Source of the DNA: an uncultured Lichenihabitans sp.
Lineage (GTDB): Bacteria > Pseudomonadota > Alphaproteobacteria > Rhizobiales > Beijerinckiaceae
Direction: 5' to 3'
Length of the DNA stretch: 64,000 nucleotides
NCBI GenBank assembly: GCA_964243405.1
Contig: CAXTFJ010000005.1
Span: 9,882 to 73,881, forward strand
Shown: positions 1-64,000 of the stretch, piece after piece
Numbering within the stretch: position 1 is the stretch's first letter
Layout of the letters: each line of letters starts with the position of its first letter
Notes under the pieces: model-generated
Told to the model about the DNA's origin: nothing
Seen by the model: the letters and a program-made list of their open reading frames with translations, nothing else
The model's database searches: none
Translations under genes and position numbers: made by a program

Positions 1-551
1 TGCGGCAGCAACGCCGCCAGCTCCGTCGCATCGCTGGCCACCCGGATGCCGCGGCCTCCGCCGCCGGCCGCGGCCTTGATCATCACGGGATAGCCGATAG
101 CCGCCGCGAAACTCGGAGCCGTTTCGAAATCCTCCAGCACGCCGTCGCTACCGGGCACCACGGGCACCCCGGCCGCGACCGCGGCCGTCTTGGCGGCGGC
201 CTTGTCCCCCATGGTGCGAATGGTTCCGGGCGTCGGGCCGATGAACACCAGCCCCGCGTTCTCGACCGCCTGGGCGAAACCGGCGTTCTCTGCCAGGAAC
301 CCGTAGCCGGGGTGGACGGCGTCGGCGCCGCTCTCCACTGCCGCGCGCAGGATCGCCTCGACGTTCAGGTAGGACTTGGAGGCCTGCGGCGGCCCGATCT
401 CGATCGCCGCATCCGCGAGTTTGACGGCCAGCATGTCGGCGTCCGCCCCGCTGTAGACCTGCACGGCGCGGCAACCGAGCGCGTGCGCGGCGCGGATGAT
501 GCGGACCGCGATCTCCCCCCTGTTCGCGATGAGGATGGTTTGCAGCGGCAC
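1..551 (-). CDS. Biotin carboxylase (ACC/urea-carboxylase-type BC subunit), N-terminal part; runs off the window edge
   Basis: Manual translation from GTG 551: MPLQTILIANRGEIAVRII...HPGYGFLAENA...MGDK...YPVMIKAAAGGGGRG, all hallmark BC motifs. Confidence 0.93.
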   Translation of the reverse strand, partial: MPLQTILIANRGEIAVRIIRAAHALGCRAVQVYSGADADMLAVKLADAAIEIGPPQASKSYLNVEAILRAAVESGADAVHPGYGFLAENAGFAQAVENAGLVFIGPTPGTIRTMGDKAAAKTAAVAAGVPVVPGSDGVLEDFETAPSFAAAIGYPVMIKAAAGGGGRGIRVASDATELAALLP

Positions 552-556
552 GGCTG

Positions 557-799
557 TCAGGTCTCGATGTCGACCAGCGGCTGCCCCGCCATCACGGCGT
601 CCTCGTCCTCGACGTGAAACCGGACGACGCGCCCCGCCACCTCGGCGGCCACCGCCGTGAAGGACTTCATCACTTCCACGAGCCCGAGCGTGTCGCCCAC
701 CGCCACGGCGTCGCCCACCTCCTTGAACACCGGCTGGTCGGGCGCGGGCCTGCGATAGAAGGTGCCGGGGAGCGGGCAGGGCAGCGTGGTCGTCGGCAT
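557..799 (-). CDS. Biotin carboxyl carrier protein (short, lipoyl/biotinyl domain only)
   Basis: MPTTTLPCPLPGTFYRRPAP...GLVEVMKSF; the E-x-M-K biotinylation motif is present. ATG 799 chosen over the longer ORF call. Confidence 0.92.
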   Translation of the reverse strand: MPTTTLPCPLPGTFYRRPAPDQPVFKEVGDAVAVGDTLGLVEVMKSFTAVAAEVAGRVVRFHVEDEDAVMAGQPLVDIET

Positions 800-912
800 G
801 GAGGCTCCGGATGCAGCGCCGCCGCCCCTGCAGGGTTCGTGCCGCCGACCGGGCGCTCGCGACCGGTCCCGTTCTTGCCTGATCCCGGCCAAACGCGCGG
901 AAAGGGGTGGCG

Positions 913-1635
913 ATGACGGTCTCGATCAACTGCGACATGGGCGAAGGCTACGGCCTGTTCAGGATCGGCGACGATGAGGGCATCATGCCGTTCATCACCA
1001 TCGCCAACGTGGCCTGCGGCTTCCACGCCTCCGACCCGAGCGTCATGCACCGCACCGTGCGGCTCGCCAAGCGGCACGGCGTCAAGGTCGGCGCCCACCC
1101 CTCCTTCCCCGACCTCCAGGGCTTCGGGCGCCGCGAGATGAAGATGGGGCGGGACGAACTCGTCGACTGCATCGTCTACCAGGTGGGCGCCCTGAAAGCC
1201 TTCCTGGACCTCGAAGGTTTGGCCCTGAACCACGTCAAGCCGCACGGCGCCCTTTACGGGGTCGCGAGCCGCGACGCCGAGGTCGCGGAGGCGGTCGCGG
1301 AAGCCGTGGCGGTCTTCGAGGTCCCGGTGCTCGGCATGGCGGGCACGGTCCACGAAACCGTCTACGCCGCCAAGGGCCTGACCTTCATCCCCGAATATTA
1401 CACGGACCTCGACTACACGGACGAGGGACGCCTGATCATCACCCGCGAGCACGAGGCCAAGGACCCCGTCGAGGCCGCGCGGCGTGCCGTGCGGGTCGCG
1501 ACGGACGGGCTCGCGACCTCGGTCGGCGGGCGCGAGTTCCCGGTCCGGGCGGAATGTTTCTGCATCCATTCCGACACCCCGAACGCGGTGGCGCTGGCGC
1601 GGGCCGTGAAGGACGCGCTGCAGCCCTGGATGTGA
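913..1635 (+). CDS. pxpA: 5-oxoprolinase subunit A / LamB-YcsF family
   Basis: INCDMGEGYG, ANVACGFHASDP, GAHPSFPD, HVKPHGALY and CIHSDTP motifs; AAAGGGG RBS before ATG 913. Confidence 0.93.
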   Translation: MTVSINCDMGEGYGLFRIGDDEGIMPFITIANVACGFHASDPSVMHRTVRLAKRHGVKVGAHPSFPDLQGFGRREMKMGRDELVDCIVYQVGALKAFLDLEGLALNHVKPHGALYGVASRDAEVAEAVAEAVAVFEVPVLGMAGTVHETVYAAKGLTFIPEYYTDLDYTDEGRLIITREHEAKDPVEAARRAVRVATDGLATSVGGREFPVRAECFCIHSDTPNAVALARAVKDALQPWM

Positions 1636-1638
1636 CGG

Positions 1639-2340
1639 TCAGCCGTTCAGGATCGCGAAGGCACGCACGGGTGAGCCCGAGCCTCCCTTGACCTTGAGCG
1701 GGACGCCGAAGAACTGGAACTCCCCCGCGCCGAGCAGGGCTTCGAGGTTCACCAGCCATTCCCAATGGCTCATGCCGAGGTCGCGGCACAGGCGGTGCTG
1801 GGCGAAGATGTCGTCGGTGGGCTTGTCGGTGGACGGCCCCTCGACGCCTTGCATGCGCGAGCCTCGGTCGTGGAGCCAGCGCGTTGCCTCGACCGTGAGG
1901 CCCGGGTTCTTCCACACGGAGTCGAGCGAGGGATAGGTCCGGGCGTGGAACCCCGTGCACAGCAGCACGATGTGGCCGTCCACCTTGAGGCCGGCGCGCT
2001 CCTCCGCGGCTTCCATGTGGGTCGCCGTGATGTCGCCGAGGTCGGGCACGTGGCGCAGGTCGAAACAGACCGCCTTGCCGAAGAACAGGTCGAGCGGCAT
2101 CTGGTCGACGGGCGCGCCGTCCGGCCCGGTGTGGCGGAACGCATCCACGTGGGTGCCGACGTGGTCGAGCATGGCCAGGAAATTGGTTTGGAACGTCATC
2201 GGGTCGCCCGGAACCCCCAGCCCCAGGGCCCGGCTGTTCTCGTGCGTCAGGTGCTCCGTGATGACCGGGCGCTGAAACAGCTTGTGGGCCGGCATGTTGT
2301 CTTCGAGGGTCAGGCTGAGGTCGATCACCCGTTGCGGCAT
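1639..2340 (-). CDS. Cyclase family metal hydrolase (kynurenine formamidase-like)
   Basis: IDLS N-terminus, HVGTHVDAFRH (HxGTHxDxxxH), E-x-LxNL and GGSGSPVRAFA. Confidence 0.92.
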   Translation of the reverse strand: MPQRVIDLSLTLEDNMPAHKLFQRPVITEHLTHENSRALGLGVPGDPMTFQTNFLAMLDHVGTHVDAFRHTGPDGAPVDQMPLDLFFGKAVCFDLRHVPDLGDITATHMEAAEERAGLKVDGHIVLLCTGFHARTYPSLDSVWKNPGLTVEATRWLHDRGSRMQGVEGPSTDKPTDDIFAQHRLCRDLGMSHWEWLVNLEALLGAGEFQFFGVPLKVKGGSGSPVRAFAILNG

Positions 2341-2371
2341 GCACAGCTCCTCAAGAAGGCGACCCGGGACC

Positions 2372-3400
2372 TCATACGGCCGTCAGATAGGGCGCGAAAC
2401 TGCGCGGCCGCTCGATGATGGCCACGATCTTGAGCTGCGCGATGGAGCGCTTGCAGGCGGCCGCGAGGTGGTCGCGCCACCATTCCGCGGCGGCCCGCGC
2501 CGACCCGTTCAACAGCAGGTCGATGGCGATCCGCAGTTCGGACACGGCGGTCTCGTCGTGCGGCAGGCCGAGGCGGTCGAGCGAGCGGGCAACCGCTTCG
2601 AGCGGCATAAGGTTGTGCCCGATCGCGTCTGCCAGGGCCTCGTTGCGGGTGCCCAGGACGCAGATTTCAAGGAAGTCGCGGAACAGCGAGGGCGCGTCCA
2701 CGCCGGGGTCGCCGTCGTGCCCCTCGGCACCGGACGCCCGGTCGCGCAGTTCGAGCAGCCTGGAGCGATCGATCGACGGCGCGGCCTCGGCCAGGGCCGC
2801 GGGTTCGAGGACGGCGCGCAAGGCGTAGCGGTCCTTGATGATCTTCGCGGTGAGGGGGCCGGCGATCCAGCGCGCCTGGAGCTTGCGCAGCAGCCCGCGC
2901 TCCTGCAACCGCCCCAGCACGTCGCGCACGACGGTTCGGCTGACCCTGTAGTGTTCGGCCAGTTCCGCCTCGACGATGCGGAACTGGCCGAACACGACGC
3001 AGCCCGCCACCTCGGCTTCCACGTCCGCCGCGATGCGTTCCCATGAGCCGCGCGCTTGCAGCGCCTCGTCGACGTCGTCGGACACGAGTAGGCCGAGCTC
3101 GCGCAGATCCGTCCTGATCGGCCGCAGTCCCGCCCCGGGCTGCCCCACGAGGAAGCCGCGGCCGTCGAACCGGTGGACCAGCTTGTCGCCTTCGAGGCGC
3201 CGCAAAGCCTTCTGGACGGGCGCGCGGCTGGTCTGCAGCAGGCCCGCGAGCGGCATTTCCAGCAGCACCAGGCCGCGGGGGAACCGGCCCTGCTGGATGT
3301 TGGCGCGCAGCACCCGGTGGACGAGCTCGTGTCGCTTCTCGAAACGCACTTCGGCGCCGGCGGCGCGATCCAGGACATCCGAAGGGGGGTCGTGCCGCAT
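2372..3400 (-). CDS. GntR-family regulator with two tandem wHTH domains plus FCD domain
   Basis: HTH1 ...LLQTSRAPVQKALRRLEGDKLV...GRGFLV; HTH2 ...EAELAEHYRVSRTVVRDVLGRLQERGLL; FCD-like C-terminus. Confidence 0.88.
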   Translation of the reverse strand: MRHDPPSDVLDRAAGAEVRFEKRHELVHRVLRANIQQGRFPRGLVLLEMPLAGLLQTSRAPVQKALRRLEGDKLVHRFDGRGFLVGQPGAGLRPIRTDLRELGLLVSDDVDEALQARGSWERIAADVEAEVAGCVVFGQFRIVEAELAEHYRVSRTVVRDVLGRLQERGLLRKLQARWIAGPLTAKIIKDRYALRAVLEPAALAEAAPSIDRSRLLELRDRASGAEGHDGDPGVDAPSLFRDFLEICVLGTRNEALADAIGHNLMPLEAVARSLDRLGLPHDETAVSELRIAIDLLLNGSARAAAEWWRDHLAAACKRSIAQLKIVAIIERPRSFAPYLTAV

Positions 3401-3638
3401 GCGTCAGGAACGTCGTTTGTGTGCAGTCGTATTGAACACTATGGCCGGATGTGCCTTGCAGGCAAGAATAAGGTTCAAACAAATCCTGTGCAGAATGCCG
3501 TGCCTTTGGGCGGCGGGCGCCCACTAGATGGCCTTGCGTACAAAAGACGTTGTTTCTAGGCTAGCGGACGTTCGGCTTCCAGTCGGTGGGCAGCGCTTGC
3601 GGTCAGCCACCAATCGTTTCGATGCAGGCTCCAGCGCC

Positions 3639-4721
3639 GTGTTGCGCATCGAGGGCGTGTCGAAGAGCTACGGGCCCAAGCTCGCGCTCGACGACGTCAC
3701 GTTGAGCTTGGCGGACGATTGCTACGTGGCTCTCCTGGGATCGAGCGGCTCGGGCAAGACCGTCCTGCTGCGCGCCATTGCGGGCTTCGAAACGCTCGAC
3801 CGGGGTAGCGTGATGCTGAGGGGGCAGCCGCTGGCGAGCGTCCCCGCGCACCGGCGCAGCATCGGCTTCGTGTTCCAGAACTTCGCGCTGTTTCCGCACC
3901 TGTCGGTAGAGCAGAACATCGGCTTCGGGCTGCGCAACCGGGCCGAGGGGGCCTTGGCGCCAAAGGTGGTCGCCGACAGGGTCCGGGCCATGGTCCAGCT
4001 GGTGGGCCTCGCGGGATTGGAATCGCGGGCCGTGACGCAGATCTCCGGCGGCCAGCGCCAGCGCGTAGCCCTCGCCCGCACGCTCGTGACCGAACCCCGG
4101 CTGGTTCTGCTCGACGAGCCCCTGGGCGCGCTCGACGCCAACCTCCGCACCCGGATGTGCGGCGAGCTCCGCCGCATCCGCGAGAGGCTCGGCGTGACCT
4201 TCCTTCACGTGACGGGCAGCGAAACCGAGGCTCTCGCGATGGGCGACGAGGTGGTCGTGCTCGACGAAGGCCGGATCGCCCAGGTCGACGCGCCCGACGT
4301 CGTCTACGGACGGCCCGCGGATGCGCGCGTGGCGCGGTTCCTCAACTGCTACAACCTGTTCAGGGGCCGTTCCGGACCGACGGGTTTCGAAGCCGAAGGG
4401 GCCGTGCTGCCCGTCCCCACGGGTCGTGGCGGGTCGAATGAGGCCGTCTACGCGGTGCGCCGCGACCTCATCCTGGTCCGCGACCCCGCCGCGGCCGCGG
4501 CCCCCGACGAAGGGCGGATCGCGGCCGAGTTCGTGACGAGCGAATATTCCGGTCCGTCCGTCACCTCCTTCTTCCGCCTCCCAAGCGGCGCGATCGTCAC
4601 GGTGGACGACCACCTGAGCCACCGCGCCGTGCCCTCGTTCGAGCCCGGGCACCGCTACGACCTGGCGTGGAAGCGGGACGACGCCCTCGTGCTCGGCTCG
4701 GGCCGCGAGCGGCGCGCATGA
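3639..4721 (+). CDS. ABC transporter ATP-binding protein (PotA/MalK-like) with atypical H-loop
   Basis: GSSGSGKT, VFQNFALFPH, ISGGQRQR and LLDEP present; H-loop reads VTGSE. Start uncertain (GTG 3639 preferred; ORF open from 3528). Confidence 0.9.
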   Translation: MLRIEGVSKSYGPKLALDDVTLSLADDCYVALLGSSGSGKTVLLRAIAGFETLDRGSVMLRGQPLASVPAHRRSIGFVFQNFALFPHLSVEQNIGFGLRNRAEGALAPKVVADRVRAMVQLVGLAGLESRAVTQISGGQRQRVALARTLVTEPRLVLLDEPLGALDANLRTRMCGELRRIRERLGVTFLHVTGSETEALAMGDEVVVLDEGRIAQVDAPDVVYGRPADARVARFLNCYNLFRGRSGPTGFEAEGAVLPVPTGRGGSNEAVYAVRRDLILVRDPAAAAAPDEGRIAAEFVTSEYSGPSVTSFFRLPSGAIVTVDDHLSHRAVPSFEPGHRYDLAWKRDDALVLGSGRERRA

Positions 4722-5620
4722 CAGCGATCAGCGACACCGCCCTCGCGACCCCGGTTGCGAGCGCTCCCGCGGTCCGCGGCAACGCCACGCCCTATTGGCT
4801 CATCGCCCCGGGCGTCCTGTGGATGCTCCTGTTCCTCGTCCTGCCCATCGCGATGATGGTCTACGTGTCGTTCTGGACGCAGACGACGTTCAGGATCCAG
4901 CCGATCCTCACCACCAAGAGCTGGCAGACCTTCTTCAGCAGCCCGACCTACCTGGGTGCGCTGTGGACGACGGTCCGCATCTGGCTGACGGTGCTCGCCG
5001 CCACGGTGGTGGTGGGCTACCCGACCGCGCTGTTCGTCGGCCTCCTGGTCCGCAACAAGACGGTCGCGACCGCCCTGCTGGTGCTGTGCGTCATCCCGTT
5101 CTGGACGTCCTTCCTCATCCGCGTGCTCGCCTGGCGCCCGATGCTGGGCGAGCAGGGCGCGATCAACATCATCCTGCAAGACCTTCACCTGATCTCGCAG
5201 CCGATCAGCGCGCTGCTGTTCACGGAACTGTCGGTGGTGATCGGCATGACGCAGATCTACTGCGTCTTCATGGTGGGGCCGATCGCCTTCACCCTGGGCC
5301 GCATCGATCCCAACGTCATCGAGGCGGCCCAGGACCTCGGCGCCAGCTTCTGGCGCATCTTCCGGACAATCATCTTCCCGCTCAGCCTGCCGGGTGTGGT
5401 CACCGGCGCCATCTTCGTGTCGGTGATGGTCTTGGGAGAGTTCGCCACCGCCGCGGCGCTATCGGGCCGCAAGGTCAACCTGCTGGGCAACATCATCGTG
5501 ACGCAGGTGGGCTCGCTCAAATGGGCCTTCGCGGCCGTGGTGGGCGTGGTGCTGACGCTGGTGATGGGCGCGGTCGTGGCGGGCCTGCTCCGGCTCGTCG
5601 ACCTCAGGCGGGAGCTCTAG
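4718..5620 (+). CDS. ABC permease (PotB-like)
   Basis: Multiple TM segments and EAAQDLGA EAA loop; ATGA overlap with the upstream gene. Confidence 0.92.
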   Translation: MTAISDTALATPVASAPAVRGNATPYWLIAPGVLWMLLFLVLPIAMMVYVSFWTQTTFRIQPILTTKSWQTFFSSPTYLGALWTTVRIWLTVLAATVVVGYPTALFVGLLVRNKTVATALLVLCVIPFWTSFLIRVLAWRPMLGEQGAINIILQDLHLISQPISALLFTELSVVIGMTQIYCVFMVGPIAFTLGRIDPNVIEAAQDLGASFWRIFRTIIFPLSLPGVVTGAIFVSVMVLGEFATAAALSGRKVNLLGNIIVTQVGSLKWAFAAVVGVVLTLVMGAVVAGLLRLVDLRREL

Positions 5621-5625
5621 CGCCA

Positions 5626-6471
5626 ATGCGCGCCCCGGCCCTAAAACCCGCCCTCGCGGTCTACACCGCCCTGTTCCTGCTGTTCCTCTACGGCCCGATG
5701 CTGGTGCTCGCCATCCTGTCGTTCCAGACGGGACCCGAGGGCGGACCGCAATTCCCCATCGTCGAATGGTCGACCTACTGGTACCGCGACCTGTTCGGCC
5801 TCAACCCGCCCTCGCGCATCGCGCCCCTGCCGATCCGGGACGGGCTGTTCCGGTCGCTGACGCTCGCGCTCGCCACGACGGTGGTCTCGACCACGCTGGG
5901 GGTGATGTCCGCCCAGGCCTTCCGCGAGCGGTTCAGGGGGTCGGGCGCAGTCTTCTACCTCATCGTGCTCGGCATGATGGTGCCCGGCGTGCTCGTGGGC
6001 CTCGGGACGGCGCTGCTCGCCAACACGTTGGGCATCGACCGCGCGTGGTGGAGCACGTCCTTCGTGCTCCACGTGGTCTACACCTACCCCTTCGCCTTCC
6101 TGGTCATGCTGGCGATCTTCAACCGCTTCGACCCGACGGTCGAGGAGGCCGCCTGGTCGCTCGGCGTCACGCCCCTGCGGACCTTCAGGACCGTGACGTT
6201 CCCCCTGATCTTCCCCGGCGTGCTGTCGGCGATGCTGTTCTGCTTCACGCTGTCCTACGACGAGTTCGCGCGCACGCTGTTCACGTCGGGCCGCGACCTG
6301 ACGCTGCCGTTGGCGATCTACGGCACGTTCTCGGTGGAGATCCACCCCAACATCTTCGCCTTCGGGGTCCTCACCACACTGTTCTCGCTGGCGCTGCTCG
6401 CCGTCTACGCGGCGCTGATGACGCTGTCGGTGCGGCGCGCCCGGCGCGTCCTGGTCCAGGAGGAGGCGTGA
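5626..6471 (+). CDS. ABC permease (PotC-like)
   Basis: TM segments, EEAAWSLG EAA loop, FTLSYDEF and TLPLAIY. Confidence 0.92.
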   Translation: MRAPALKPALAVYTALFLLFLYGPMLVLAILSFQTGPEGGPQFPIVEWSTYWYRDLFGLNPPSRIAPLPIRDGLFRSLTLALATTVVSTTLGVMSAQAFRERFRGSGAVFYLIVLGMMVPGVLVGLGTALLANTLGIDRAWWSTSFVLHVVYTYPFAFLVMLAIFNRFDPTVEEAAWSLGVTPLRTFRTVTFPLIFPGVLSAMLFCFTLSYDEFARTLFTSGRDLTLPLAIYGTFSVEIHPNIFAFGVLTTLFSLALLAVYAALMTLSVRRARRVLVQEEA

Positions 6472-7208
6472 TGGCCGTCAAGGGCGTGGCGATCGTCACG
6501 GGCGCGGGCTCTGGCATCGGGCTCGCCATCGCGGCGCGGCTCGCGCGCGACGGCTACGCGGTCGTGGTGAACGACCTCAGGCCCAAATCCGCCGAGGCCG
6601 CGGTGGCGGCGATCGTCGAGGCGGGCGGCTCGGCGGTCGCGGCACCGGGCGACGTGTCGCGCGAGGCGGACGTGGCCGCGATCGTGGCCGCGGCCGACGC
6701 GCTCGGGCCCTGCACCCTGCTCGCCAGCAACGCGGGCTTCGTCCACCAAGCCCGGTTCGTGGACCTCACGGCCGCCGATTGGGACCGGATGTTCGCGGTC
6801 CACGTACGCGGCGCCTTCCTGACCGCTCACGCGGTTCTGCCGGGCATGATCGCGCGGGGGCGCGGCAGCATCGTCTTCACAGCCTCCCAGCTGGGGCAGA
6901 TCGGCGGGGTCGAGCTCACCCATTACAGCGCCGCGAAGGCGGCCCTCATCGGACTCACCAAGTCGCTGGCGCGCGAGGTCAGCGCGCTCGGCGTGCGGGT
7001 CAACGCGGTCGCGCCCGGGCCCATCAACACGCCGCTGGTCAAGGACCTGTCGGAGGACTGGCGGCGCGCCAAGGCAGCCGAGCTGCCCCTGGGTCGCTTC
7101 GGCGAGCCCGAGGACGTGGCCGCCACCGTCGCGTTCCTGGCCTCCGACGAGGCTCGGATCTACGTGGGCCAGACGCTCGGCCCTAATTCCGGGGACGTGA
7201 TGCTGTGA
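6471..7208 (+). CDS. SDR oxidoreductase (FabG-like)
   Basis: TGAGSGIG, SNAG, YSAAK and VNAVAPG. Confidence 0.92.
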   Translation: MAVKGVAIVTGAGSGIGLAIAARLARDGYAVVVNDLRPKSAEAAVAAIVEAGGSAVAAPGDVSREADVAAIVAAADALGPCTLLASNAGFVHQARFVDLTAADWDRMFAVHVRGAFLTAHAVLPGMIARGRGSIVFTASQLGQIGGVELTHYSAAKAALIGLTKSLAREVSALGVRVNAVAPGPINTPLVKDLSEDWRRAKAAELPLGRFGEPEDVAATVAFLASDEARIYVGQTLGPNSGDVML

Positions 7209-7215
7209 GGGCGCC

Positions 7216-7968
7216 ATGCGGACGGTTCTGATCACGGGCGCGGGCATCGGCATCGGCCGGGCCACCGCGCAGGCCTTCGCCAAGGCGGGGTACCGGGTGA
7301 TCGTGACCGACATCCTGGAGCGCGACGGCGCGGAGGTGGCGGACGGCATCGGGGCCGAGGGCGGCACGGCCGAGTTCCACCCGCTCGACGTCAGCTCCAC
7401 CCTTGACGCGGACGCGCTCGTCGCGAAGGTCGAGGCGGCCCACGGGCCGCTCGACTGCATCGTGGCCAACGCCGGCATCGCGCACCGGGTGCCGCTCGAC
7501 CAGCTCACCGACGCCAAATGGGACCACACCTTCGAGGTCGACCTGAAAGGCATGCTGCGCGTCATCCGCCCGGCCGTGCCCGCCATGCGCCGCGCGGGCC
7601 GCGGCACGATCATCTGCCTGTCCTCCATCATGGGGGTGGCCTACGGCTGGGACGAGCACGTCGCCTATTCTTCCGCCAAAGCGGGCGTGGTGGGCCTCGT
7701 GCGGGGGCTCGCGGTGGAACTCGCGCGCTCGGGCCTTCGCGTGAACGGCATCGCGCCCGGCTACGTGCGGACCGCGCAGCTGCTGTCCGAGGAGCACTCG
7801 CTGGGGCCTGCGGGCGCGGAGGCGGCTCCCGCCTTCATTCCGATGGGTCGGCTCGGGGAGCCGGGCGACATCGCCGACGTGGCGCTGTTCCTGGCTTCCG
7901 ACGCCGCCCGCTACATGACGGGGCAAGTGATCGCGGTCGACGGCGGTCTGCTGGTCGGCCGGTACTGA
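7216..7968 (+). CDS. SDR oxidoreductase
   Basis: TGAGIGIG, ANAG, YSSAK and VNGIAPG. Confidence 0.92.
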   Translation: MRTVLITGAGIGIGRATAQAFAKAGYRVIVTDILERDGAEVADGIGAEGGTAEFHPLDVSSTLDADALVAKVEAAHGPLDCIVANAGIAHRVPLDQLTDAKWDHTFEVDLKGMLRVIRPAVPAMRRAGRGTIICLSSIMGVAYGWDEHVAYSSAKAGVVGLVRGLAVELARSGLRVNGIAPGYVRTAQLLSEEHSLGPAGAEAAPAFIPMGRLGEPGDIADVALFLASDAARYMTGQVIAVDGGLLVGRY

Positions 7969-7989
7969 AACGACAAAGGAGATCAGGCG

Positions 7990-9222
7990 ATGACAGACAG
8001 GCATTTCGACCGACGCACGCTTCTGAAAACCGGAGCAGGGGCCGCCGCGCTTGCGCTGGGCGGGGGCACGCCGCTTCTGTCCTCGCGCCGCGCCTACGCG
8101 GCCGCGAGCGCGGTCGGCAACGAGCAGCTCCGCACCATCGGCCTGTCGGTCACGGTGCAGGACCGTATCCTGGCCGATTTCAAGAAGGAATCGGGTGTCG
8201 GCTCGACCTCGGGCACCGCCGCGACCTTCCCGGACGCCCAGACCAAGATCCTGTCGGGCTCCAAGGATTACGATTGCTGGGAAACAATCGGCGAGCGCCT
8301 GCCCGCCGTGGTCCAGACCAACAACATCGACGCGCTGCCGGTGTCGGAGGTGAAGAACTGGGCCAACATCCGGGACACGTTCACCAAGGCCAATCCCAAG
8401 TGGGATTCCAAGGCGCAGATCACCGGCCAGATCTGGGCCGACGACGCCCATACGAAGCTGTGGATGGTGCCGGCCGTCTACAATTACGACTCGATCGGCT
8501 ACAACCCCGACAAGCTTTCCGCCGAGGAGGCCAACAGCTGGACGGCCATCTTCGACCCCAAATACAAGGGCCGGTCGGGCCTCAACACCGATCCGCTGAT
8601 CGCCTTCGGCCAGGCGATCCTGGCCATGACGTCGCTGAAGCTGCTCGACGCCAAGAACCCGGGCAACCCCACCAAGGAGGAGATCGAGGAAGGCGCCAAG
8701 TTCCTGATCTCCAAGAAGAAGGATGGCCAGTTCCGCGCCCTGTGGGGTGACTTCGGCGAGCTCGTCAACCTGCTGGCGTCGGGCGAGATGGTGGTGTGCG
8801 ACGCCTGGCAACCCGCCGTCATGGCCGTCAAGGCGCAGGGCAAAGCCTGCAAGTACGCGGTTCCGAAGGAAGGCTATCGCGCCTGGTCGATCGGCCCCTC
8901 GATGATCGCCGGCACGCCCAACAAGGACGCTGTGCTGGCCTACGCGGACTATTGGCTGTCGGGGCCGCCCGGCATCACCGTTTCGGAGCAGGGCTACTAC
9001 TCGCCCTCGACCAACATCCAGAAGGTGATGGACCCGGACCGATACGCCTTCTGGTACGAGGGCAAGCCCTGGAAGGGCGCCACCGACCGCGGCATCAAGG
9101 AAGGCGACCTGCGCGACGGCGGCTCGCTCCCCGAGCGCGCCGCCCACGTGGCCTACTGGCACCAGTGGCCGGACGAGTACGACATGCTCATCTCGAAGTG
9201 GGACGAGTTCCTCAACGCGTGA
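7990..9222 (+). CDS. ABC substrate-binding protein (PotD/PotF-like fold) with Tat signal
   Basis: DRRTLLK twin-arginine signal; SWTAIFDP and PKEGYRAW motifs; AAAGGA RBS. Confidence 0.9.
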
Positions 9223-9249
9223 CGGTTCTGCCCTGACGCCAGGGTGCCG

Positions 9250-9278
9250 CCCTTCTCCCGCGTCCCGTGGGAGAAGGG
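9250..9278. repeat. Perfect 10-bp inverted repeat (REP-like or mRNA-stabilising hairpin) after the SBP gene
   Basis: CCCTTCTCCC-N9-GGGAGAAGGG with no U-tract, between the SBP and ATPase genes. Confidence 0.6.
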
Positions 9279-9293
9279 AATTTGGAGCTTCCC

Positions 9294-10394
9294 TTGACCT
9301 ACGATCTCGAGCTGATCGGCGTCGGCAAGACCTACGACAGCGGCGCCCCGGCCGTGATCGACTTCGACCTCACCGTGACCAAGGGCGAGTTCGTGGCCTT
9401 CCTGGGCCCGTCGGGCTGCGGCAAGACCACGACGTTGCGCATGATCGCGGGCTTCGAGCGGATCACGCGGGGCGACATCTTCATCCGCGGCAAGCGCATC
9501 AACGACCTGCCGCCCGAACGCCGCCCGACCTCCATGATCTTCCAGAACTACGCCCTGTTCCCGCACATGAGCGTGCGGCGCAACGTGGGCTACGGGCTGG
9601 AGGTCAAGGGGCTCGCCAAGCCCGAGCGCGACCGCAAGGTCGATCGCATCCTCGACACGCTGGGGCTCGCCGAGGTGGCGGACCACAGGCCCGACCGGCT
9701 GTCGGGCGGCCAGCGGCAGCGGATCGCGCTGGCGCGCGGCCTCGTGGTGGAGCCAGACATCCTGCTGCTGGACGAACCCTTGGGCGCGCTCGACGCCAAC
9801 CTGCGCCACGCCATCCAGGCGGAACTCAAGCTGCTGCAGGTCAACCTCGGCATCACCTTCATCTTCGTGACCCACGCGCAGTCCGAGGCGCTGACGATGT
9901 CGGACCGCATCGTGGTGATGAACGGCGGCCGCATCGAACAGGTGTCCTCGCCGCGCGATCTGTATACCCGGCCGAAGACGCGCTTCGTGGCCCAATTCAT
10001 CGGCCGCAACACGATTTTGACCGGCGTGCTGGACAGCGTCGACGGCGGGCTCGGCCGCGTCAGCACTCCATTCGGCCGTTTCACGGGCGTCGCGGACGGC
10101 GCCGTCAAGCCCGGTGCTGCCGCGTCGCTCGTGGTGCCGGCCGAAGCCTTCACCATGGCGGCCGCGGAGGCGGGCGCCGCGGAAGCGGACGGCAACGCGG
10201 TCGACGCGCGGATCGAAACGCGCGACGTGGTCGGTCCCATCGTGCGGTTCCAGCTTGCCGTTCCGGGAGGCCAGCAGGTCGCGCTGGAAGGCCATATGGG
10301 GCGCTACGGCGGGAGTTTCGCGGCCGGCTCGCCGGTCCGCGTGTCCTGGAACGCGCAAAGCGCTACCGTGATCCCCAGTGCGGAAGCGGCCTGA
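9294..10394 (+). CDS. Second ABC ATP-binding protein (PotA-like)
   Basis: [22 protein letters not shown] and VTHAQ; TTG start with GGAG RBS (ORF open from 9267). Confidence 0.92.
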
Positions 10395-10420
10395 GCCGCC
10401 CGCGTCACCAGGAGGAAGAG

Positions 10421-11302
10421 ATGCCCAAAGAGATCCTGTGCGGGTTCGGGGTCGATGTCGACGCGGTGGCGGGCTGGCTCGGCTCCTACGGCGGCGAGGA
10501 CTCGCCCGACGATATTTCCCGCGGGCTGTTCGCGGGCGAGGTGGGCAGCCCGCGGCTGCTCAGGATGTTCGAGCGGCTCGGCCTCAAGACGACCTGGTTC
10601 ATCCCCGGCCATTCGATTGAGACGTTCCCGGCCGAGATGCAGGCGGTCGCCGATTCTGGCCACGAGATCGGCATCCACGGCTACAGCCACGAGAACCCGA
10701 TCGCGATGACGCGCGAGCAGGAGACCGAAATCCTCGACAAGTGCATCGAGCTCGTCACCAAGCTGTCGGGCAAGCGCCCGACCGGCTACGTGGCGCCCTG
10801 GTGGGAGTTCTCGACCGTCACCAACGAACTGCTGCTGGAACGCGGCATCAAATACGACCACTCGCTGATGCACAACGACCACCAGCCCTACTACGTCCGG
10901 GTGGGCGACAGCTGGACCAAGATCGACTACGCGGGCAAGCCGTCGGACTGGATGGTGCCGCTCAAGCGGGGGGTGGAGACCGACCTGATCGAGATCCCGG
11001 CCTCGTGGACGCTCGACGACCTGCCGCCCATGATGTTCATCAAGAAGGCGCCCAACAGCCACGGCTTCGTCAACCCGCACGACATCGAGCAGATGTGGCG
11101 CGACCAGTTCGACTGGGTCTACCGGGAATACGACTACGCGGTGTTCCCCATCACCATCCATCCCGACGTGTCGGGCCGCCCGCACGTGCTGATGATGCTG
11201 GAGCGGCTCTACGCCCACATGATCTCGCATCCGGGGGTGCGCTTCGTGACCATGAACGAGATGGCCGACGACTTCGCGAAGCGCTCGCCGCGCGCCAAGT
11301 AA
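10421..11302 (+). CDS. Polysaccharide deacetylase (CE4) family protein, PuuE/HpPgdA-like
   Basis: [24 protein letters not shown] and [11 protein letters not shown]. Confidence 0.9.
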
Positions 11303-11366
11303 GTTTTCAGCCGAGACCGTCCGCCCGCGCGGGCGGGAAGCGGAACCGAGCGGGGGAGGGCGGCTC

Positions 11367-11693
11367 ATGTGCGCGCTATGCGGCGTTCTCGGCGGCTCGG
11401 AGCACTGGGCGGACGCGCACGACCGGCCCGGCGCCTTCACGCGGAACACGGGGCCCGTAGAGCGGCGGCGCGAGCGCGCGCGGCGCGTCGCGCGGGCCAA
11501 CGACCTGCTGGGACCCCTCGGCCTGACCCTGGGGGACTGGCAGGGCAGCGCCTACCTGCTGTCGACCCGCACGGGTAAGACCGAGATCGTCGACACGCTG
11601 GCCCACCTCTGGGCCTCGGCGGAACGGCTGCTCGGCCGCCCGGTCGACCCGCTCGACCCCGTTTGGCTGGGCCGCCTGGAGGCGCGCGGGTGA
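11367..11693 (+). CDS. Hypothetical 108-aa protein with N-terminal CxxC...HW
   Basis: MCALCGVLGGSEHW; GC-rich codon usage; GGGGAGG RBS; GTGA overlap with the CobW gene. Confidence 0.8.
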   Translation: MCALCGVLGGSEHWADAHDRPGAFTRNTGPVERRRERARRVARANDLLGPLGLTLGDWQGSAYLLSTRTGKTEIVDTLAHLWASAERLLGRPVDPLDPVWLGRLEARG

Positions 11694-12700
11694 GCGGGGT
11701 CCCGCCCCGCACGCCCGTGGTCCTGCTCACCGGCTTCCTCGGCTCGGGCAAGACGACGCTGCTGGCCCGCCTGCTCAGGGACCCGGCCCTGTCCGACAGC
11801 GCGGTGCTGATCAACGAGTTCGGCGAGGTCGGGCTCGACCACCACCTGCTGGAGCGGGTGGACGAGACCACCGTGCTGCTGAAGTCCGGGTGCCTGTGCT
11901 GCACCGTGCGGGGCGAACTCGCGACCGCCCTGCGCGACCTGCACTCCCGCCGCACGCGGGGCCTCGTGCCACCGTTCCGCCGCGTGGTGCTGGAAACGAC
12001 GGGTCTCGCCGACCCGCTGCCGGCGCTCACCACGATCGCGGCCGAGCCGGTGCTGCGCCATCATTTCCGCGTGGGCGCCGTGGTGACGACCGTGGACGCC
12101 GTCAACGCGCGCGACCAGCTCCGCCGCCAGCCCGAGAGCGTCAAGCAGGTCGCGGTCGCGGACAGGCTGGTGCTGACCAAGACGGACCTGTGCGGTGAAG
12201 CGGAGGAGGCGGCCGTCGTTCTCGCCCTGCGCACCCTCAACCCGGACGCGCCGATCGTGACCGTCGCGGACCTCGACGCCCAGGCGCTTCTTTCCGATCC
12301 GTCGGCCGCCGCGGGCTTCAGCGAGTTCCGATGCCTGCCGATCGCCGTCGACAGTGGAGCCACGAGCGCCGAGCGCCACGGTGGGTCCGTGGCCTCCCTG
12401 TCGCTGGTGATCGAGGCGCCGCTCGACTGGACGCTGTTCGGCCTGTGGCTCAGCCTGCTGCTGAGCCGTCACGGCGACCGCGTGCTGCGCGTCAAGGGCC
12501 TGCTCAATATCCAGGGCGCCGTCGGGCCGGTGGCGGTGCACGGCGTTCAGAGCCTCGTCCACGTGCCCACCCACCTGGCCGCCTGGCCCGATGCGGAGCG
12601 CAGCTCCCGCCTCGTGTTCATCACCCGCGACCTTGCGCCCACCCTCATCGCCCGCTCGCTGCAGGCCTTCGGGGTGACGCCCGTGCCCGTTCCCGCCTGA
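11690..12700 (+). CDS. COG0523/CobW-family metallochaperone GTPase
   Basis: GFLGSGKTT, NEFGE, GCLCC, ETTGLADP, LTKTD and RVKGL CobW C-domain. Confidence 0.93.
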   Translation: MSGVPPRTPVVLLTGFLGSGKTTLLARLLRDPALSDSAVLINEFGEVGLDHHLLERVDETTVLLKSGCLCCTVRGELATALRDLHSRRTRGLVPPFRRVVLETTGLADPLPALTTIAAEPVLRHHFRVGAVVTTVDAVNARDQLRRQPESVKQVAVADRLVLTKTDLCGEAEEAAVVLALRTLNPDAPIVTVADLDAQALLSDPSAAAGFSEFRCLPIAVDSGATSAERHGGSVASLSLVIEAPLDWTLFGLWLSLLLSRHGDRVLRVKGLLNIQGAVGPVAVHGVQSLVHVPTHLAAWPDAERSSRLVFITRDLAPTLIARSLQAFGVTPVPVPA

Positions 12701-12701
12701 C

Positions 12702-13889
12702 GTGGGGATCCCCGCGAGGCGACCCCGGCTGCGCGTGCTCGGCACGGAGATCACCCTGGTCGAGCCGCTGCGACGGCAGGCGGAGCGGGACCTCGGCATC
12801 GACCTCGTCTTCGAGACGCTCGACTTCCCGTCCGCGCAGCGCAAGGCCGCCGTCGAGCCGGGCAGCTTCGACATCTACGACCAGTGTTTCCACAACCTCG
12901 ACATCGTCTGGTTCTGGCGCGCGATCCAGCCCATCGCGCTCGATCGGATCGCCTGCTGGGGGGACGTGAGCGACCTCACCAAGGCCGGCCGCCTCGGGCC
13001 GCAAGCCTCGACCGGGCGCGGCGACGCTCCGGTGAAGAAGCTCTACGTCCAGCCGGACCATTCGCTCGGGTCGGCGCGGACCGACCGCATCAGCATGCTG
13101 CCGACCGTGCACAACCTCGATTCCTTCGCCTACTGGCCCGACCTGTTCGGGGACCGGCGGCCCGAGGCGGCGAGCTGGGGGTGGCTGTTCGACCGGGAAG
13201 CCAAAGGGTGCCTCGCGCTCGTCGACGAGCCGGCGATCGGCGTGTTCGACGCGGCGCTGGCGCTCGAAGCCCGGGGTGAGGTCGCGTTCGACGATATCGG
13301 CAACCTGTCAATCGCGGAGATCGACAGGTTGATGGCCCTGCTCTGGGGCTATCGCAAGGACGGGCATTTCTCGGGGTTGTGGCGCACGGCCGAACGCGCC
13401 GCCGCCAGCATGGTGGCGGGCAAGGCGCGCATCGGCAGCATGTGGTCGCCGGGCATCGCGGCGGTGATGCGGGCCGGCCGGCAGGTGGTCGAAGCCGTGC
13501 CGCGGGAGGGCTATCGGGCCTGGCACAGCGGCCTGTGCCTGTCCGCGCGGCTGACGGGCGAGGCGCTCGACACGGCCTACCGCTACCTGAACTGGTGGCT
13601 CGACGGCGCGGCGAGCGCCGTCATGGCGCGACAGGGCTTCTACATGTCGGTGCCCGAGCGGGCGCGAGCCCGCATGAAGCCCGCCGAATGGGCCTACTGG
13701 TACGACGGCAAGCCGGCCTCGACCGATCTCCCCGGCCCCGACGGGCAAGCCATGATCGGGGCGGGACGGTCGCGACCCGGAGGCTCCTACTGGGAACGGG
13801 CGAGCCGCATTTCCGTGTGGAACACCACGATGGACGAGTACAATTACCTCGCGCGCCAATGGGCCCAGTTCGCCGCTTCCTTCGATTGA
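12702..13889 (+). CDS. Substrate-binding-protein paralogue without a recognisable signal peptide
   Basis: Aligns by eye along its length with 7990..9222 (PREGYRAW, YWYDGKP, GGSYWER, DEY) but starts directly in the mature domain. Confidence 0.82.
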   Translation: MGIPARRPRLRVLGTEITLVEPLRRQAERDLGIDLVFETLDFPSAQRKAAVEPGSFDIYDQCFHNLDIVWFWRAIQPIALDRIACWGDVSDLTKAGRLGPQASTGRGDAPVKKLYVQPDHSLGSARTDRISMLPTVHNLDSFAYWPDLFGDRRPEAASWGWLFDREAKGCLALVDEPAIGVFDAALALEARGEVAFDDIGNLSIAEIDRLMALLWGYRKDGHFSGLWRTAERAAASMVAGKARIGSMWSPGIAAVMRAGRQVVEAVPREGYRAWHSGLCLSARLTGEALDTAYRYLNWWLDGAASAVMARQGFYMSVPERARARMKPAEWAYWYDGKPASTDLPGPDGQAMIGAGRSRPGGSYWERASRISVWNTTMDEYNYLARQWAQFAASFD

Positions 13890-14158
13890 GCGTCCCGGGG
13901 CACTTTCCGGTCCGTTTCGGCACGGGGTCGTCGTGTGCCGGGCAGACGACCGAGCGGATGGCCATGACCGGAGCCCTGGCAGGCAGACGCACGGTACCCG
14001 TCGCCACCCGGGTCGTCGAAAAGCCGTTCGACAACGCGCTCTGCCTGCCGGTGGGCGAAGCGTTCCAGCGTGGTTGTGGCGCAAGGCGCGTCGCGCGTCG
14101 CCTTGGCATCGGCCGTGCTACGGCGAAGGCCGATCCATCTGTTTCGTGCAGGACGACC

Positions 14159-15355
14159 ATGCCCACCGTCGAGACCAAACGCCTCCTCGCCGATCTGGAT
14201 CACCTGCGCACGATTGGCGCCTTCAAGACCGGCGTGCACCGGCCGACCTTCGGGCCCGAGGACATGGAAAGCCGACGCTGGCTCATGGCGCAGATGGACG
14301 CCGTCGGACTCGAGCCCATTCTGGACGGCATCGGCAACGTCATGGGACGGCATCGCGGACCTGGCCCGCATCTCCTGGTGGGCAGCCACATCGAGACGCA
14401 GAACCAGGCGGGCTGGCTCGATGGCGCGCTCGGCGTCATGACGGCGCTCGCTTTGGCCCGGGCCGGGCTCGCGGTCGACGTTTGCGCCTACGCGGACGAG
14501 GAAGGCCACTGGGGCAACATGATCGGCAGCCGCAGCCTGGTGGGCGACCTCGCGGAGGACGACATCGACCGCGCGCGCAATCGCGAGGGCGTTCCCCTGC
14601 GCGATGCCCTGGAAACCGCAGGTCTGGCCGGCTTGCCGCGCCTCGCCCTCGAAGGCGACCGCTACCGGGGCGCCCTCGAGCTGCACATCGAGCAGGGCAC
14701 GCAACTGGAGGGCAGGGATCTCCGGATCGGGGTTGTCACCGGGATCGTGGCGATCCGCCAGTTCAAGATCGTGGTCGAGGGCCAGCAGGACCATACGGGC
14801 GGCACCACGATGGCGGAGCGGCGCGACGCCGCCCTTTCGGCCGTGCGGCTGATGGCGGCGATCGACATAGAATTCCCCAGGGTCTGCGGTGAACGCAGCG
14901 TGTGGACCACCGGCCGCATCCTGGTCGAACCCAACCAGCCGATGATCATTCCGGGCCGCTGCGAACTCTCCTTCTCGTTCCGCGACCTTTCCGAAACCGT
15001 GATGGACCGGATGGAAGCCTGCCTTCGCGCGCTGGTGCGCGAGAGCGTCCGGCGCGAACGCTGCGCGGTCACGATCGAAGAGGTCAGCCGGCTGAAGCCG
15101 GAACTCTGCGACGGCCGCATCGTCGAAGCGTTCGAGGCCTCGGCGCGGGACCTCTGTCCCGGCGCCTGGCAGAGGATGCAAAGCGGCGCGTTGCACGACA
15201 GCCAGGTGCTGGCGCGCCGCGTGCCGATGGGCATGCTGTTCGTCCCCTCGATCGGCGGCATCAGCCACCATTGGACCGAGGACACCAGGCGCGAGGACCT
15301 CGAACTCGGCTGCCAGGTCATGGCCGGAGCCGCGGAACGTCTGTTGGCGCGCTGA
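14159..15355 (+). CDS. M20 Zn-dependent amidohydrolase (allantoate amidohydrolase/N-carbamoylase family)
   Basis: GSHIET, DGALG, DEEG, ELHIEQG, DHTGGTTM, SGALHD, GGISHH; ATG 14159. Confidence 0.92.
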   Translation: MPTVETKRLLADLDHLRTIGAFKTGVHRPTFGPEDMESRRWLMAQMDAVGLEPILDGIGNVMGRHRGPGPHLLVGSHIETQNQAGWLDGALGVMTALALARAGLAVDVCAYADEEGHWGNMIGSRSLVGDLAEDDIDRARNREGVPLRDALETAGLAGLPRLALEGDRYRGALELHIEQGTQLEGRDLRIGVVTGIVAIRQFKIVVEGQQDHTGGTTMAERRDAALSAVRLMAAIDIEFPRVCGERSVWTTGRILVEPNQPMIIPGRCELSFSFRDLSETVMDRMEACLRALVRESVRRERCAVTIEEVSRLKPELCDGRIVEAFEASARDLCPGAWQRMQSGALHDSQVLARRVPMGMLFVPSIGGISHHWTEDTRREDLELGCQVMAGAAERLLAR

Positions 15356-15627
15356 CGGGGGGCCGGTGACCGTACTAGGAGGTTCGCTGCCCTCCCCGTC
15401 GATCGCGAGCGGGGTGGGTTGATCTGAAAACCTTCCAAGCCCGAGGGTCCGTCCGGGATGGCCTGGCTCATGCGCCCCACGCGGCTTCGGAGCCGGTCGA
15501 GCGGGTCGCCCGCGGGCAAGGGAACGCGGCCCGAGGCCGGATTTGTCCGACTTTCGGATGATTGCACGAACCGCCCCGCGGCTTACGGTTCGGCAAGGAT
15601 GTGCCTCGTCCGGTGAGGGACTTCAGG

Positions 15628-16869
15628 ATGAACGTGCTCGTGAACTCGCAGGACCGTTCGCTCCGGGACCGCGCCAAGGCGGTCGTGCCGGGGGGCATGT
15701 GGGGCCACATGAATGCCGCGGCGCTTCCGGAAGGCTACCCGCAGTTCTTCGCGCGGGGCGCGGGCAGCCGGGTGTGGGACGTCGACGGCAACGAGTACGT
15801 CGACTTCATGTGCAGCTGGGGACCGGTCATCCTCGGGCACCACCATCCCGAGGTCGACGAGGCGGCTCTAAAGCAGCTGGCGCTGGGCGACTGCCTCAAC
15901 GGGCCCGGCGAGGTCATGGTCCAGCTCGCCGAACTCATCGTCGAGATCGTCCCGCACGCGACCTGGGTGCAGTTCCAGAAGAACGGCACGGATGCCACCA
16001 CGACGGCGGCCACGGTCGCGCGCGCCGGCACCGGACGCCGCAAGATCCTGGTCGCGCGCGGCGCCTACCACGGCGCGGTGCCGTGGTGCTCGCCCTCGCT
16101 GGTGGGCGTCACGGCCGAGGATCGCGCCCACATCATCCCCTACGAGTACAACGACGTCGACAGCCTCCGGAACGCCTGCGAGCAGGCGAAAGGCGACCTC
16201 GCCGGCATCATCGTGAGCGCCTTCCGGCACGACTACGGCTTCGACCAGGATCTGCCGAGCCGGGCCTTCGGCGAAGCGGCCCGCGCCGCGGCCGACGCGG
16301 GGGACGCGGCGCTGATCGTCGACGACGTGCGCGCCGGGTTCCGCCTCGACCTCGGCGGCAGCTGGGAAACGATCGGGGTGCGGCCGGACCTGTCGGCCTG
16401 GAGCAAGTCGATCGCCAACGGGTTCGCGCTTGCCGCGGTCACGGGCAACGAGCGCTTCCGCGAGCCGACCTCGTCCATCTTCACCACCGGCTCGTTCTGG
16501 TGCTCGGCCGTCTCGATGGCGGCCGCTTTCGCGACGCTGACGGCGCTCCGGCGCGACGACGGCCCGGGCCACATGGCCCGCATGGGTGGGAAACTGCGCG
16601 ACGGCCTCGCCGACCTCAGCCGAACCTACCAGATGCCGATCCGCCAGACCGGGCCGGTGCAGATGCCGACCGTGCTGTTCGACGACGACGCCGACCGCCG
16701 CAAGGGCTTCGCGTTCTGCTCGGCGACGGTCCGGCAGGGCGTCTACTTCCACCCCTTGCACAACATGTTCCTGTCGGCTGCCCACACGGCGGAAGACATC
16801 GACCGCGCGCTGGAGGCCGCCGAGCACGGCTTCAAGGCGGCGCGTACCGTCGCCCCCGCGCACGACTGA
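15628..16869 (+). CDS. Class III PLP aminotransferase (GSA aminomutase-like)
   Basis: WDVDGNEYVDFMCSWGP, KNGTDAT, YHG, DDVRAGFR and WSKSIANG (PLP lysine). Confidence 0.92.
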   Translation: MNVLVNSQDRSLRDRAKAVVPGGMWGHMNAAALPEGYPQFFARGAGSRVWDVDGNEYVDFMCSWGPVILGHHHPEVDEAALKQLALGDCLNGPGEVMVQLAELIVEIVPHATWVQFQKNGTDATTTAATVARAGTGRRKILVARGAYHGAVPWCSPSLVGVTAEDRAHIIPYEYNDVDSLRNACEQAKGDLAGIIVSAFRHDYGFDQDLPSRAFGEAARAAADAGDAALIVDDVRAGFRLDLGGSWETIGVRPDLSAWSKSIANGFALAAVTGNERFREPTSSIFTTGSFWCSAVSMAAAFATLTALRRDDGPGHMARMGGKLRDGLADLSRTYQMPIRQTGPVQMPTVLFDDDADRRKGFAFCSATVRQGVYFHPLHNMFLSAAHTAEDIDRALEAAEHGFKAARTVAPAHD

Positions 16870-16922
16870 GGGATCAACCCCTCGCTCGACCTTCCCCTGC
16901 CCGAAGCCCTTGGAGACCACCG

Positions 16923-18527
16923 ATGGCCTACCCGCTCCGATCCCTGATGGCGTCCGCCGCTTCCGTCCTCGGGTTGGCCGCCGCCGTCGCGTTAGCGTCG
17001 CCGGGCCTGGCCTGGGCGGCCGACGACTCGATCGTCGTGGCGCGCGATATGGATATAAACTCGCTGGATCCGGCGCGCGCCTATTGCGACACCTGTCAGA
17101 TCTATCTCTCCGCGGTCTACGACACGCTGCTGACCCTCGGACCTGACAACAAGACACTGGTGCGCGACATCGCCGAGAGCTGGGAGGTGAGCCCGGACGC
17201 CACGACCTTCACTTTTCACCTGAACCCGAACGCGAAATTCTCGGATGGATCCCCAGTCAAGGGCGATGACGTCAAATGGTCGCTCGATCGGCTGAAGTCC
17301 ATCAAGGGCGGGGCTGCCTATTTGATGGACACGCTCAAGTCCGTCGAGGTCAAGGACCCCGAGACCGTGGTGATTACCACCACGGTGCCGAATTCAGAGT
17401 TCTTGGGCATACTCGCGGCCACCTATTGCGGCATCATCAATTCCAAGTTGGCCTCGGCACATGGCGCGAACGCCAAGGACGATGCCTCGACGAGCGATAC
17501 GGCTGACAGCTGGTTTCTCGCGAATTCCGCCGGAAGCGGCGCCTTTACGCTCGAAAGCTACAAGGCCGACGACACGATCCGCCTGAAACGCAATGACGGT
17601 TATTGGCAAACGAAAGCCAATGTTTCAGGTGTCGTTCTTAAGCAGACCGCCGATGCCGTGACCCAGGCCCAGATGCTGCAATCGGGGGCAGCCGACATCG
17701 CGATGCAGGTCGACCCCGACACTGCGAAGAGCATCCACGACGAGAACGTCGTGTTCAAGACCGTGCCCTCTTTCAATTTCATCTATGCGGCTATGAGCCC
17801 GATCGCCAAGGGCGCCGAGATGCTGAACAAGCTCGAAGTGCGCCAGGCGATCGCGCTTGCCATCGACTACCAGGGCGCGATCGACTTTGCGGTCGGCGGC
17901 CAGGGCAAGCTGCAGCCCGCCCCGCTCGCCAATGGCTATCCTGGCTCGGCTGGCCTGCCGGCACCGACGACTGACGTCGCCAAGGCCAAGGATTTACTTG
18001 CCAAGGCTGGCTATCCGAACGGCTTTGCGCTTGACACAGAATTTCCGGCGCAGAACGTCTATGGGGTCGACCTATCGCTGCTGGCCCAAAAACTTCAGCA
18101 GGATCTCGCCAAGGTTAACGTGAAGCTGAACCTCAAGCCGGTTACGTATAATGTCTGGTCGGCGGATGTCGTGGCGCCCGGTATTCCGTTCACGATGACC
18201 TATTGGGCGCCTGACTATTACGGCAGCGCGCAATACATTCAGTATTTCGCCATGATCGAAACGTCGCCCTGGGGTAAGCAGGCTGGCGTTGGGAAAACCG
18301 CTGGTCTCGACGGCAAGGATCAGGCCGCATTGCTGGATAAGGCCCTCGCGGCTAAGCCGGCCGATGTCGATACGGCTTACAAGGCCAGTGCCACGAAGAT
18401 GATCGACGACAAGATCGTGCTGCCGGTCGTCAGCCCGGACCTGGTGCTCGCCTACCGCAGCGGCATCGGCGGCGTCCGCTACAGCGCCTGCTGCAACCTG
18501 CCGCTCGTCGAGGTCACCAAGCGTTGA
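16923..18527 (+). CDS. ABC substrate-binding protein family 5 (DppA/OppA-like)
   Basis: Sec signal ending AWA, SLDP, AESWEVS, FSDGSP and GSGAF motifs. Confidence 0.92.
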   Translation: MAYPLRSLMASAASVLGLAAAVALASPGLAWAADDSIVVARDMDINSLDPARAYCDTCQIYLSAVYDTLLTLGPDNKTLVRDIAESWEVSPDATTFTFHLNPNAKFSDGSPVKGDDVKWSLDRLKSIKGGAAYLMDTLKSVEVKDPETVVITTTVPNSEFLGILAATYCGIINSKLASAHGANAKDDASTSDTADSWFLANSAGSGAFTLESYKADDTIRLKRNDGYWQTKANVSGVVLKQTADAVTQAQMLQSGAADIAMQVDPDTAKSIHDENVVFKTVPSFNFIYAAMSPIAKGAEMLNKLEVRQAIALAIDYQGAIDFAVGGQGKLQPAPLANGYPGSAGLPAPTTDVAKAKDLLAKAGYPNGFALDTEFPAQNVYGVDLSLLAQKLQQDLAKVNVKLNLKPVTYNVWSADVVAPGIPFTMTYWAPDYYGSAQYIQYFAMIETSPWGKQAGVGKTAGLDGKDQAALLDKALAAKPADVDTAYKASATKMIDDKIVLPVVSPDLVLAYRSGIGGVRYSACCNLPLVEVTKR

Positions 18528-18558
18528 TGGAGGCCTAGGCACCGGAGGAGCCGGCGGG

Positions 18559-19575
18559 ATGCTCAGGATCGTGCTGCGGCGCCTGCTCGTGATGCCGTTC
18601 CTGATCGTGGGCATCATCACCGCGACCTTCGTGCTCGCGCAGTTCACCAAGGGCAATCCGCTGGTGTCGATCATCGGCGCCCGGTCGCTGGACAACCCCG
18701 AGATCGTGGCGGCCGCCAAGGCCCGCTGGGGGCTCGACCGCTCGGTTCCCGAGCGCTACGCGATCTACGTGGCGAACCTCGCGCGGGGCGACATGGGCAC
18801 GTCGTTCCGCACCAAGCAGCCCGTGCTGACCGACCTCGCGCAGCGCCTCCCCGCCACGCTCGAACTCGTCACCTGCGCCATGATCGTGGGCGTGGTGACG
18901 GGGATCGGGCTCGGCGTGGTTTCGGCGCACTTCAGCGGCGGCCCGGCGGATCACGCGGCCCGGTTCGTCGCCCTCGCGGGCTCGTGCATCCCGATGTTCT
19001 GGCTCGGGTTGCTCGCGCTGTTCCTGTTCTCCGTGCAGACCCACGTCCTGCCGGGACCGGGGCGTCTCGATATCCGCTCGGCGCCGCCGCCCGCCATCAC
19101 CGGCTTCCTGCTCGTCGACACGCTGCTCCACCGCGATGGCCAAGCCTTCGGCGACGCCCTGCGCCACCTCGTCCTGCCGTCGGTCGTGCTGGGCTGGTCG
19201 GTGACGGGCATCGTGTCGCGCATGGTGCGCGCCGGCATGCTCGACGTGATGGGCCAGGACTTCATCGTCATGGCGCGCGCCAAGGGCGCCGGCGCCGTCC
19301 GCGTCCTCCTCCGCCACGCCCTGCGCAACGCCCTCATCCCCACGCTCACCATCCTGGGCTTCACCTTCGCCTACCTGATCACCGGTTCGGTGCTGGTTGA
19401 AACGATCTTCTCGTGGCCCGGCATCGGGTCCTACGCGGTCGACGCGGCCCGCTCGCTCGACTACCCGGCCATCACGGGCGTTACGATCATCGGTGGGCTC
19501 GGCTTCCTGCTCGCCAACCTGGTGACCGACATCGCCTACGCCGCGGCCGACCCCCGCATGCGCGCCGCGGCTTGA
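18559..19575 (+). CDS. Peptide/nickel ABC permease (DppB-like)
   Basis: GDMGTS, ARAKG, ETIFSWPGIG and DPR. Confidence 0.93.
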   Translation: MLRIVLRRLLVMPFLIVGIITATFVLAQFTKGNPLVSIIGARSLDNPEIVAAAKARWGLDRSVPERYAIYVANLARGDMGTSFRTKQPVLTDLAQRLPATLELVTCAMIVGVVTGIGLGVVSAHFSGGPADHAARFVALAGSCIPMFWLGLLALFLFSVQTHVLPGPGRLDIRSAPPPAITGFLLVDTLLHRDGQAFGDALRHLVLPSVVLGWSVTGIVSRMVRAGMLDVMGQDFIVMARAKGAGAVRVLLRHALRNALIPTLTILGFTFAYLITGSVLVETIFSWPGIGSYAVDAARSLDYPAITGVTIIGGLGFLLANLVTDIAYAAADPRMRAAA

Positions 19576-19580
19576 CCGCG

Positions 19581-20453
19581 GTGTCCGCCACCGCGATCCC
19601 CGCGCCCGGGCGGCGCAGCATCGTGACCCGCTTCGGTGGCCGCCTGAACTGGCGGTCGATGCCCGTCGTGCTGTCCGCGGTGCTGGTGCTCGGCTTCGTC
19701 GCGGTCGCCGTCACGGTGCCGTACTGGACGCCCTACGATCCCATCGGCCTCGCGGGTCGGCGGCTGCAGCCGCCGTCGGGGGCGCACTGGTTCGGCACCG
19801 ACGCGCTGGGGCGCGACGTGCTGACCCGCACGCTCTGGGGCGCCCGCTACTCGCTGCCGATCGCGGTTCTGGTACTCGCGGTCGGCGTCACGATCGGGGT
19901 CGTGGTCGGCGCCGCGGCGGGCTTCGTGGGCCGCTGGCTCGACACCGTCCTCATGCGGCTCGCCGATGTCACGCTGGCCTTCCCGCCCGTGCTGCTGGCC
20001 ATGGCGATCGCGGCCTCGCTCGGCCCCGGCCTGGTCCACACCGCGGTCGCGCTCATCATCGTGTGGTGGCCGATCTACGCGCGCCTCATGCGGGCGCAGG
20101 TCCTCAACGTGCGCGAACTCGACCATGTCGACGCGGCGGTCGTGTCGGGGGTTCGCCCAGCCCGCATCCTGTTCAAGCACATCGTACCGCTCTGCTGGAG
20201 CCCGATCCTGGTCAACACCACGATGGACGTGGGCCAGGTCATCCTGCTCGCGAGCGGGCTGAGCTTCATCGGCCTCGGCGCCCAGCCCCCCACCCCCGAG
20301 TGGGGCCAGATGATCGCCGAGGGCGCGTCGAACTTCTACTCGTGGTGGATCGCGCTCGGGCCGGGCCTCGCGATCTTCCTCATCTCGCTCGCGTCCAACT
20401 TCCTGGGCGACGGCGTGCGCGACCTCATCGATCCGCAGAAGAACTCGGCGTGA
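19581..20453 (+). CDS. Peptide/nickel ABC permease (DppC-like)
   Basis: [23 protein letters not shown] and [11 protein letters not shown]; GTG start 19581. Confidence 0.92.
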
Positions 20454-21456
20454 GCGGGACCTCGAAGCTTCTTCTCGAGGTGCGTGGCCTGCGTGTCGCG
20501 CTGCCCGGCCGCGGCGTCGAACGGGTCGCGGTCGACAACGTCGATTTCGAGGTCGCCCGCGGCGAGGTGCTGGGCCTCGTGGGCGAATCCGGGTCGGGCA
20601 AGAGCCTGTCGATGCTCGCCGTCATGGGCCTGCTGCCGCGCGGGCTGCGGGCGGGGGGCTCCGTCCGCTTCGACGGAGAGCAGATCCTGGGCGCCCCGAG
20701 CGCCGGATGCGGGCCTTGCGCGGCCGCCGCATCGCCATGGTGTTCCAGGACCCGATGACCGCGCTCAACCCCGTGCTGACCGTCGGCGCGCAGATCACCG
20801 AGGCCGTGAAGCTGCACAACCCGCGGCTGTCGGGGCGCGAGCGCAGGGCGCGGGCGGTGGAACTGATGGAGCTGGTCGCGATCCCTGCGGCTGAGCGGCG
20901 CTTCGACCAGTTCCCGCACGAGTTCTCCGGCGGCATGCGCCAGCGCGTCGTCATTGCGATCGCGGTCGCCAACGATCCGGACCTGCTGATCGCCGACGAG
21001 CCCACCACGGCGCTCGACGTGACGATCCAGGCGCAGATCGTCGAGATCCTCCACCGCCTCCGGCGCGACAAGGGCGTGGCGGTGGTGCTGATCACCCACG
21101 ACCTCGGCCTGGTGGCGAGCCTCGCGGACCGGATCACGATCCTTTACGCCGGGCGGGTGGCCGAGCGGGGCGCGATCGACGACGTCTTCGCGCGGCCGCG
21201 CCACCCCTACACGGCCGGGCTCCTGGCCGCGGTCCCCTCGGTCGAGACGGAGGTCGCGCGCCTGCACGCGATCGACGGCGCCCCGCCATCGATCACCGCC
21301 CGGCCGACCGGATGCCCCTTCCATCCGCGCTGCGCCTTCGCGCTGCCGGTGTGCGGGGAGCGCGACCCCGCCTACCAGCGTTTCGGAGACACGATGGCGG
21401 CCTGCCACCGCGCCGCCGACATAGACCCGATGGCGGAAGCGGCGCATGGCCTCTGA
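20450..21456 (+). pseudogene. Peptide ABC ATPase (DppD-like) with -1 frameshift at 20694-20697
   Basis: GESGSGKS lies in one frame and MVFQDP, SGGMRQR, DEPT and HPYT in another; adding one C to the C4 run restores GAPERRMR. Sequencing error is possible. Confidence 0.85.
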
Positions 21457-22435
21457 TCCGGCGGGAGCCCTGCTCCGGGTCGAGGACGTCCGCGTGGATT
21501 TCCCCGTTCTCGACGGCCTGCTCTTCAAGCGCCGGGTCGGCACGATCGGGGCCGTCGCGGGCGTCTCGCTGGCGCTGGCGCCGGGCGAAACCCTCAGCCT
21601 CGTGGGTGAATCCGGCTGCGGCAAGTCGACCCTTGCCCGCGCGATCGTGCGGCTCGGCACGCCGAGCCGGGGCCGCATCCTGTTCAAGGGCGTCGACCTC
21701 GCGGCGCTGTCGCCGGCCGCCATGCGGCCCTACCGCAAGCACCTCCAGCTCGTGTTCCAGAACCCTTACGCGTGCCTGCACCCGCGCATGACGGCCGGCG
21801 ACATCATCGCCGAACCGCTGCGGATGCTCGGGCTCGACCGGCGCGAGCGCGCCGCGCGGGTGGCGCGCGCCATGGCTCGCGTGCAGCTGCTTCCCGAGCA
21901 GGCGGAGCGCTACCCCTTCGCGTTCTCGGGCGGCCAGCGCCAGCGGATCGGTATCGCCAGGGCGCTCGCCGTCGACCCCGAGGTCGTCGTGCTGGACGAG
22001 CCCGTCTCGGCGCTCGACGTGTCGGTGCAGGCGGGCGTCCTGAACCTGCTCAAGGACCTGCAGGTCCAGCTCGGCATGGCCTACGTCTTCATCGCCCACA
22101 ATCTGTCGGTCGTGCACCACATCTCGGACCGCGTCGCGGTCATGTACCTGGGCAAGGTCGTCGAGACCGCGCCGCGCGACCGGCTCTACCGGCATCCCGC
22201 CCACCCCTACACCGAGGCGCTGCTTTCGGCCGCGCCGGTACCCGATCCGCCGCGCGAGCGGCAGCGCCGGCGCATCGTCCTGACGGGGGAGATCCCGTCT
22301 CCCGCCGACCGGCCGACCGGTTGCGGCTTCCGCACCCGCTGCCCGCGGGCCAACGCGACCTGCGCCGCCGTCGAGCCCCCGCCACTCCCGGTCGCGGAGG
22401 GACACCTCGTCAGCTGCCATTACCCGTCGCGGTAG
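21446..22435 (+). CDS. Peptide ABC ATPase (DppF-like)
   Basis: [27 protein letters not shown] and C-terminal Cys cluster. Confidence 0.93.
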
Positions 22436-22486
22436 GAACGGGCGGTACGATCCCTGCATGGGACCCCGGCACCGTGGAGGGAGATC

Positions 22487-23212
22487 ATGCTCCGGTCGAT
22501 CGATCCTGCACACCCCGCGTCGGACCCACGCGTGGAGGAGGTCCAATGCTTCGCGCGCGGCGCGTTGCGCGCCTCGTCCTGCATCTTCTACTGGACGGAC
22601 GAGTCGCTCGAAATGCAGGACGCGAACCTGTCCGGCATGTCCCCCGCCATGTTCGAGGCCTATCGCGACGGGATGGACAAGTGCGATCCCCTCAACATCC
22701 CGCGCCTGGTCGGGTCGGGGAAGCGGGTGTCGACCCTGAGGGTCGACCGCGACCTCGCTCCCCCCGACGACCTCAACCGGTACGAAAGCTACCTGAACCA
22801 GGGCGGGGTGCGCGACGTCATAGACCTCATGTTCTGGCGCGGCGGTGTCGCCTTCGCGGGTCTCGGGCTTCTCAAGAACGACGGCGACCCTCCGGTCTGC
22901 CCGGACACGCTTTCGCTCGCCACGACCATGCAGCGCTACATCGAGTTCACTTTCGCGAGCCACCCTCGGGTGCAGGACCGGGTTCTGCACCGCGACCTCA
23001 AGCGCAGCTATTTTTTGACGCAGCGCGAGATCGAAGTCAGCGAATTGGTTCGGCGCGGCTGCACCAACCACGACATCGCCGAGGAGCTCGGCATCGGGCT
23101 GCCGACGGTCAAGACCCACATCATGCGCATCTTCGACAAGCTCGGTATCGAGAACCGGGCCTCTCTCGCCGCAAGGCTCGGGCTGCTGGCGGGAACCGGA
23201 GGGCGCGCCTAG
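22487..23212 (+). CDS. LuxR-type C-terminal HTH regulator with uncharacterised N-terminal sensor domain
   Basis: LTQREIEV...GCTNHDIAEELGIGLPTVKTHIMRIFDKLG. Confidence 0.88.
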   Translation: MLRSIDPAHPASDPRVEEVQCFARGALRASSCIFYWTDESLEMQDANLSGMSPAMFEAYRDGMDKCDPLNIPRLVGSGKRVSTLRVDRDLAPPDDLNRYESYLNQGGVRDVIDLMFWRGGVAFAGLGLLKNDGDPPVCPDTLSLATTMQRYIEFTFASHPRVQDRVLHRDLKRSYFLTQREIEVSELVRRGCTNHDIAEELGIGLPTVKTHIMRIFDKLGIENRASLAARLGLLAGTGGRA

Positions 23213-23453
23213 CGCTACTGAGGCAGGCCAGCGGCAAGGCGGTCCGATCGGAAAACAACGACCTGCACGACGAGCTCGCCAGCCGGCTCGCCGAACTCAG
23301 GCTGGGAGAGCGCGTCGTGCCCGGCCCGAGGCAGGCGCGACCCGCTTCGGGGCCGCCGTCGAGACCCTGTGGTCGCCGCGGACGCAAAGTTCGACAGGCT
23401 CGTACCGCCCCGGCTCGTCCGCAGCGCCGCGGCGTTCCGCGACGGGCGCGGGC

Positions 23454-24410
23454 TCACCGCGGCAGGGCGAAGAGGTCGATCAGCAGCGTGTTGGCCGCGA
23501 GCAGGATGACACCCGTCAGCGCTTGGACCCTGATGACGCCGTAGCGGTCCGGCAGCTCCAGGAGCGCCGCCGGCACGATGTTGAAGTTCGCCGCCATCGG
23601 CGTCAGCAGCGTGCCGCAGAACCCCGACAGCATGCCGAGCGCGGAGACCGCCACCGGGTCGGCGTGGAACCGCGCCACCAGGACCGGCAGGCCGATGCCC
23701 GCGATCATCACGGGGAAGGCCGCAAACGCGTTGCCCATCACGATCGTGAACAGCGCCATGCCGAGCGTGAAGGCCAGTGTCGCGACCAGGCCGCTCGTCA
23801 TGGGCACGTGGTCGGTCACGAGCGCGGCCACGACCTTGCCGACGCCCGCCAGCGTGAACACGCCGCCGAGCGCGGCCAACAGCTGCGGCAGCACGGCCGC
23901 CCAGCCGACACTGTCGATCAGCCGCCGCCCCTCGTGCAGGGGCGCCGCGAGCGGCGGACGCAGTATCGCGAGGCCCACCGCCAGCGCGCAAAGCACGCCA
24001 AGCGCGAGCGCGATCAGCGTCGCCTGCGCGGGGTCGATCAGGGCCGCGCCGCCGATCCGAATATCCTTCAGGAAGAGGGTGCCGAGCACCGCGACGGCCG
24101 GAATGACCAGGGCGGGCACGACCAGGCGATTGCCCAGGCGTGCGGCGCTCGCGGCGCGCTCGGCCGGGCTGGTGGTGCGGACGGGGCCGGGCCGCAGGCC
24201 GCCGAAGCCCGCCACCGCGACCATGACCAGCAGGAGCGCGCCGTCCGCCGCGTCGGGCAGGTGCGAGCCGAGCAGGAAGGTGACCGCGTAGGCGCCCCAG
24301 AAGATGGCGCTGCGCCAGCGCCGCGGGTTGGCGCGGTCGAGCGCGTGCTGGAGTGCGAAGGCGCCGAACATGAGCCCGGCCAGGATGTAGACCTGCTCCA
24401 GCCCGATCAC
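23454..24410 (-). CDS. DUF979 membrane protein (5-oxoproline transporter-associated)
   Basis: LPQLLAALGGVF, MGNAFAAFP and TPMAANFNIVPAALLEL. Confidence 0.9.
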   Translation of the reverse strand: MIGLEQVYILAGLMFGAFALQHALDRANPRRWRSAIFWGAYAVTFLLGSHLPDAADGALLLVMVAVAGFGGLRPGPVRTTSPAERAASAARLGNRLVVPALVIPAVAVLGTLFLKDIRIGGAALIDPAQATLIALALGVLCALAVGLAILRPPLAAPLHEGRRLIDSVGWAAVLPQLLAALGGVFTLAGVGKVVAALVTDHVPMTSGLVATLAFTLGMALFTIVMGNAFAAFPVMIAGIGLPVLVARFHADPVAVSALGMLSGFCGTLLTPMAANFNIVPAALLELPDRYGVIRVQALTGVILLAANTLLIDLFALPR

Positions 24411-25078
24411 GCTCGGGCCTCCCGGGCGCGCTTCAGGCGGCGGTCGAGCAGCAGCAGGCGCGCGCCGTGCACCCCGAAGGCGAGCACGGCGGTGGGCACG
24501 GCCCAGAGCGCGAGACTGAGCGGCTCGACGGCGATGCCGTTCTGCCCCAGCACGCCCTTGATCAGCAGGATGGAGCCGATCGCGACGAAGATGTCCTCGC
24601 CGAAGAACACGCCGATGTTGTCGACCGCGGCCGCGTTGGCGCGGATGGTCATGCGCGTGGCCTCGTCGAGCGGGCCGTCCTTCTCGGCGACGGCCTCCGC
24701 CATGGGGGCGATCAGCGGGCGCACCATCTGGGCGTGGCCGCCGATCGAGGTGAGGCCGAGGGCGGCCGTGACCTGGCGGAACAGCAGGTAGGCGAGCAGG
24801 AGCCGTCCGACGGTGGCGGCCTGGACGCGGGCGATCAGCGTCTGCGCCCGCTCGCGCAGGCCCGCGCGCTCCAGCAGGCCGATCACCGGCACCACGAGCC
24901 AGATGACCGCGACGTAGCGGCTGGTCACGAAGGCGTGGCCGAGGGCGGCCAGCACGGCGAGCGGCCCGAGCCCGGCCGCGAGGCCCGTCGCGAAGGCCGC
25001 GGCCGCGACCACCAGCAGCGGGTTGATGCGGGCCGCGAGCCCCGCGACCATGACGGCGATTCCCGACAAGACAAGCAT
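24407..25078 (-). CDS. DUF969 membrane protein (5-oxoproline transporter-associated)
   Basis: NPLLVV, GLLERAGL, GGHAQMVRP and DNIGVFFGED. Confidence 0.9.
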   Translation of the reverse strand: MLVLSGIAVMVAGLAARINPLLVVAAAAFATGLAAGLGPLAVLAALGHAFVTSRYVAVIWLVVPVIGLLERAGLRERAQTLIARVQAATVGRLLLAYLLFRQVTAALGLTSIGGHAQMVRPLIAPMAEAVAEKDGPLDEATRMTIRANAAAVDNIGVFFGEDIFVAIGSILLIKGVLGQNGIAVEPLSLALWAVPTAVLAFGVHGARLLLLDRRLKRAREARA

Positions 25079-25282
25079 GACCCGTGCCCCTCCGTTCGCG
25101 CCGCGGCTCCGCGACGGCGGTGACGAGCGAAGCACGGCGGGTGCCAGAAGGACCGCGTCGACGCGAGCGGCCTCTCAGCCCTGCGCTATCAGCTGCCGCC
25201 GGCATGCTGCCATGTCTGCTCGCGGGTCGCATGCTTTTGACCAAGCACGAGTCGCATTCCTGGCCTTCGTTGGCCTTGCCGA

Positions 25283-26515
25283 TCAGCTGTCCAGGTGATT
25301 GCGGCAGACCCGGCCGCCTTGCATCACGACCCGCAGGTTAGCGCGGGGCTCGGCCAGGAGGGCGACGTTCTCCAGCGGGTTGCCGTCGACGGCGATGAGG
25401 TCGGCCAGGGCGCCTTCCCGGACCACGCCGACCTTGCCGTCCATGCCGATGAGCTTCGCCGCGACCGTGGTGGCGCTGGCCAGCACATCACGGGACGGCA
25501 GCACGCGGGCGCGGATCGCGAACTCCTCGCACTGCCGCTCATGCGACTCGCCGAGCAGGTCCGTCCCGTAGGCCATCGTCACGCCGGCCGCGTGCAGCAG
25601 GCCCAGGCTGTCCATCCCGGAGCTGCGGACGTCGGCGATCTTGGCGACGCTTTCCGGCGGGAAGCCGAACCGCGCCCCGTCCTGCGCCAAAGCTTCGTAG
25701 ATCACGAGCGTGGGGACCGCGACGGCGCCGGCCGCCGCGGCCAGGGCGGCCGCCTCCGCGTCGATCACGTTGCAATGCTCAAGCGAGTGCACGCCGCAGC
25801 GCACGGCCCGCTTGATGGCCTCCGCGGTGTACAGGTGGGCGGCGACATAGGTCTGCGCGTCGGCCGCCTCCTCAACGATCGCGGTGATCTCATCGACCGA
25901 GTAGCCGATCCAGGCCACGGGGTCCGTCGGGCTGCCCACCCCGCCGTTGGCCATGATCTTGAGGAAGCGCGCGCCCTGGCGGAGCTCCTGCCGGGCGGCG
26001 CGCCGCACCTCGTCGACCCCGTCGGCCACGCGGCCCAAAGCGCCGAAGTTCGCGCGCCAGCGGTAGGGGTCGTGCGTGTCGTGGCGAGGGCGGAAATCCG
26101 TGTGGCCGCCCGTCTTCGACAGGGCCTTGCCGCACACGATCAGCCGCGGCCCCTCGGCCAAGCCCTGCTCGACCGCCTCGGCGAGGGCGTAAGGGGCGCC
26201 GCCCACGTCCCGGACGGTGGTGAAGCCGCGGTCCAACATGCCGCGCATGATCGGCAGGCTGCGCAGCACCGCGGTGACCTCGGGCAGCTGGGCGTTCGCC
26301 GACAGGTTCAGCATGCTGGCCACGACGTGGACGTGGCAGTCGATCAACCCGGGCATGAGGGTCAGGCCGCGCAGGTCGATGACGCGCCGTCCCTCGGCGG
26401 GCTTCGCGGCAGCATCGAGGTCGCGGATGATGCCGTCCTCCACGAGCACGTTGCCGGGACGCGGCTCGGGAAGCGTGGCGTCCACCACGAGCGCATTGGC
26501 GAACAGGACCTGCAT
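25283..26515 (-). CDS. Amidohydrolase superfamily protein (prolidase-like subgroup)
   Basis: PGLIDCHVH, GFTTVRD, KIMANGG, SLEH, YGTD and GALADLI. Confidence 0.9.
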   Translation of the reverse strand: MQVLFANALVVDATLPEPRPGNVLVEDGIIRDLDAAAKPAEGRRVIDLRGLTLMPGLIDCHVHVVASMLNLSANAQLPEVTAVLRSLPIMRGMLDRGFTTVRDVGGAPYALAEAVEQGLAEGPRLIVCGKALSKTGGHTDFRPRHDTHDPYRWRANFGALGRVADGVDEVRRAARQELRQGARFLKIMANGGVGSPTDPVAWIGYSVDEITAIVEEAADAQTYVAAHLYTAEAIKRAVRCGVHSLEHCNVIDAEAAALAAAAGAVAVPTLVIYEALAQDGARFGFPPESVAKIADVRSSGMDSLGLLHAAGVTMAYGTDLLGESHERQCEEFAIRARVLPSRDVLASATTVAAKLIGMDGKVGVVREGALADLIAVDGNPLENVALLAEPRANLRVVMQGGRVCRNHLDS

Positions 26516-26552
26516 GGATCGACTCCTTGGCGTGCGTCCTAAGGAAACGGGA

Positions 26553-28421
26553 TCAGCCGGGCGCGGCGGCGCCGGCGGGGGCCGGCGCCTCGTCCGGCAA
26601 GGGCATGCCGGCCATCAGGCGCAGCAGGTCCATCTCGTCCACCTGCGCGGCAGTCCGCTCCATCGCGACCCGCCCCAGGCGAAGGACGACGATGCGGTCG
26701 GCCACGCCCAGCACGGTCCCGATGTCGTGGGAGATGAGGATCACGCCGGTGCCCGCGTCCGCGATGCCGCGGATGAGATCCAGGACGGCCGCGGTCTGGT
26801 GCACACCGAGCGCCGCGGTCGGCTCGTCCAGAATCACGACCTTGACGTCCGGGTGGACGGCCCTCGCAATCGCGACGGCCTGCCGCTGGCCGCCCGACAG
26901 GTCGGTGACCAGGGTGTCCTGCGAGGGCAGGTTGACGCCGAGCCTGGCGAGCCGTTCCGCCGCGATGCGCCGAGCCTGGCCGTCGTCGCGCGCGGGCAGG
27001 AGGCCGAACATCGTCGTCGTGGGTTCCTGCCCGAGCATCATGTTGTGGGCGACGCTGAGGTTCGGACACAGGGCGAGGTCCTGATAGACGGTCTCGATGC
27101 CGCGCTCCCGCATCTGCGCCGGGCTGTGGACCGGGACCGGGGCGCCGCCCACGGCCACCGTACCGGCGTCGGGCGCGATCGCCCCGGAGAGGATCTTGAT
27201 AAGGGTCGACTTGCCCGCTCCGTTGTCGCCGAGCAGGCAGACCACCTCGCCGGGACGCACGTCGAGATCGGCATCCGCGAGCGCCTGCACGGCGCCGTAG
27301 CGCTTGGCGAGACCCCGGGCCGTGAGGATCGGCGCGCGGTCGCTCAGGCCGGGGGCGCTGCGGTGGCGGGGCCGTTGCACCACGGCCCGGCTTTCGCTCA
27401 CCCCTTCCCGCTTGGCGGCGATGGACGCCTTGGTGCCGAGGAAGCGCCTGCGCTGGACCAACTGGTCGGCCCCGAGCGCGAGCAGCAGCAATATGCCCCG
27501 GCTCGTGTCCTGAAAGAAGAACGGCAAGCCGAGGAACACCAGGCCGGCGTTCAGGATCGCGATGGCCGCGATGCCGTACAGGATGCCGAGCGGCCGGCCG
27601 GACCCGCCCGTGAACGCCACCCCGCCGAGGATCACCGCGGTCAGCACGCCGAATTCGAAGCCGGTGCCCGCGGTGGGCGAGCCGATCCCCAGGCGCGCCG
27701 TGGTCAGCACGGCCGCGACCGCCACCATCAGTCCGTTGAACCCGAAGGTGGCGAGCACGGTCGCGTCGGCCGGGATGCCGCTCAGCCGCGCGGCAAGCGT
27801 GTTGCCGCCGATCGCGTAGAGCCGTAGGCCGAACCGCGTTCGGGTCAGGCCGTAGGCCGTGGCCCCGAACAGCGCCAGCGTCACCACGACCGGCGTCCGG
27901 ACAGGGCCGATGCTACTCCGGCCCACGGCCACGAAGCCGGTCGGCAGGCCGCCGATCGTGTCGCCGTTGGTGACGAAGAATGCGACGCCCCCGAAGATGA
28001 TCATCGTCGCGACCGTGACGATGATGGGCGAGATCGCCAGCGCCCGGACCAGCAGCCCATTGGCGAGCCCGAGCAGCAGGCCGGCCGCGGCCGCAGCCGC
28101 GCCGCTGCCCGTCACGACGGCGAGCTTCGCCACCGCGACACCCACCAGCGCGTAGAGCGTTCCGATCGACAGGTCGATGTTGCCCGTGATGAGAAGGCAC
28201 GCCGTCCCCAGCGCCGCGATGCCCAGCGCGGACGAGTTCAGCGCGATGCTGTTCGCGTTGGCCACCGTTCCGAAGCTGGGGAACGCGACCGAGAAGCCCG
28301 CCGCCAGGAGGATGGCGATGGCGAGCAGGCCGGTGCGGCTGCCCGCGCTGCCCGGCTGCATGAAGGATGGCTGCGCGCGGGGCCGCTGGAACGGCGCGGC
28401 CATCGCGCGAGGGTCAGACAT
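26553..28421 (-). CDS. Fused sugar-type ABC permease (RbsC-like) plus single ATPase domain
   Basis: N-half has IDLSIG, RLYAIGGN, FEFGVLTAVILGG; C-half has GDNGAGKSTL, YQDLAL, LSGGQRQ, LDEPT and ISH; one continuous frame. Confidence 0.88.
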   Translation of the reverse strand: MSDPRAMAAPFQRPRAQPSFMQPGSAGSRTGLLAIAILLAAGFSVAFPSFGTVANANSIALNSSALGIAALGTACLLITGNIDLSIGTLYALVGVAVAKLAVVTGSGAAAAAAGLLLGLANGLLVRALAISPIIVTVATMIIFGGVAFFVTNGDTIGGLPTGFVAVGRSSIGPVRTPVVVTLALFGATAYGLTRTRFGLRLYAIGGNTLAARLSGIPADATVLATFGFNGLMVAVAAVLTTARLGIGSPTAGTGFEFGVLTAVILGGVAFTGGSGRPLGILYGIAAIAILNAGLVFLGLPFFFQDTSRGILLLLALGADQLVQRRRFLGTKASIAAKREGVSESRAVVQRPRHRSAPGLSDRAPILTARGLAKRYGAVQALADADLDVRPGEVVCLLGDNGAGKSTLIKILSGAIAPDAGTVAVGGAPVPVHSPAQMRERGIETVYQDLALCPNLSVAHNMMLGQEPTTTMFGLLPARDDGQARRIAAERLARLGVNLPSQDTLVTDLSGGQRQAVAIARAVHPDVKVVILDEPTAALGVHQTAAVLDLIRGIADAGTGVILISHDIGTVLGVADRIVVLRLGRVAMERTAAQVDEMDLLRLMAGMPLPDEAPAPAGAAAPG

Positions 28422-29574
28422 TCGTCTGCTGCCAGGCTTCACGCCAATCGTGGGCGGTATGCTCCTCGTAGCTCGTGTTCCCCCAGAAGCCGGCGTAGAT
28501 CTTGAAGCGGTCCGAGTTGTAGAGCGCCTTCAGGTCGCTGATATCCCTGCGATATTGCGTGACGCCGGCGCTCGACTCGATCAGCACGTTGCCGCCCGGC
28601 ACCGTGATGCCCATCGGCACGCTCTTGCCGTCCAGCCAGTCCCTCGCGAACTTGGCGAGCGCGTAGCACATTGGTTCGAACGGGAGGACCAGCCCGGCCC
28701 GCAGGACGCTGCCCTTCTCGATCAGCGAAAGCTCGGCCTCGGTCGGGTTGCCGACCGACATGTAGATGTCGTCGCCCGTCTTGCCCGCCGCCTCCATGGC
28801 GCCCACGGCGCCGCCCATGACGTCGAACGGCCCCACCACGACGTTGAGGTCGGGATAGCGCTGCAGCAGCGTGCTCATGGTGGCGTAGCCGCCATCCGGC
28901 GTGGCGGCTTGCGGGGTTTCGTCGGCGACGAGCTTGATCCCGGCCTGCGCGAAGGCTTCGCGCACCGCCGCGTCGCGCGGCAGCAGGAAGGCGGTCCTGG
29001 CGTTGTTGAGATAGGCGACCCGAGGGTTTCCGCCGCCCTTCTCCCTGATCCACTTGATCGCGGCCTGGGCCTGCCGCGTTCCGGCCGCCGTCTGGCTGCC
29101 GTTGATCTGCATGGTGCAGGGATAGCCCGCGACGTTGGCGCAATTGATGCTCGCATCGAGAGCGCGTCGCAGCATCGGCGCCTCGGCTTCGAGGTTGGTG
29201 ACAAAGGAATAGAACAAGCCCACGCCGCGGTTCAGCAGCAGCGTCCCTTGCTCGACCACGCTTTCGGCCGTGCCGTTGCCCGCGGCGCTGATGAAGTCGA
29301 GGCCCCAGTCCTGCGCACCCTGGCGGATGGCGTCGTTGATCGACTTGTTCAGCCCTTCGGGCGTCGGGCTGAGTGCGCCGACCCGCGCCGGCAGACCCTG
29401 GGGCGCCTTGCCTCCGGGGCGGTTCGGGTCGAAAGGTCGGAGCATGATCGGAGGGTCGGCCCAGGCCAGTCCGCCGCCCATCGACGCGAGCGAAACGCCG
29501 AGCGCCGCAGCGCCCGCTCCGGCCAGGAGATCGCGCCGCGACGGAGGATAGGGTGATCCGCGCCCGAGCTTCAT
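28414..29574 (-). CDS. Sugar-type (periplasmic binding protein class I) substrate-binding protein with Tat signal
   Basis: SRRDLLA twin-arginine signal; context beside the RbsC-like permease. Confidence 0.8.
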   Translation of the reverse strand: MKLGRGSPYPPSRRDLLAGAGAAALGVSLASMGGGLAWADPPIMLRPFDPNRPGGKAPQGLPARVGALSPTPEGLNKSINDAIRQGAQDWGLDFISAAGNGTAESVVEQGTLLLNRGVGLFYSFVTNLEAEAPMLRRALDASINCANVAGYPCTMQINGSQTAAGTRQAQAAIKWIREKGGGNPRVAYLNNARTAFLLPRDAAVREAFAQAGIKLVADETPQAATPDGGYATMSTLLQRYPDLNVVVGPFDVMGGAVGAMEAAGKTGDDIYMSVGNPTEAELSLIEKGSVLRAGLVLPFEPMCYALAKFARDWLDGKSVPMGITVPGGNVLIESSAGVTQYRRDISDLKALYNSDRFKIYAGFWGNTSYEEHTAHDWREAWQQTNV

Positions 29575-29656
29575 GCCACTCTCCCTCACCAATCACAGCC
29601 GATAGCGCGACCGCTTCGCGTGACCGCTGCAGAATAGTTTGCAAGATTGAGGCCGA

Positions 29657-30574
29657 ATGACAAAAGCCGCAACGGAAATTGTCGGAACGGACGGACAGCT
29701 CCCGGTTGAAGACTGGCTGCGCCAGGTGAGCGGCGGCCGTTCCCTGTCGCGCTCGACCCACGACGTGTTGCAGGCCGCGATCAGCAATCCGGAGATCGCA
29801 TCCTACGCCTCGGCTGCGGACCTCGCGAAGGTGGCCGGAGTGAATGTCGCGACCGTGACGCGGGCCGCCCAGGCGATCGGCTTCAGCGGCTGGCCGGACC
29901 TGCGTCAGGAGATCAGGGCCCGCTATCTCGGCACCTTGAGCGCCCCGGAGGTCGCCACCGTGCACGGGTCCCGCTCCACGGGACGCCCGTTCGACGATGC
30001 GCTGAGCCGCCACATCGAGGCCCTGAACGCGATCCGCAAAACGCTCGACCGTCGCGCGGTGCAACACTTCGCCCGCGCGATGGCGGCGGCGGACCGGCGC
30101 CTCATCGTGGCCTCGGGCAGCTTCGTGGCGGTCGCCAAGGTCCTGGCCCACAACGCGAGCCTCGCGGGCTACCGCTGCGACCTGCTCGACGACCCGGCGA
30201 CGGTCGCCAACGCCATCGCCGACCTCGGGCCGTCCGACGTGCTGGTCGCGGTCACGTTCTGGCGCCTGTTCAACGCGACGATCACCGCGGCGCGGCAGGC
30301 GCGGGCGCGGGGCGCCACGGTCTGCGTGCTGTCCGACCGAGCGAAATCGCCGATGGCCGACCTCGCCCACCACCTGCTCGTGGTGCCGGCCGAGGGCACG
30401 TCATTCTTTCCCTCGCCGGTGCCGGGCCTGGCGGTGGTCGACGGACTGTGCGCCGAGCTCGGCACCCTCGACGCCGCCCGCACCGCCCGGTCGATCGCCG
30501 CCGCGGAAGCGCAGTGGCAGGCCTTCGACCTCCTCCACTTCAACGCGAGGGAGCGCTCGCGGGAGGACGGCTAG
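29657..30574 (+). CDS. MurR/RpiR-family regulator (HTH + SIS)
   Basis: SAADLAKVAGVNVATVTRAAQAIGFSGWPDL plus SIS-like C-terminal half. Confidence 0.9.
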   Translation: MTKAATEIVGTDGQLPVEDWLRQVSGGRSLSRSTHDVLQAAISNPEIASYASAADLAKVAGVNVATVTRAAQAIGFSGWPDLRQEIRARYLGTLSAPEVATVHGSRSTGRPFDDALSRHIEALNAIRKTLDRRAVQHFARAMAAADRRLIVASGSFVAVAKVLAHNASLAGYRCDLLDDPATVANAIADLGPSDVLVAVTFWRLFNATITAARQARARGATVCVLSDRAKSPMADLAHHLLVVPAEGTSFFPSPVPGLAVVDGLCAELGTLDAARTARSIAAAEAQWQAFDLLHFNARERSREDG

Positions 30575-31373
30575 CATCCTTGCCGGCCAGGATGTCGCCG
30601 ACGGCTTCCGCGAAGGCCCGCGGCTCTTCCATCATGAGGAAATGGCCGACGTTGTCGATCGTGCGAATGGTGATGCGGTCGCGGTACCGGGCTTCCGCGG
30701 CCTCCTTCAAGAACAGGCGGGCGTTGACGACCGACACCGGGACGCGGCACCGGGCGAGGCTGCCTTCGAGGTCCCAGCGGAGGAACGCCTCCATCGCCGG
30801 TATCGCGAAATCCGGCCGCGCAGCGGCCATGACGTCCGCGACGTAGGTGGCGAGACCCGCATCCCATTCCTCGCGAAGATAGGCCCTGATCATCGTCCGG
30901 ACGGTGGGCGGGAAGTTCTCGCGGTAGGGCGGCAGCGCGGACGAGATGATCGCCTCGTCGACGCGCTCGTAGAATTCTGGGTGGGTTAGGCTTTCGCAGC
31001 CGATCACCCCCACCACCCGGTCCGGGCAAAGCGCCGCGACCTCGAGCGCCACCGCGCCGCCCATGGAATGGCCGATCAGCGTGACGCCGCGCAGGTCGAG
31101 GCGCTCGATCACGGCCCGGACGTCGCGGGCGAAGTCCCCCATCGTCCAGTCGCGGGTCCCGGCGGTGGACGACCCGAAGCCCGCGAGATCCAGCGATACC
31201 ACCCGGCCGTGCCGCGCCAGAAAGGGGATCGTGCCGTCCCACAGGGTCTGGATGCAGGCCCAGTCCGGCAACAGCACGAGCGCCGGTCCCGACCCGGCGT
31301 AGTCGCGGTAGGCGATCGCCGCGCCGTCGAACGAGGCCACGGTTTCCATCTGCGGGCTCTGGACAGGACTCAT
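30540..31373 (-). CDS. Alpha/beta-fold hydrolase
   Basis: LDLAGFG, GHSMGG nucleophile elbow and GHFLMMEEP. Confidence 0.9.
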   Translation of the reverse strand: MSPVQSPQMETVASFDGAAIAYRDYAGSGPALVLLPDWACIQTLWDGTIPFLARHGRVVSLDLAGFGSSTAGTRDWTMGDFARDVRAVIERLDLRGVTLIGHSMGGAVALEVAALCPDRVVGVIGCESLTHPEFYERVDEAIISSALPPYRENFPPTVRTMIRAYLREEWDAGLATYVADVMAAARPDFAIPAMEAFLRWDLEGSLARCRVPVSVVNARLFLKEAAEARYRDRITIRTIDNVGHFLMMEEPRAFAEAVGDILAGKDASRPPASAPSR

Positions 31374-31420
31374 GGGGTCACCTCCTCTTGCTGACGGTCC
31401 CTCTCCGAGGTGCCGGCGTG

Positions 31421-32422
31421 TCAAACCAGCTGGAAGCCGTGCGCGAGCGGATCGCGGTCGTCGACGTAGATCGTGTTGTGGCCGGTGACCTGGGCCCAGC
31501 CCGCCACGCTCGGCAGGATCGCCTCCCGGCCGCCGACGTCGGCAGCCCCTTCAACTCGGCAGTCGAACAACGTGCCGATGATGCTCTCGTGGATGAAGGC
31601 GTCGCCGACCGCGAGGCGCCCCTTGGCCACGAGTTGCGCCATGCGGGCCGACGACCCCGTTCCACAGGGGGAGCGGTCGATCGCCTTGTCGCCGTAGAAG
31701 ACCGCGTTGCGGGCCTGGGCCCTCGGGTGCCGGGGTTCGTCGCACCACATCACGTGGCTCACGCCGCGGATGCGGGCATCTTCCGGGTGGACCGGCGCGA
31801 GCTTGGCCTCGGCCGCGGCCCGAACGAGCGGGCTGAGGCGGAGGATCTCGCCGGCCGGCATGGCGTCGAGACCCGTCCAGGCACGCTGCGGCTCGACGAT
31901 CACGTAGTAATTGCCGCCGTAGGACAGGTCGACCGTCAGCGCACCGAGGCCCGGCACGTCGAGCTGCACTTCGGCCGCGTGCAGATAGCTCGCGACATTG
32001 AACAGTCGGACCTGGTCGACGCGGGACCCGGTTTGCGCGTATTCGACCACCACTCGACCGGCCGGAGCCTCGATCGCCAGGCGGCCGGGTTCCCGCGGCG
32101 TGACGAGGCCCTCCTCGATCACCGTCGTGACCGTGCCGATCGTGCCGTGCCCGCACATGGGCAGGCATCCGCTGACCTCGATGAAGAGGACGCCAAGGTC
32201 GCAATCGTCGCGCGACGGCGGGTAAAGGATCGAGCCGGACATGACGTCGTGCCCCCGCGGTTCGAACATCAGCGCTCGGCGGACCCAGTCGTGGTCGCGC
32301 AGGAAGATCTGGCGCTTCTCGGCCATGGGCACGTTCGGCAGCAGCGGGCCGCCGCCCGCCACGACCCGGACGGGATTGCCGCAAGTGTGGGCGTCGACGC
32401 AGAAAAAGGTGTGGCGGGCCAT
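31421..32422 (-). CDS. 4-hydroxyproline epimerase (proline racemase family)
   Basis: DAHTCGNP, EPRGH, MCGHGTIG and DRSPCGTG; the Cys/Cys pair is intact. Confidence 0.93.
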   Translation of the reverse strand: MARHTFFCVDAHTCGNPVRVVAGGGPLLPNVPMAEKRQIFLRDHDWVRRALMFEPRGHDVMSGSILYPPSRDDCDLGVLFIEVSGCLPMCGHGTIGTVTTVIEEGLVTPREPGRLAIEAPAGRVVVEYAQTGSRVDQVRLFNVASYLHAAEVQLDVPGLGALTVDLSYGGNYYVIVEPQRAWTGLDAMPAGEILRLSPLVRAAAEAKLAPVHPEDARIRGVSHVMWCDEPRHPRAQARNAVFYGDKAIDRSPCGTGSSARMAQLVAKGRLAVGDAFIHESIIGTLFDCRVEGAADVGGREAILPSVAGWAQVTGHNTIYVDDRDPLAHGFQLV

Positions 32423-32438
32423 CGTGCCTCGGGCGGGT

Positions 32439-33713
32439 TCAGCGGAAACGGTCAATCGAATAGGGGGCGAGGTCGATCGCGGGCGGGCGCCCGGCGACGA
32501 GGTCGGCGACGAGCCGGCCCGTGGTCGCGGCCTGGGTCAGGCCGAGGTGGCCGTGACCGAACGCGTAGACCACGCCCGGGTTGGACGGCGAGGGGCCGAT
32601 CACCGGCAGGCTGTCGGGCGTCGCCGGGCGGTGCCCCGCCCAGGCGGTGCCGCCCGCCGTCCTGAGACCGGGCAGGTAGCGCTGGGCCAGCGTCGCGAGC
32701 GCGCGGGAGCGGCGGTGATCGGCAGGAGCGTCCAGGCCGCCGAACTCGGCCGAGCCACCGACGCGCAGGCCGCAGCTCAAGGGTGTCGCCACGAACTTGC
32801 GTTCGGCGAAGATCACCTCGCGCCCGAGCGCGACGCCGGGGTCGGGCAGCGTCGTGTTGTAGCCGCGCTCGCTTTCGAGGAGCACGGGATCGCCGACCTG
32901 CCGGGCCAGCAGCCCCGACCAGGCGCCCGCCGCGATCACGATCCGCTCCGCCGCCAGCGTTTCGCCATCCCGGAGCTCCAGGTGGACTCTGCCGCCGTCG
33001 GGGGCGAGCACGCGGTCGACGGTGCCGGCCACGACCGCGGCGCCGTTCCGCCTGAGCCAGCCTCGCAAGGCCTCGACGAGGCGGCGGGGATCGCTCACGT
33101 GCGACCATTGCGGCGTGAACACGGCGCGCCGGACGATGGGCCCGAGCGCCGGCTCGAGAGCGCGGGCCGCCTCGCCCGTCATCGGCTCGACCGCGATCCC
33201 GAAGGAGCGCTTGAGGTCCCAATCGGCGGTGTCGCGCTCAAACCCGCGTTCGCTCTCATAGACGGTCAGCGCGCCCACCCGGTGCAACTCGCCCGATACG
33301 CCGGCTTCCGCCAGCATGGGCAGGAGGTCGTCGTAGGTCCGGGCGTTCAGCGCCGAAAGCGCCGCCGCGATCCGCCTCGCTTCGCCGGGCCGGGCGGCCT
33401 TCGCGAAGCGGATCAGCCAGGGCAGGAGCTTGGGCGCGTGGCGCGGGCGGACTGCCAACGGTCCGAGCGGATCGAACATCCAGCCCGGCAGGCGCCAAGC
33501 CAAGCCGGGCGCCGAGATGGGGCTCACCTCGGTGACCGCGATACCACCGGCGTTGCCGAACGAAGCCTTGTCGCCGTCCGGATCGCGGTCGACCACCATC
33601 ACGGCGGCGCCGGCCCGCCGGAGGTGGTAGGCCGTCGCCAGGCCGACGATCCCGGCGCCGACCACGATGACCGAGAGTTCCCCCACAAGAAGCGCCCGAG
33701 AAGGTTGCGTCAC
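32439..33713 (-). CDS. FAD-dependent D-amino-acid dehydrogenase (probable cis-4-hydroxy-D-proline dehydrogenase)
   Basis: GAGIVG, ASFGNAG, GHRPATPD and FGHGHLGLT; adjacent to the epimerase. Start uncertain. Confidence 0.85.
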   Translation of the reverse strand: MTQPSRALLVGELSVIVVGAGIVGLATAYHLRRAGAAVMVVDRDPDGDKASFGNAGGIAVTEVSPISAPGLAWRLPGWMFDPLGPLAVRPRHAPKLLPWLIRFAKAARPGEARRIAAALSALNARTYDDLLPMLAEAGVSGELHRVGALTVYESERGFERDTADWDLKRSFGIAVEPMTGEAARALEPALGPIVRRAVFTPQWSHVSDPRRLVEALRGWLRRNGAAVVAGTVDRVLAPDGGRVHLELRDGETLAAERIVIAAGAWSGLLARQVGDPVLLESERGYNTTLPDPGVALGREVIFAERKFVATPLSCGLRVGGSAEFGGLDAPADHRRSRALATLAQRYLPGLRTAGGTAWAGHRPATPDSLPVIGPSPSNPGVVYAFGHGHLGLTQAATTGRLVADLVAGRPPAIDLAPYSIDRFR

Positions 33714-33724
33714 GCGATGATACA

Positions 33725-33738
33725 GTAGATTGGATACA
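33725..33738. promoter_or_regulatory. Candidate GntR operator, copy 1 (GTAGATTGGATACA)
   Basis: 13/14 identical to 34578..34591; lies upstream of the dehydrogenase-epimerase unit. Confidence 0.6.
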
Positions 33739-33773
33739 AAGCTAGCCCGCGTTTTGCTTCGCTCGCGGTTCCG

Positions 33774-34463
33774 TCAGCCCGCTCGACGGTGCTCCCGCAG
33801 CGCCGCCGCCAGCGCCCGGCCGGCCTTGAGGATGTGTTTGCGCAAGGAGGAAACGGCGGCCTTTGCGTCGCCGGCCTCGCAAAGACGCAGCAACTCGCGG
33901 TGCTCGGACTCGGCTTCCGCGACCGCGCCGGGCCCCGTGATCTGCAATTGCAGGCGGATGTAGCGGTCGGTCTTCAGGTTGACAGCCTGGATGAGGCCGA
34001 GGGTCTGGACGCGGCCGGCCCCCTCGTAGAGGCTGCGGTGGAACGCCCAGTTCAGCGCCCCCCAGCGGGCCACGTCTCCCCGTTCGTAGGCGTCTTCGAG
34101 CTGCGTGAGGACCTCCCTCGACGCGGCAGCGTGCTCGGCCGTCAGGCGAGGAATGGCGTGGGCCAGGACCTCGCATTCGAGGATCGCGCGCAACTCGAAC
34201 AATTCGCTGATCTCCTCGATCGGCAGGGCGGTGACGATCGCGCCCTTGTGCGTGTGCATGGCCACGAGGCCGGCCGCCTCGAGTTGGCGCAGGGCTTCGC
34301 GGACCGGCATGCGGCTGACGTCGTACTGCTCGGCCAGCATCTCCTGGACGAGCGGGTCGCCCTCCTTGAACTCCCCGTTCAGGATGCGCTCCTGTAACGA
34401 TTGCGCCAGCGTTTCGGGGAGGCTCTGCCGCTTGATCCTCAGGCGCGACCGTTCGTTGAGCAT
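33774..34463 (-). CDS. GntR/FCD regulator of the hydroxyproline unit
   Basis: LAEQYDVSRMPVREALRQLE and LNWAFHRSLY. Confidence 0.92.
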   Translation of the reverse strand: MLNERSRLRIKRQSLPETLAQSLQERILNGEFKEGDPLVQEMLAEQYDVSRMPVREALRQLEAAGLVAMHTHKGAIVTALPIEEISELFELRAILECEVLAHAIPRLTAEHAAASREVLTQLEDAYERGDVARWGALNWAFHRSLYEGAGRVQTLGLIQAVNLKTDRYIRLQLQITGPGAVAEAESEHRELLRLCEAGDAKAAVSSLRKHILKAGRALAAALREHRRAG

Positions 34464-34577
34464 CGCTCGCCTTCGTTCGCCGGAGCATCGCGCCCGACCT
34501 TGTGGACCGTCTGGCAGAGTAGCATCGACACCGGGCCGATGTCACTCGCTGACGATGGACGAAGCAGCCCGGCGACT

Positions 34578-34591
34578 GTAGATTGGATCCA
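34578..34591. promoter_or_regulatory. Candidate GntR operator, copy 2 (GTAGATTGGATCCA)
   Basis: Second copy of the motif, upstream of the DapA-like gene. Confidence 0.6.
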
Positions 34592-34625
34592 TAAATGCAT
34601 TGCCTACCGCTTAGAGGATCATGAG

Positions 34626-35534
34626 ATGACTACCTGGACAGGGGTGTTTCCGGCCGTTACCACCAAGATGACCCGCGACGGCGCGGTTGACCTGGAAGCC
34701 ACGCGATCAAGCGTCGACCGCCTCATCCGTAACGGCGTGTCAGGCGTGATCATGCTGCCGATGCTGGGCGAAAACGCGTCCCTCACCATGGCCGAGCGGG
34801 AATCCGTGCTGCGAGCCGCAGTCGAGGTCGCGGAGGAGCGCGTCCCCGTGCTGTCGGGGCTGGCCGAGATCACTCACGATACGGCCCGGGCGCACGCCCG
34901 CGCCTACCAGGACTTCGGCGCGCAGGGCCTGATGGTCTTCCCGAGCCTCGGCTACAAGACCGACCCGCGCGAAACCGCGGCCTGGTACAAGGGCATCGCG
35001 GAGGCGAGCGACCTGCCGATCATGATCTACAACAACCCGCTCGCCTACGGCGTCGACGTGACGCCGGCGGTGCTCGACGCCCTCGCCGACGTGCCGCGGA
35101 TCGTCTGCATCAAAGAGGAAACCGGAGACATCCGCCGGGTCACGGACATCTTCGTCGCGTGCGGGACGCGCTTCAGTGTTTTCTGCGGCGTGGACGACCT
35201 CATCGTGGAGAGCCTCGCGCTCGGCGCGACGGGTTGGGTGTCGGGCATGGCGAATGCGTGGCCGGCCGAGTGCGTGGAGTTGTTCACGCTGTGCCAACGG
35301 AACGACTACGAGGCGGCGCGCGCGCTCTACCGTGTCCTGACGCCGTCCTTCCACCTGGATACGCACGTCAAGCTGGTCCAATACATCAAATTGGCGGAGC
35401 ACCTCGTTTATGGCGCGCCGGAACACACCCGGGCCCCGCGCCTGGCGCTGATCGGCGAGGAGCGCGAAGCCGTCGCGAACACGGTCCGCGCCGCGATCGC
35501 GGCCCTCGCCGCCCGGGCCGGCAGCCGATCTTGA
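34626..35534 (+). CDS. DapA-like protein (probable 1-pyrroline-4-hydroxy-2-carboxylate deaminase)
   Basis: GVFPAVTT, MLGE, IYNNP and CIKEETGD; context of epimerase plus dehydrogenase. Confidence 0.85.
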   Translation: MTTWTGVFPAVTTKMTRDGAVDLEATRSSVDRLIRNGVSGVIMLPMLGENASLTMAERESVLRAAVEVAEERVPVLSGLAEITHDTARAHARAYQDFGAQGLMVFPSLGYKTDPRETAAWYKGIAEASDLPIMIYNNPLAYGVDVTPAVLDALADVPRIVCIKEETGDIRRVTDIFVACGTRFSVFCGVDDLIVESLALGATGWVSGMANAWPAECVELFTLCQRNDYEAARALYRVLTPSFHLDTHVKLVQYIKLAEHLVYGAPEHTRAPRLALIGEEREAVANTVRAAIAALAARAGSRS

Positions 35535-35705
35535 AGTCGCCGCCCCGCAAACTGGGAGCGGACGTACGCTGTTGGGCGAGGCCCGAACTCGCCGACGTGA
35601 CGAACGGGGAGCGAAGCCGAACGTCGGCTTTCGGGCGCCATGCCAACGGCAGCTTTCCAATCCAACTTGGTCACCCGCCGCGGCGCTGGGCCGCCGCGGC
35701 CTTCC

Positions 35706-36040
35706 TCACGGGTCGGTCTGCTCCGACGAGGCCGGGGCATCGTCCACCTCGATGCCGACATGGCGAACGGTGCTCTCCAGCTTCGCGTGGCCGACCAGGA
35801 ACTGGCACGCCCGCAGGTTGCCCTGGCGCTTGTAGACCAGCGCCACCTTCGTTCGGCGCAGGCTGGGGGTGCCGTAGGCGGCCCGGTCCAGGCCGGCCAA
35901 CGCGACCCGGTCGTCGACGAGGCGGCCGTACCGGCACGGCTGCGGCTCGGGACCAGCCAGTCGGCCGAGCGCAGGCCGCGCTTCTTCAGCTACGCGGTGA
36001 GGGCGTCCCGTGTCGGGTCGGTCAGCTCGAAGGGCACGGG
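35706..36040 (-). pseudogene. Degraded tyrosine recombinase (C-terminal fragment)
   Basis: FELTDPTRDALTA*LKKRG... and YGTPSLRRTKVALVYKRQGNLRACQFLVGHAKLESTVRH in different frames; catalytic His and Tyr positions altered. Confidence 0.8.
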
Positions 36041-36167
36041 CTACGCTCTTACCCCGCGCGCTCGATTGCGACCCACTGGCCCGCGCCAAAATCTGCCCCT
36101 GGTTCGACGCCAGCTTGCCGACGGTCAGGCCCCAACCGACGGTCGGGCCGGAGTCGAGCCGACCTGG

Positions 36168-37127
36168 TCACGGCGCCATCGCTCGGCTGACGTTGCTGCC
36201 CTCGGCAAGGCTGTTCGGCATCAGAGTGGACCGCTTTTGGCCTATCAATTCGGCGACAAGTGTCACCGCCGCATCCATGTCGGTCCGGCGGTGCCGGACG
36301 AGGTGGAGCGAGACAGGAGCAATCGCGATGGGAACGGCGCGCGACGTCAGCCGCACGGCAGCGGTGCTGGCGATGACGGGCGCCGGAAAGGTGCCCACCA
36401 AGTCGGTGTGACACATGAGCTCCAGCGCGTGGAGGAAGGTGGGCGCGACGACGGCGACCCGCCGGCTGCGTCCGATGCGCGTCAGGGCCGCGTCCACCGA
36501 CCCTCGCGGGTCACCGCGGCCCGACACGACGACATGCGGAAACGCCAGCCAACGGTCGACGTCCAGGGTCTCGGCCACTGCCGCCGGATGATCGTGTCGC
36601 ATGAGCACCGCATAGGAAGAGGTGCCGAGCGGCTCGGTTCGCAGCGACGCGCCGAAAAAACGTGCGACGGTCACGACCAGGTCCACTTCGCCGCGCTCGA
36701 GCCGCTCGACCTCGTCGCCGGCGTGCCAGGGATGGAAGATCAGATCGATGCCCGGGGCCCGCTTCGCCAAGTCCACCGCCAGTGCAGCGCTCAGCGCGGC
36801 GGCGGGGACGTCGGGTGCGATCAGCCGCACGGCGCCGCGAAGGTCGGCCACGTCGGGCGGCTCGGCCGCAACGATGGCGGCCAGCTCGGCGAGAGCGGCT
36901 CGCAACGGGTCGCGCATCGCGTCGGCACGAGGTGTCCGACGAAGGCCGTTGGGCGGAGAGCGCACCAGCAGCGGGTCGTCGAACAATGTTCGCGCGCGTG
37001 CCAACGCGTTCGAGGCCGCCGGTTGGGACAACCCGAGCCGCTCCGCGGCCCGGCCGACATGCGCCTCATCAAGGAGCGTGTCGAGGATCACGAGCAGGTT
37101 GAGATCGACGTTGCGAAGCTTCACCAC
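36168..37127 (-). CDS. LysR-family regulator
   Basis: NVDLNLLVILDTLLDEAHVGRAAERLGLSQPAASNALAR. Confidence 0.93.
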   Translation of the reverse strand: MVKLRNVDLNLLVILDTLLDEAHVGRAAERLGLSQPAASNALARARTLFDDPLLVRSPPNGLRRTPRADAMRDPLRAALAELAAIVAAEPPDVADLRGAVRLIAPDVPAAALSAALAVDLAKRAPGIDLIFHPWHAGDEVERLERGEVDLVVTVARFFGASLRTEPLGTSSYAVLMRHDHPAAVAETLDVDRWLAFPHVVVSGRGDPRGSVDAALTRIGRSRRVAVVAPTFLHALELMCHTDLVGTFPAPVIASTAAVRLTSRAVPIAIAPVSLHLVRHRRTDMDAAVTLVAELIGQKRSTLMPNSLAEGSNVSRAMAP

Positions 37128-37207
37128 GTGAATGACGTATCATAAGAAAAATCATTTCGACAAATGTCCGCGGTGTCGCCACTTCGGTGCCGATCAGGAG
37201 ACCGCGC

Positions 37208-37789
37208 ATGACCACCGTGCTGCTGCTCGCGCATCCCGACTTCGGCGCCTCGCGCGCGAACCGTGCGTTGCTGTCCGGATTGGCCGATACGCCCGGCCTG
37301 GAAGTGACCGAGCTTTACGCGCTCTATCCCGATGGCCGGATCGACGAGCCGGTCGAACGCGAGCGGTTGCTTCGCGCCACCCGGCTGGTGTTCCAGTTTC
37401 CGCTGCAGTGGTATTCAACCCCCTCGCTGCTGAAGCAATGGGAAGACGCGGTCCTGACGCCGCTCTTCTACCTGCAGCCGGAGGTCGCCGCGTCGACGGC
37501 GGGCCTGCCGTTCTTCGCGGCGACCACGACGGGGGGACCGCAGGCAAGCTACCGGCCCGGCGGCACGGCCATGACGATCGACGAGCTGTTCGCGCCGTTG
37601 AAGGCGACGGCGCGCAAATGCGGCTGGACGCCGTTCGCCGTGCACGACGTGCGCAATCTCGACGACGCGTCGCTGGCGCGCGCGGGGAAGGATTACCGCT
37701 CCGCACTCCTGTCGACACCGATGCTCGAGCGGCGAGCCACGGGCGTGGAGCAAGGTTTCGGGGACGCCGCGGCGTTCTCATCAAGGTGA
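37208..37789 (+). CDS. NAD(P)H-dependent flavodoxin-fold oxidoreductase (KefF/MdaB-like)
   Basis: LLAHP, LVFQFPLQWYSTP and TTTGG. Confidence 0.85.
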   Translation: MTTVLLLAHPDFGASRANRALLSGLADTPGLEVTELYALYPDGRIDEPVERERLLRATRLVFQFPLQWYSTPSLLKQWEDAVLTPLFYLQPEVAASTAGLPFFAATTTGGPQASYRPGGTAMTIDELFAPLKATARKCGWTPFAVHDVRNLDDASLARAGKDYRSALLSTPMLERRATGVEQGFGDAAAFSSR

Positions 37790-37963
37790 CACGGCGCACG
37801 GTGCGGCGGTACGAGATCTCCATCGGGCAGGACGTGCTGGACGACCGCCGCCGGCGACTGGACCTGTTTCGGGGGCCTCCCCTCGTCGAGCATCTTCGCG
37901 GCGAGGGAAGAACCCGAGCTGCTGGCCGAGGACATTCGCGCCTTCTTCAGGACGCTGCGCTGA
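37786..37963 (+). pseudogene. Epoxide hydrolase remnant: N- and C-termini joined after an internal deletion
   Basis: YEISIGQDVLDDRRRRL (EHN-like start) followed, in another frame, by FAAREEPELLAEDIRAFFRTLR* (typical end). Confidence 0.7.
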
Positions 37964-38013
37964 CGCAGGGCCGGACCACACCCATGCCGCGAGGCGGCGA
38001 ACGGAGCAGACAC

Positions 38014-38742
38014 ATGCACTTGGTCGATCAGACTCTGGTCGTGGTGGGCGGAACGTCCGGCATCGGCCTGGCGACCGCTCATGCCGCCGCCGAGGCCGGC
38101 GCGCGCGTCGTGGTCGTGGGGCGAACCCGCGACAAGCTCGATCGCGCGGTCGCGGCGCTCGGCGGCAGGGCGCGTGGCGAACTGGTCGACGCGTCCGACC
38201 GCGACGCACTCGATGGCTTGTTCGCGCGCACGAAGCGGCTTGACCACCTGGTGATCGCCGCCTCCGGCGGCGTGGGCGCGGGCCCGTTCGGCACGCTGAC
38301 CCGCGACGCTCTCGCGAGGGGCTTCGAGGGCAAGTTCTGGGTGCAGTGGCAGTGCGCGCAGGCGGCCCTGCCTTACCTGTCGGAACGGGGCTCCATCACC
38401 TTCGTCACCGCCAATTCGGCGCGCACGGGCAATCCCGGCACCTCGGGCCTGGCCGCCATCAACGGGGCGCTGGGCGCGATGGTCCTGCCGCTCGCGCACG
38501 AGCTCGGCCCTGTGCGCGTCAACGCCGTGTCTCCGGGGGTGATCGACACGCCCTGGTGGGACAGGCAGCCCGCGGAGTTGAAGCAGCATGTCTTCGCGCG
38601 GGTGGCCGCAACCGCACCCGCGCGGCGCATCGGCCGCCCGGACGATGTCGCGGACGCCGTCGTCTTCCTGGCTGGGAACGGCTACGTGACCGGGGTGATC
38701 CTCGATGTCGATGGCGGCATACGGGGTGTCGCTCTTCAGTAG
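38014..38742 (+). CDS. SDR oxidoreductase (atypical; NGAL in place of YxxxK)
   Basis: GGTSGIG and VRVNAVSPGVIDTPWW. Confidence 0.88.
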   Translation: MHLVDQTLVVVGGTSGIGLATAHAAAEAGARVVVVGRTRDKLDRAVAALGGRARGELVDASDRDALDGLFARTKRLDHLVIAASGGVGAGPFGTLTRDALARGFEGKFWVQWQCAQAALPYLSERGSITFVTANSARTGNPGTSGLAAINGALGAMVLPLAHELGPVRVNAVSPGVIDTPWWDRQPAELKQHVFARVAATAPARRIGRPDDVADAVVFLAGNGYVTGVILDVDGGIRGVALQ

Positions 38743-38835
38743 GATGGACGTGACGTCGCGCGCTGACCGGTCGTGGACGACGGGGCCGGGGTGAGGGTTG
38801 TCAAGCCGCGCCGAATGAGCTGTTCGGTCCCGCAG

Positions 38836-39020
38836 TGTAATGGTGCATGCTCATTCCCGACTCGTCAGGAGGAGGATGCCCTATGGCACGCGTGCTCCAC
38901 GGCAGCGCCCGAACGTCGATCTCGCGAACGAGAGTGGCTACGACGCGGTCCGGCGCGACGCCCGGGGCCGGCGGCGCGGGTTTCCTTGGGCATCAAGGCC
39001 CGAAACCCGCCAAGCATGGA
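38836..39020 (+). mobile_element. IS481-family left-end remnant
   Basis: 5'-TGT end, then AGGAGGATGCCCTATG and MARVLHGSART (IS481-type N-terminus), decaying afterwards. Confidence 0.6.
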
Positions 39021-39053
39021 TGACCTTTTCAGCGCAGCAGGAAAGGCGCGACC

Positions 39054-40709
39054 TCAATCATCCGAGCGCAGGCGGTCGGGCAGAAGCTCGCTCGCCTGCT
39101 CCAGGACCGGGTAGGCGGCGGCCGCGACGAGGTGGGAGTTCACGGATTTGAGGTCGCGCAGCAGGTCAAGCGGAAGCGCGCTCGTTTCCGCGGGGTCGAG
39201 ATGCTCCCGCCGCAGCCGCATGAGATGCGCCACCGTGGCCCGGTTCTCGATATCGCGGAACACCCGCTTCTCGTTGGCCAGCATGCGGGCGGCACGCAGG
39301 TCCCCGGTCACGAACAGGCTCCCGGCCCGGCGCAGGTTGGCGAGCAGGCGATCGGTCAGGTCCAGCAGGTCCGCCTTGCCGTCCTCCGAGAAGGCGAGAC
39401 CGCGCTTCAGCTTCTTCGCCACGAGGTTCAGGAGGTTGCGATCGACGATGTCACCAGCCTGCTCGATGTTGGTGGAGAAGATCAGGACCTCGGTCGCGCG
39501 CCGGTGGTCCGCCTCGCTCATGGCTTCCTCGTCGATCGAGACCAAATAGGTCTTGATCGCGACGTTCAGCTTGTCGAGGATGTTGTCGATCCGCTTGCTC
39601 TCGCTGATCAATCGCCGGTCGGGTCGCTCCAGGACGTCGCGAAAGCCCTGGAGCTGGCTTTCCAGCACGTCGCTCATCCGCAGCGCTTCGCGGACCGCGC
39701 CCCCGATCGCCACCACGGGCGTGTCGCGGGCGTTGGGATCCAGATAGAGGGGCCGCGCCGGATCGTTCTCAGCCACGCGCGACGGCAGCCAGCGCCGCAG
39801 CACCGCCGCGTAGGGCCCTAGGACGGGGAACCAGGCGAGGGCCAGCGCGACATTGAACAGGGTGTGAAAATCGGCGACCGCGCGGGCGTTGTTGGGCTCG
39901 ATCATCGCCATCCAGCGCCCGAGCCAAGGAAGGGTCGCAAGCGCGAGAGCCACGCCGGTCAGGCGATTGAAGAGGTTGCCCAGTGGCAGCCGACGCGCGG
40001 CCGGGTCGATCCCCGTCGCACCCTCCAGCACCGGATTGACGGCGGTGCCCAGATTGGCACCCAGCACCAGCGCGAAGGCCGCGTCCGGCGGCACGGTCCC
40101 CTGGGCCGCGAACGACATGACCAGGAGGACGACCGCCACGCTGGAGTGGGCCGCCCAGGTCAACCCCGCGGCGAGCAGCACGTCGAGGACGGGCTGGGTC
40201 GAGATCGCGCCCAGGAGCACGCGCAGGTTCGGCTCATCTTCGTAGGGTTCGAGCAGGGCCAAGAACTGGTGCAAGGCCATCAGCAGCAGGCCCAGCCCGA
40301 TCAAGACGCGGCCGAAGTCCTTCTTGCCCGCCGTCAGCTTCCGGAACATCACGAAGCCGACCAGGACCAGAGCCGGCGCCACTTCCGCGACGTCGAAGGA
40401 CAGGAGTTGGACGATCAGCGTGGAGCCGACGTTGGCGCCGAGCATCACGGCCAGCGCGGGGACGAGGTCGACGAAGCCGCCCGCCGTAAAGCCCGTGATC
40501 ATGAGACCCGTTGCGGTGCTGCTTTGCAGGATGGCGGTGACGCCCAGGCCCGCACCGAACGCCGTCGCCCGGTTGCGAAGCGCCTTCGTCAGAACCGCGC
40601 GCAGTTTGGCGCCGAACGCGCGCTGGATGCCGGTCTGGACCATGTGGATACCCCAGAGCAGCAGCGCGACCGAGCCGGCCAGGTCCACGGCGGTCAGGGG
40701 AAGGTTCAA
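39054..40709 (-). CDS. Na/Pi cotransporter family protein with C-terminal PhoU-like domain
   Basis: LQSSTAT, LGANVG, HSSVA and LGANLGT repeats; IEQAGDI PhoU-like tail. Confidence 0.92.
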   Translation of the reverse strand: MNLPLTAVDLAGSVALLLWGIHMVQTGIQRAFGAKLRAVLTKALRNRATAFGAGLGVTAILQSSTATGLMITGFTAGGFVDLVPALAVMLGANVGSTLIVQLLSFDVAEVAPALVLVGFVMFRKLTAGKKDFGRVLIGLGLLLMALHQFLALLEPYEDEPNLRVLLGAISTQPVLDVLLAAGLTWAAHSSVAVVLLVMSFAAQGTVPPDAAFALVLGANLGTAVNPVLEGATGIDPAARRLPLGNLFNRLTGVALALATLPWLGRWMAMIEPNNARAVADFHTLFNVALALAWFPVLGPYAAVLRRWLPSRVAENDPARPLYLDPNARDTPVVAIGGAVREALRMSDVLESQLQGFRDVLERPDRRLISESKRIDNILDKLNVAIKTYLVSIDEEAMSEADHRRATEVLIFSTNIEQAGDIVDRNLLNLVAKKLKRGLAFSEDGKADLLDLTDRLLANLRRAGSLFVTGDLRAARMLANEKRVFRDIENRATVAHLMRLRREHLDPAETSALPLDLLRDLKSVNSHLVAAAAYPVLEQASELLPDRLRSDD

Positions 40710-41171
40710 CGTCTTGCGGCTCCAGGGTTGGGATCAACGGCGACATGCGCCGTGAATGAGGGGAACGCCTCCAAGCTCGAGGCGTTCGACCCTTCTGACC
40801 CAAACGCGAGCGGAACAGAAGCCTCCCGTATGAGGGAGGGACGCGTGGACACTCGGGTCAGCGAGCCTCGACCAAGGGTCTGACACCCTCGTGATTACGG
40901 ACCGCAGGCAAAGGACTTGTGCGCGCTATCGAAGGGCGCTTCGGACGAGAGCACGGGGCGAGGAGTGGAGCTTTCGACGACGCCGGCTTCCGTGCGACAT
41001 GCAATGAAGTCCCTCAATGAGCGTTGACGACGCTTGTGGACTAGGGTGCCGGTTGCGCACTGATCCCACGCTACGCACCAAGAGCTGCCATTGGCATGCT
41101 GCCAAGTCCACTCATGCGCAGGTGATGCTTCAGGCAGCTTGCCGAGGGGGGAGATCGCCGCAAGCGACGGT

Positions 41172-41931
41172 TCACTTGCCGCCCGTGACGTCGAGGAACG
41201 TGCCGGTGACGAAGGATGCCTCGGCGCCGGCCAGCCAGAGGATCGCCCGTGCCACCTCCTCTGGCTGGCCGCCCCGCCCCATCGGGATCGAGTCCTTGAC
41301 GCGGTCCACCCGTCCCGGCTCTCCACCGCTCGCGTGCATCTCGGTGTAGATGTGGCCGGGGCGGATGCAGTTGACCCGTATGCCGTCCCGCGCGACTTCC
41401 TTGGCGAAGCCGGTCGTGAAGGTCTCGACCGCGCCTTTCGACGCCGCGTAGTCGACGTACTCGTTCGGGCTGCCGAGCCGGGCCGAGGCCGACGAGATGT
41501 TGACCACGGCGCCGCCGCGACCACCGAACCGCGTGGACATCCGCTTCACGGCCTGCTGGGCACAGCATCGGGCCCATGGCATTGACCGCGAACATGCGCC
41601 GCATCCGCTCGAAGCCGAGATCTTCGAGCCGGGACTGCTGCGCCAGGATTGCGGCGTTGTTCACCAGCACATCGATCCGGCCGAACGTCCGATCGATCGC
41701 GGCGAAGAGGTCGGCCACCTGCGCCGGATCGGCGCTGTCGGCGCGCACCGCCAGGGACCGCCGCCCGGCCGCTTCCACATCGGACGCCACGGCGCGCGCG
41801 GCGGCTTCGTTGGACGCGAAGCTGATCGCGACGTCGTAGCCTCGCGTCGCGGCGAGCCGCGCGGTCGCGGCGCCGACGCCACGACTGCCGCCCGTGATCA
41901 GGATGACCGGCACCTGCGAAGTGAGCTCCAT
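41172..41931 (-). pseudogene. SDR (YgfF-like) split by a 2-bp deletion near 41560
   Basis: TGGSRGVG/NNAA lie in one frame and NISS, YAASKG, VNCIRPG in another. Confidence 0.82.
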
Positions 41932-42265
41932 ATCGCGAACCTTCATGCTGCTGTGAGGAAAGATCGGGGCGAGGGTCCTCGGCAGACCGGCGCAGATGCG
42001 GCCGACGCGTCAGCACCGCATCCGTCAGGATGCGCGTGCGCGGGGCACGCGGCCGGTAAGCTTCGTGATCGGGTTGCCTTTGAAGGGCTTAGGTCGCCGG
42101 CTGCGGCGTGAAGGGCGGTCGAGGTCGCCATACCGCGATGATAAGCAGGGTGGACGTTTCGACCAGCCCGTCATTGCTCACGCTACGCGTCAGCTTTCCT
42201 CACGCGACCCACCGATCGCCCATCGGCGCTCGATGCGCCGTGCGTCTTCGAGATCGCCGCTCGAA

Positions 42266-42370
42266 GTGAGGCCGGCGGCAACGTCGATATTCAGGAGCGG
42301 GAGAGGTCCGATGCCGAGCCCGTCCTGGACAGCCTGTCGCGTGACGAAGAAGTGGTCGAACACGCGACGG
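42266..42370 (-). pseudogene. LysR (GcvA-like) substrate-binding-domain fragment
   Basis: Manual translation VFDHFFVTRQAVQDGLGIGPLPLLNIDVAAG. Confidence 0.55.
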
Positions 42371-42383
42371 GGCCGTCCCGCGA

Positions 42384-42580
42384 GATGAAGGCGAGAAGGG
42401 GTTCGCAGGCGGCCTTTGCCACGATGATCTCAACCGGATCTATACGACCAACGCCGAACATGACTCGATCTTCCGACGCTACATGGACAGTAGCTTCGAG
42501 ATTTTGTTGCGTGATCCTCGCCTCGTTTGGCCGGATAGCGTCTTTTCCACGCGCACGCATCTTTATGCGACGCTCGCAGT
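42384..42580 (+). pseudogene. Major royal jelly protein/yellow-family C-terminal fragment
   Basis: Manual translation EKGFAGGLCHDDLNRIYTTNAEHDSIFRRYMDSSFEILLRDPRLVWPD..HLYAT. Confidence 0.6.
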
Positions 42581-42602
42581 CTCACGTTGGACGAAGATCA
42601 GT

Positions 42603-43757
42603 TCAGTTTTTGGTTGTTTCTCCTATGTCGAGGGCAACCGGAAGCTGGATAGCTGTTTTTTCGAAAACTCCCGTGTCCAGTCTGGAAAGAATAGCGGTTG
42701 CGCTGCAATGTCCGATCTCATCGGCGTTCGACTTGACGGTGGTCAGCAGTGGGCTGACATAGTTCCGGAACGTGAAGTCATTGTAACCCGTGACTTGAAC
42801 CACGTCAGGAACGCGGATATTGCGCCGATCTAAAACCCGAAGCGCCGCGATCGCAATCTGGTCGTTGGCCCCCATGATGACGTCCGGTAGAGGAACGCCA
42901 TCCAGCGCCTGATTGATCGCCTTGGCGGTCGCCGCAAAGTCCCTTTCGTCACAGGTGACCTTGGAAAAGGTGCACGCCTCGGCGAGAACGGACCTGATGC
43001 CTCGCTCGCGTCGCTCGATCGCCGGCCAATTGCGGGAGGGCGCGACGAACAGGATGCGCTTCGCGCCCTGCCCGATAACGTGTCTAGCCAACATCTGCGC
43101 GCCGCCGACGTCGTCCTGGTAGATCGCGCAAGCATCGTCCAGGTGATACGACGGCTCGTCCTGCACCACGATGACGGGGAGGTGCAGCTCACTCAACAGC
43201 TGGTATGACGCATCCCTCGTGGTCTTGGGTCCGGACGTGATGATGACGAAGGCATCGACGCCGATCGGCCGGTGCAGGAACCTGCTGAAGTCCTCCATCG
43301 AGCTGCAGCCTCTGACGGTCAGGCCGTAACCCGGCTCGATCAGCGCGTTGCTGAGGCCTGTCGCGACCTCCGTCGTGAAGGGGTCCGACAGGAAGTTGGG
43401 ATTGGGATCGACGATCACGAGACCGATGGCGAACTCCCGGTTGAGCTTGAGGCTGAGCCCGCGTCTCTGAGGCTGGTACCGCAGCGTCTTGATCGCGGAC
43501 TCGATCATGCTCCGTGTCTTCGCCCCGACCTCGCCCGTTCGCCCATTGACGACGTAGGAAACCGCCGCAGCCGACACGCCGGCCAGCTTCGCGACGTCCT
43601 GCAAGGACGAGCGGTGCACGGTCCGTTTCGGCTTGATCGTCTCGGGCGCGCCGCCGTTGATGGCCGAAGCATGGTCCCGGTCGATCACGGACGCCTCCGG
43701 AGCGCCTCGCTGGGTCGCCGCTGCGGTTTCTTTGAGCTTTCGCGCGCCCAATACCAT
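42603..43757 (-). CDS. LacI-family regulator
   Basis: SLQDVAKLAGVSAAAVSYVVNG, LRYQP, NDQIA, VTGYND and LTTV; start uncertain (possible GTG near 43619). Confidence 0.92.
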   Translation of the reverse strand: MVLGARKLKETAAATQRGAPEASVIDRDHASAINGGAPETIKPKRTVHRSSLQDVAKLAGVSAAAVSYVVNGRTGEVGAKTRSMIESAIKTLRYQPQRRGLSLKLNREFAIGLVIVDPNPNFLSDPFTTEVATGLSNALIEPGYGLTVRGCSSMEDFSRFLHRPIGVDAFVIITSGPKTTRDASYQLLSELHLPVIVVQDEPSYHLDDACAIYQDDVGGAQMLARHVIGQGAKRILFVAPSRNWPAIERRERGIRSVLAEACTFSKVTCDERDFAATAKAINQALDGVPLPDVIMGANDQIAIAALRVLDRRNIRVPDVVQVTGYNDFTFRNYVSPLLTTVKSNADEIGHCSATAILSRLDTGVFEKTAIQLPVALDIGETTKN

Positions 43758-44130
43758 CCCCTTCCGTGTGTTCCGGAGTCACGCCGCTTGCGTAGGACCT
43801 ATCCCGCCAGGAGGTCGGTTCGTTCCGGCGGTCCTTTTGTCCCGGCCGGACACGTCGAGGCCTCGGCGCGATGTAACGGCACCGCGCCTGCGACCTCTCT
43901 TGCCCGGTCCACAAAGCTCCTCGCCGGCCCTCAGCCGCCTATTCCCGGGATAGGTCCTAAGCGGGGAACACTCGATCGCGCAAGCCGGTCTCGGACGGCC
44001 CACGACTGCACCGCACGGCACGGTCGGCAACGACGCGAGCGCGCCTGAAGCGGTGATCACGACGATGCCGCGCCTCCCAAACCTGCTCGCAACCTGCACG
44101 TTGCGCAAGCGGGATGGGAGGACGAGGCGC

Positions 44131-44170
44131 TTGACGGGCCCGAGGGCGCCAGCCTACTTTAACGATTAAG
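44131..44170 (+). promoter_or_regulatory. Candidate promoter (TTGACG...TACTTT) with overlapping LacI-type operator CTTTAACGATTAAG
   Basis: -35-like TTGACG at 44131; the motif at 44157..44170 matches the reverse complement of 47394..47407 at 13/14. Confidence 0.55.
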
Positions 44171-44188
44171 TTTTGGAGAACGGCACTC

Positions 44189-44845
44189 ATGTTCGACTTC
44201 AAGCAGCTCAAGAGCGAACTCTATTCGGCCGTGCTGTCCGATGTCATGGATGAATTTGGGCTGATGAACCAAGCGATGCGTCCCTTTGTTCGCCCTGTCG
44301 ACGACGCGCTGATCATGATGGGCCGGGCCCGCACCGGGCTGTTCGCTGAAACTTACGCGGTCCGCGACGGGGAGAACCCTTACGAGATCGAGATCGCGCT
44401 GCTTGACGACCTCAAGCCCGGTGATGTCGCGGTTGTGGCCTGCAACGGCCCAACGACCCGGATCGCACCTTGGGGCGAGCTCCTCACCACCGCTTCCATG
44501 GCACGCGGCGCCGTGGGATGCGTGACGGACGGCTTGGTCAGAGACCTCCGCCACATCAAGCGTCTGGACTTCCCCGTCTTCCACGGCGGCATAGGCCCGC
44601 TGGACAGCCGCGGGCGCGCCCGCATGATAGAGATGGATACTCCGGTCGAGTGCGGCGGCGTGGCGGTCAGGTCCGGGGACATCGTCTTCGGCGACATCGA
44701 TGGTGTCGTGGTCATCCCCGAAGAAAAATCGGAGGAAATCATCGAGCGCGCGAGGAAGAAGGTCAAGAGCGAGAACCACACCCGCGACGAACTCAAGCAA
44801 GGTCGTCTTCTTCGAGAAGTGTACGAAAAGTACGGCGTTCTCTAG
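44189..44845 (+). CDS. RraA/HMG aldolase family protein
   Basis: LSDVMD, APWGELLT, DGLVRD and VFGDIDGVVVIP. Confidence 0.9.
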   Translation: MFDFKQLKSELYSAVLSDVMDEFGLMNQAMRPFVRPVDDALIMMGRARTGLFAETYAVRDGENPYEIEIALLDDLKPGDVAVVACNGPTTRIAPWGELLTTASMARGAVGCVTDGLVRDLRHIKRLDFPVFHGGIGPLDSRGRARMIEMDTPVECGGVAVRSGDIVFGDIDGVVVIPEEKSEEIIERARKKVKSENHTRDELKQGRLLREVYEKYGVL

Positions 44846-44848
44846 CGT

Positions 44849-45529
44849 ATGTTACTCGGGTTCGCGGGCGCGGCGATCGCGCTGGCCGCGCGGTCCCGCA
44901 ACAAGCTCCAGGCCCTGGCGGCGGAGCTCGGGGATCGCGCGTCGGTGGTGGTGGGCGACGTCGGCGACAGCGTCTCCTGCGAGGCGATCGTGCCGGCCGC
45001 GGTCCGCGCCATGGGCGGGCTCTACGTCGCGGTCTGTTCGGCCGGGATCATCGAGCCCTGCCCGCTCGCCGAGCTGACCCTCGACGCCTTCCGTCGGCAC
45101 GTCGATGTCAACCCGACCGGCAACTTCGTCGTGGCCCGGGCGGCCGCGCTCCACATGCGCGACCACGGGGGCGGCTCGCTCGTCAGCGTCGCGTCGGAAC
45201 TGTCGCACGTCGGCATGGCGCTCTACGTGCCCTACTGCGCCGCCAAGGCAGGTGTGCTGGGGCTCACCCGGGCGCTCGCGGCCGAGATGGCGCCGACCGC
45301 CAGGGTCAACGCGCTCAGCACCGGCCCGGTCGACACGCCGATGCTGCGGGCCGAGCTCGACTGGTTCGGCGGCACCCGGGAGGTGCTGGACGCCGCCATC
45401 GACCGCGTGCCGCTGAAGCGCTTCGCGACCGCCCGGGAAGTGGCCGAAGCCGTCTTCTTTCTCGCCGTCGACGCCCGCTACGCGACCGGCAGCACGCTCC
45501 GGCTGGACGATGGAACCACGATCATCTGA
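44849..45529 (+). pseudogene. SDR lacking its N-terminal Rossmann glycine motif (5'-truncated)
   Basis: YCAAK and RVNALSTG present; no TGxxxGIG and no RBS spacing after the upstream stop. Confidence 0.65.
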
Positions 45530-45538
45530 GGGGAAATC

Positions 45539-47314
45539 ATGACGGCTCCGGACGGCACCGTGTGGGATTACATCGTCGTCGGCGCGGGCTCGGCGGGGTG
45601 CGTGGTCGCCAACCGCCTGTCGGCGGACCCGGCCAGCAAGGTCCTGCTGTTGGAAGCGGGCGGCTCGGACAAGTCGATCTTCATCCAGATGCCGGCCGCC
45701 ACCTACGTCAACGGGATCGGCAATCCCAAATTCGACTGGATGTACCGGACCGAGCCCGATCCCAGCCTGGGCGGCCGCGGCGAGGTCTGGCCCCGCGGCC
45801 GGGTGATGGGCGGCTCCAGCTCCATCAACGGCATGCTCTACATCCGCGGCTTCCCGCAGGACTACGACACCTGGCGCCAGCTCGGCAACGTCGGCTGGGG
45901 CTGGGACGACGTCCTGCCCCTGTTCAAGCGCCAGGAGGACAACGCGCGCGGGGCTTCCAGCCACCACGGCGAGGGTGGCCCGCTCAAGGTGTCGGACCTG
46001 CGGGACCCGCACCCGCTCGCCCGCGTGTTCCTCGACGCCGCGGCGCGCTGCGGCTATCCCTACAACCCCGACCTCAACGGGCCGCAGATCGAGGGCTTCG
46101 GCTACGTCCAGGCCACCCAGGTCAAGGGCTGGCGCTGCAGCGCGGCGCGGGCCTTCGTCGACCCGGTGCGCGGGCGTCCCAACCTGACCGTCTCGCGGCG
46201 CAGCACGGCCCGGCGCATCCTGATCGAGAACGGGCGTGCGGTCGGGATCGAGGCGACCGTCGGCGGCGAGCGCCGGACCTTGCGGGCGGCCGGCGAGGTC
46301 GTGGTCTGCTGCGGCGCGATCGCGTCCCCGCAACTGCTGATGCTGTCGGGCATAGGCGACCCCGACGAGTTGGGCCGGCACGGGATCGCGGTGGCCGTAG
46401 CGCGGCCGCAGGTCGGGCGCAACCTCCAGGACCACCCCGGCCTGGGCATGACCTACGCGGTCGGCGTGCCGACCTTCAACAGCGATATGGCGCGCTGGAA
46501 GCAGGTCATCCACGGTGCCAACTGGCTGCTGCGCGGGCGCGGGCCCGGCAGCACGCCCGACGCCCACCTGATCGGCTTCATCCGGTCCGACCCGGCCCAG
46601 GACGTGCCCGACATCCAGGTCCACATGACGCCCGCGGGCTACCGGATGGCGGGAGAAGGCGAACTGGTCCTCAAGGAAGACTCGTTCACGCTCCTGGTCA
46701 GCGTCTGCCGTCCACTCAGCCGGGGGCGGATCCGCTTGAGGAGCGCGGATCCCGGCGCCGCGCCCGTCATCGAGAACCGGCTATTCGGCGAGCGCGGCGA
46801 CCTCCTCCGGCTCGCGCGCGGGGTCCGCGCCGCGCGCGACATCGTCCGGTGCGAGCCGCTGGCACGCGCCGTGCGCCACCCAATTGAACCGGATTGGGTC
46901 GACGTGTCCGACGAGGAGACCGTCTCCTACCTCGTCGCCCGCGCCAGCACGATCTACCACCCGGCCGGGACGTGCCGGATGGGGGTCGACGACCACGCCG
47001 TGGTCGGGCCCGACCTGCGAGTGCGCGGCGTCGCTGGCCTGCGCGTCGCCGACGCGTCGATCATGCCGCTTGTGACCTCGGGCAACCTCAACGCCCCCTG
47101 CATGATGATCGGCGAGAAGGCCGCGGACCTGGTCCTGAACCGGGACCGGCCACGGCACCAACCGTCGCCGAGCCGAGCCGAGCCGAGCCGTGCCGCTTCG
47201 CGCCGCGGGGAGCGAAGCCCATTCCGGCTGAGGCCGCCCGCGTCCTGCCTCCGCGGCGAGCAGACGGCCTCCCCGCCGGGCACCGGCCTGCCGGGTAAAA
47301 CGCTATCCCGCTGA
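45539..47314 (+). CDS. GMC oxidoreductase (choline dehydrogenase-like) with low-complexity C-terminal extension
   Basis: GAGSAG, GGSSSING, GRNLQDH, YHPAGTCRMG and GNLNAP. Confidence 0.92.
   Translation: MTAPDGTVWDYIVVGAGSAGCVVANRLSADPASKVLLLEAGGSDKSIFIQMPAATYVNGIGNPKFDWMYRTEPDPSLGGRGEVWPRGRVMGGSSSINGMLYIRGFPQDYDTWRQLGNVGWGWDDVLPLFKRQEDNARGASSHHGEGGPLKVSDLRDPHPLARVFLDAAARCGYPYNPDLNGPQIEGFGYVQATQVKGWRCSAARAFVDPVRGRPNLTVSRRSTARRILIENGRAVGIEATVGGERRTLRAAGEVVVCCGAIASPQLLMLSGIGDPDELGRHGIAVAVARPQVGRNLQDHPGLGMTYAVGVPTFNSDMARWKQVIHGANWLLRGRGPGSTPDAHLIGFIRSDPAQDVPDIQVHMTPAGYRMAGEGELVLKEDSFTLLVSVCRPLSRGRIRLRSADPGAAPVIENRLFGERGDLLRLARGVRAARDIVRCEPLARAVRHPIEPDWVDVSDEETVSYLVARASTIYHPAGTCRMGVDDHAVVGPDLRVRGVAGLRVADASIMPLVTSGNLNAPCMMIGEKAADLVLNRDRPRHQPSPSRAEPSRAASRRGERSPFRLRPPASCLRGEQTASPPGTGLPGKTLSR
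47168..47190 (+). repeat. Pentanucleotide tandem repeat (CCGAG)x4 plus CCG
   Basis: ccgagccgagccgagccgagccg read directly. Confidence 0.85.
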
Positions 47315-47368
47315 TTTCGCCGAGTAAAATTCTGGAAGCAAGAAAACTCGCGCGCTTGCTCATTGCGC

Positions 47369-47408
47369 TTGACGCGTTTGGGGAAACATCTAGCTTAAAC
47401 GTTAAAGC
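47369..47408 (+). promoter_or_regulatory. Candidate promoter (TTGACG...TAGCTT) with imperfect palindrome GCTTAAACGTTAAAGC
   Basis: AACGTT-centred palindrome typical of LacI operators, 40 bp upstream of the SBP start. Confidence 0.6.
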
Positions 47409-47447
47409 AACCCGACCGACGCGGTTGCCATGCTTGGAGGAGAGAAC

Positions 47448-48557
47448 ATGGCCATCCCTTCCGACTCTGTTTGTCTCTCCCGCCGCAGCCTCCTGAAAGC
47501 CGTACCTGCGGCTGGGGCTGCAGCCTTGCTCGCGGGCGCGCCGCGGGCCCGCGCGGCGGGTGAGGAGATCACGATCTTCACCTGGGAAACCTATCAGGAT
47601 GACGACTGGCTGAAGGAGTGGACCGCCAAGTCGGGCATCAAAGTCAACGCGATCCGGACCGGATCCGCGGACGAGATGTACGCCAAGCTCCGCTCGGGCG
47701 CCGTCGAAGCCGACATCGTCTACTTCGACATCGGCTCGATCCCCCGCTACGTCGAAGCCAACCTCATCGCGCCGGTCGACGTCGGCAAGGTGTCCAACGC
47801 CTCCAGCATCACGTCCGGGCTGAAGTGGCAGGACCGCTGCACGGTCGGGGGCAAGGTCATGGCCATCCCCTACAATTGGGGAACCCAGCCCCTGATGTTC
47901 AACACGAGCGCCGTCCCGCCAAAGCCGGATTCGTGGGCAGTGCTGTGGGACAGCAAATACGCCGGCAAGGTCAACCTGCCGGACGCGTCCGACATCAGCA
48001 TCCCCATGGTGGCCCTCTACGTGGGCGCCAAAGACCCTTACAACCTCTCCGACGCGGAGTTCGACAAGGTCGCCCAGGCCCTTAGGGACCTGCGGCCGCA
48101 GTTGCGCACCATCGCACGCGGCTTCGACGACGCGACGGTGATCTACGCGTCCGGCGACGCGGACCTGGGCTATTGCCAGAACATCTCGGAAGTCTTCCAA
48201 CTCCAGGGCCAGGGCAAGCCGTTCGACTACGCCTTTCCCAAGGAGGGCACCCCGACCTGGATCGACTGCGCGATCCTGACCAAGAAGGGGGCGGGCCGGC
48301 AGGTCGTCTACGATTTCATCAACGAGAACCTGACGCCGGCCTGGCAGGCCCGCTTCATCAAGACGTCCCTGAACAACGGCGTCCTGAGCGCCGCCACGGC
48401 CACATCGGCTGGCGTGCCGGAAGACGTGCTGAAGAAAACCAATATCCCGGCGCAGAACGATCCGGCGTTCTGGAGCAAGATGTCCCTGCTCCAGAATCCC
48501 AACAACCTCGACCGGCGGCTCGAGATCTGGAACGCCTTCAAGGCCGGCACCCTCTGA
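47448..48557 (+). CDS. PotD/PotF-like substrate-binding protein with Tat signal
   Basis: SRRSLLK, IPYNWG, SWAVLWD and PKEGTPTWID. Confidence 0.9.
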   Translation: MAIPSDSVCLSRRSLLKAVPAAGAAALLAGAPRARAAGEEITIFTWETYQDDDWLKEWTAKSGIKVNAIRTGSADEMYAKLRSGAVEADIVYFDIGSIPRYVEANLIAPVDVGKVSNASSITSGLKWQDRCTVGGKVMAIPYNWGTQPLMFNTSAVPPKPDSWAVLWDSKYAGKVNLPDASDISIPMVALYVGAKDPYNLSDAEFDKVAQALRDLRPQLRTIARGFDDATVIYASGDADLGYCQNISEVFQLQGQGKPFDYAFPKEGTPTWIDCAILTKKGAGRQVVYDFINENLTPAWQARFIKTSLNNGVLSAATATSAGVPEDVLKKTNIPAQNDPAFWSKMSLLQNPNNLDRRLEIWNAFKAGTL

Positions 48558-48577
48558 GCAACGCGGGAGGCCACGCC

Positions 48578-49726
48578 GTGCAGAGCGCTTCCCTGACCAC
48601 CGACCGCTCCACCGAGGCCGGGATCGAGAGCCTGTCCGCGCCCGTGGGCGCGGCCGGCACCGTACGGCTCGAGGGCGTGTCCAAAACCTATGCTGGCGCA
48701 ACCAGCGTGGCCCTGCACCCCATCGACCTCGGCATCCGGGCCGGCGAGTTCTTCTCGATTCTCGGGCCGAGCGGCTCCGGTAAGACAACCACGCTCCGGC
48801 TGATCGCGGGTTTCGAGCGGCCCGACACGGGCGCGGTCGTGCTGGGTGGCGAGGATGTGACCGCCCGCCCGCCGAACAAGCGAGACGTCAATACCGTCTT
48901 CCAGAACTATGCCCTGTTTCCGCACCTCACGGTGGCGGCGAACATCGCCTATCCGCTGCGGATGAAGGGGATCGCGGGCGGTGAGGTCCGGCGCCTTGTG
49001 GCCGAAGCGTTGGAACTCGTCGAAATGGTGGGCTTCGAGACGCGACTGCCCCACCAGCTGTCGGGCGGCCAGCGGCAGCGTATCGCGCTTGCCCGCGCGC
49101 TTGTGGGCCGCCCCAAGGTGCTGCTGCTGGATGAGCCGCTGGGCGCGCTGGACCTGCGGTTGCGCCAGCAGATGCAGCACGTGCTCACCTCGCTGCAGGC
49201 GCGGCTCGGCCTCACCTTCGTCTACGTCACCCACGACCAGGGCGAGGCGCTGTCGATGTCGGACCGCGTAGCGGTGATGAACCACGGCCGCGTCGAACAG
49301 ATCGGTACGCCCGAGGACCTTTATTACTCGCCCCGCAATGACTTCGTGGCCGGGTTTGTGGGCAAGTCGAACCTGCTGGATGTGCAGGTCCGCACCAGCG
49401 GCGAGCGGTTCGAATCGGCGGTCGCGGGCCGCGCCTTCGCGCTGCCCCAGGCCACTTGCGAGGGGAGGGCCAAGCTCGTCGTGCGGTGCGAAAATGTCGC
49501 CCTGTCGGCGGAGCCCGCGGCGGACGACGCCCTCTGCCTGCCCGGCACGGTCCGGGACGTGCTGTTCCTGGGGACGGCCCTGGAAGTGTCGCTGGATTGC
49601 GGCGGCACCGACCTTGTCGCCCTGGTGCCGGCACGGCGGGAACGGGCGCTGGCGGCCGGCGACACCGTGTGGTGCTGCGTCCAGGCGAAAGACATGGTGG
49701 TGCTCCATGACCAGCACACCGTCTAA
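48578..49726 (+). CDS. PotA-like ABC ATPase
   Basis: [22 protein letters not shown] and VTHDQ. Confidence 0.93.
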   Translation: MQSASLTTDRSTEAGIESLSAPVGAAGTVRLEGVSKTYAGATSVALHPIDLGIRAGEFFSILGPSGSGKTTTLRLIAGFERPDTGAVVLGGEDVTARPPNKRDVNTVFQNYALFPHLTVAANIAYPLRMKGIAGGEVRRLVAEALELVEMVGFETRLPHQLSGGQRQRIALARALVGRPKVLLLDEPLGALDLRLRQQMQHVLTSLQARLGLTFVYVTHDQGEALSMSDRVAVMNHGRVEQIGTPEDLYYSPRNDFVAGFVGKSNLLDVQVRTSGERFESAVAGRAFALPQATCEGRAKLVVRCENVALSAEPAADDALCLPGTVRDVLFLGTALEVSLDCGGTDLVALVPARRERALAAGDTVWCCVQAKDMVVLHDQHTV

Positions 49727-51461
49727 TCTCTACCTCCCGGCAGGACGCAAGCTGTCGCCGCCAAAAGTCCGCTGGCCCGCGGCCGCCACCGCGGCACGCT
49801 GGCCCGTCTACGCTTGGCTCCTCGCCTTCGTGGTCGCGCCCAACCTCCTGCTGCTGCTGACGAGCTTCATGCACGCATCTGGCGGCGTGGTGGTCTACGT
49901 GCCGACGCTTGCCAACTATGCCTCGGTGTTCACGTCCCGCACCGTGCAGGTCCTCGCCTTCAAGACGCTGCTCATGTCCGCGGGCGCGGCGCTGCTGGCG
50001 ACCATGATCGCCTATCCGATGGCCTATGCGATCAGCAGGCTGCTGCGGGGCGGCAAGACCGTGGCGGCCGTCATGGTCGTGATCCCCCTCTGGATCAGCC
50101 TGCTCATGCGCGACTTCGCCTGGCGCGTGATCCTGGGCGAGCGCGGCCTGCTCAACACCGTCCTGGTGCAGGGCGGCGTGCTCGCCAAGCCGAGTTCCCT
50201 CTTCCTGTACACGCCTTGGTCCGTGGTGCTCACGCTGACCACTGTCGCCATCCCCTACGTCTTCGTCGCCGCCTACACGGCTATCGAGCGCGTCCCGTTC
50301 AGCCTAGTGGAGGCCGCCCGCGACAACGGCGCGTCCCCCCTGCGTACCTTCACGACCGTGGTTTGGCCCCTGACGCGGCAGGGCACGGCGATCGGCATGG
50401 CGCTGGCCTTCCTCATATCGGCGGGCGACTACGTCACGCCCTCCATGGTGGGCGGCATCGACGGCACCACGCTCGGCATGGTGGTCTCGTCGCAGTTCGG
50501 CATCGTGGGCAACTGGCCGCTCGGCTCCGCGATGGCCGTCTATCTCCTCGCGCTGGTGGTCGCGGTGCTGGGCGTGCTGTTCGCCTGCACCCGCTCGGAA
50601 GGTGTCCTCACCGAAGTGGATGCCGGCGCGGCGCCGCACGTCGTCCGGTGGAGCGGACTGAGCGCTCCGGGCAAGCTCGGCCGGGTCGCGGGCCGGATAG
50701 CGCTGGGGCTGCCCTACCTGCTGCTCTACGCGCCGCTGGCCGTCATCGGCCTGTTCTCGTTCAACGACGCCACCACGCAGTCGCTGCCGCTCAAGGGACT
50801 CACTCTGCGATGGTACCTGGGTCTCCCCGCCGACGGCAGCCTCCTCGACGCCCTGTGGCGCACCCTTGAACTCGCCTTCACGGCGACGGCAATCGCCGCG
50901 GTGGTGGGCACGGGCTTCGCCTTCGTCTTCGCCGGCTGGCCCGGACGCGTGTCGGCGCTCGTGGGAGGTCTTGTGGCGCTTCCACTCGCGATCCCGGGTG
51001 TCGTGCTCGGCATTTCCATGGTCATGGCCACCTCCGCGCTCGGCCTGCACCCCGGTATGGGCCGGCTCGTCCTCGGGCACCTCGTTTTCGTGATGCCGGT
51101 GGTGATGCTCGTCGTGTCCGCGCGGCTGCGCCGGGTCGATCCGAGTTTTGCGCTGGCCTCCAGGGACCTCGGCGCCGGGCTCTGGCAGACGTTCTGGAAG
51201 ATCCAGCTGCCCATGGTCCGCGGCGCGGTTATCGGCGGGGCGCTGCTGGGCTTCACGATGTCGATGGACGAGGTCGTGGTGACCCTTTTCCTCAGCGGCG
51301 CGCAGCCGACGTTGCCCGTCTACGTGTGGAACCAGACGCGCTTCGGCTTCACACCGTCGGTGAACGCGATCTTCTCCTGCGTCGGCGTCGTCTCGCTCGC
51401 ACTGATCGTCGCGGCGCAAGTCCTGATCACACCGGCGGGCAGCCGCACCAAAGGCCCTTGA
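49707..51461 (+). CDS. Fused double ABC permease (PotB-like + PotC-like)
   Basis: Two EAA-type loops (EAARDNGA; ASRDLGA) in one continuous frame. Confidence 0.88.
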   Translation: MTSTPSNLYLPAGRKLSPPKVRWPAAATAARWPVYAWLLAFVVAPNLLLLLTSFMHASGGVVVYVPTLANYASVFTSRTVQVLAFKTLLMSAGAALLATMIAYPMAYAISRLLRGGKTVAAVMVVIPLWISLLMRDFAWRVILGERGLLNTVLVQGGVLAKPSSLFLYTPWSVVLTLTTVAIPYVFVAAYTAIERVPFSLVEAARDNGASPLRTFTTVVWPLTRQGTAIGMALAFLISAGDYVTPSMVGGIDGTTLGMVVSSQFGIVGNWPLGSAMAVYLLALVVAVLGVLFACTRSEGVLTEVDAGAAPHVVRWSGLSAPGKLGRVAGRIALGLPYLLLYAPLAVIGLFSFNDATTQSLPLKGLTLRWYLGLPADGSLLDALWRTLELAFTATAIAAVVGTGFAFVFAGWPGRVSALVGGLVALPLAIPGVVLGISMVMATSALGLHPGMGRLVLGHLVFVMPVVMLVVSARLRRVDPSFALASRDLGAGLWQTFWKIQLPMVRGAVIGGALLGFTMSMDEVVVTLFLSGAQPTLPVYVWNQTRFGFTPSVNAIFSCVGVVSLALIVAAQVLITPAGSRTKGP

Positions 51462-51536
51462 ACGCACGGCCCGGCGAGGGAGATCGCCGGACTCGCATCG
51501 CCGGACCCAGAGGCGGATAAATCCCGTCCCGGACAC

Positions 51537-52616
51537 ATGAGGGAAACCCGCTTGACCATAGAACAATCGCCTTTCGGCACCCACGCGGGAAAGCCGGTCA
51601 CCGCCTACAGGCTGTCGAACGCGAATGGCTTGTGCGCGAGCCTGATCGACTTCGGCGCGCGCCTGACGCAGATGGTCGTCCCCGACAAAGCGGGTACGCC
51701 GGCCGACATCGTGCTGGGCTTCGACGACCTCGCGGCTTACGCGGCGACGGACACCTATTTCGGCGCGACCTGCGGACGCTACGGCAATCGCATCGCGGGC
51801 GGTCGCTTCATGCTCGACGGGACAACCGTCCAGGTCACCGTCAACGAGGGGCCGAACCACCTGCACGGTGGCCGGGTCGGCTTCGACAAGCACGTCTGGG
51901 ACGCTCAACCGGACGAGGCCCGAAACGCCGTCACCTTCTCGCTCGCCTCGCCGAACGGCGACGAGGGATTTCCCGGTACCCTGAAGCTGCAGTCCACCTA
52001 CCAGCTGACCGACGACGACCGGCTGCTGATCACCATGACGGGCACGAGCGACAAGCCGACGATCCTCAACATGGTCCACCACTCGTATTGGAACACGGCC
52101 GGTGATGCATCGGGCGACGTGTGCGGCCAGCTCCTCACGGTTCACGGCGACTTCTACACGCCCGTCGACGAGCAACTGCTCGCCACCGGCGAGATCCTTG
52201 GCGTGGTCGACACCCCCTTCGATTTCCGGACCGAGAAGGCGATCGGGCAGGACATCGGATCCATCGCCAACGCCGGCTTCGGACGCCTGTCGGGAGAGGG
52301 CGGCGGCTACGACCACAACTGGGTGCTGAACGGCTTCGGGCCTGGCCTGCGGCCGGTGGCGACGTTGCGGGACCCGGTTTCCGGCCGCGGCTTCACCCTC
52401 GCCTCGACGGAGCCGGGCGTGCAGATCTACACGGGCGGCTACCTGAGCGCCGCGGTGACCGGCAAGGGCAGCAAACCCTATTGCAAATACGCGGGCGTCA
52501 CCTTCGAGACCCAGAAGTTCCCGGGCTCGCCCACCTTCGCCCACTTCCCGTCGACCCGGCTCGATCCCGGCGACACCTACCAGCACCGCATGGAACTCCG
52601 CTTCTTCGCGCGCTGA
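51537..52616 (+). CDS. galM: Aldose 1-epimerase (mutarotase)
   Basis: GRYGNRI, NHLHGG, HSYWN, GYDHN and FETQ. Confidence 0.92.
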   Translation: MRETRLTIEQSPFGTHAGKPVTAYRLSNANGLCASLIDFGARLTQMVVPDKAGTPADIVLGFDDLAAYAATDTYFGATCGRYGNRIAGGRFMLDGTTVQVTVNEGPNHLHGGRVGFDKHVWDAQPDEARNAVTFSLASPNGDEGFPGTLKLQSTYQLTDDDRLLITMTGTSDKPTILNMVHHSYWNTAGDASGDVCGQLLTVHGDFYTPVDEQLLATGEILGVVDTPFDFRTEKAIGQDIGSIANAGFGRLSGEGGGYDHNWVLNGFGPGLRPVATLRDPVSGRGFTLASTEPGVQIYTGGYLSAAVTGKGSKPYCKYAGVTFETQKFPGSPTFAHFPSTRLDPGDTYQHRMELRFFAR

Positions 52617-52629
52617 CCGGAGGCCACTC

Positions 52630-54345
52630 ATGTCCGAAGCAAACACCTACGACGCGATCGTCATCGGCGCTGGCCACAACGGCCTCGTTTGCGCCAACTA
52701 CCTGGCCCGGGCCGGGCTGAAGGTCGTGGTTCTCGAGGCCCGTCACGTGATCGGCGGCGCTTGCGTGAGCGAGGAGCTCGTTCCGGGTGCGACGTGGTCG
52801 TCGGCGTCCTTCATCCAGGGCATGCTGCGCCCGGAAGTCATGGCCGACCTGGAATTGGCGAAATACGGCCTCGTTTCGAAATCGCCCGACACGCAGGGCT
52901 TCGCGCTGTGGCCGGACGGCGACCACCTGTTCCTGTACAAGGACCTCGACCGGACGCTGGCCTCCATCAACAAGCACAGCCCCGGCGACGGTGAGAACTT
53001 CCTGCGCTTCGCCTCGCGCATGAAGCGGTTCGGCGACGTGACGCGCGACGTGCTCCTGTCGGAGCCGCCGACGCGGTCGGAGTTCATCAAGCTGTTCGAG
53101 GACGAGGGCGAGCAGGAGCTGCTGCAGGACTTCGTGTTCTCCTCGGCGCGCGACCTCACCGCCAAGTACATAAAATCCGAGCGGCTGCAGGGCTACATGA
53201 CGTTCCTGGGCATGGTATCGACCTGGGGCGGCCCGTCCACGCCCGGCACCGCCTATGTCTACGGCTACCACGCCCAGGGCGAATACGACGGCGTGCTGGG
53301 GCGCTGGGCGCTACCCGTGGGCGGCATGGGCGCAATCACGCGAGCGCTCGCGGCGGGAGCGGTGGCGCACGGCGCGGTGATCCGCACCGATGCGCCGGTG
53401 GAGAGCGTCCTCGTGCGTGGCGGCGCGGCCGTGGGCGTGGCCCTGCGCTCGGGCGAGGAGTTCGAGGCGCCCCTGGTGGTCTCCAACGCCGACCCCAAGC
53501 GGTCGTTGACCAAGTTCCTCGACCGGAAGCTGCTGCCCGACCGCGTATGGAAGGCGGCCGAAGCCATCGACCAGCGGGGATCGATGGCGCGCATCCACCT
53601 GCTGATCGACGAACTGCCCCGCTACGTGGGTTTCGACCGCACAATGGTGGGCCCGGAGCACCAGTCGCACACCATCCTGGGCGCCACTCCCGAGATTTAC
53701 GAGAAAGCCTGGGAAGCGCAGCGGCGCGGTACCTTCGCGGATGAATACGTGATCGAGGCGTTGATCCACTCGGTCACGGACCCCTCTGTTGCGCGCGAAG
53801 GTCAGCACACGCTGAGCCTGGGCGTTCAGCAGCTGCCCTGCGAGCTCGCCGATGGGACGTGGGACGACCACAAGGAGGCCTGGGCCGACAAGGTCGTGGA
53901 CACGCTCTGCACCTACGCGCCCAACCTCAGGAATCACATCCTGGGCCGCTGCGTCCTGTCCCCGCTCGACTGGGACCAGGAGTACAACCTGACCGGCGGC
54001 AACATCTTCCAGGCCTCGATGGTGGGGCTCGACCAGCTCATGGACGCGCGCCCCTCCTGGGCCTGCGGCCACTACAGGACGCCGATCGCGAACTACTACC
54101 TGTGCGGCGCCGGAACGCACCCGGGCGGCGGCGTCACCGGGGCGCCCGGCCACAACGCCGCCGCGCGCATTCTCGCCGACCTCCGGGGCGAGCACGACGT
54201 GCGGCAGGTCCGCACGCGCGCCGGTGGCAAGACCATGATCGACAGCATCATGGAGACCGGTCTCGGCCAAAAGCTCGGCTACCAGATCGCCAAGTCGCGC
54301 GGGCTGCGATCGCTGACGAGCCAGTTCTCGAAAACCAAGCGCTGA
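52630..54345 (+). CDS. Phytoene-desaturase-like FAD oxidoreductase (COG1233)
   Basis: IGAGHNGL, GGMGAIT, GGNIFQ and GAGTHPGGGVTGAPG. Confidence 0.88.
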   Translation: MSEANTYDAIVIGAGHNGLVCANYLARAGLKVVVLEARHVIGGACVSEELVPGATWSSASFIQGMLRPEVMADLELAKYGLVSKSPDTQGFALWPDGDHLFLYKDLDRTLASINKHSPGDGENFLRFASRMKRFGDVTRDVLLSEPPTRSEFIKLFEDEGEQELLQDFVFSSARDLTAKYIKSERLQGYMTFLGMVSTWGGPSTPGTAYVYGYHAQGEYDGVLGRWALPVGGMGAITRALAAGAVAHGAVIRTDAPVESVLVRGGAAVGVALRSGEEFEAPLVVSNADPKRSLTKFLDRKLLPDRVWKAAEAIDQRGSMARIHLLIDELPRYVGFDRTMVGPEHQSHTILGATPEIYEKAWEAQRRGTFADEYVIEALIHSVTDPSVAREGQHTLSLGVQQLPCELADGTWDDHKEAWADKVVDTLCTYAPNLRNHILGRCVLSPLDWDQEYNLTGGNIFQASMVGLDQLMDARPSWACGHYRTPIANYYLCGAGTHPGGGVTGAPGHNAAARILADLRGEHDVRQVRTRAGGKTMIDSIMETGLGQKLGYQIAKSRGLRSLTSQFSKTKR

Positions 54346-54388
54346 GCCGAAGCTGCCGCGAGCCGGACCCCGACGAAGGAGACAACAG

Positions 54389-55171
54389 GTGGAACGTGAG
54401 ATCCTCGCCAACGGGGCGCGCTACCCGAGCCTGCGCGACAGGGTCGTGTTCGTGACGGGCGGCGCGTCTGGCATCGGGCGCAGCATCGTCGAGCACTTCC
54501 ACGACCAGGGCGCCCAGGTCGCTACCGTCGACATCGCCGAGCAGGCCGGCCGGGAGTTGGCCGCGACCTTGGGCGCGCGCGGCGGCCACGAGCCCTATTT
54601 CGAGGCCTGCGATCTGCGCGACGTTGACGCGCTCGGCGCCGTTATCGCGCGCGTGGGCGACACGCTCGGCCCGGTCACGGTTCTCGTCAACAATGCCGGC
54701 AACGACGACCGCCACACGCTGGATGAGGTGACCCCGGCCTATTTCGACGATCGGGTCGCGGTGAACCTCAAGCACCAGCTCTTCGCCGCCAAGGCCGTCC
54801 GCCACCAGATGCGGGCGGCGGGCGGCGGCTCGATCATCAACTTCTCGTCCATCACCTGGATGGTGGCCGACGGCGACTGCCCCGTCTACGTGACCTCCAA
54901 GGCCGCCGTGGTGGGCCTCACGCGGGCGCTCGCCACCGAACTCGGGCCCGAGAAGATCAGGGTCAACGCCATCGCGCCCGGTTGGGTAATGACGGAGCGG
55001 CAGGTATCGCTGTGGCTTGACGAGAAGGGCGACCAGCAGATCGACGACCGCCAAGCCCTGAAGGGTCGCCTGCACTCCCCCGACATTGCCCGCATGGCCC
55101 TGTGGCTCGCGGCCGACGACAGCCGGATGTGTTCCAAGCAGACGTTCATTGTTGATGCAGGATGGATCTAA
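54389..55171 (+). CDS. SDR, aldose (xylose-type) dehydrogenase-like
   Basis: TGGASGIG, NNAGNDDRH, YVTSK and GWVMTERQ. Confidence 0.85.
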   Translation: MEREILANGARYPSLRDRVVFVTGGASGIGRSIVEHFHDQGAQVATVDIAEQAGRELAATLGARGGHEPYFEACDLRDVDALGAVIARVGDTLGPVTVLVNNAGNDDRHTLDEVTPAYFDDRVAVNLKHQLFAAKAVRHQMRAAGGGSIINFSSITWMVADGDCPVYVTSKAAVVGLTRALATELGPEKIRVNAIAPGWVMTERQVSLWLDEKGDQQIDDRQALKGRLHSPDIARMALWLAADDSRMCSKQTFIVDAGWI

Positions 55172-55329
55172 TACCAAGCTGCGCTGATCACGACCAAAAC
55201 CGCGACCCGTGAGTCAGATCGGACGCATGTTGGTATGGGCAGGATCTTCGCATTTCCCAACCCGGGCTTTTCGCCGCCTCCCTCTACGGACTTCGGTTGA
55301 CCGAGGAGGGCTGTCACCGCTCCGCCGCA

Positions 55330-55660
55330 AGAACGACGTGGTCGCGATCGACCCCAGCGAGGAGCCCCGCGCGGGCGACCCGGTCGTCCTCTTCATAAAG
55401 GCAACGGACGGCCGCGTTGTCGTCGAGTGTGTGCGGCTCACGCTGGACATCATGCCGGGGCTCTCTTTCGCAGTCGATCGTGCGCCCGCTCGGACATCAT
55501 GCCGGTCGTCACCCTTCGGACGCTCACGCCTCGGCGGGGCTACGCGATGCCGACGCGCACGGGTGGGCTGTCCACGCGGGGGAGACACGCGCCCTCGGAT
55601 CTCGTCAGGGTGGCAGCTACCTGAAGGTCGAGGCCGTCCACTACATCATCGGCGCCGAAC
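55330..55660 (+). pseudogene. Probable S24/phage-repressor C-terminal remnant
   Basis: DVVAIDPSEEPRAGDPVVLFI...DGRVVV and, in another frame, KVEAVHYIIG. Confidence 0.4.
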
Positions 55661-55826
55661 CCCGGTGCCCGAACCTCATCGTCGACAAGCGCAACGAGGT
55701 GGATGGGTAGGTTACCCTGGCTTCCGAAGCCCGGCCGCGGTCGTGCGGCCGGCTTCAGCCTGCCTCCCATGCGCTTCCCAAATCGAAATCGTCGGAAGCA
55801 GAAAGGCCAAATTCTTCAATGAAAAC

Positions 55827-55903
55827 TGGCGCGCTCGAAGAGATTCGAACTCCTGACCCCCAGATTCGTAGTCTGGTGCTCTATCCAGCTGAGCTACGAG
55901 CGC
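55827..55903 (-). tRNA. tRNA-Arg(ACG)
   Basis: GCGCTCG acceptor stem, CCAGA-CT-ACG-AA-TCTGG anticodon arm, GTTCGAAT T-loop and encoded CCA. Confidence 0.97.
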
Positions 55904-56210
55904 GCGCTCCGAAACCAAGACGCAGCACGGTTCCGATCGCCGCTAGGTAGCGGCTCCGGCGCGAGTTGGCAACAACGAAACAGGAGCTGTGGTCGGCGTC
56001 GCGCCCTCCGAATCGCGCGTTCCTGGTGGTGGAACAACCTTGGCGCAGACCGGCGATGCCCTTGGTACCGCGTCAGCCGAAAGAACGACCGTGCCCGCCC
56101 GCCCCAACCCGGGTTCGGAGACGTCGCCGGTTACCCCTGGCCTTGCACCCCACTGAGGGATTTGTTAGACGGGCCGCCTGCTGGAGCCGGGATCCCCGCT
56201 TCCAGGTCTT

Positions 56211-56295
56211 GCGGCCATGGCGGAATTGGTAGACGCGCTAGCTTGAGGTGCTAGTGGGGAGACCCGTGGAGGTTCGAGTCCTCTTGGCCGCACCA
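56211..56295 (+). tRNA. tRNA-Leu(GAG)
   Basis: GCGGCCA acceptor stem, CTAGC-TT-GAG-GT-GCTAG anticodon arm, long variable arm, GTTCGAGT and CCA. Confidence 0.97.
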
Positions 56296-56303
56296 CTCTG
56301 ATT

Positions 56304-57410
56304 TTATCCTATTGTTTTCATTGACGTTTTGTCGCTCGCTCCCGCACCTGACAATGAGGTGCGGGAATAGAGGTCGCCCGTTCGTTCTCCGGCGGACATC
56401 TTCGACATCGCTTCGATCGCAAGCCGACGCCTGTTGGCCGCCCGCGTGTAGAGCGCCGCCATGCCGCCGCCGTGCCAGCCGAAGATGGCCTCGAGCTGCG
56501 CCTCGCTCGCGCCGTTCTCAGCCGCGCGCGTCGCGCCCAGCTTGCGCAGGCCGTGAGCCGATCCGCTCACCCCTGCCGCGTTGCACGTGTCCCGGAACCA
56601 GTTGCCGAACGACTCCTTCGTCATTGGGCGGCCACCCGCGCCGGTGATGAACGCGAGGTCGGTCGAGGGCGCAGCCGCAAGACTGGTCGCGAGCTCGGGA
56701 AGCACGGGCAGGACGACGACCTGACCGGTTTTCGCCGTCCGAAACGTGATCACGCCGTCCCGGAGATGCTGACGGCCGAGCTGCGCGAGGTCGCCGCGGC
56801 GCAGGCCGGTATAGAGGGCCAGATCGAACGCCAGGCGCTCGCGCGTGCCGAGAGGCCAACGGGCCTCGAAACGGACGACCTCGTCTTCCGTCCACACCTT
56901 GAAGCCTTCCGTGCGGGGCTTGACGGCCTTGACGCCCTCGGTCGGGTCGGTCGTCACATGATCCGCGCCATAGGCCCAGCGGAACAGCCCGCGCATTGCG
57001 TCGAGGAAATTCTTCGCCTGGAACGGCGTGTCCTTCCGGCGATCGACGCCCGCCTGCACGGCCTTGCGGGTAATGGCCGCGAACGGCTTGTCGCCCGATT
57101 GGTCGAGCACATGCCGGAAGATGGCCTCGCGCTGCTTGCGCGTCGCCATCGACAGAACCATCCACGCCTGGGTTTCACGGTAGCGTTCGATCAGCCACTT
57201 CAGCGAGCCGGTCGGCGCACGCTTGCTTGCCGTGGTCGGCAGGTCGCCGGCCACGGCTGCCCTGTAGGCTTCATCGAAGGCCGGAGTGCCGTAGTCCGCC
57301 TTGATCCGTATGCGCGGGCCCCGATTCACGCGGACGTACCAGACGAGCGTCCCGTGGCGTGTGCGTTCGTGCTGGAGGTGCGGAGGGCGGGGACGGGGCA
57401 TGTCACCCAT
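56304..57410 (-). CDS. int: Tyrosine recombinase/phage integrase
   Basis: YTGLRRGD (R), TAK (K), HGLRK (HxxR), FGW and ALYTR (Y); N-terminal arm-binding-like region. Confidence 0.95.
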   Translation of the reverse strand: MGDMPRPRPPHLQHERTRHGTLVWYVRVNRGPRIRIKADYGTPAFDEAYRAAVAGDLPTTASKRAPTGSLKWLIERYRETQAWMVLSMATRKQREAIFRHVLDQSGDKPFAAITRKAVQAGVDRRKDTPFQAKNFLDAMRGLFRWAYGADHVTTDPTEGVKAVKPRTEGFKVWTEDEVVRFEARWPLGTRERLAFDLALYTGLRRGDLAQLGRQHLRDGVITFRTAKTGQVVVLPVLPELATSLAAAPSTDLAFITGAGGRPMTKESFGNWFRDTCNAAGVSGSAHGLRKLGATRAAENGASEAQLEAIFGWHGGGMAALYTRAANRRRLAIEAMSKMSAGERTGDLYSRTSLSGAGASDKTSMKTIG

Positions 57411-57592
57411 CACAGCACGATGTCCTGCTCGGGCTCAACGCTTGTCCAGCGGCTCGTCTTGGTGCCGGGAGTGCGGACGATGCGGATCGTACCGTCCGGC
57501 GCGACCTCGACGGCATAGTCCGGTCCGGCTTGTTCCGCCGCCCGCAAGGCCCGGCGCAGGTCCGCGACGGTGAAGCGGGCAGGGCGGTTCAT
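57410..57592 (-). CDS. Excisionase-like small protein
   Basis: MNRPARFTVADLRRALRAA...VEVAPDGTIRIV; overlaps the int start, the classic RDF position. Confidence 0.65.
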   Translation of the reverse strand: MNRPARFTVADLRRALRAAEQAGPDYAVEVAPDGTIRIVRTPGTKTSRWTSVEPEQDIVL

Positions 57593-57665
57593 CCGAGGCG
57601 CTGCCCTTCCCGCTCGACCATGGCCGTGAGACCCCGGAACGGCGTGAGCTCCCGATGAAGGTGTC

Positions 57666-58043
57666 TCACGCACGCCCTCCCGCCGGCGCGTTCAGGAAAT
57701 GGTGCTCCAGCCGCTCGCGAAAGGCGGTGGCGGCGATCTCCGTCGCGACGCGGACGTCCTCGTCCGTGCCGTGAAACGCGCGGAACGTGCTGTCGATGGA
57801 CCGCAGCAGGTCGACGCCCCTCGCCTCGGGATAGGCCTCCACCCATTCCAGAAGCTCGCGGGCCTGGTCCGGCGAAGCCTTGGCGACGACCGCGTCCATT
57901 TTCAGGAAGACCTTGTCGGCGAGGTCCGCCGCGACAGCCCGGAAGTAGTCGTGCACGAGCTCACGGCCCTTGCCGGCGCGGCAGGCGTCCTCGATGCGGG
58001 GCAGGAAGTCGGCCAGGACCCGGTTGAGCGAGTTGGTTTCCAT
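57666..58043 (-). CDS. Phage hypothetical protein (125 aa)
   Basis: GGGAGG RBS; coupled to the upstream gene; host-like codon usage. Confidence 0.7.
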   Translation of the reverse strand: METNSLNRVLADFLPRIEDACRAGKGRELVHDYFRAVAADLADKVFLKMDAVVAKASPDQARELLEWVEAYPEARGVDLLRSIDSTFRAFHGTDEDVRVATEIAATAFRERLEHHFLNAPAGGRA

Positions 58044-58375
58044 CAGTGCAGCCCTCCCGTGTTTGGCTGCAGCGACGTGCGATCCCGCTCCGCAAGAAAG
58101 CCAAGGTGATCGAGGAAGGCGTGGCCCATGATCCACCAAGCCCGCGCCGTCACGCCCTCGTCGGGCAGGTGAGAACAGCCCGCGTTCTCCCGCATGGTGC
58201 GGAAGGCGCTGTCGATCAGCCATCCGAACGTGTTGAGGACCGCATCGCCGGTCAGCTGACTTCCGCCGCGCACTTGGTGGTACACCCCGCTCGCGATGGA
58301 ACGAGCAGCCACGCGGCTCATGTGATCGACCTCGGCCAGGGTGAGCCGGTCGTCGGTCGGGACGGCGCGGCGCAT
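58043..58375 (-). CDS. Phage hypothetical protein (110 aa)
   Basis: Stop/start overlaps on both sides. Confidence 0.7.
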   Translation of the reverse strand: MRRAVPTDDRLTLAEVDHMSRVAARSIASGVYHQVRGGSQLTGDAVLNTFGWLIDSAFRTMRENAGCSHLPDEGVTARAWWIMGHAFLDHLGFLAERDRTSLQPNTGGLH

Positions 58376-59460
58376 TAGGCGGCCTGATCGGCAAGCTGAG
58401 CCGTCAGGTTCGCGTCGGACCCCTCGGCATCATGCGCGACCGCGCGCCCCCCGGCCAAGTCGGGCCGGAACGGGTTGAAGCGCTCGTCCATGTTGAAGTC
58501 GGCGTCGAAGACCTTGCCCGATAAGCCGGTCGCCGCTTCGAGGGCGCCCCTGATCGAGTAAAGCAGTCGGTGGAGCGAGCGGTAGACCCCTCCTGCCGCA
58601 TGCTGATCCCTGGGCTCGCCCGACACGTAGGCCCACAGTTCTTCGACCCGGCCGGCCGCCAGCGCGATTTGAACCAAGCCATCCTGCAGCGAGGTCGCTT
58701 CCAGGTGCGACGCGTGCTGTTCCAGGGTGCGCAGCTGATCCCAGGCGTGGTCCGCGCGTTCCTTCTCGTCTCGGGACTGCTGGTCCGACCCGATGCTGTC
58801 GTAGCGCTCGTGCTCGCGATCAGCGCGACGCATCTCGCCGGCGAGGCGCTGCAGCTCGGTGGCGGGCTGCCGGTCGGTCGCGAGCGGCGGAGCGGCGGGC
58901 GACTCGGGTTTCGCGAACCGCGCCGGGCCCGCATAGCCGGGCAGCAGTGCCCGGAACTCGAAGTCGCGGCGAGGGATGCGGTCGAGACCGGCGGCGGCCA
59001 GGATATCGTCGATCAGGTTGCACGCGGGGCGCGTGTCGCCCGCGGCGTTCTCGGTCCACCAGTCGGCTTGGCTCCAGGTGAGGATCCTTGCCTTTAAGCC
59101 GATCTCGCGAAGGGTGCGGGCCGGGATGGACTGCACCTCGTCTTGAATTTCGGCCAGAATGCGGTTCGCGTGCTCGTCGGCCGTCCTGACGATCTTTCGC
59201 TCCTCGTCGGTGTTGGCCGCGTCCTCCGCACTGCCCGTCGCGTACCAGAACAGGACCGCACGGTCGTAGGCGACGTTCAGGTCGAGCAGGCGCTGCTCGG
59301 GCGTGCGGAACAGGTGGACGGGCGGTCGACCGAGATCCAGGTCGGGCGCGGGGGTGGTCGGCTGGTCGGCGGCGGGACGGAAAGTCGGCGTGCCGTTGCC
59401 GGGCGGCGTGGAGCCAGTCAGGTGTTCGACGATCGGGGCGGACTTGGTGCGGGTGGCCAT
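58375..59460 (-). CDS. Phage hypothetical protein (361 aa) with two related helical modules
   Basis: IPARTLREIGLKARIL and LEATSLQDGLVQIALA segments; coupled to the downstream gene. Confidence 0.75.
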   Translation of the reverse strand: MATRTKSAPIVEHLTGSTPPGNGTPTFRPAADQPTTPAPDLDLGRPPVHLFRTPEQRLLDLNVAYDRAVLFWYATGSAEDAANTDEERKIVRTADEHANRILAEIQDEVQSIPARTLREIGLKARILTWSQADWWTENAAGDTRPACNLIDDILAAAGLDRIPRRDFEFRALLPGYAGPARFAKPESPAAPPLATDRQPATELQRLAGEMRRADREHERYDSIGSDQQSRDEKERADHAWDQLRTLEQHASHLEATSLQDGLVQIALAAGRVEELWAYVSGEPRDQHAAGGVYRSLHRLLYSIRGALEAATGLSGKVFDADFNMDERFNPFRPDLAGGRAVAHDAEGSDANLTAQLADQAA

Positions 59461-59497
59461 GGGGAAGCGGCCTTGGGGGCTGGAGGGCGGGAAGGGT

Positions 59498-59701
59498 TCA
59501 GGGCCGGGCAGCAGCGACGTGGACGTGGCGCGGTGCCGGGTCGGCGGGACAGGCGACGCAGTAGGCCGCGCACCAGAAGCCCAGGAGGGCGAAGGCCACG
59601 ACGGCCTCGTGCAGGTCGATGCCGAGGCGGCGGCGGGTCGGCGGGCGCAGCAGGAAGCCGTGGTGGGCCGGGCTGGCGGCAGGCAAGGGTCGGGCGTTCA
59701 T
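59498..59701 (-). CDS. Small hypothetical protein with one hydrophobic segment
   Basis: AVVAFALLGFWCAAYCVAC; co-oriented with the early operon. Confidence 0.45.
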   Translation of the reverse strand: MNARPLPAASPAHHGFLLRPPTRRRLGIDLHEAVVAFALLGFWCAAYCVACPADPAPRHVHVAAARP

Positions 59702-59800
59702 CGAAACGGGCTCCGCTTGACGGGGGTGGCAGAATCGGGGTGAGACGGGCGCCGTCCGGAGCGGGCCGGCGGCGGGGTGTCAGGTCATGCGGGGGCGGCA

Positions 59801-60040
59801 GTGACGCCGGAGGACGCAAGGCGGCGGCTCGCCGCGAAGCGGAACAACGAGAACGTCAGGCTCTTCGCGACACTGATGAACAACCTGTCCGTAGGGTCGA
59901 TCGTCGCCGGCGTGCTGTCGCCCGTGATGGCGGGGCGGACGGCATCCTGGGTGACCGACCTCGAACTGGTGTTCACGGCCTTCGCGCTCCATATTGCGGG
60001 TCAGGTGGCTTTGCGGCTCTTTCTCAAGAGCGAGGACTGA
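59801..60040 (+). CDS. Small two-TM membrane protein (counter-oriented)
   Basis: NENVRLFATLMNNLSVGSIVAGVLSP...LVFTAFALHIAGQVALRLFL; start uncertain (59777 or 59801). Confidence 0.7.
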   Translation: MTPEDARRRLAAKRNNENVRLFATLMNNLSVGSIVAGVLSPVMAGRTASWVTDLELVFTAFALHIAGQVALRLFLKSED

Positions 60041-60045
60041 TCGCG

Positions 60046-60177
60046 ATGGATTGGAACAGCTTGGCTCTTCCGGTCATGGCTCTCGCAACGGGCGCCCTGG
60101 CCTTCGCCTACGTCTGGATGCGGTCGAGGGCCTTTGACCGGAAATACGGGCACCGGCCGCCGGTCGCGGGCGAGTAG
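60046..60177 (+). CDS. 43-aa single-TM peptide (below the ORF-track cutoff)
   Basis: MDWNSLALPVMALATGALAFAYVWMRSRAFDRKYGHRPPVAGE*; GAGGA 9-13 nt upstream. Confidence 0.65.
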   Translation: MDWNSLALPVMALATGALAFAYVWMRSRAFDRKYGHRPPVAGE

Positions 60178-60546
60178 TCACCCGGGGCGGAGGAGCGCCA
60201 CTTCGGGCAGCTGACCTATCCGAGACGGCGAGACGCAGCGCTCAAGGGTCGAGCGCAGAGCCGCGATGGCCGCGACGCACTCCTGCTCGCCGAGACAAAG
60301 CTCCACGCACGGATGGGCGGGCTGCTCCACGACCGCGCGGCGTTCCGCGCTGTCGAACTTGCGCGCGATCGCCCGCAGCGCTTCGGCGATGGCTTGGGCC
60401 TGAGGTTCACCCAGCCAGAGCGGAACGTCGACCGGGTCGGAGTGGTCCTTCCGCGCGACCTTCAGCAGCTTGTCGATGGCGCTGGCGACCGTGCCAGCGT
60501 CTACCAAGGGCAGGGCGTCAGAGTGGGAACTGGGCGGGGGCAGCAT
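60178..60546 (-). CDS. Phage hypothetical protein (122 aa)
   Basis: GAGGG RBS; co-oriented with the early operon. Confidence 0.55.
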   Translation of the reverse strand: MLPPPSSHSDALPLVDAGTVASAIDKLLKVARKDHSDPVDVPLWLGEPQAQAIAEALRAIARKFDSAERRAVVEQPAHPCVELCLGEQECVAAIAALRSTLERCVSPSRIGQLPEVALLRPG

Positions 60547-60553
60547 CGCGCCC

Positions 60554-60739
60554 TCACGCCAGGATGATGCGGGCGCCGACGCCGCGGATGCGGACGACGC
60601 GGCCGAGGGCGACCAGCTCGCGCACGGCAGCCTCGAAGGCGTCGACGGCCATCTTGAGGGCGGACCGGAGCGGGAGCGTGCGGGCCTCGCCGTTGAGCAG
60701 GCGGAGGCGGGAGACGATCAGGAGGGCGTTGGGGGACAT
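60554..60739 (-). CDS. Small hypothetical protein (61 aa), first gene of the leftward early operon
   Basis: Lies directly downstream of the left operator pair. Confidence 0.5.
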   Translation of the reverse strand: MSPNALLIVSRLRLLNGEARTLPLRSALKMAVDAFEAAVRELVALGRVVRIRGVGARIILA

Positions 60740-60785
60740 GGGCTGGGCTCATCGCGGGTTAGTGACTACATTCCCAACTTGTCTT

Positions 60786-60817
60786 ATGCGTATGCGGATG
60801 TCAATGCGAACGCGGAT
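60786..60817. promoter_or_regulatory. Left operator pair (OL-like) flanking a minus-strand TTGACA
   Basis: ATGCG-TATG-CGGAT at 60786 and ATGCG-AACG-CGGAT at 60804; tgtcaa at 60799-60804. Confidence 0.75.
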
Positions 60818-61635
60818 TATTTTTCCGGGTACGAAATGTACAAGACTTTTCGCAGCCACACCGCCTTGATTCCAGAAACGGGGCCGCCCAGCGTAACTAC
60901 GGTGTGATGAGAGGTATTATCTGAATGGAACAGACGTCCAATAAATGATCTTCCATCGTCGAGCAATATCAAACTAAGCGCGCCATAAAGATCTCTGAAT
61001 AAAGATTTTTCTAATAAATCAATGTAGAATACACATGACTCATCTAAAATGGGATAATAAGAGCCATGATCAAAGACTAAACCAACCATGGTCCTTGTAA
61101 AATCTGGTGGTGCTTTTGCTAGAGAATGGCCCCACCCACCTTTGGCTTGGAGATAATCCTCTATCTCCTGCCTGTAAGCAGTTCCATCTTTAGATTTTTC
61201 GTCATCGTCTAAAATCCAAAACGTTCTTGCAGCATCCTCCATCAAATCTACTACGGGGTGAGTGCTTTTCTTTGTGCGTGATCCTAGAACCTTCTCAACT
61301 TCGTAGAAATTGACTTTGCCGCCGGCATCAACTCCACCAAGGACCGGAATATAGACTGGACCAGGCTTTTCCGACCAGCGAAATACGTCATTAAAGCCAT
61401 CTATCAGCCCAATCTCAATTCTACGCTCTTTAGAGAAAGACATAAGAGCTTGTAAATTCTCCAGCGTCGGCTCTGACCCGTTCTCCCAGCGAGATACGCT
61501 AGCTTGCTCGACACCAAGTTCTTGCGCGAATTCAGCTTGCGTAAGCTTCACGGCTTTACGAAGCTTCCTAATCCGCTCCGGCAGGCCTTGAGCCTCGTCC
61601 ATTTCGAATTTCGACCTTTTCATACGAAATAGCAT
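60817..61635 (-). CDS. CI-like repressor (XRE HTH + degenerate S24-like domain), AT-rich
   Basis: RIRKLRKAVKLTQAEFAQELGVEQASVSRWENG; IPVLGGVDAGG; start at 61635, 61623 or 61602. Confidence 0.88.
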   Translation of the reverse strand: MLFRMKRSKFEMDEAQGLPERIRKLRKAVKLTQAEFAQELGVEQASVSRWENGSEPTLENLQALMSFSKERRIEIGLIDGFNDVFRWSEKPGPVYIPVLGGVDAGGKVNFYEVEKVLGSRTKKSTHPVVDLMEDAARTFWILDDDEKSKDGTAYRQEIEDYLQAKGGWGHSLAKAPPDFTRTMVGLVFDHGSYYPILDESCVFYIDLLEKSLFRDLYGALSLILLDDGRSFIGRLFHSDNTSHHTVVTLGGPVSGIKAVWLRKVLYISYPEK

Positions 61636-61767
61636 ATACCGTCTCGGATTAAATCCCAATCCGCATCCACATAGCTTGAAGTGGTTCTCGCTTTTATATA
61701 TACGACGGCGGATAAGAGCGCCACGGTAGGATCCGTTGAACCCAATCAAGCACATACGTAAGCGGAT
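61636..61767. promoter_or_regulatory. Right operator array (OR-like), four copies of the ATRCG-N4-CGGAT motif
   Basis: Copies at 61636, 61659 (reverse orientation), 61700 and 61754. Confidence 0.72.
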
Positions 61768-61972
61768 TTTCGGCGTCCTCCAGCGCGACTTCGCGTCAGT
61801 GGCAGGCGTTTCACAGGGCACTGTTTCCCGATGGGAGAAGGGTGAGTTTGAACCCACCAGAGTTCAGCTCGCAAATATTCGGGAAGAGGCTCGTCGGCGA
61901 GGCCTTCCCTGGAACGATGCTTGGTTTTTCGATCCTACGCCGTCTCCCATTGCAGAAACTCCGACGATATGA
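61736..61972 (+). CDS. Cro-like XRE HTH protein
   Basis: QRDFASVAGVSQGTVSRWEKGEFEP; divergent from the CI-like gene; TTG start with GGTAGG RBS. Confidence 0.88.
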   Translation: MNPIKHIRKRIFGVLQRDFASVAGVSQGTVSRWEKGEFEPTRVQLANIREEARRRGLPWNDAWFFDPTPSPIAETPTI

Positions 61973-62391
61973 ATTCCTCCTTCTCGCCGGTCCCCGCCCA
62001 CCCCCCAACGGCTCAACCGGGCCCGATCCTGAACCGCCGCCGACTCCTGGCCTTCCTTGGCCTCGCGCACGCTGCAGCCCCCGCGCTGGCTAAGGCCACC
62101 CTGGGCGCGCCCGACAACTTCGGCTTCGCCGCCGCCCCCTCGGCCTTGGACCGGTCCACGAGCAACCTAACCCTCACGGTCGACCACGGCCTGGACTTCG
62201 AACGGTTTGAACGCATTCTTGCCGAAGACCGAGCACTGCTCGAAGCAGCAGGGTTGGGCGGCCACTTCCCCAAAGCGAGCGAGCCGTTTCCCTCAGGTGC
62301 GCAGAATGCGCCGGCTAAGCGGATCGGCTTCGACGCCGCCCCGGCGCCCGGCGCCGCGTTCCTGTTCGACGACGTCGGGAGCGGCCCGTGA
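61969..62391 (+). CDS. Hypothetical protein with a twin-arginine-like segment
   Basis: ATGA overlap with cro; NRRRLLAFLGLAHAAAPALA. Confidence 0.55.
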   Translation: MNSSFSPVPAHPPTAQPGPILNRRRLLAFLGLAHAAAPALAKATLGAPDNFGFAAAPSALDRSTSNLTLTVDHGLDFERFERILAEDRALLEAAGLGGHFPKASEPFPSGAQNAPAKRIGFDAAPAPGAAFLFDDVGSGP

Positions 62392-62681
62392 CAGCCTACG
62401 CATCCCGGTCCCTGTCCAACGCGGTTCGGCCGGTCTCGCGCTCCCCAGCGCGTCCCGGCTCCCCGTTTCTGCCCTTCGGTCGCGCCGCCAAGCGCGTCTG
62501 TGCCCATCACCGTCGCGCCCTGTCCACCAAGACCATCGCGACCGTGCTGCCCGTCCATGTGCTGTGCGCCCTCCATCAGCCCCCGTCGATGTCCCCAACA
62601 TCGCAGAAAGGCTGTCGCGAATGCGCTCCAAGTTCCCGTTCTCGTTTCGTTGCGTCGCTCATCCCGGGGATGCGGCCATGA
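62388..62681 (+). CDS. Hypothetical basic protein (97 aa)
   Basis: GTGA and ATGA overlaps on both sides. Confidence 0.4.
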   Translation: MTAYASRSLSNAVRPVSRSPARPGSPFLPFGRAAKRVCAHHRRALSTKTIATVLPVHVLCALHQPPSMSPTSQKGCRECAPSSRSRFVASLIPGMRP

Positions 62682-63079
62682 CCACTCAAATCTCCTTCGA
62701 CCTGCAAAGCCTCGCCCGCAGCACCGCCGAACCGGTCAGGCCCGGCGAGAGCATCGGTGCCCAGATCAACAAGGTCTGGGAACGGTGGGGCCGGCCGCCG
62801 TTCTGGCGGGTGAAGGCCGCTTGGTACGGCGAGGCGGGCTGTTTCAGCGCCGCCGCCGCGCGCGACATCCAGGACCGCTTCGTCCGCTGGCGCAAGGCCG
62901 AGGCTCGCCGCGCCGCGTCCGCCGCCCAGACCGAAACCCTTTTGCGCGCCCAGCGGGAGCGCGAGCAACTCGAGGCCACGCGAGATGCGATCCGAACCCA
63001 GCTTGCCACGATCGAGCGCCAGCTCAGCCTCGCCGACGCTACCCTACGCCTTTCGCGGTCTCCGGACCTGGATCGGTAG
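62678..63079 (+). CDS. Phage hypothetical protein (CII-position, coiled-coil C-terminus)
   Basis: PFWRVKAAWYGEAG and helical tail; alternative start at 62621. Confidence 0.65.
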   Translation: MTTQISFDLQSLARSTAEPVRPGESIGAQINKVWERWGRPPFWRVKAAWYGEAGCFSAAAARDIQDRFVRWRKAEARRAASAAQTETLLRAQREREQLEATRDAIRTQLATIERQLSLADATLRLSRSPDLDR

Positions 63080-63281
63080 GCGGCTGGTGGGGTCGTCCAT
63101 GCGGCACACGGCCATCGCGGAGCGCCGGCTCGCCTGGTGCTGGCGAGTGGCACCTTGGCTCTTTCCCGAAGATCCAACCCCAACACCGTCGAAAGCCACG
63201 GAGTTAGGGCCGTGACAGCTGCCTCTCCCTGCATCGCAGTCGCGATCCTGCTCGCCGTCATACTGGTGGCCTGCCCATGAG

Positions 63282-63520
63282 GTGCATCGGTTGAGGCCCG
63301 AGCCCGAGGATCTGCTGCGCGAGTACGCTCACGCGCTGGTGGTCGCGCAGCTCGAGCGTACCCGCCGCGCGTGGGCTCGCGTGCGCCGGGCGTGGGACCG
63401 CTATTTCGGCGCGCTGATGACGAGCCCGGCCGAGGCTCATGCCCAGCACAAGGCGGCACTGGCCGAGCGGTCGCGGCGTCACATCGACCGCGATGACGTA
63501 CCCCCCCCCCCCGTTCGGGT
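63282..63520 (+). CDS. Small phage hypothetical protein; 3' end uncertain because of the poly-C tract
   Basis: EDLLREYAHALVVAQLERTRRAWARVRRAWDRYFG; the frame stays open to 63704 across the primase frame. Confidence 0.45.
63501..63512 (+). repeat. C12 homopolymer tract
   Basis: Read directly. Confidence 0.9.
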
Positions 63521-63522
63521 GA

Positions 63523-64000
63523 GGGTCTTACCTCGTTACCGCGCCCACTCTCGTCACGATCGCCCGCGCGCTCGGCGGGCAGATCATAGGCCGGCAGGTG
63601 CTGGCGCCCGGTCCTGGCCACTCGCGCAAGGACCGGAGCCTGAGCGTCCGCCTGTCGGTCCAGAGCCCGACCGGCTTCATCACCTTCAGCCACGCCGGCG
63701 ATGACTTCGCGTTCTGCCGCGACTACGTGGCCGGCAAGCTCGGCCTGCCGCTCGACGACTGGCGGTCGCGCCGGCAGCCCCTGTCACGCCCGGCGCCGGC
63801 CAGCGCAGCCGCGCGTCATGAGGACGACACCGCAGAGCGGATCAACCGCGCGCTGGGCCTCTGGAGCGAAGCGCGGGACCCGCGCGGCACGGTCGTCGAA
63901 ACCTACCTTCGGTCCCGCGGCCTGATGCTGCCCGACGAGGTCGCACTCCAAGCGCTGCGCTTCCACCCGGCCTGCCCGTGGCGAGACGAGGCGCGGGGCG
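63523..64000 (+). CDS. Primase-like (TOPRIM-associated N-terminal region), no in-frame start, runs off the window
   Basis: Manual translation IARALGGQIIGRQVLAPGPGHSRKDRSLSV...LWSEARDPRGTVVETYLRSRGL...LRFHPACPW, open to 64000. Confidence 0.75.

Follow-up and report, generated by a model that had tools for sequence, protein, structure and literature searches.

A Widely Conserved GntR-Controlled Operon Encoding a Predicted Cyclic-Imide Hydrolase in Lichenihabitans, with Separable, Presumed Lactam-Opening Genes Beside It

Genes and Features of the Locus

The window analysed here is a 64,000-nucleotide stretch of contig CAXTFJ010000005.1 from an uncultured Lichenihabitans sp., and the genes of interest occupy its first part. 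Every gene inventoried there by a first-pass annotation was borne out by GC3 frame analysis together with Pfam and NCBIfam comparison, and the gene identities are established; the single ABC importer set of that annotation, however, comprises two solute-binding proteins (SBPs) and two ATPases. The features are as follows.

3..551, minus strand: biotin carboxylase (BC), N-terminal 183 aa (Pfam Biotin_carb_N, CPSase_L_D2, Biotin_carb_C)
557..799, minus strand: small biotin carboxyl carrier protein (BCCP), 80 aa, EVMK biotinylation motif (Pfam Biotin_lipoyl)
907..1635, plus strand: PxpA (LamB/YcsF) lactam-hydrolase subunit, divergent from BCCP (Pfam LamB_YcsF, E 2.5e-89)
1639..2340, minus strand: cyclase-family metal amidohydrolase, kynurenine formamidase/isatin hydrolase fold (Pfam Cyclase, PF04199)
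2372..3400, minus strand: GntR-family regulator, 342 aa, two tandem winged helices and an FCD effector domain (Pfam GntR in two stretches, FCD)
3534..3543, plus strand: TTGCGTACAA element, a half-palindrome of the TTGTATACAA type (congener intergenic alignment)
3639..4721, plus strand: ABC ATPase 1, PotA class, TOBE_2 tail (Pfam ABC_tran, TOBE_2; NCBIfam)
4718..5620, plus strand: ABC permease 1 (Pfam BPD_transp_1)
5626..6471, plus strand: ABC permease 2 (Pfam BPD_transp_1)
6468..7208, plus strand: classical SDR dehydrogenase 1 (Pfam adh_short), in 28/30 operon loci
7216..7968, plus strand: classical SDR dehydrogenase 2 (Pfam adh_short), in 29/30 operon loci
7990..9222, plus strand: SBP1, periplasmic PotD/PotF-class protein with a twin-arginine (Tat) signal, N-terminus ...FDRRTLLK... 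(Pfam SBP_bac_8)
9267..10394, plus strand: ABC ATPase 2, PotA class (Pfam, NCBIfam)
10421..11302, plus strand: CE4 protein, 293 aa, predicted cytoplasmic Zn-type cyclic-imide hydrolase (imidase) of the HP0310/CIH/HxnM branch (PDB match, residues kept)
11367..11693, plus strand: orf108, 108-aa MCxLCG...HW protein of no described family, constant partner of the imidase and COG0523 GTPase
11690..12700, plus strand: COG0523 (CobW-family) GTPase, GSGKTT P-loop and GCLCC motif (Pfam cobW, CobW_C)
12702..13889, plus strand: SBP2, signal-less SBP paralogue (Pfam SBP_bac_8)
14159..15355, plus strand: M20 hydantoinase/carbamoylase-family amidohydrolase (TIGR01879, 255.7 bits; cut-off 204)
L005:8172-9047, same contig upstream of the window, following the BC gene: PxpB-like gene
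L005:7205-8194, same contig upstream of the window, following the BC gene: PxpC-like gene

The start of ATPase 1 was re-called near 3639 instead of 3528 because a conserved promoter/operator occupies 3534-3543. The BCCP frame is open to 892, with a likely start at ATG 799, and 243 nt is the annotated length of the R. johnstonii orthologue.

Conservation and Regulation of the Operon

Eighty related loci were surveyed, 30 of them operon-type and 50 non-operon. A GntR-controlled operon of 12 genes (3639-13889) is kept in the 30 operon-type loci and in congeners, so that co-conservation holds for this unit with its GntR, but not for M20. Each operon gene and GntR occur in 28-30 of these loci (the GntR orthologue in 29). 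The 12 genes are closely packed, with gaps of -4 to 64 nt, and their order is constant from Lichenihabitans to Rhizobiaceae, Aurantimonadaceae, Paracoccaceae and Comamonadaceae; permease 1 is 69-84% identical in rhizobial and other operon loci, and R. johnstonii 3841 pRL12 has the same order plus an appended amidase and cyclase-family gene. Clusters of the MFS type (Pseudomonas, Halomonas, Paraburkholderia) retain GntR, the amidase, the imidase, SDR(s) and the signal-less SBP. The bacterial operon is widely conserved and so far uncharacterised, while its hydrolase family is already known.

The promoter region of the operon contains a conserved operator-like element, TTGCGTACAA, which occupies the predicted -35 position and is likely the GntR operator. 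It has one exact copy in the window, with a degenerate second copy near 3413-3427, and the intergenic regions of rhizobial GntR operons again contain TTGC[AG]TACAA, a conservation extending from Lichenihabitans to rhizobia. A scan of the window found no copy near the Pxp/biotin module. The cyclase gene follows that of GntR at a distance of 31 nt and encodes an HVGTHVDAFRH motif; its PDB matches are isatin hydrolase and KynB (E ~4e-10). Syntenic copies with 78-85% identity occur in five loci from four same-genus genomes and in metagenome locus L020, and the adjacency of the cyclase to GntR is conserved within Lichenihabitans only, a distant paralogue being present in some Rhizobium clusters.

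The PDB matches of SBP1 are PotF/PotD, and these are weak (E ~1e-5). The usual ligands of PotD-class binding proteins are amines and not neutral imides, which counts against imide import. SBP2 is 28% identical to mature SBP1 in a BLASTP alignment that begins at SBP2 residue 9; it is signal-less in operon loci with a clear start and in MFS-type clusters lacking an ABC system, and SBP2-type proteins with a Tat signal occur in other loci. Because PDB and NCBIfam comparison returned only generic relatives for the SDRs, the roles given to them below are guesses.

The imidase, orf108 and the COG0523 GTPase form a near-universal trio: orf108 and the GTPase were each found in 68 of the 69 loci with enough flank for this count. 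The orf108 stop overlaps the COG0523 start (GTGA). Pfam and NCBIfam yielded no family for orf108, its 583 homologues are all named "hypothetical," and C2, C5 and W14 are invariant in their alignment; its predicted AF2 model (pLDDT 78) matched no PDB fold.

The Pxp/biotin set is complete, its PxpB-like and PxpC-like members being encoded immediately outside the window on the upstream side. The whole BC gene (L005:9044-10432, 462 aa) extends into the same upstream region and exceeds the cut-off of NCBIfam NF009471 (743.9 against 686 bits), as PxpA does that of the PxpA subfamily model NF003814 (281.6 against 226 bits). The PxpB-like and PxpC-like proteins bear the urea carboxylase domains CT_C_D and CT_A_B and did not reach the PxpB and PxpC equivalog models (72 against 145.6 bits and 215.5 against 500 bits, respectively). 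Unlike canonical PxpABC, which has no biotin parts, the set includes BC and BCCP; together with PxpA/B/C these presumably represent, in split form, the domain content of fungal LamA plus LamB. To our knowledge, biotin-linked PxpBC homologues have no function on record; in the mycobacterial MSMEG_0435-0436 pair, BCCP was bound and urea carboxylase activity was not seen. A Pxp/biotin gene adjoins 23 of the 30 operon loci. None of the 50 non-operon loci has PxpB/PxpC; BC, BCCP and PxpA occur in just one of them, L074, whose cluster is a partial variant. Synteny of the module was seen in 5 of 12 congeners having both it and the imidase; it is distant from the imidase or on another contig in six further congeners and occurs without imidase in two. 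In Rhizobium and Aureimonas it has its own LysR regulator. It is therefore separable, being often adjacent to the operon yet also found alone.

The region accordingly divides into conservation layers: the trio, the 12-gene operon, the Pxp/biotin module and, lacking co-conservation, the M20 and aminotransferase genes. Such layering could arise by chance juxtaposition of independent units with no common substrate, namely a Pxp/biotin module related to 5-oxoproline or lactams, GntR paired with the cyclase, an ABC importer of amines together with the SDRs, the imidase trio and M20, with the trio as a housekeeping system for the repair or detoxification of a cyclic imide that forms spontaneously. 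This would account for the solitary trio of Reyranella, which sits among FtsK, PqiA and MlaD genes, for the imidase beside HP0312 in H. pylori, for a tree that mixes operon-type with stand-alone imidases, for the lone Pxp module under LysR, and for M20 and AT3 being unlinked in other genomes. Against it stand the tight packing of the 12 genes, their constant order in the families named above, the retention of SDRs, amidase, signal-less SBP and GntR with the imidase even when the transporter is an MFS protein, and the occurrence of Pxp genes beside 23/30 operon loci as opposed to at most 1/50 others. Chance assembly is considered unlikely.

Identity of the CE4 Hydrolase

The CE4 protein is ~77% identical to H. 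pylori HP0310 (PDB 3qbu) across all 293 residues, and a PDB sequence search matched it to 3qbu/4ly4 at E 6.7e-151, colinear over residues 1-293. It retains D12, D14, H86, H90, H247, W127, W128, W196, Y23 and L201, as compared with the structure paper (PMC3084791); the metal, catalytic and pocket residues of HP0310 are thus all conserved, with the Asp-His-His metal site intact. HP0310 has been grouped with the P. putida cyclic-imide hydrolase AAY98498 and with HxnM (PMC9304392, PMC8478523), and through this published placement (PMC9304392) sequence assigns the window protein to the HP0310/CIH/HxnM-type cyclic-imide hydrolases. In a quick tree, stand-alone and operon-type imidases were intermixed without separate clades; the operon therefore has no specialised imidase of its own.

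The earlier description of CE4 as a PuuE-like hydrolase was rejected, and identity as a PuuE-type allantoinase is ruled out: CE4 scores 78 bits against the PuuE model TIGR03212, whose cut-off is 424.6 bits. PuuE belongs in the wide sense to the same CE4 sub-branch and is a tetramer with a small occluded pocket, but it needs no metal and has Glu-His-Trp where CE4 has Asp-His-His.

The public annotation and all database names give polysaccharide deacetylase, and CE4 might be a true N-deacetylase/esterase in an operon that imports and deacetylates an N-acetylated amine, such as an acetyl-polyamine or amino-sugar derivative, for processing by the SDRs. This is in line with the PotD/PotA class of the importer and with reports of HP0310 as a peptidoglycan deacetylase and acetyl-esterase, active on acetylated xylan, chitin and pNP-acetate and altering peptidoglycan acetylation (PMC3688963). 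However, the crystal structure of HP0310, which lacks a signal peptide, revealed a small buried pocket, and the protein did not hydrolyse N-acetyl polysaccharides (PMC3084791). Furthermore, the close characterised relatives are cyclic-imide hydrolases, the enzyme recurs together with a primary-amide hydrolase (amidase/asparaginase), for which a deacetylation route would have no use, and acetate- or amine-handling genes are not conserved in the 30 operon loci. A deacetylase role is quite improbable.

The Half-Amide Step

The hydrolase that accompanies the imidase in other loci is an amidase-signature (AS) amidase and not M20. An orthologous AS amidase (44-77% identical) adjoins the imidase in 31/93 loci, lies inside the operon of three congeners and is also carried by rhizobia; in L069 and L081 the amidase position is filled by an asparaginase, which in L053 is found upstream of GntR. 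The operon of this genome has no AS amidase gene (a 26-nt gap is found at that position), and elsewhere in the genome no close orthologue was detected, the best match being 39% identical. With no amidase gene in the operon, the step would have to be carried out here by a different amidase or, possibly, by the neighbouring M20.

When the CE4 and M20 neighbourhoods were compared across loci, M20, a "carbamoylase" member of the system in the first-pass annotation, was present in 0/30 operon loci. It is unlinked to CE4, SBP2 and AT3 in 8/30 congeners, and those with both M20 and CE4 have them on different contigs, with M20 not flanked by SBP2 or AT3. The M20 and aminotransferase genes are thus neighbours and not conserved members of the system. 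The scheme first proposed, in which a ureide or hydantoin is ring-opened by CE4 and then loses its carbamoyl group to M20, in parallel to allantoin to allantoate to ureidoglycine, is very improbable: M20 is above the TIGR01879 cut-off and occupies the place of the rhizobial amidase, beyond the HP0310 group the closest branch with characterised members is that of PuuE, and M20 lies 7 kb from CE4 in one distant relative (G050), but M20 shows the distribution just described, its homology begins only after a gap of ~270 nt past the SBP2 stop, CE4 has a metal triad missing in PuuE and falls short of the PuuE model, and the structure paper showed no allantoinase-type role for HP0310 (PMC3084791).

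Proposed Pathway and Its Precedents

The region is best described as an imide operon accompanied by a lactam-opening module that is separable from it and by unlinked neighbouring genes. The original theme of cyclic-amide ring opening is upheld, as is the operon core as a truly co-conserved unit, whereas the single complete route is not. We lean towards regarding it as an accessory catabolic island of separable modules through which nitrogen and carbon are drawn from small cyclic imides and lactams; the step order, SDR roles and substrate class are what we infer. The core (3639-13889) would be a single GntR-repressed operon, its compound entering through the PotD-class ABC importer with Tat-exported SBP1. 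Hydroxyl groups would be oxidised by the two SDRs, one probably converting a hydroxy-lactam (hemiaminal) to the cyclic imide, like HxnW in Aspergillus, while the second may act on the ring-opened hydroxy half-amide. Ring opening to the half-amide would fall to the cytoplasmic Zn-dependent imidase, a predicted orthologue of HP0310, P. putida CIH and HxnM, whose metal may be loaded by orf108 and the COG0523 GTPase, and SBP2 could bind substrate or an intermediate within the cytoplasm. The half-amide would be deamidated by the operon-encoded AS amidase in congeners and rhizobia and by asparaginase in some taxa. Two further ring-openers for related lactams, co-located and separately regulated, may be the cyclase-family hydrolase and the Pxp/biotin set, of which PxpA with BCCP-BC-PxpB-PxpC would be the bacterial counterpart, split over several genes, of LamA/LamB, the ATP- and biotin-dependent enzyme of lactam utilisation in fungi.

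The closest precedents are the fungal HxnW-HxnM-HxnN steps and the imidase/half-amidase route of Blastobacter. Because the chemistry partly matches these, the cluster is less of an orphan than was claimed. In the lower nicotinate pathway of A. nidulans, HxnM, whose closest structural homologue is HP0310, opens 3-hydroxypiperidine-2,6-dione, preceded by the SDR HxnW and followed by the amidase HxnN, and fungal SDR-imidase and amidase genes form conserved pairs (PMC9304392, PMC8478523). The same families are grouped in the bacterial clusters, with SDR(s), imidase and amidase together in both, except that the HxnN counterpart is missing from the operon of this genome; the bacterial clusters add an ABC/MFS importer, the COG0523/CxxC pair, the signal-less SBP and the tandem-wHTH GntR. 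The hydroxylase, monooxygenase and OYE genes of Aspergillus (HxnS/X/V/T) are absent here, and nicotinate is therefore not the starting compound. Blastobacter sp. A17p-4 reportedly converts cyclic imides to half-amides by an imidase, followed by a dedicated half-amidase (Ogawa, Soong, Shimizu), a pathway said to have been defined biochemically, without an operon. Its opening of succinimide- or glutarimide-type rings before an amidase step matches the imidase-amidase gene pairing across taxa.

HP0310 ("HpPgdA," PDB 3qbu/4ly4) resembles the window CE4 in its Asp-His-His Zn site, catalytic Asp/His and lack of a signal peptide, and the COG0523 GTPase HP0312 is encoded beside it, as here. The H. pylori module, however, stands alone and is discussed as a cell-wall/virulence factor, and the physiological substrate of HP0310 is itself disputed, whereas the window module lies among the transporter and SDR genes of a catabolic operon. 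A different branch, PuuE-like and metal-independent, includes the industrial imidase BpIH; PDB 3s6o, to which BpIH is 91% identical, matches the window CE4 at E 1.6e-12 only.

Gene content of the region

Genes in the window, which has a G+C content of 68-72%, were called from third-position G+C, and each call was then checked with Pfam and NCBIfam. All of the genes named in the first-pass annotation proved to be present:

3-551, minus strand: biotin carboxylase (BC), extending beyond the window edge
557-799, minus strand: BCCP
907-1635, plus strand: PxpA
1639-2340, minus strand: cyclase-family protein
2372-3400, minus strand: GntR/FCD regulator
3639-13889, plus strand: compact gene row encoding a PotA-like ATPase, two permeases, two SDRs, a Tat-signal PotD-class binding protein (SBP1, 7990-9222), a second ATPase, a CE4 enzyme (10421-11302), a 108-aa protein (orf108), a COG0523 GTPase (11690-12700) and a signal-less paralogue of the binding protein (SBP2, 12702-13889)
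14159-15355, plus strand: M20 amidohydrolase, 270 nt beyond the SBP2 gene
207 nt beyond the M20 gene: class-III aminotransferase

In the 9.9 kb upstream, genes for CT_C_D (PxpB-like) and CT_A_B (PxpC-like) proteins come after that for biotin carboxylase and thus complete a set of PxpA, BCCP, BC, PxpB and PxpC, referred to here as the Pxp/biotin module.

Identity of the CE4 enzyme

From its sequence, the CE4 protein is a cyclic-imide hydrolase of the HP0310/CIH/HxnM type, in the CE4 branch (EC 3.5.2.16), with the activity being predicted. It matches Helicobacter pylori HP0310 (PDB 3qbu/4ly4) with an E value of 6.7e-151 and approximately 77% identity in a gapless alignment of residues 1-293 to residues 34-326 of 3qbu_A, and its N-terminus, MPKEILCG, lines up with Met1 of HP0310. 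The residues listed for HP0310 (PMC3084791) are present at the same numbers, including the zinc ligands Asp14, His86 and His90, the catalytic Asp12 and His247, and the pocket-closing Trp127, Trp196, Tyr23 and Leu201. HP0310 has a small, buried pocket, lacks a signal peptide and showed no hydrolysis of N-acetyl polysaccharides, and its kinship to PuuE and its gene context with HP0312, a COG0523 protein, have been pointed out (PMC3084791). The window enzyme is likewise cytoplasmic, without a signal peptide, and has a COG0523 (CobW) gene 388 nt downstream, so that the two proteins share zinc site, catalytic residues, location and neighbour. A contrary finding is that HP0310 displayed acetyl-esterase and deacetylase activities (PMC3688963).

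Work on Aspergillus tied HP0310 to the cyclic-imide hydrolase AAY98498 of Pseudomonas putida and to HxnM (PMC9304392; PMC8478523), and through this connection the window enzyme is linked to the P. putida protein. HxnW, an SDR, forms 3-hydroxypiperidine-2,6-dione, HxnM opens the ring of this compound and the amidase HxnN deamidates what results (PMC9304392; PMC8478523). The industrial imidase BpIH is a member of a neighbouring, metal-independent branch. The earlier description of the enzyme as PuuE-like does not hold: its score of 78.2 bits with the PuuE model TIGR03212 is below the cut-off, 424.6, and the Asp-His-His triad is intact, whereas the PuuE site is Glu-His-Trp and metal-independent; the full-length colinear match is to HP0310.

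More than 8000 homologues from Alphaproteobacteria and Myxococcota, 84-92% identical, are labelled "polysaccharide deacetylase" throughout public databases; the family as a whole counts thousands of proteins with 80-93% identity between proteobacterial classes, and relatives occur in the genomes of at least 594 species. A tree from a quick, unfinished search, with low support, mixes imidases of the operon with stand-alone imidases and gives no specialised operon clade. Because of this intermixing and the extreme sequence conservation, it is suggested that the substrate of the imidase itself is much alike everywhere, and that the operon supplies it from an imported precursor.

Co-conservation of the operon and its accessory proteins

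To define the conserved unit, 80 loci were fetched with 10-kb flanks, all window proteins were scored against them and all ORFs of the loci were clustered. Of the 69 loci with enough flank, 68 encode the imidase along with the 108-aa MCxLCG protein and the COG0523 GTPase, and in Reyranella this trio is isolated, with FtsK, PqiA and MlaD genes around it. The entire operon, its order unchanged, was found in 30 of the 80 loci, each operon gene and GntR being present in 28-30 of these, which include Rhizobium, Agrobacterium, Ensifer, Shinella, Aureimonas, Labrys, Thioclava and Verminephrobacter. On pRL12 of R. johnstonii 3841 the annotated order is LysR <-> PxpA-BCCP-BC-PxpB-PxpC and GntR <-> ATPase, two permeases, two SDRs, SBP, ATPase, "polysaccharide deacetylase", hypothetical protein, GTP-binding protein, SBP, amidase and cyclase-family protein. 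An MFS-based version in Pseudomonas, Halomonas and Paraburkholderia retains GntR, the amidase, the imidase, the SDR(s) and the signal-less SBP. In one congener, a genome of the same genus (L103, 14679-16052), the SBP2 gene follows approximately 430 nt after the imidase gene; as no orf108 or COG0523 gene could be detected at this locus, the operon seems to have lost the chaperone pair.

The protein encoded at 11690-12700 is, by its domains and motifs, a COG0523 metallochaperone-family GTPase (PF02492 and PF07683, P-loop GSGKTT, and GCLCC as the CxCC motif), and it reached none of the equivalog models of CobW, ZigA and YjiA-like proteins. Its partner orf108 has 583 homologues, all "hypothetical", and belongs to no described family. 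Three residues, Cys2, Cys5 and Trp14, are invariant, with His13 nearly so; a search of its predicted alpha/beta core (pLDDT 78) against the PDB with Foldseek returned nothing at E <= 0.001.

From its own residue 9, SBP2 aligns to mature SBP1 with 28% identity. In operon loci with a clear start it lacks a signal; Tat-signal versions are ordinary binding proteins elsewhere. The signal-less protein is retained in the MFS-type clusters without an ABC system (L082, L083 and L085, from Pseudomonas, Halomonas and Paraburkholderia), which ties its role to the enzymes rather than to transport, and SBP2 therefore probably works in the cytoplasm. Searches of the PDB (SBP1, SBP2 and SDRs) and the Atlas (SBP1) gave no clue to a ligand: SBP1 had only weak PotF/PotD matches and unnamed PotD/PotF clusters, respectively, SBP2 had no PDB match and both SDRs had only generic FabG-like ones.

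Amidase, M20 and cyclase neighbours

In 31 of 93 loci, the imidase has beside it an orthologue of the rhizobial amidase-signature amidase. In three congeners it lies between the second ATPase and the imidase and is 54% identical to the rhizobial enzyme; the same interval in the window is only 26 nt. A close orthologue was not found elsewhere in the window genome, where the best match was 39%. An asparaginase takes the place of the amidase after SBP2 in two loci (L069 and L081) and lies upstream of GntR in another (L053). In Ensifer (L021 and L030, 15135-18319), the amidase is succeeded by genes for an AraC regulator and for HyuA/HyuB-type hydantoinase/oxoprolinase, a further ATP-dependent lactam-opening enzyme recruited beside the same operon.

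The M20 protein, which had been proposed as a carbamoylase of the pathway, does score above the hydantoinase/carbamoylase family model TIGR01879 (255.7 against a cut-off of 204 bits). Its membership failed on distribution, as the M20 and aminotransferase genes are present in none of the 30 operon loci, and in the 8 of 30 congeners with M20 orthologues these lie on contigs other than that of the imidase, flanked by neither SBP2 nor the aminotransferase.

The cyclase (PF04199, 109.8 bits) carries a metal motif, HVGTHVDAFRH, that fits the HxGTHxDxxxH pattern of the kynurenine formamidase/isatin hydrolase family, and it scores 56 bits against 223 for the arylformamidase equivalog TIGR03035. It is 78-85% identical and syntenic in five loci of four congeners, outside which it was found only in a metagenome locus (L020) that matches one of the congener loci and as a distant Rhizobium paralogue.

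Regulation

When aligned, the intergenic regions between GntR and the operon of congeners share a TTGCGTACAAAA element, conserved at the -35 position; another copy lies close to the regulator gene. The pattern TTGC[AG]TACAA recurs in the corresponding rhizobial region, and the TTGCGTACAA element is the likely candidate for the GntR operator. The exact element occurs once in the window, at 3534-3543, and this promoter element shifted the start of the ATPase gene to approximately 3639. A pattern search of the window found no copy before PxpA/BCCP or M20; the idea of such an operator ahead of the Pxp module or M20 was dropped, and nothing points to control of those genes by GntR. The regulator, of 342 aa, unusually has two tandem winged-helix domains ahead of FCD, an architecture kept in 29 of the 30 operon loci; ordinary FadR-type proteins are approximately 230 aa long. 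An Rfam scan of the region and the upstream 10.9 kb found no riboswitch, including a guanidine riboswitch before the carboxylase, the sole match being a spurious miRNA, and a scan for sigma-70 consensus and terminator sequences was uninformative at 70% G+C.

The Pxp/biotin module

The PxpA subfamily model NF003814 was exceeded (281.6 against 226 bits), while the PxpB-like protein fell below TIGR00370 (72.1 against 145.55 bits) and the PxpC-like protein below NF045499 (215.5 against 500 bits). Since these two models were missed and BC and BCCP are part of the same unit, a canonical PxpABC 5-oxoprolinase was rejected. By NCBIfam scores, the PxpB- and PxpC-like proteins are closer to the carboxyltransferase domain of urea carboxylase; a urea carboxylase or urea amidolyase was rejected in turn, as the genes are split and the pieces scored 109-517 bits against the TIGR02712 cut-off of 1303.85, and the cluster has no allophanate hydrolase. 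The domain sum of the module would equal that of the Aspergillus LamA/LamB proteins, which are required for use of 2-pyrrolidinone.

In 23 of the 30 operon loci, a Pxp or BC gene lies inside the 10-kb flank. The 50 non-operon loci yielded no PxpC or PxpB, and a single one (L074, a partial cluster variant) yielded BC, BCCP and PxpA. Five congeners share the synteny of the window's module, two have the module without the imidase, and in six the module and the imidase are far apart or on separate contigs; in Rhizobium and Aureimonas the module has its own LysR regulator. The module is read as a separable unit, recurrently co-located with the operon. Mycobacterial PxpBC homologues were found in a 2026 cryo-EM study to be BCCP-bound and without urea carboxylase activity, and no reaction was assigned to them.

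Window PxpA is 39% identical to that of R. johnstonii (L117, 385-1161), while BC, PxpB and PxpC are 64-78% identical; PxpA is divergent in the window and leads the operon in Rhizobium. The PxpA subunit may have been exchanged.

Proposed pathway and comparison with known systems

From the chemistry of the enzyme families and the Hxn precedent, we infer a sequence of steps in which a PotD-class system would import the compound, an SDR would oxidise a hydroxy-lactam to a cyclic imide and/or the opened hydroxy half-amide, the zinc imidase, with the CxxC protein and the COG0523 GTPase as its maturation factors, would open the ring, and an amidase, the gene for which is absent from the operon of the window genome, would deamidate the product. 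For related lactams, the ring-opening enzymes would be the Pxp/biotin module and the cyclase.

The first-pass annotation had proposed a single complete route for an N-heterocycle. Its core stands, as the operon is co-conserved; its extent does not, given the distribution of M20 and the separability of the module. A version in which the imide operon joins with the biotin-dependent Pxp module in one complete, previously undescribed route of bacteria, taking an imported hydroxylated piperidinone or pyrrolidinone as far as 2-oxoglutarate or succinate, appears improbable. SDR 1 would then produce the cyclic imide, the chaperone-loaded imidase would open it and SDR 2 would turn the hydroxy half-amide into a keto half-amide, which would cyclise spontaneously to a hydroxy-lactam, e.g., 2-hydroxy-5-oxoproline, to be reopened by a split LamA/LamB-type ATP- and biotin-dependent enzyme, with the signal-less SBP paralogue as a cytoplasmic carrier or sensor of a labile intermediate. 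If true, this would give orphan biotin-linked PxpBC proteins a first function.

The imide operon with a separable module resembles the Hxn nicotinate pathway in lower-pathway enzyme types only. No HxnS/X/V/T-type hydroxylases or reductases were found in window positions 1-17000 or the 10 kb upstream, which excludes the fungal pathway as a whole. Already known are the enzyme family, the COG0523 gene beside it and the succession of imidase and amidase. No characterised bacterial operon of this kind was found in the literature searched, and relative to that literature an operon with an importer, two SDRs, a cytoplasmic SBP and a tandem-wHTH GntR is new, as is the repeated association of this operon with a biotin-dependent Pxp set. 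The H. pylori enzyme is regarded as a cell-wall virulence factor; here its counterpart would carry out the ring opening in a conserved catabolic operon. The operon offers three things open to test: a defined enzyme that a COG0523 metallochaperone and the unannotated CxxC protein beside it may serve, a conserved cytoplasmic binding-protein paralogue, and a physiological context for biotin-linked PxpBC homologues, which mycobacteria have too. Its presence on rhizobial megaplasmids, including that of the model strain R. johnstonii 3841, provides tractable genetics for finding the real substrate.

Flanking genes

Beyond PxpC, the stretch upstream of the window (L005, 1-6800) encodes an MFS transporter, an SDR, a TetR regulator, a nucleoside hydrolase and an ECF/cobalt-type ABC pair, none of which is conserved beside the operon in the other loci compared. 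Downstream of the aminotransferase, G+C falls to 0.61 over a DppA-like binding-protein gene (approximately 16900-18527) in surroundings of approximately 0.70. On pRL12 of R. johnstonii, a VapBC-type toxin-antitoxin pair (L116, 18098-18762) directly follows the cluster.

What the first reader, a model, noticed from the sequence alone, without database searches (positions are those of the whole stretch)
11367..13889. Translationally coupled module: CxxC microprotein + CobW GTPase + signal-less binding protein
Seen: a 108-aa ORF starting MCALCG...EHW overlaps (GTGA) a COG0523 GTPase (GCLCC), followed 1 bp later by an SBP paralogue. The trio sits between two metallohydrolases (CE4 and M20). Established: COG0523 proteins deliver metals to client enzymes, sometimes with small activator partners. 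Inference: an undescribed metal-insertion or maturation system in which the Cys/His microprotein is a metal shuttle or GTPase co-factor for the cluster's hydrolases. This is the best candidate for a new system in the metabolic zone.
Basis: partly seen in the sequence, partly recalled or inferred. Interest (0 to 1): 0.7.

Follow-up and report, generated by a model that had tools for sequence, protein, structure and literature searches.

The report
Small partner protein of CobW-type metallochaperone
A conserved, unnamed 108-residue protein with a cysteine-rich tip is almost always encoded between a metal-dependent ring-opening hydrolase (the Helicobacter pylori HP0310 type) and a CobW-type GTPase, so the small protein and the GTPase are probably a dedicated metal-loading crew for that enzyme.

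Summary
The ORFs lie at 11367-11693 (108 aa), 11690-12700 (COG0523, GTGA overlap) and 12702-13889 (binding-protein paralogue that cannot carry a signal peptide).

The small ORF is a real gene family: 583 homologues, 462 clusters at 50% identity, no Pfam, NCBIfam or PDB match. It has a near-invariant N-terminus, M-C2-x-L-C5-G...H13-W14.

- It is followed by a COG0523 gene in essentially every locus, and in 37 of 46 loci a CobW start overlaps its stop.
- It co-occurs almost perfectly with one enzyme, the HP0310/HpPgdA-type CE4 hydrolase (31 of 33 genomes among 401 of the order; 7 of 7 among 401 of the phylum).
- H. pylori HP0311 is a member, so the module is HP0310-HP0311-HP0312.
- The M20 hydrolase and the signal-less binding protein are not conserved parts.

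Best reading (about 0.6, inferred, not shown): the microprotein is a metal-binding adaptor for a dedicated, self-activating COG0523 GTPase that loads the buried Asp-His-His site of the CE4 cyclic imidase. Its disordered tail resembles the CxxCGC nickel site of E. coli HypB, supplied here on a separate protein.

Verdict: a new variant of the G3E metallochaperone theme, undescribed in the literature I could search.

The parts
10421..11302 (+). CE4 hydrolase of the HP0310/HpPgdA-like subfamily (proposed cyclic imidase); the presumed client enzyme
   Evidence: PF01522. It matches PDB 3qbu/4ly4 at E 7e-151 over its full length and is 72% identical to the H. pylori protein with no gaps. The metal and catalytic residues D12, D14, H86, H90 and H247 and the pocket residues W127, W128, W196 and L201 are all kept. 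It co-occurs with the microprotein in 31 of 33 and 7 of 7 genomes.
11367..11693 (+). 108-aa microprotein of an unnamed family (H. pylori HP0311 is a member). It has a disordered N-terminal tail M-C2-x-L-C5-G6...H13-W14 and a folded alpha/beta domain (residues 30-108).
   Evidence: 583 homologues and 462 representatives. No Pfam, NCBIfam or PDB match. Conserved residues are listed. The AF2 model has pLDDT 84, above 89 from residue 30, and no fold relative in the PDB. HP0311 matches the family profile at probability 99.8, E 1.5e-29.
11690..12700 (+). COG0523 (CobW-type) G3E GTPase, translationally coupled to the microprotein (GTGA overlap)
   Evidence: PF02492 and PF07683. Walker A, CLCC and TKTD are present. 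The RxKG arginine-finger motif R267-V-K269-G270 is conserved in 42 module CobWs (motif defined in PMC13001444). It is distinct from the four other COG0523 paralogues of this genome.
12702..13889 (+). Signal-less paralogue of the operon's Tat-exported solute-binding protein; a lineage-specific accessory gene, not a core part
   Evidence: PF13416. In-frame stop 9 codons upstream of the start. 28% identical to SBP1 from its mature domain onward. Orthologues follow CobW only in L003, L006, L007, L008 and L010, and they begin at the same RLRVLGTEITL, whereas the beta/gamma homologues carry Tat signals.
6471..10394 (+). Upstream operon context: two SDR dehydrogenases (6471-7208, 7216-7968), Tat-signal binding protein SBP1 (7990-9222) and an ABC ATPase (9267-10394). 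This is probably the uptake and oxidation part of the pathway that feeds the imidase.
   Evidence: Pfam and NCBIfam matches. The same genes precede CE4 in L001, L003, L006, L007 and L008.
14159..15355 (+). M20 carbamoylase/allantoate-amidohydrolase-type hydrolase, 269 nt downstream of SBP2; a neighbour here but not part of the conserved module
   Evidence: PF01546 and TIGR01879. It is absent next to the module in the other loci, apart from a 33%-identical M20 gene 4 kb away in L015.

Best explanation
The microprotein and the COG0523 GTPase form a two-component maturation system dedicated to the HP0310-type CE4 cyclic imidase encoded just upstream.

Proposed mechanism (each step inferred):
1. 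After removal of Met1, the flexible N-terminal tail of the microprotein binds a divalent metal through the free amino group, Cys2, Cys5 and probably His13 or an acidic neighbour. This is the same arrangement as the CxxCGC site on the disordered N-terminal extension of E. coli HypB, here supplied on a separate protein.
2. The folded alpha/beta domain (residues 30-108) docks the tail onto the GTPase and/or the apo-enzyme.
3. The metal is exchanged between the tail and the CxCC site of the GTPase.
4. GTP hydrolysis, driven by the GTPase's own RxKG arginine finger, releases the metal into the buried Asp14-His86-His90 site of the CE4 subunit. That site is closed off once the tetramer forms.

The identity of the metal is open: Zn was assumed in the crystal structure, and the thiolate/amine tail would also suit Ni or Co.

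Shown: the gene family, its conserved residues, its linkage and co-occurrence, the intact catalytic motifs of the partners, and the disorder-plus-domain architecture. Not shown: metal binding, protein contacts, and any requirement for enzyme activity.
For: 1. Linkage to COG0523.
- In 16 of 16 genome loci with room, the microprotein is followed by CobW, and again in the loci from 401 genomes of the order.
- In 37 of 46 loci an in-frame CobW start overlaps the microprotein stop by 1-11 nt. The median distance from the stop to the P-loop is 38 nt.

2. When the triad is split, the microprotein stays with CobW. Cases: L015 and L017 (CE4 about 6 kb upstream), G124 (CE4 on another contig), G203 (no close CE4), and H. 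pylori L052 (a restriction-modification insertion between CE4 and the pair).

3. Link to the client.
- Among 401 genomes of the order, 32 have the microprotein, 32 have an HP0310-type CE4 and 31 have both (Fisher p 5.5e-44; the genomes are not phylogenetically independent; 18 genera).
- Among 401 genomes of the phylum, the same 7 have both.
- The median spacing from the CE4 stop to the microprotein start is 28 nt.

4. The client is a metal enzyme with a buried site.
- All HP0310 ligands are kept.
- The structure paper describes an ion bound to D14/H86/H90 and concealed under the surface of a tetramer (PMC3084791).

5. The GTPase is catalytically competent. Walker A, CxCC, GLADP, TKxD and RxKG are conserved in all 42 module CobWs (PMC13001444).

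6. The tail.
- M1 is conserved in 97%, C2 in 96%, C5 in 95%, W14 in 95% and H13 in 79% of 116 representatives, always at the extreme N-terminus.
- It is predicted to be disordered, in front of a confident domain.
- HypB's site uses Cys2, Cys5, Cys7 and the N-terminal amine on a disordered extension, and it modulates GTPase activity (PMC12284835).

7. Co-divergence. The microprotein's distances track CobW (partial r 0.68 given CE4) and CE4 (0.42 given CobW), while the CobW-CE4 correlation given the microprotein is only 0.25. This is suggestive only.

8. The module spans Alpha-, Beta- and Gammaproteobacteria and Campylobacterota. HP0311 matches at probability 99.8.
Against: - No experiment or structure shows metal binding or contacts.
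- The one in-silico attempt at a complex was inconclusive. It used a natural read-through fusion from L012. The model had pLDDT 67 and pTM 0.54, the tail gained no confidence, the CobW C-terminal domain was poorly modelled, and no coordinates or PAE were available.
- His13 is not invariant (79%).
- One genome (G169, 99% complete) has a 61%-identical CE4 with all metal ligands but no microprotein at all (best E 0.76) and no adjacent CobW. The pair is therefore not universally required.
- Fungal relatives such as HxnM work without any known such partner (PMC9304392).
- Recombinant HP0310 made in E. coli without its neighbours still contained a heavy ion. From the title of the cited 2007 paper, the P. 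putida imidase was expressed and its substrate specificity measured without any mention of helpers.
- Gene linkage alone cannot separate a metal-delivery role from another CobW-dependent role.
Confidence: 0.6

Rival explanations
1. The microprotein is a client-specificity adaptor or regulator of the GTPase that binds no metal itself. Its domain bridges CobW and CE4, and its Cys pair is structural or redox-sensing.
For: It shares the linkage and co-divergence evidence of the main reading. H13 is only 79% conserved. COG0523 proteins already have their own high-affinity CxCC site.
Against: The strict anchoring of Cys2 and Cys5 at the free N-terminus, on a disordered tail, is the signature of the HypB nickel site. 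It is hard to explain for a purely structural role. No second Cys pair exists to form a structural zinc site.
Confidence: 0.2
2. The microprotein is a subunit, activator or inhibitor of the CE4 enzyme itself, and CobW is linked to it only through the enzyme.
For: Near-perfect co-occurrence with the HP0310-type CE4. Partial correlation with CE4 of 0.42.
Against: When the genes are separated, the microprotein always stays with CobW, overlapping its start, and not with CE4. HP0310 crystallised as a homotetramer without it.
Confidence: 0.1
3. The microprotein-CobW pair serves general metal homeostasis or another client, and sits next to CE4 for regulatory convenience.
For: Many COG0523 proteins act in the zinc-limitation response. 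G203 keeps the pair next to a GntR regulator without a close CE4. HP0312 is reported as acid-induced.
Against: Presence of the pair predicts the CE4 in 31 of 32 and 7 of 7 genomes and is otherwise rare (about 8% of the order, under 2% of the phylum). This genome has four other COG0523 paralogues, which form a separate clade.
Confidence: 0.07
4. The small ORF is a non-functional or mis-called reading frame.
For: It has no family annotation. RefSeq calls some members with a truncated start.
Against: There are 583 homologues of constant length with conserved motifs across four bacterial classes, a confident predicted fold, and its own ribosome-binding site.
Confidence: 0.01

Closest known systems
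E. coli HypB N-terminal extension (CxxCGC high-affinity Ni site) and the HypA-HypB pair of [NiFe]-hydrogenase maturation
   Same: The partner is a G3E P-loop GTPase. The motif begins at Cys2 after Met removal, with Cys5 and Gly6 at the same positions, on an intrinsically disordered N-terminal segment that has helical propensity at residues 3-7. A small separate partner protein (HypA) that binds metal at its extreme N-terminus is the paradigm for this superfamily.
   Different: The third cysteine (Cys7) is absent; His13-Trp14 follow instead. The tail sits on a separate 108-aa protein with its own new domain, not on the GTPase. The GTPase is COG0523 (CxCC, C-terminal domain, RxKG), not HypB. The client is a mononuclear hydrolase, not hydrogenase. 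There is no sequence or fold similarity to HypA.
UreE-UreG (urease maturation)
   Same: A small metal-donating protein is encoded next to a G3E GTPase and the hydrolase it matures.
   Different: There is no similarity to UreE and there are no UreD/UreF scaffold genes. The metal site is mononuclear Asp-His-His rather than dinickel with a carbamylated lysine.
Nha3 (P47K/epsilon), the COG0523 activator of Fe-type nitrile hydratase
   Same: It is the only well-studied case of a COG0523 protein encoded beside, and dedicated to, one hydrolytic metalloenzyme with a buried site. The CxCC motif is essential there.
   Different: Nha3 works without a small partner protein. The client fold and metal site are different, and the triad's CobW fell far below the NCBIfam cut-offs for all named COG0523 equivalogs.
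H. pylori HP0310 (HpPgdA)-HP0311-HP0312
   Same: It is the same three families in the same order. CE4 is 72% identical, HP0311 matches the family profile at probability 99.8, and HP0311's stop overlaps the start of HP0312.
   Different: In H. pylori the neighbour is a CN_hydrolase (HP0309) rather than SDRs plus an ABC importer. The strain examined carries a restriction-modification insertion between HP0310 and HP0311. HP0310 is published as a peptidoglycan deacetylase whose true substrate is disputed.
Cyclic imide hydrolases of the CE4_HpPgdA_like group (P. putida YZ-26 imidase; A. nidulans HxnM)
   Same: The window's CE4 belongs to the same subfamily. HxnM acts directly after an SDR-type dehydrogenase (HxnW) that produces the imide, and two SDR genes precede the CE4 here.
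   Different: The substrate of the window enzyme is unknown. No accessory proteins have been reported for those enzymes in the papers I could read.

Membership tests
COG0523 subfamily of G3E GTPases (gene 11690-12700) | CobW/HypB/UreG nucleotide-binding domain with a P-loop, plus NKxD/TKxD | tested here: met
   PF02492 at E 2e-43; GFLGSGKT at 15-22; TKTD at 163
COG0523 subfamily of G3E GTPases (gene 11690-12700) | CxCC metal-binding motif in switch I | tested here: met
   CLCC at 68-71. All 42 module CobWs have CxCC; motif definition.
COG0523 subfamily of G3E GTPases (gene 11690-12700) | C-terminal domain with the invariant RxKG arginine finger | tested here: met
   PF07683 at E 5e-20. R267-V-K269-G270 is conserved at 90% or more; motif definition from PMC13001444.
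Named COG0523 equivalogs (CobW of B12 synthesis, ZigA, YjiA-type PRK11537) | Score above the NCBIfam curated cut-off | tested here: not met
   169 bits against a cut-off of 361 (PRK11537), 113 against 332 (CobW) and 92 against 600 (ZigA). There is no long His-stretch like that of the B12 CobWs.
CE4_HpPgdA_like (HP0310-type, proposed cyclic imidase) (gene 10421-11302) | Close full-length similarity to HP0310 | tested here: met
   E 7e-151 to PDB 3qbu; 72% identity over 293 residues with no gaps
CE4_HpPgdA_like (HP0310-type, proposed cyclic imidase) (gene 10421-11302) | Asp-His-His metal triad, catalytic Asp and His, and pocket-closing Trp/Leu residues | tested here: met
   D14, H86, H90; D12, H247; W127, W128, W196, L201 (residues defined in PMC3084791)
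CE4_HpPgdA_like (HP0310-type, proposed cyclic imidase) (gene 10421-11302) | Cyclic imide hydrolase activity and metal dependence | not testable with these tools
   Activity is known only for relatives (HxnM, P. putida imidase). Recombinant HP0310 was inactive on all substrates tried by Shaik et al..
PuuE-type metal-independent allantoinase/imidase (e.g. BpIH) | Glu-His-Trp replaces the Asp-His-His triad | tested here: not met
   The window enzyme keeps Asp-His-His and matches PuuE and 3S6O only at E 1e-12; definition from PMC11424739.
HypB-type N-terminal CxxCGC nickel site (microprotein 11367-11693) | Cys2-x-x-Cys5-Gly6 at the extreme N-terminus on a disordered segment | tested here: met
   M1 97%, C2 96%, C5 95%, G6 74%. 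Residues 1-29 have low pLDDT. Definition.
HypB-type N-terminal CxxCGC nickel site (microprotein 11367-11693) | Third cysteine (Cys7), and location on the GTPase itself | tested here: not met
   Position 7 is V/L/I/A, and the motif is on a separate protein. The microprotein therefore works like this site at most; it is not a member.
HypA / UreE / FmdB-type zinc-ribbon small partners | Family profile match or fold similarity | tested here: not met
   No Pfam or NCBIfam hit at E 0.01 or better, no PDB sequence hit, and a best Foldseek E of 0.34
Periplasmic solute-binding protein, family 8 (gene 12702-13889) | SBP_bac_8 fold | tested here: met
   PF13416 at E 2e-10; 28% identity to SBP1
Periplasmic solute-binding protein, family 8 (gene 12702-13889) | Export signal | tested here: not met
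   A stop codon lies 9 codons upstream of the start, and the protein begins at the first strand of the mature domain.

The most novel reading that the evidence does not exclude
The MCxLCG...HW microprotein family (including H. pylori HP0311) is the first dedicated small metal-binding partner of a COG0523 GTPase. It acts as a HypB-like N-terminal metal site supplied in trans, and it defines a bacterial COG0523-client pair whose client, the HP0310-type cyclic imidase, can be read straight from the genome. A corollary is that H. pylori 'PgdA' would be a chaperone-matured small-molecule amidohydrolase. Its native metal may not be zinc, which could explain why the recombinant enzyme was inactive in vitro.
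Probability: 0.4. Interest if true: 0.8.

Novelty: new variant of a known kind. Interest (0 to 1): 0.66.

Why it matters
COG0523 proteins are the largest and least understood branch of the G3E metallochaperones. Reviews stress that most of their clients are unknown and that they are thought to act alone. This module offers three things.
- A genetically obvious client for one COG0523 lineage.
- A previously unnamed partner protein whose tail mimics the nickel site of HypB.
- A compact three-gene system, present in cultured non-pathogens such as Methylobacterium, Lichenibacterium and Paraburkholderia, in which metal selection, hand-over and GTP-gated insertion into a buried site can be reconstituted.

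It also reframes the long-standing puzzle of H. pylori HP0310. That protein is annotated as a peptidoglycan deacetylase, yet it has a closed small-molecule pocket and showed no activity in vitro. Its two downstream genes have been ignored.

Tried and rejected
1. Family and fold identification of the microprotein found nothing: Pfam and NCBIfam, PDB by sequence, Foldseek against the PDB.
2. In-silico complex. No multimer tool was available, so I used a natural in-frame read-through fusion (L012 read with TGA=W).
   - MAFFT misaligned the microprotein-only rows whenever CobW-only rows were present, so alignment A2 was discarded.
   - Alignment A3 had a deep microprotein part but only three sequences for the CobW part.
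   - The model was inconclusive, and no coordinates or PAE are exposed.
3. I first thought the CE4 might be a BpIH/PuuE-type imidase. This was rejected: that branch is metal-independent and only distantly similar.
4. I considered the microprotein as a trans arginine finger, because R37 and R40 are conserved. This was downgraded: the CobW has its own RxKG motif.
5. Long family members looked like possible Rosetta-stone fusions. They are read-through or frameshift products of adjacent genes and are weak evidence.
6. The CobW tree shows the genome's other paralogues as a separate clade, but the deep branches are unresolved. Monophyly of the module CobWs is not proven.
7. A natural control failed to support an absolute requirement: the lone CE4 of G169 keeps all metal ligands.
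9. The promoter and terminator scan of 10300-14400 found nothing.
10. The Edmonds/Giedroc COG0523 survey and the 2009 PgdA paper are not held. A prior description in subscription journals cannot be excluded.
Full report
**Observation**

The three ORFs are exactly as described.
- The 108-aa ORF spans 11367-11693 and begins MCALCGVLGGSEHW.
- The COG0523 gene starts at GTG 11690, which overlaps the microprotein's TGA as GTGA, and ends at 12700.
- A binding-protein paralogue starts at GTG 12702, one base after the CobW stop.

Pfam and NCBIfam identify the neighbours.
- Upstream, in one long operon: an ABC ATPase, permeases, two SDRs (6471-7208 and 7216-7968), the Tat-signal binding protein SBP1 (7990-9222), a second ATPase (9267-10394), and a CE4 'polysaccharide deacetylase' (10421-11302).
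- Downstream, after a 269-nt gap: an M20 carbamoylase-type hydrolase (14159-15355).

The binding-protein paralogue has an in-frame stop 9 codons upstream of its start. It aligns with SBP1 only from the first strand of the mature protein. It therefore cannot be exported.

**The microprotein is a real, unnamed family**

- It has 583 homologues of about 108 aa in the 5.8-billion-protein collection, all labelled 'hypothetical'.
- An exhaustive HMMER scan found 462 clusters at 50% identity.
- It matches no Pfam or NCBIfam model, no PDB sequence and no PDB fold.
- Among 116 full-length representatives the N-terminus is almost fixed: M1 97%, C2 96%, L4 80%, C5 95%, G6 74%, H13 79%, W14 95%.
- R37, R40, N45, D57-W58, G70, W82 and D94-P95-L96 follow.
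- AlphaFold2 with 101 sequences gives a confident domain for residues 30-108: one helix, three strands and two helices, with pLDDT of about 89-98. The first 29 residues, which carry the Cys/His motif, have low confidence.

**Linkage**

- In 17 loci from species genomes (Lichenihabitans, Lichenibacterium, Lichenifustis, Methylobacterium, Bradyrhizobium, and beta- and gammaproteobacterial MAGs), the microprotein is followed by a COG0523 gene in all 16 that extend far enough.
- A CE4 gene of 78-93% identity lies directly upstream in 13 of the 17. L002 has a truncated remnant, and in L015 and L017 the CE4 lies a few kb upstream.
- The M20 gene is not conserved there.
- The signal-less binding protein follows CobW only in five Lichenihabitantaceae-type loci.

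Whole-genome profiles were sampled twice.
- Of 401 genomes of the same order, 32 contain the microprotein and 32 contain an HP0310-type CE4 (E of 1e-60 or better). Thirty-one contain both, nearly always within a few hundred bases and in the order CE4, microprotein, CobW. Fisher p is 5.5e-44, though the genomes are not independent (18 genera).
- Of 401 genomes spread over the phylum, the same seven have both.

Across 46 loci, an in-frame CobW start overlaps the microprotein's stop by 1-11 nt in 37. The median gap from CE4 to the microprotein is 28 nt.

When the three genes are separated, the microprotein stays with CobW. This holds in L015/L017, G124, G203 and the H. pylori strain.

**The client enzyme**

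- The CE4 protein matches PDB 3qbu/4ly4, H. pylori HP0310 (HpPgdA), at E 7e-151. It is 72% identical to the H. pylori protein over all 293 residues with no gaps.
- Every residue described for the HP0310 site is kept: metal ligands D14, H86 and H90; D12 and H247; and the bulky W127, W128, W196 and L201 that close the pocket.
- Shaik et al. found a tetramer with a concealed heavy ion, which they assumed to be Zn. They found no polysaccharide groove and no activity on any substrate tested, and concluded that the substrate is a small molecule.
- NCBI's CDD names the group 'CE4_HpPgdA_like (proposed as cyclic imidase)'.
- A. nidulans HxnM, 64% identical to the P. putida YZ-26 imidase homologue, opens a cyclic imide ring directly after an SDR-type dehydrogenase step. 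This fits the two SDRs and the importer upstream in this window.
- The metal-independent PuuE/BpIH imidases are a different branch.

**H. pylori has the same module**

- HP0312 is a COG0523 member.
- In an H. pylori chromosome the order is CN_hydrolase (HP0309), CE4 (HP0310), a restriction-modification insertion in that strain, a 125-aa ORF, and CobW. The 125-aa ORF's stop overlaps the CobW start.
- That ORF begins MCVLCGELISSFHWSD and matches the family profile with probability 99.8% and E 1.5e-29. HP0311 is therefore a member.
- In the searchable library only four papers mention HP0311 or HP0312, and none assigns them a function. No paper links imidases with COG0523.
- Shaik et al. used the gene context only to guess substrates.
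- Reviews describe COG0523 proteins as probably acting alone, with mostly unknown clients.

**The GTPase**

- All 42 module CobWs keep Walker A, CxCC, GLADP and TKxD. They also keep the RxKG motif (R267-V-K269-G270 here), which a 2026 preprint shows to be a built-in arginine finger. This is a complete, self-activating COG0523.
- It scores far below the cut-offs of the named equivalogs: B12 CobW, ZigA and the YjiA type.
- The genome has four other COG0523 paralogues, and these form their own clade in a tree of 55 sequences. The deep branches are unresolved.
- A strongly diverged CobW subclade coincides with the most diverged CE4 and microprotein sequences.
- The microprotein's pairwise distances track CobW best (partial r 0.68) and also CE4 (0.42). 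The CobW-CE4 correlation given the microprotein is 0.25. This fits a bridging role but is confounded by phylogeny.

**Mechanism**

The closest functional analogy is within the same GTPase superfamily.
- E. coli HypB carries a disordered N-terminal extension starting Cys2-x-x-Cys5-Gly-Cys7.
- After Met removal, that extension binds Ni(II) with picomolar affinity through the N-terminal amine and the thiolates.
- It is essential for hydrogenase maturation and influences GTPase activity.

The microprotein has Cys2, Cys5 and Gly6 at the same positions on a predicted disordered tail, always at the very N-terminus. It lacks Cys7 and sits on a separate protein.

I therefore propose a sequence of steps.
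1. The tail binds the metal.
2. The folded domain docks on CobW and/or apo-CE4.
3. The metal exchanges with the CxCC site.
4. GTP hydrolysis releases the metal into the Asp-His-His site before the tetramer closes.

All of these steps are inferred.

The attempt to model a complex with a natural read-through fusion was inconclusive.

**Evidence against an absolute requirement**

- G169 has a ligand-complete CE4 without any microprotein.
- Fungal HxnM has no known helper.
- Recombinant HP0310 contained a metal when made alone.

**Verdict**

The M20 hydrolase and the signal-less binding protein are not parts of it.
- It is a new variant of the G3E metallochaperone theme, not described in the literature I could search.
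- I could not read the Edmonds/Giedroc survey or the 2009 PgdA paper.

Noticed in passing
window 12702-13889: The signal-less paralogue (28% identity) of the operon's Tat-exported binding protein is coupled to the CobW stop, 1 nt away and with no ribosome-binding site of its own. Orthologues occur only in Lichenihabitantaceae-type clusters. Its function as a cytoplasmic binding-protein fold is unknown.
   Followed up: partly
L052 4936-6748 (H. pylori chromosome CP078448.1): In this strain a two-gene cassette on the opposite strand is inserted between HP0310 and HP0311. It comprises a 230-aa ORF and an N6_N4 DNA methyltransferase, probably a restriction-modification system. It separates the enzyme from its putative helpers.
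   Followed up: no
clusters of P0235 (Paraburkholderia caribensis, Burkholderia gladioli plasmid): RefSeq records give 95-aa versions of proteins that other sources call as 115 aa. The shorter start would cut off the conserved MCxLCG...HW tail, so public annotations may systematically hide the motif.
   Followed up: no
window 907-2340 and 3528-6470: Upstream lie a PxpA (LamB/YcsF) 5-oxoprolinase-subunit gene, a divergent cyclase gene, and a second ABC ATPase with permeases. The operon thus holds two ATPase genes, and lactam- and imide-opening enzymes lie close together.
   Followed up: partly
L002 7582-7824: In one Lichenihabitans MAG only the last 81 codons of the CE4 gene remain upstream of an intact microprotein-CobW pair. 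This is either a truncation or an assembly artefact.
   Followed up: partly
L048 7497-9629 (G203): Here the microprotein-CobW pair sits directly after a GntR/FCD regulator gene with no HP0310-type CE4 nearby. The genome's only relative is 36% identical and on another contig, so the pair may have a different client here.
   Followed up: partly
L052 3104-3988; window 14159-15355; L015 13037-14224: A second C-N hydrolase of varying family tends to lie near the module: a CN_hydrolase in H. pylori, and M20 here and in a betaproteobacterium. It may take the half-amide produced by the imidase. HP0312 is reported as acid-induced, which would fit an ammonia-yielding pathway.
   Followed up: no

Follow-up and report, generated by a model that had tools for sequence, protein, structure and literature searches.

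The window, a stretch of 64,000 nucleotides from an uncultured Lichenihabitans sp., carries an element that adjoins tRNA-Leu(GAG) and has its integrase gene at 56211-57413. The locus analyzed here consists of a repressor gene and a divergent cro-like gene, with 112 bp between the repressor ATG (61623) and the cro TTG (61736). Primase, VapE and helicase genes lie to the right, within 2-4 kb of the sites described below. VapE is split into overlapping frames of 340 and 165 aa. The genes for the repressor, Cro and the integrase have intact reading frames. A search for attR with the 3' end of the tRNA-Leu returned only a 21-nt match on another contig, which was not decisive, and the contig extends no more than 5.8 kb beyond the window. 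The genes of the locus are:

60817..61623 (including stop), minus strand: repressor gene, 268 aa from ATG 61623; N-terminal HTH_3 and a probable, divergent S24-like C-terminal domain
61736..61972, plus strand: cro-like gene, 78 aa, HTH_3 (E 6.3e-7); TTG start, GGTAGGA (61725-61731) upstream
60554..60739, minus strand: first ORF 3' of the predicted leftward promoter P_L, 61 aa
60178-60546: second leftward ORF, 122 aa, followed by further leftward genes towards xis/int

Family searches with the 61-aa and 122-aa leftward ORFs gave no match. The start of the repressor was set at 61623 and not at the gene caller's 61635, following the geometry of the family. The repressor region has a GC content of 40-50%, compared to 69% for the genome. 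Its HTH_3 domain was recognized with an E of 1.8e-13, and PHROG repressor/regulator families matched repressor/cro. A phmmer search of the N-terminal domain against the PDB retrieved P22 c2 (E 2.6e-5, ~40% identity over 60 residues), and Foldseek retrieved 1adr, 3jxb and 2r1j (40-41% identity, TM 0.63-0.75; pLDDT 80-95). 434 Cro/repressor was also among the best sequence and fold matches of this domain.

The C-terminal domain, which includes a 52-aa insert, is probably S24-like, as judged from profile and model comparisons. The S24 profile comparison gave 98.9% for the full-length protein but dropped to a weak 22.7% (E 9e-4) when the C-terminal domain was used by itself, and Pfam S24 did not match the repressor even at E 10. 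With the low-confidence AF2 model (pLDDT 62), 2ho0, a C-terminal fragment of the lambda repressor, ranked 30th among the structural matches (TM 0.60, E 0.04). In a weak alignment with relatives, the catalytic Ser was kept (HGSYYP vs G[DN]SM) and the catalytic Lys was absent in either possible register (SFIGRLFH vs FIKTI / TLKEL). The absence of the Lys makes self-cleavage of the RecA type unlikely, and the repressor is thus probably not inducible in this manner. A homologue search with the repressor gave one distant match, to the HTH part alone, which makes it a near-orphan; the family of relatives was therefore collected via Cro homologues. These were found at more than 150 loci with 34-67% identity, and the alignment showed that the window Cro has both the Q[GA]T[VI]SRWE helix and the RRGLxWxDxWFF tail.

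A 14-bp dyad at the locus and in its relatives

The initial annotation had listed six copies of ATRYS-N4-CGGAT, and all six could be read directly at the positions given there. Two weaker matches, each with one mismatch, were present in addition; generic dyad refers to ATnCG-N4-CGnAT.

60786-60799, minus strand: site 1 (OL1), ATGCGTATGCGGAT as read, ATCCGCATACGCAT in the minus-strand reading
60804-60817, minus strand: site 2 (OL2), ATGCGAACGCGGAT as read, ATCCGCGTTCGCAT in the minus-strand reading
61636-61649, plus strand: site 3, ATACCGTCTCGGAT
61659-61672: site 4, positional homologue of OR2, ATGTGGATGCGGAT in the minus-strand and ATCCGCATCCACAT in the plus-strand reading
61700-61713, plus strand: site 5, ATACGACGGCGGAT
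61754-61767, plus strand: site 6, ATACGTAAGCGGAT, cro codons 7-11 (ATA CGT AAG CGG ATT)
61622-61635, minus strand: extra weak dyad in the canonical OR3 place, ATACGAAATAGCAT (minus strand ATGCTATTTCGTAT), one mismatch to the generic dyad
61571-61584, minus strand: extra weak match within the repressor gene, ATCCGCTCCGGCAG, one mismatch; possibly a chance occurrence

The pattern ATRYSNNNNCGGAT, whose match statistics are partly circular as it was derived from the same six sites, matched six times in the window, compared to 0.80 expected from whole-window shuffles. In the low-GC stretch 60740-61800, dinucleotide shuffling gave 0.024 matches on average and never more than 2 (5000 shuffles), against the six real matches. 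The 4.94-Mb genome contained 62 matches in total and, besides this cluster, the closest pair was ~2.3 kb apart; the only cluster is at this locus. The generic pattern AT.CG....CG.AT matched 49 times genome-wide, and both clusters within 150 bp belong to the locus. CGGAT was invariant in all six sites, four of which are perfect generic dyads. The bare core GCGGAT was rejected as a signal (73 copies in the window vs 76 expected), leaving the full dyad alone as informative. A host regulon was also rejected: with a PWM made from the six sites, neither the element nor the genome yielded further high-scoring sites or clusters. Owing to the partial circularity of these statistics, independent support has to come from the family comparison.

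The comparison set comprised 123 non-redundant loci with Cro homologues, many on viral contigs of 36-60 kb, and included Bosea (L015), Methylobacterium (L017), Lichenihabitans (G030/L016) and many IMG/VR contigs. The generic dyad occurred 281 times in the 530 kb of these loci, almost exclusively at four places. The first, OR1, lies at -30..-21 from the cro ATG within the spacer of the rightward promoter P_R (77 of the 281 dyads; present in 76 of the 123 loci). OR2, at -60..-51 and 31-33 bp upstream of OR1, accounted for 56 dyads, and the OR3 zone at the repressor start (-110..-75) for ~24. The remaining dyads, at -700..-1300, correspond to a pair past the repressor gene at the leftward promoter (OL). 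The same dyad thus recurs at homologous promoter positions in the relatives, and its third base co-varies with the recognition helix of the repressor.

This co-variation was apparent from several helix classes. Repressors with QSTVNRW were accompanied by ATCCG/ATGCG or all-ATGCG half-sites at all such loci, those with QGSVSKWE mainly by ATTCG (4/4), and those with Q[AP]TVSRW by ATACG/ATGCG. The helix of the window repressor, EQASVSRW, resembles the last class. P0002 (EQATVSRW), the nearest relative of this repressor, has ATAC-type dyads at its flanks, and EQA[ST] helices also accompany ATAC-type sites in L079 and L230. The strict ATCCG/ATRYS asymmetry is common to the window and at least 17 relatives; a direct reading of the C of ATCCG by the Glu of the EQAS helix was rejected, as those relatives carry SQST and not EQAS. 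The Cro helix was likewise rejected as the determinant of base 3, since QGT-type Cro proteins are found with A/G, C/G and T classes. Within the window the two helices are alike (repressor EQASVSRWE, Cro SQGTVSRWE).

The relative from the same genus, G030, has the same architecture with ATTCG-N4-CGAAT sites. Base 3 is T in 8/8 of its half-sites and in 0/12 of those in the window, which fits different immunity specificities. The Cro helix SQGTVSRWE is identical in the two loci; as the operators of G030 differ, binding of Cro to the window sites is uncertain. In sequence as well as orientation, sites 1, 2 and 4 agree with the C/G class (ATCCG-N4-CGCAT).

The intragenic fourth site, which had been called unusual, proved to be so: none of the 123 relatives has a generic dyad inside cro. 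Site 6 lies 54 bp 3' of site 5 and encodes I-R-K-R-I. 'IRKRI' was seen in the window Cro alone (0/123 relatives), where the family has IRK[NTS]V, and site 6 thus needs two residue changes that are private to this Cro.

Predicted promoters and operator positions

The promoters of the locus were assigned by family geometry and are therefore predictions; a strict scan of 60500-62100 for sigma-70 consensus promoters and terminators found nothing in either intergenic region. The assigned elements are:

60799..60804, minus strand: TTGACA, predicted P_L -35, overlapping each OL site by one base
60776..60781, minus strand: CAAGTT, low-confidence candidate P_L -10, a weak match at 17-nt spacing from the -35
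61631..61659, minus strand: predicted repressor promoter P_RM, TTGGGA (61659 to 61654) - 17 nt - TATGCT (61636 to 61631) - 7 nt - ATG 61623
61675..61704, plus strand: predicted P_R, CTTGAAG (61675-61681) followed by a TATATATACG run (61695-61704)

On the leftward side, the minus-strand TTGACA that had been described between two of the copies was confirmed (60804 to 60799). Sites 1 and 2 bracket it 0-30 nt past the repressor stop, upstream of the leftward string of genes to xis/int, and form a second operator group. Base 60817 is shared by site 2 and the third base of the repressor stop TAA (60819 to 60817); in relatives, OL2 lies 0-130 nt beyond this stop. The minus-strand reading of site 1 follows directly 3' of the TTGACA. 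It has the orientation of OL1 in the C/G-class relatives (ATCCGTTTGCGCAT) and differs in one base from the OR2 of L172 (ATCCGCATGCGCAT). The P_L of relatives is designed like their P_R, with the operator between -35 and -10, in the order OL2 - 8 nt - TTGAC - 3-4 nt - OL1 overlapping the -10. The OL pair is spaced by 18 bp in the window vs mostly 31-32 bp in relatives, and the canonical -10 place (TAAGAC, 60786 to 60781) is just 12 nt from the -35. A leftward promoter at OL is suggested by the family geometry.

The four sites that had been reported to span the CI/Cro divergence were also found as sites 3-6, the last within cro. Together with the degenerate site they would overlap both promoters in their predicted positions. 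The P_RM geometry is common to L015 and L017 and would give a leaderless repressor mRNA. Site 4 is canonical in orientation, as in the C/G-class relatives, and lies between the back-to-back -35 hexamers of the predicted P_RM and P_R. It is 36 nt from the repressor ATG (61659 to 61623), with its center at -42.5 from the ATG/TSS; of 44 relatives, 40 have an in-frame ATG at 36-37 nt from OR2. Site 3, which has one mismatch to the generic dyad, falls within the 17-nt spacer of the predicted P_RM, and this placement makes it a candidate autorepression site, in a position and orientation that are non-canonical. The degenerate dyad in the canonical OR3 place overlaps the predicted P_RM -10 and ends at the repressor ATG, where L015 has T-ATGCGTCGTCGCAT-G and L017 has T-ATGCGAATTCACAT-G. 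With at least this one further site, the earlier statement that the full operator code is readable was too strong.

In relatives, P_R reads CTTGCA/CTTGAC - N17 - TATATT with OR1 inside the spacer, and the cro ATG follows 5-8 nt after the -10. In a start search that preferred ATG, all 123 relatives had one, either at the homologous start itself or no more than two codons away, and the geometry predicts mostly leaderless cro mRNAs. The window differs: its spacer (61682-61698) holds no intact operator dyad, and the cro TTG lies 33 nt after the TATATA run, so that a leader is present. Site 5 spans -10/+1 of the predicted P_R and is likely the main cro-repressing operator. Neither site 5 nor site 6 qualified as the canonical OR1 of a leaderless promoter, as a suitable -35 and a correctly spaced ATG were both lacking. 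The departures of the window copy from the family layout (no operator in the P_R spacer, a leadered TTG cro, a compressed OL, and sites 3, 5 and 6 inverted in new places) could reflect rewiring or decay.

The array as a probable immunity switch

We consider it likely that a phage-like element integrated at tRNA-Leu(GAG) in Lichenihabitans carries a bistable immunity switch of the CI/Cro type (P22 c2 / 434-like), with the six sites as its operators. The initial annotation had proposed a lambda-like OL/OR switch. The proposed layout, in which OL lies past the repressor gene and OR between the divergent genes, is supported by the 123 relatives, the helix co-variation and G030; the HTH proteins of the locus are of the P22 c2/434 type (HTH_3) and do not have the lambda Cro fold.

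We infer which proteins bind, where the promoters lie and whether each effect is positive or negative. The dimeric 268-aa repressor would bind the 14-bp ATRYS-N4-CGGAT dyads, and the small Cro-like protein would probably bind them too. Occupation of sites 1 and 2, which bracket the P_L -35, would shut the leftward early promoter, and site 5 would prevent expression of cro and of the rightward replication genes. From the OR2 position, with its center at -42.5 relative to the predicted leaderless start of the repressor, site 4 could assist or adjust P_RM. Site 3 would provide negative autoregulation at high repressor level, and site 6, about five helical turns past site 5, would add cooperative binding or a roadblock.

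An alternative that we regard as unlikely is that the switch is a relic, in which a cryptic, decaying prophage or satellite has a miswired P_L and P_R and the array is a fossil that supports at most autoregulation of the repressor. The loss of the canonical OR1 from the P_R spacer, the 12 nt between the P_L -35 and the canonical -10, the TTG start of cro, the split VapE and the S24 Lys lost from the repressor would all agree with decay. Decay should, however, erode the sites, whereas CGGAT is invariant in 6/6 and four dyads are perfect. In addition, the two Cro-private residue changes needed for site 6 look like a gain and not a loss, and the reading frames of the repressor, Cro and integrase genes are unbroken.

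It is less probable still that the array combines two operator sets, with sites 1, 2 and 4 (ATG[CT]G..CGGAT) serving mainly Cro or an ancestral specificity and sites 3, 5 and 6 (ATAC[CG]..CGGAT) serving a newly acquired low-GC repressor. The sites do split three against three in base 3, orientation and position, EQA[ST] helices occur with ATAC-type sites in L079 and L230, and the repressor, nearly an orphan, lies in a low-GC patch. Against this, loci with Q[AP]TVSRW mix ATACG and ATGCG freely, so one repressor plausibly reads both. P_L, which has ATG-type sites, must also be silenced in a lysogen, and QGT-type Cro helices accompany the A/G, C/G and T classes alike.

A role in another DNA transaction, as replication iterons, integrase/excisionase arm sites or host regulator boxes, appears very improbable. 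The primase, VapE and helicase genes are 2-4 kb away, and short repeats near an integrase can be arm sites. The sites are dyads and not direct iterons, though; none lies near att or the integrase gene, no further copies occur in the element or genome, and in every relative the dyads coincide with promoters on either side of the repressor gene, regardless of the genes beyond. That the word merely recurs by composition in a patch of 40-50% GC within a 69% GC genome, with site 6 as a by-product of coding for I-R-x-R-I (which with CGN arginines automatically spells the generic dyad) and with a pattern chosen post hoc, is close to refuted by the local shuffles, in which six matches were never reached, by a family-wide positional footprint that is independent of the window, and by the lack of 'IRKRI' in the 123 relatives.

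Returning to the immunity switch, the window may represent, and we put this forward only tentatively, a naturally rewired member of a large undescribed alphaproteobacterial switch family, with a leadered TTG cro in place of the ancestral leaderless cro, differently read half-sites and a readable recognition code. If so, site 5 at +1 and site 6 within cro, five helical turns apart, would constitute a small repression loop or roadblock. The ATCCG/ATRYS asymmetry would mean that the halves are read by two subunit poses, or by CI and Cro, and repressor helix residues would set base 3, giving a set of orthogonal repressor/operator pairs. The family itself is apparently undescribed: the portions of the literature available to our searches contained no description of the ATnCG-N4-CGnAT operator family, and there the motif of a Caulobacter XRE factor is given as a figure only.

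As in lambda, the repressor and cro genes of the locus diverge, a number of similar pseudo-palindromic operators would overlap both promoters, and a second operator group lies at the predicted leftward promoter beyond the repressor gene. A site centered near -42 of the repressor promoter and a repressor-promoter site that would allow autorepression are further likenesses. The lambda PRM-cI mRNA is leaderless, as is predicted for the window repressor. The dyads in the window are 14 bp long (5-4-5), whereas those of lambda have 17 bp, and the Cro is an all-helical HTH_3 protein. OL and OR are ~0.9 kb apart (about 0.87-0.95 kb) with paired sites at both ends, in contrast to 2.3 kb in lambda; there are just two OL sites, and the S24-like domain is without the catalytic Lys.

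P22 c2 and 434 are similar in the matches of the N-terminal domain, in the likeness of the recognition helices of both switch proteins, and in short dyads with an unconserved 4-bp center; the P22 c2 and 434 DNA-binding domains leave the center of their dyads non-contacted. The operators of 434 are 14 bp long and often have one half better conserved. The half-site differs (ATnCG here, ACAA in 434, TnAAG in P22), as do the strict asymmetry, the operator inside cro, the alphaproteobacterial promoters, and the cro and repressor mRNAs that are predicted to be leaderless in the family of the window. Phage 16-3 of Rhizobium/Sinorhizobium is an alphaproteobacterial temperate phage with a 434-like C repressor, whose gene is flanked on either side by operator groups. 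Compared by description only, its operators (ACAA-N4/6-TTGT) are unlike those of the window.

The biology of the switch is ordinary, and the known working of such switches is unchanged. The element gains a testable wiring diagram with operators, likely promoters and a repressor start at 61623. It also becomes part of a temperate-phage switch family with at least 120 members, mostly from Hyphomicrobiales and relatives, that share an operator grammar and predicted leaderless repressor/cro mRNAs. From this grammar, immunity groups could be predicted for the prophages of Alphaproteobacteria associated with soil and plants, and orthogonal repressor/operator parts could be built for these hosts.

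Six dyads around a CI-like repressor gene

All six 14-bp dyads described in the initial annotation were present in the window at the positions given there. Their setting is as follows.

56211-56295: tRNA-Leu(GAG), followed by a tyrosine integrase gene (minus strand) and a run of leftward genes
60786 and 60804: sites 1 and 2 (OL side), past the repressor stop codon and ahead of the first leftward ORF, which starts at 60739
60817-61623, minus strand: low-GC HTH_3 gene, the CI-like repressor
61636, 61659, 61700 and 61754: sites 3 to 6 (OR side), across the gap separating the two HTH_3 genes
61736-61972, plus strand: divergent gene of a 78-aa HTH_3 protein, Cro

The sites share the form ATRYS-N4-CGGAT, in which the half-site ATnCG recurs as a pseudo-palindrome, and the right half CGGAT did not vary (6/6). 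Sites 1, 2, 5 and 6 are perfect matches to the generic dyad ATnCG-N4-CGnAT; in sites 3 and 4 the CG of one half-site is mismatched. The form ATRYS-N4-CGGAT had 6 matches in the window against 0.8 expected, and dinucleotide-shuffled versions of the surrounding low-GC stretch gave 0.024 on average. A scan of the 4.94-Mb genome returned 62 matches and no second cluster, and the only two genomic clusters of the generic dyad were both at this locus. All these figures are partly circular, as the six sites themselves supplied the pattern; comparison with relatives provides the independent test.

The window spans C5:9882-73881 of a draft genome of 69% GC, in which the repressor gene has 40-50% GC. To the right of cro lie a DUF7146-Toprim primase, a split VapE and a DEAD helicase, and the contig ends 5.8 kb past the window edge; the element may be a prophage or a satellite. 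The VapE-like gene (63444-64828, partly past the window; L068 3325-4709) consists of two overlapping frames of 340 aa and 165 aa, both matching PF05272; the split is likely a frameshift, and hence points to decay or to faulty assembly. The motif (R/A)(S/A)FDRK(Y/H) marks a small membrane protein, encoded opposite to the leftward operon, that is kept in one copy in the window (60047-60177, plus strand) and in two in the element of a same-genus Lichenihabitans relative, G030 (L014 6518-6661 and 8284-8417).

Putative operator plan of the family

As the repressor is a near-orphan, the Cro-like protein was chosen as the search handle. Scans of genomes, metagenomes and IMG/VR yielded more than 150 loci with Cro homologues, of which 123, many on viral contigs of 36-60 kb, were non-redundant with a locatable cro start and were retained. 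In 530 kb of these loci the generic dyad had 281 matches against ∼5 by chance (estimated from base composition), in a set biased towards similar operators by its collection via Cro. Relative to the cro ATG, 77 of the 281 lay at -30 to -21 (OR1), 56 at -60 to -51 (OR2) and about 24 in the OR3 zone (-110 to -75); nearly all others fell in the OL zone (-700 to -1300). The predicted family cro promoter, P_R, reads OR2, 6-9 nt, CTTGCA or CTTGAC, 3-6 nt, OR1, TATATT (starting with the final T of OR1), 6 nt and ATG, which predicts a leaderless cro mRNA. The predicted leftward promoter, P_L, has the same design. The repressor ATG was 36-37 nt from the OR2 edge in 40/44 loci, a distance that would fit a leaderless -35/N17/-10/N7/ATG arrangement with OR3 over the -10.

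In G030, Cro is 57% identical and the repressor low-GC and divergent; of its repeated dyad ATTCG-N4-CGAAT, two copies lie at the 3' end of the repressor gene and two between the divergent genes. The G030 OL2 (ATTCGAATTCGAAT; L014 8518-8560 on C39, equal to L016 3133-3175) lies within the last repressor codons and encodes the C-terminus ...NSNSN, so that operator and coding sequence coincide.

Departures of the window from the plan

Two elements of the window were placed by the family geometry.

61659-61672: site 4, positional OR2, 36 nt from the repressor ATG at 61623
61622-61635: degenerate dyad at the OR3 position

Site 4 is flanked on the minus strand by TTGGGA-N17-TATGCT-N7-ATG and on the plus strand by CTTGAAG. 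The repressor has three in-frame ATGs (61623, 61635 and 61602), of which 61635 is the start in the public annotation (272 aa). Because the family geometry puts the ATG 36-37 nt from OR2, we assign the start to 61623 (268 aa); 61635-61633 would then fall inside the predicted -10 region. Between the ATGs at 61623 and 61602, TTCGAATTTCGA (61603-61614) resembles G030 operator words (TTCGAAATCGAA) in a register different from the 5-4-5 dyad and may be a relic or chance.

Read leftward, sites 1 and 2 are ATCCGCGTTCGCAT and ATCCGCATACGCAT, the sequence and orientation of OL sites in relatives with ATCCG-N4-CGCAT operators (C/G class). Unlike its family, the window lacks one defining feature, OR1 in the spacer with a leaderless cro: no dyad was found in the predicted P_R spacer, site 5 lies over a TATATA run and the predicted start of P_R, and cro has a TTG start behind a leader of ∼25 nt carrying GGTAGGA. 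An ATG was found at, or at most two codons from, the homologous start in 123/123 relatives (the start search preferred ATG). Site 6 occupies cro codons 7-11, and its description as an unusual intragenic site was borne out, as none of the 123 relatives has a generic dyad inside cro. Its right half requires R10-I11, and 'IRKRI' occurs in none of the relatives. Site 3 lies within the spacer of the predicted repressor promoter, P_RM, and sites 3, 5 and 6 are inverted compared with their counterparts in the family. Spacing within the OL pair is 18 bp (mostly 31-32 bp in the family), which leaves just 12 nt from TTGACA to the canonical -10 place; an alternative predicted -10, CAAGTT, lies 17 nt from TTGACA. 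These departures fit either a rewired or a decaying switch.

In the proposed mechanism, repressor dimers at sites 1 and 2 would occlude the -35 of the predicted P_L, and repressor at site 5, assisted by site 6, would block the predicted P_R. Site 4 would be centered at -42.5 of the predicted P_RM; lambda CI activates PRM from a similar position. At high repressor levels site 3, perhaps with the OR3 relic, would shut the predicted P_RM. The mismatches in sites 3 and 4 only would fit lytic promoters being occupied first. Looping between OL and OR, ∼0.9 kb apart, is possible.

Probable repressor specificity and class of the switch

Across the family, half-site base 3 followed the recognition helix of the repressor. 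QSTVNRW was paired with ATCCG and ATGCG, strictly one each per site except at two HQSTVNRWT loci that were all-ATGCG; QGSVSKWE was paired mainly with ATTCG, and Q[AP]TVSRW with ATACG or ATGCG. Such co-variation is expected of a repressor-operator pair and is the strongest evidence for the dyads as putative operators. The Cro helix is identical in the window and G030, yet base 3 is T in 8/8 half-sites of G030 and 0/12 of the window, which suggests that immunity specificity probably lies with the repressor.

The sole detectable relative of the window repressor was P0002 (helix GVEQATVSRWEKG) on L230, a Logan SRR28386231 contig. ATAC-type dyads (ATACGCATGCGTAT, ATACCGATCCGTAT, ATACCGACGCGCAT) lie at both ends of its gene (3131-3195 and 3876-3926), the called ORF runs too far, through the upstream sites, and no divergent cro homologue was seen.

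The initial annotation had called the locus a lambda-like OL/OR switch. The proposed logic is indeed that of lambda, P22 and 434, but the HTH proteins are of the P22/434 type, and by membership the locus would be a CI/Cro-type switch of that kind. The repressor N-terminal domain was nearest to P22 c2 and 434 Cro/repressor by sequence and fold. On either side of a 52-aa insert, the C-terminal part could be aligned to S24 domains from relatives, with the Ser present and the Lys absent, i.e. without the Ser-Lys pair of a self-cleaving repressor. Alone, this domain gave a weak profile comparison with S24 (22.7%) and no Pfam match; in the AF2 model (pLDDT 62) the lambda CI C-terminal fragment 2ho0 ranked 30 (TM 0.60). 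A narrow literature search found no description of the operator family ATnCG-N4-CGnAT. We regard the element as real and ordinary in kind, its local layout as atypical and the family-level pattern as modestly interesting.

Several relatives deserve mention. In the C/G class (at least 17 loci, e.g. L172 2441-2487, L100, L112, L174 and L193) the operator is always the strictly asymmetric ATCCG-N4-CGCAT, and at OR1, OR2, OL1 and OL2 alike it keeps one orientation with respect to the lytic promoter, which is puzzling for a presumed homodimer. Repressors of L174, L179, L185 and L177 have the same HTH and operators with a short non-S24 C-terminal part, so this domain is exchangeable within the family. 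The Mu-like 'Microcystis phage Mwe-Yong1' (transposase, MuB; MZ436628.1, L069 3940-4010) has a Cro homologue of 51% identity and its own 5-4-5 dyads (ATACC-N4-GGTAT, ATACGCTTTGGTAT, ATACGAATTGGTAT); its deposited 'repressor CI' CDS (locus 3269-4222) extends too far, across the divergent cro. This phage aside, alphaproteobacterial hosts were indicated for the Cro family. A contig labelled Candidatus Saccharibacteria (CAYYSG010000004.1, L019) carries a canonical alphaproteobacterial-type switch with ATACG/ATTCG dyads and an S24-type repressor with GPSM...VKEL, and was probably mis-binned.
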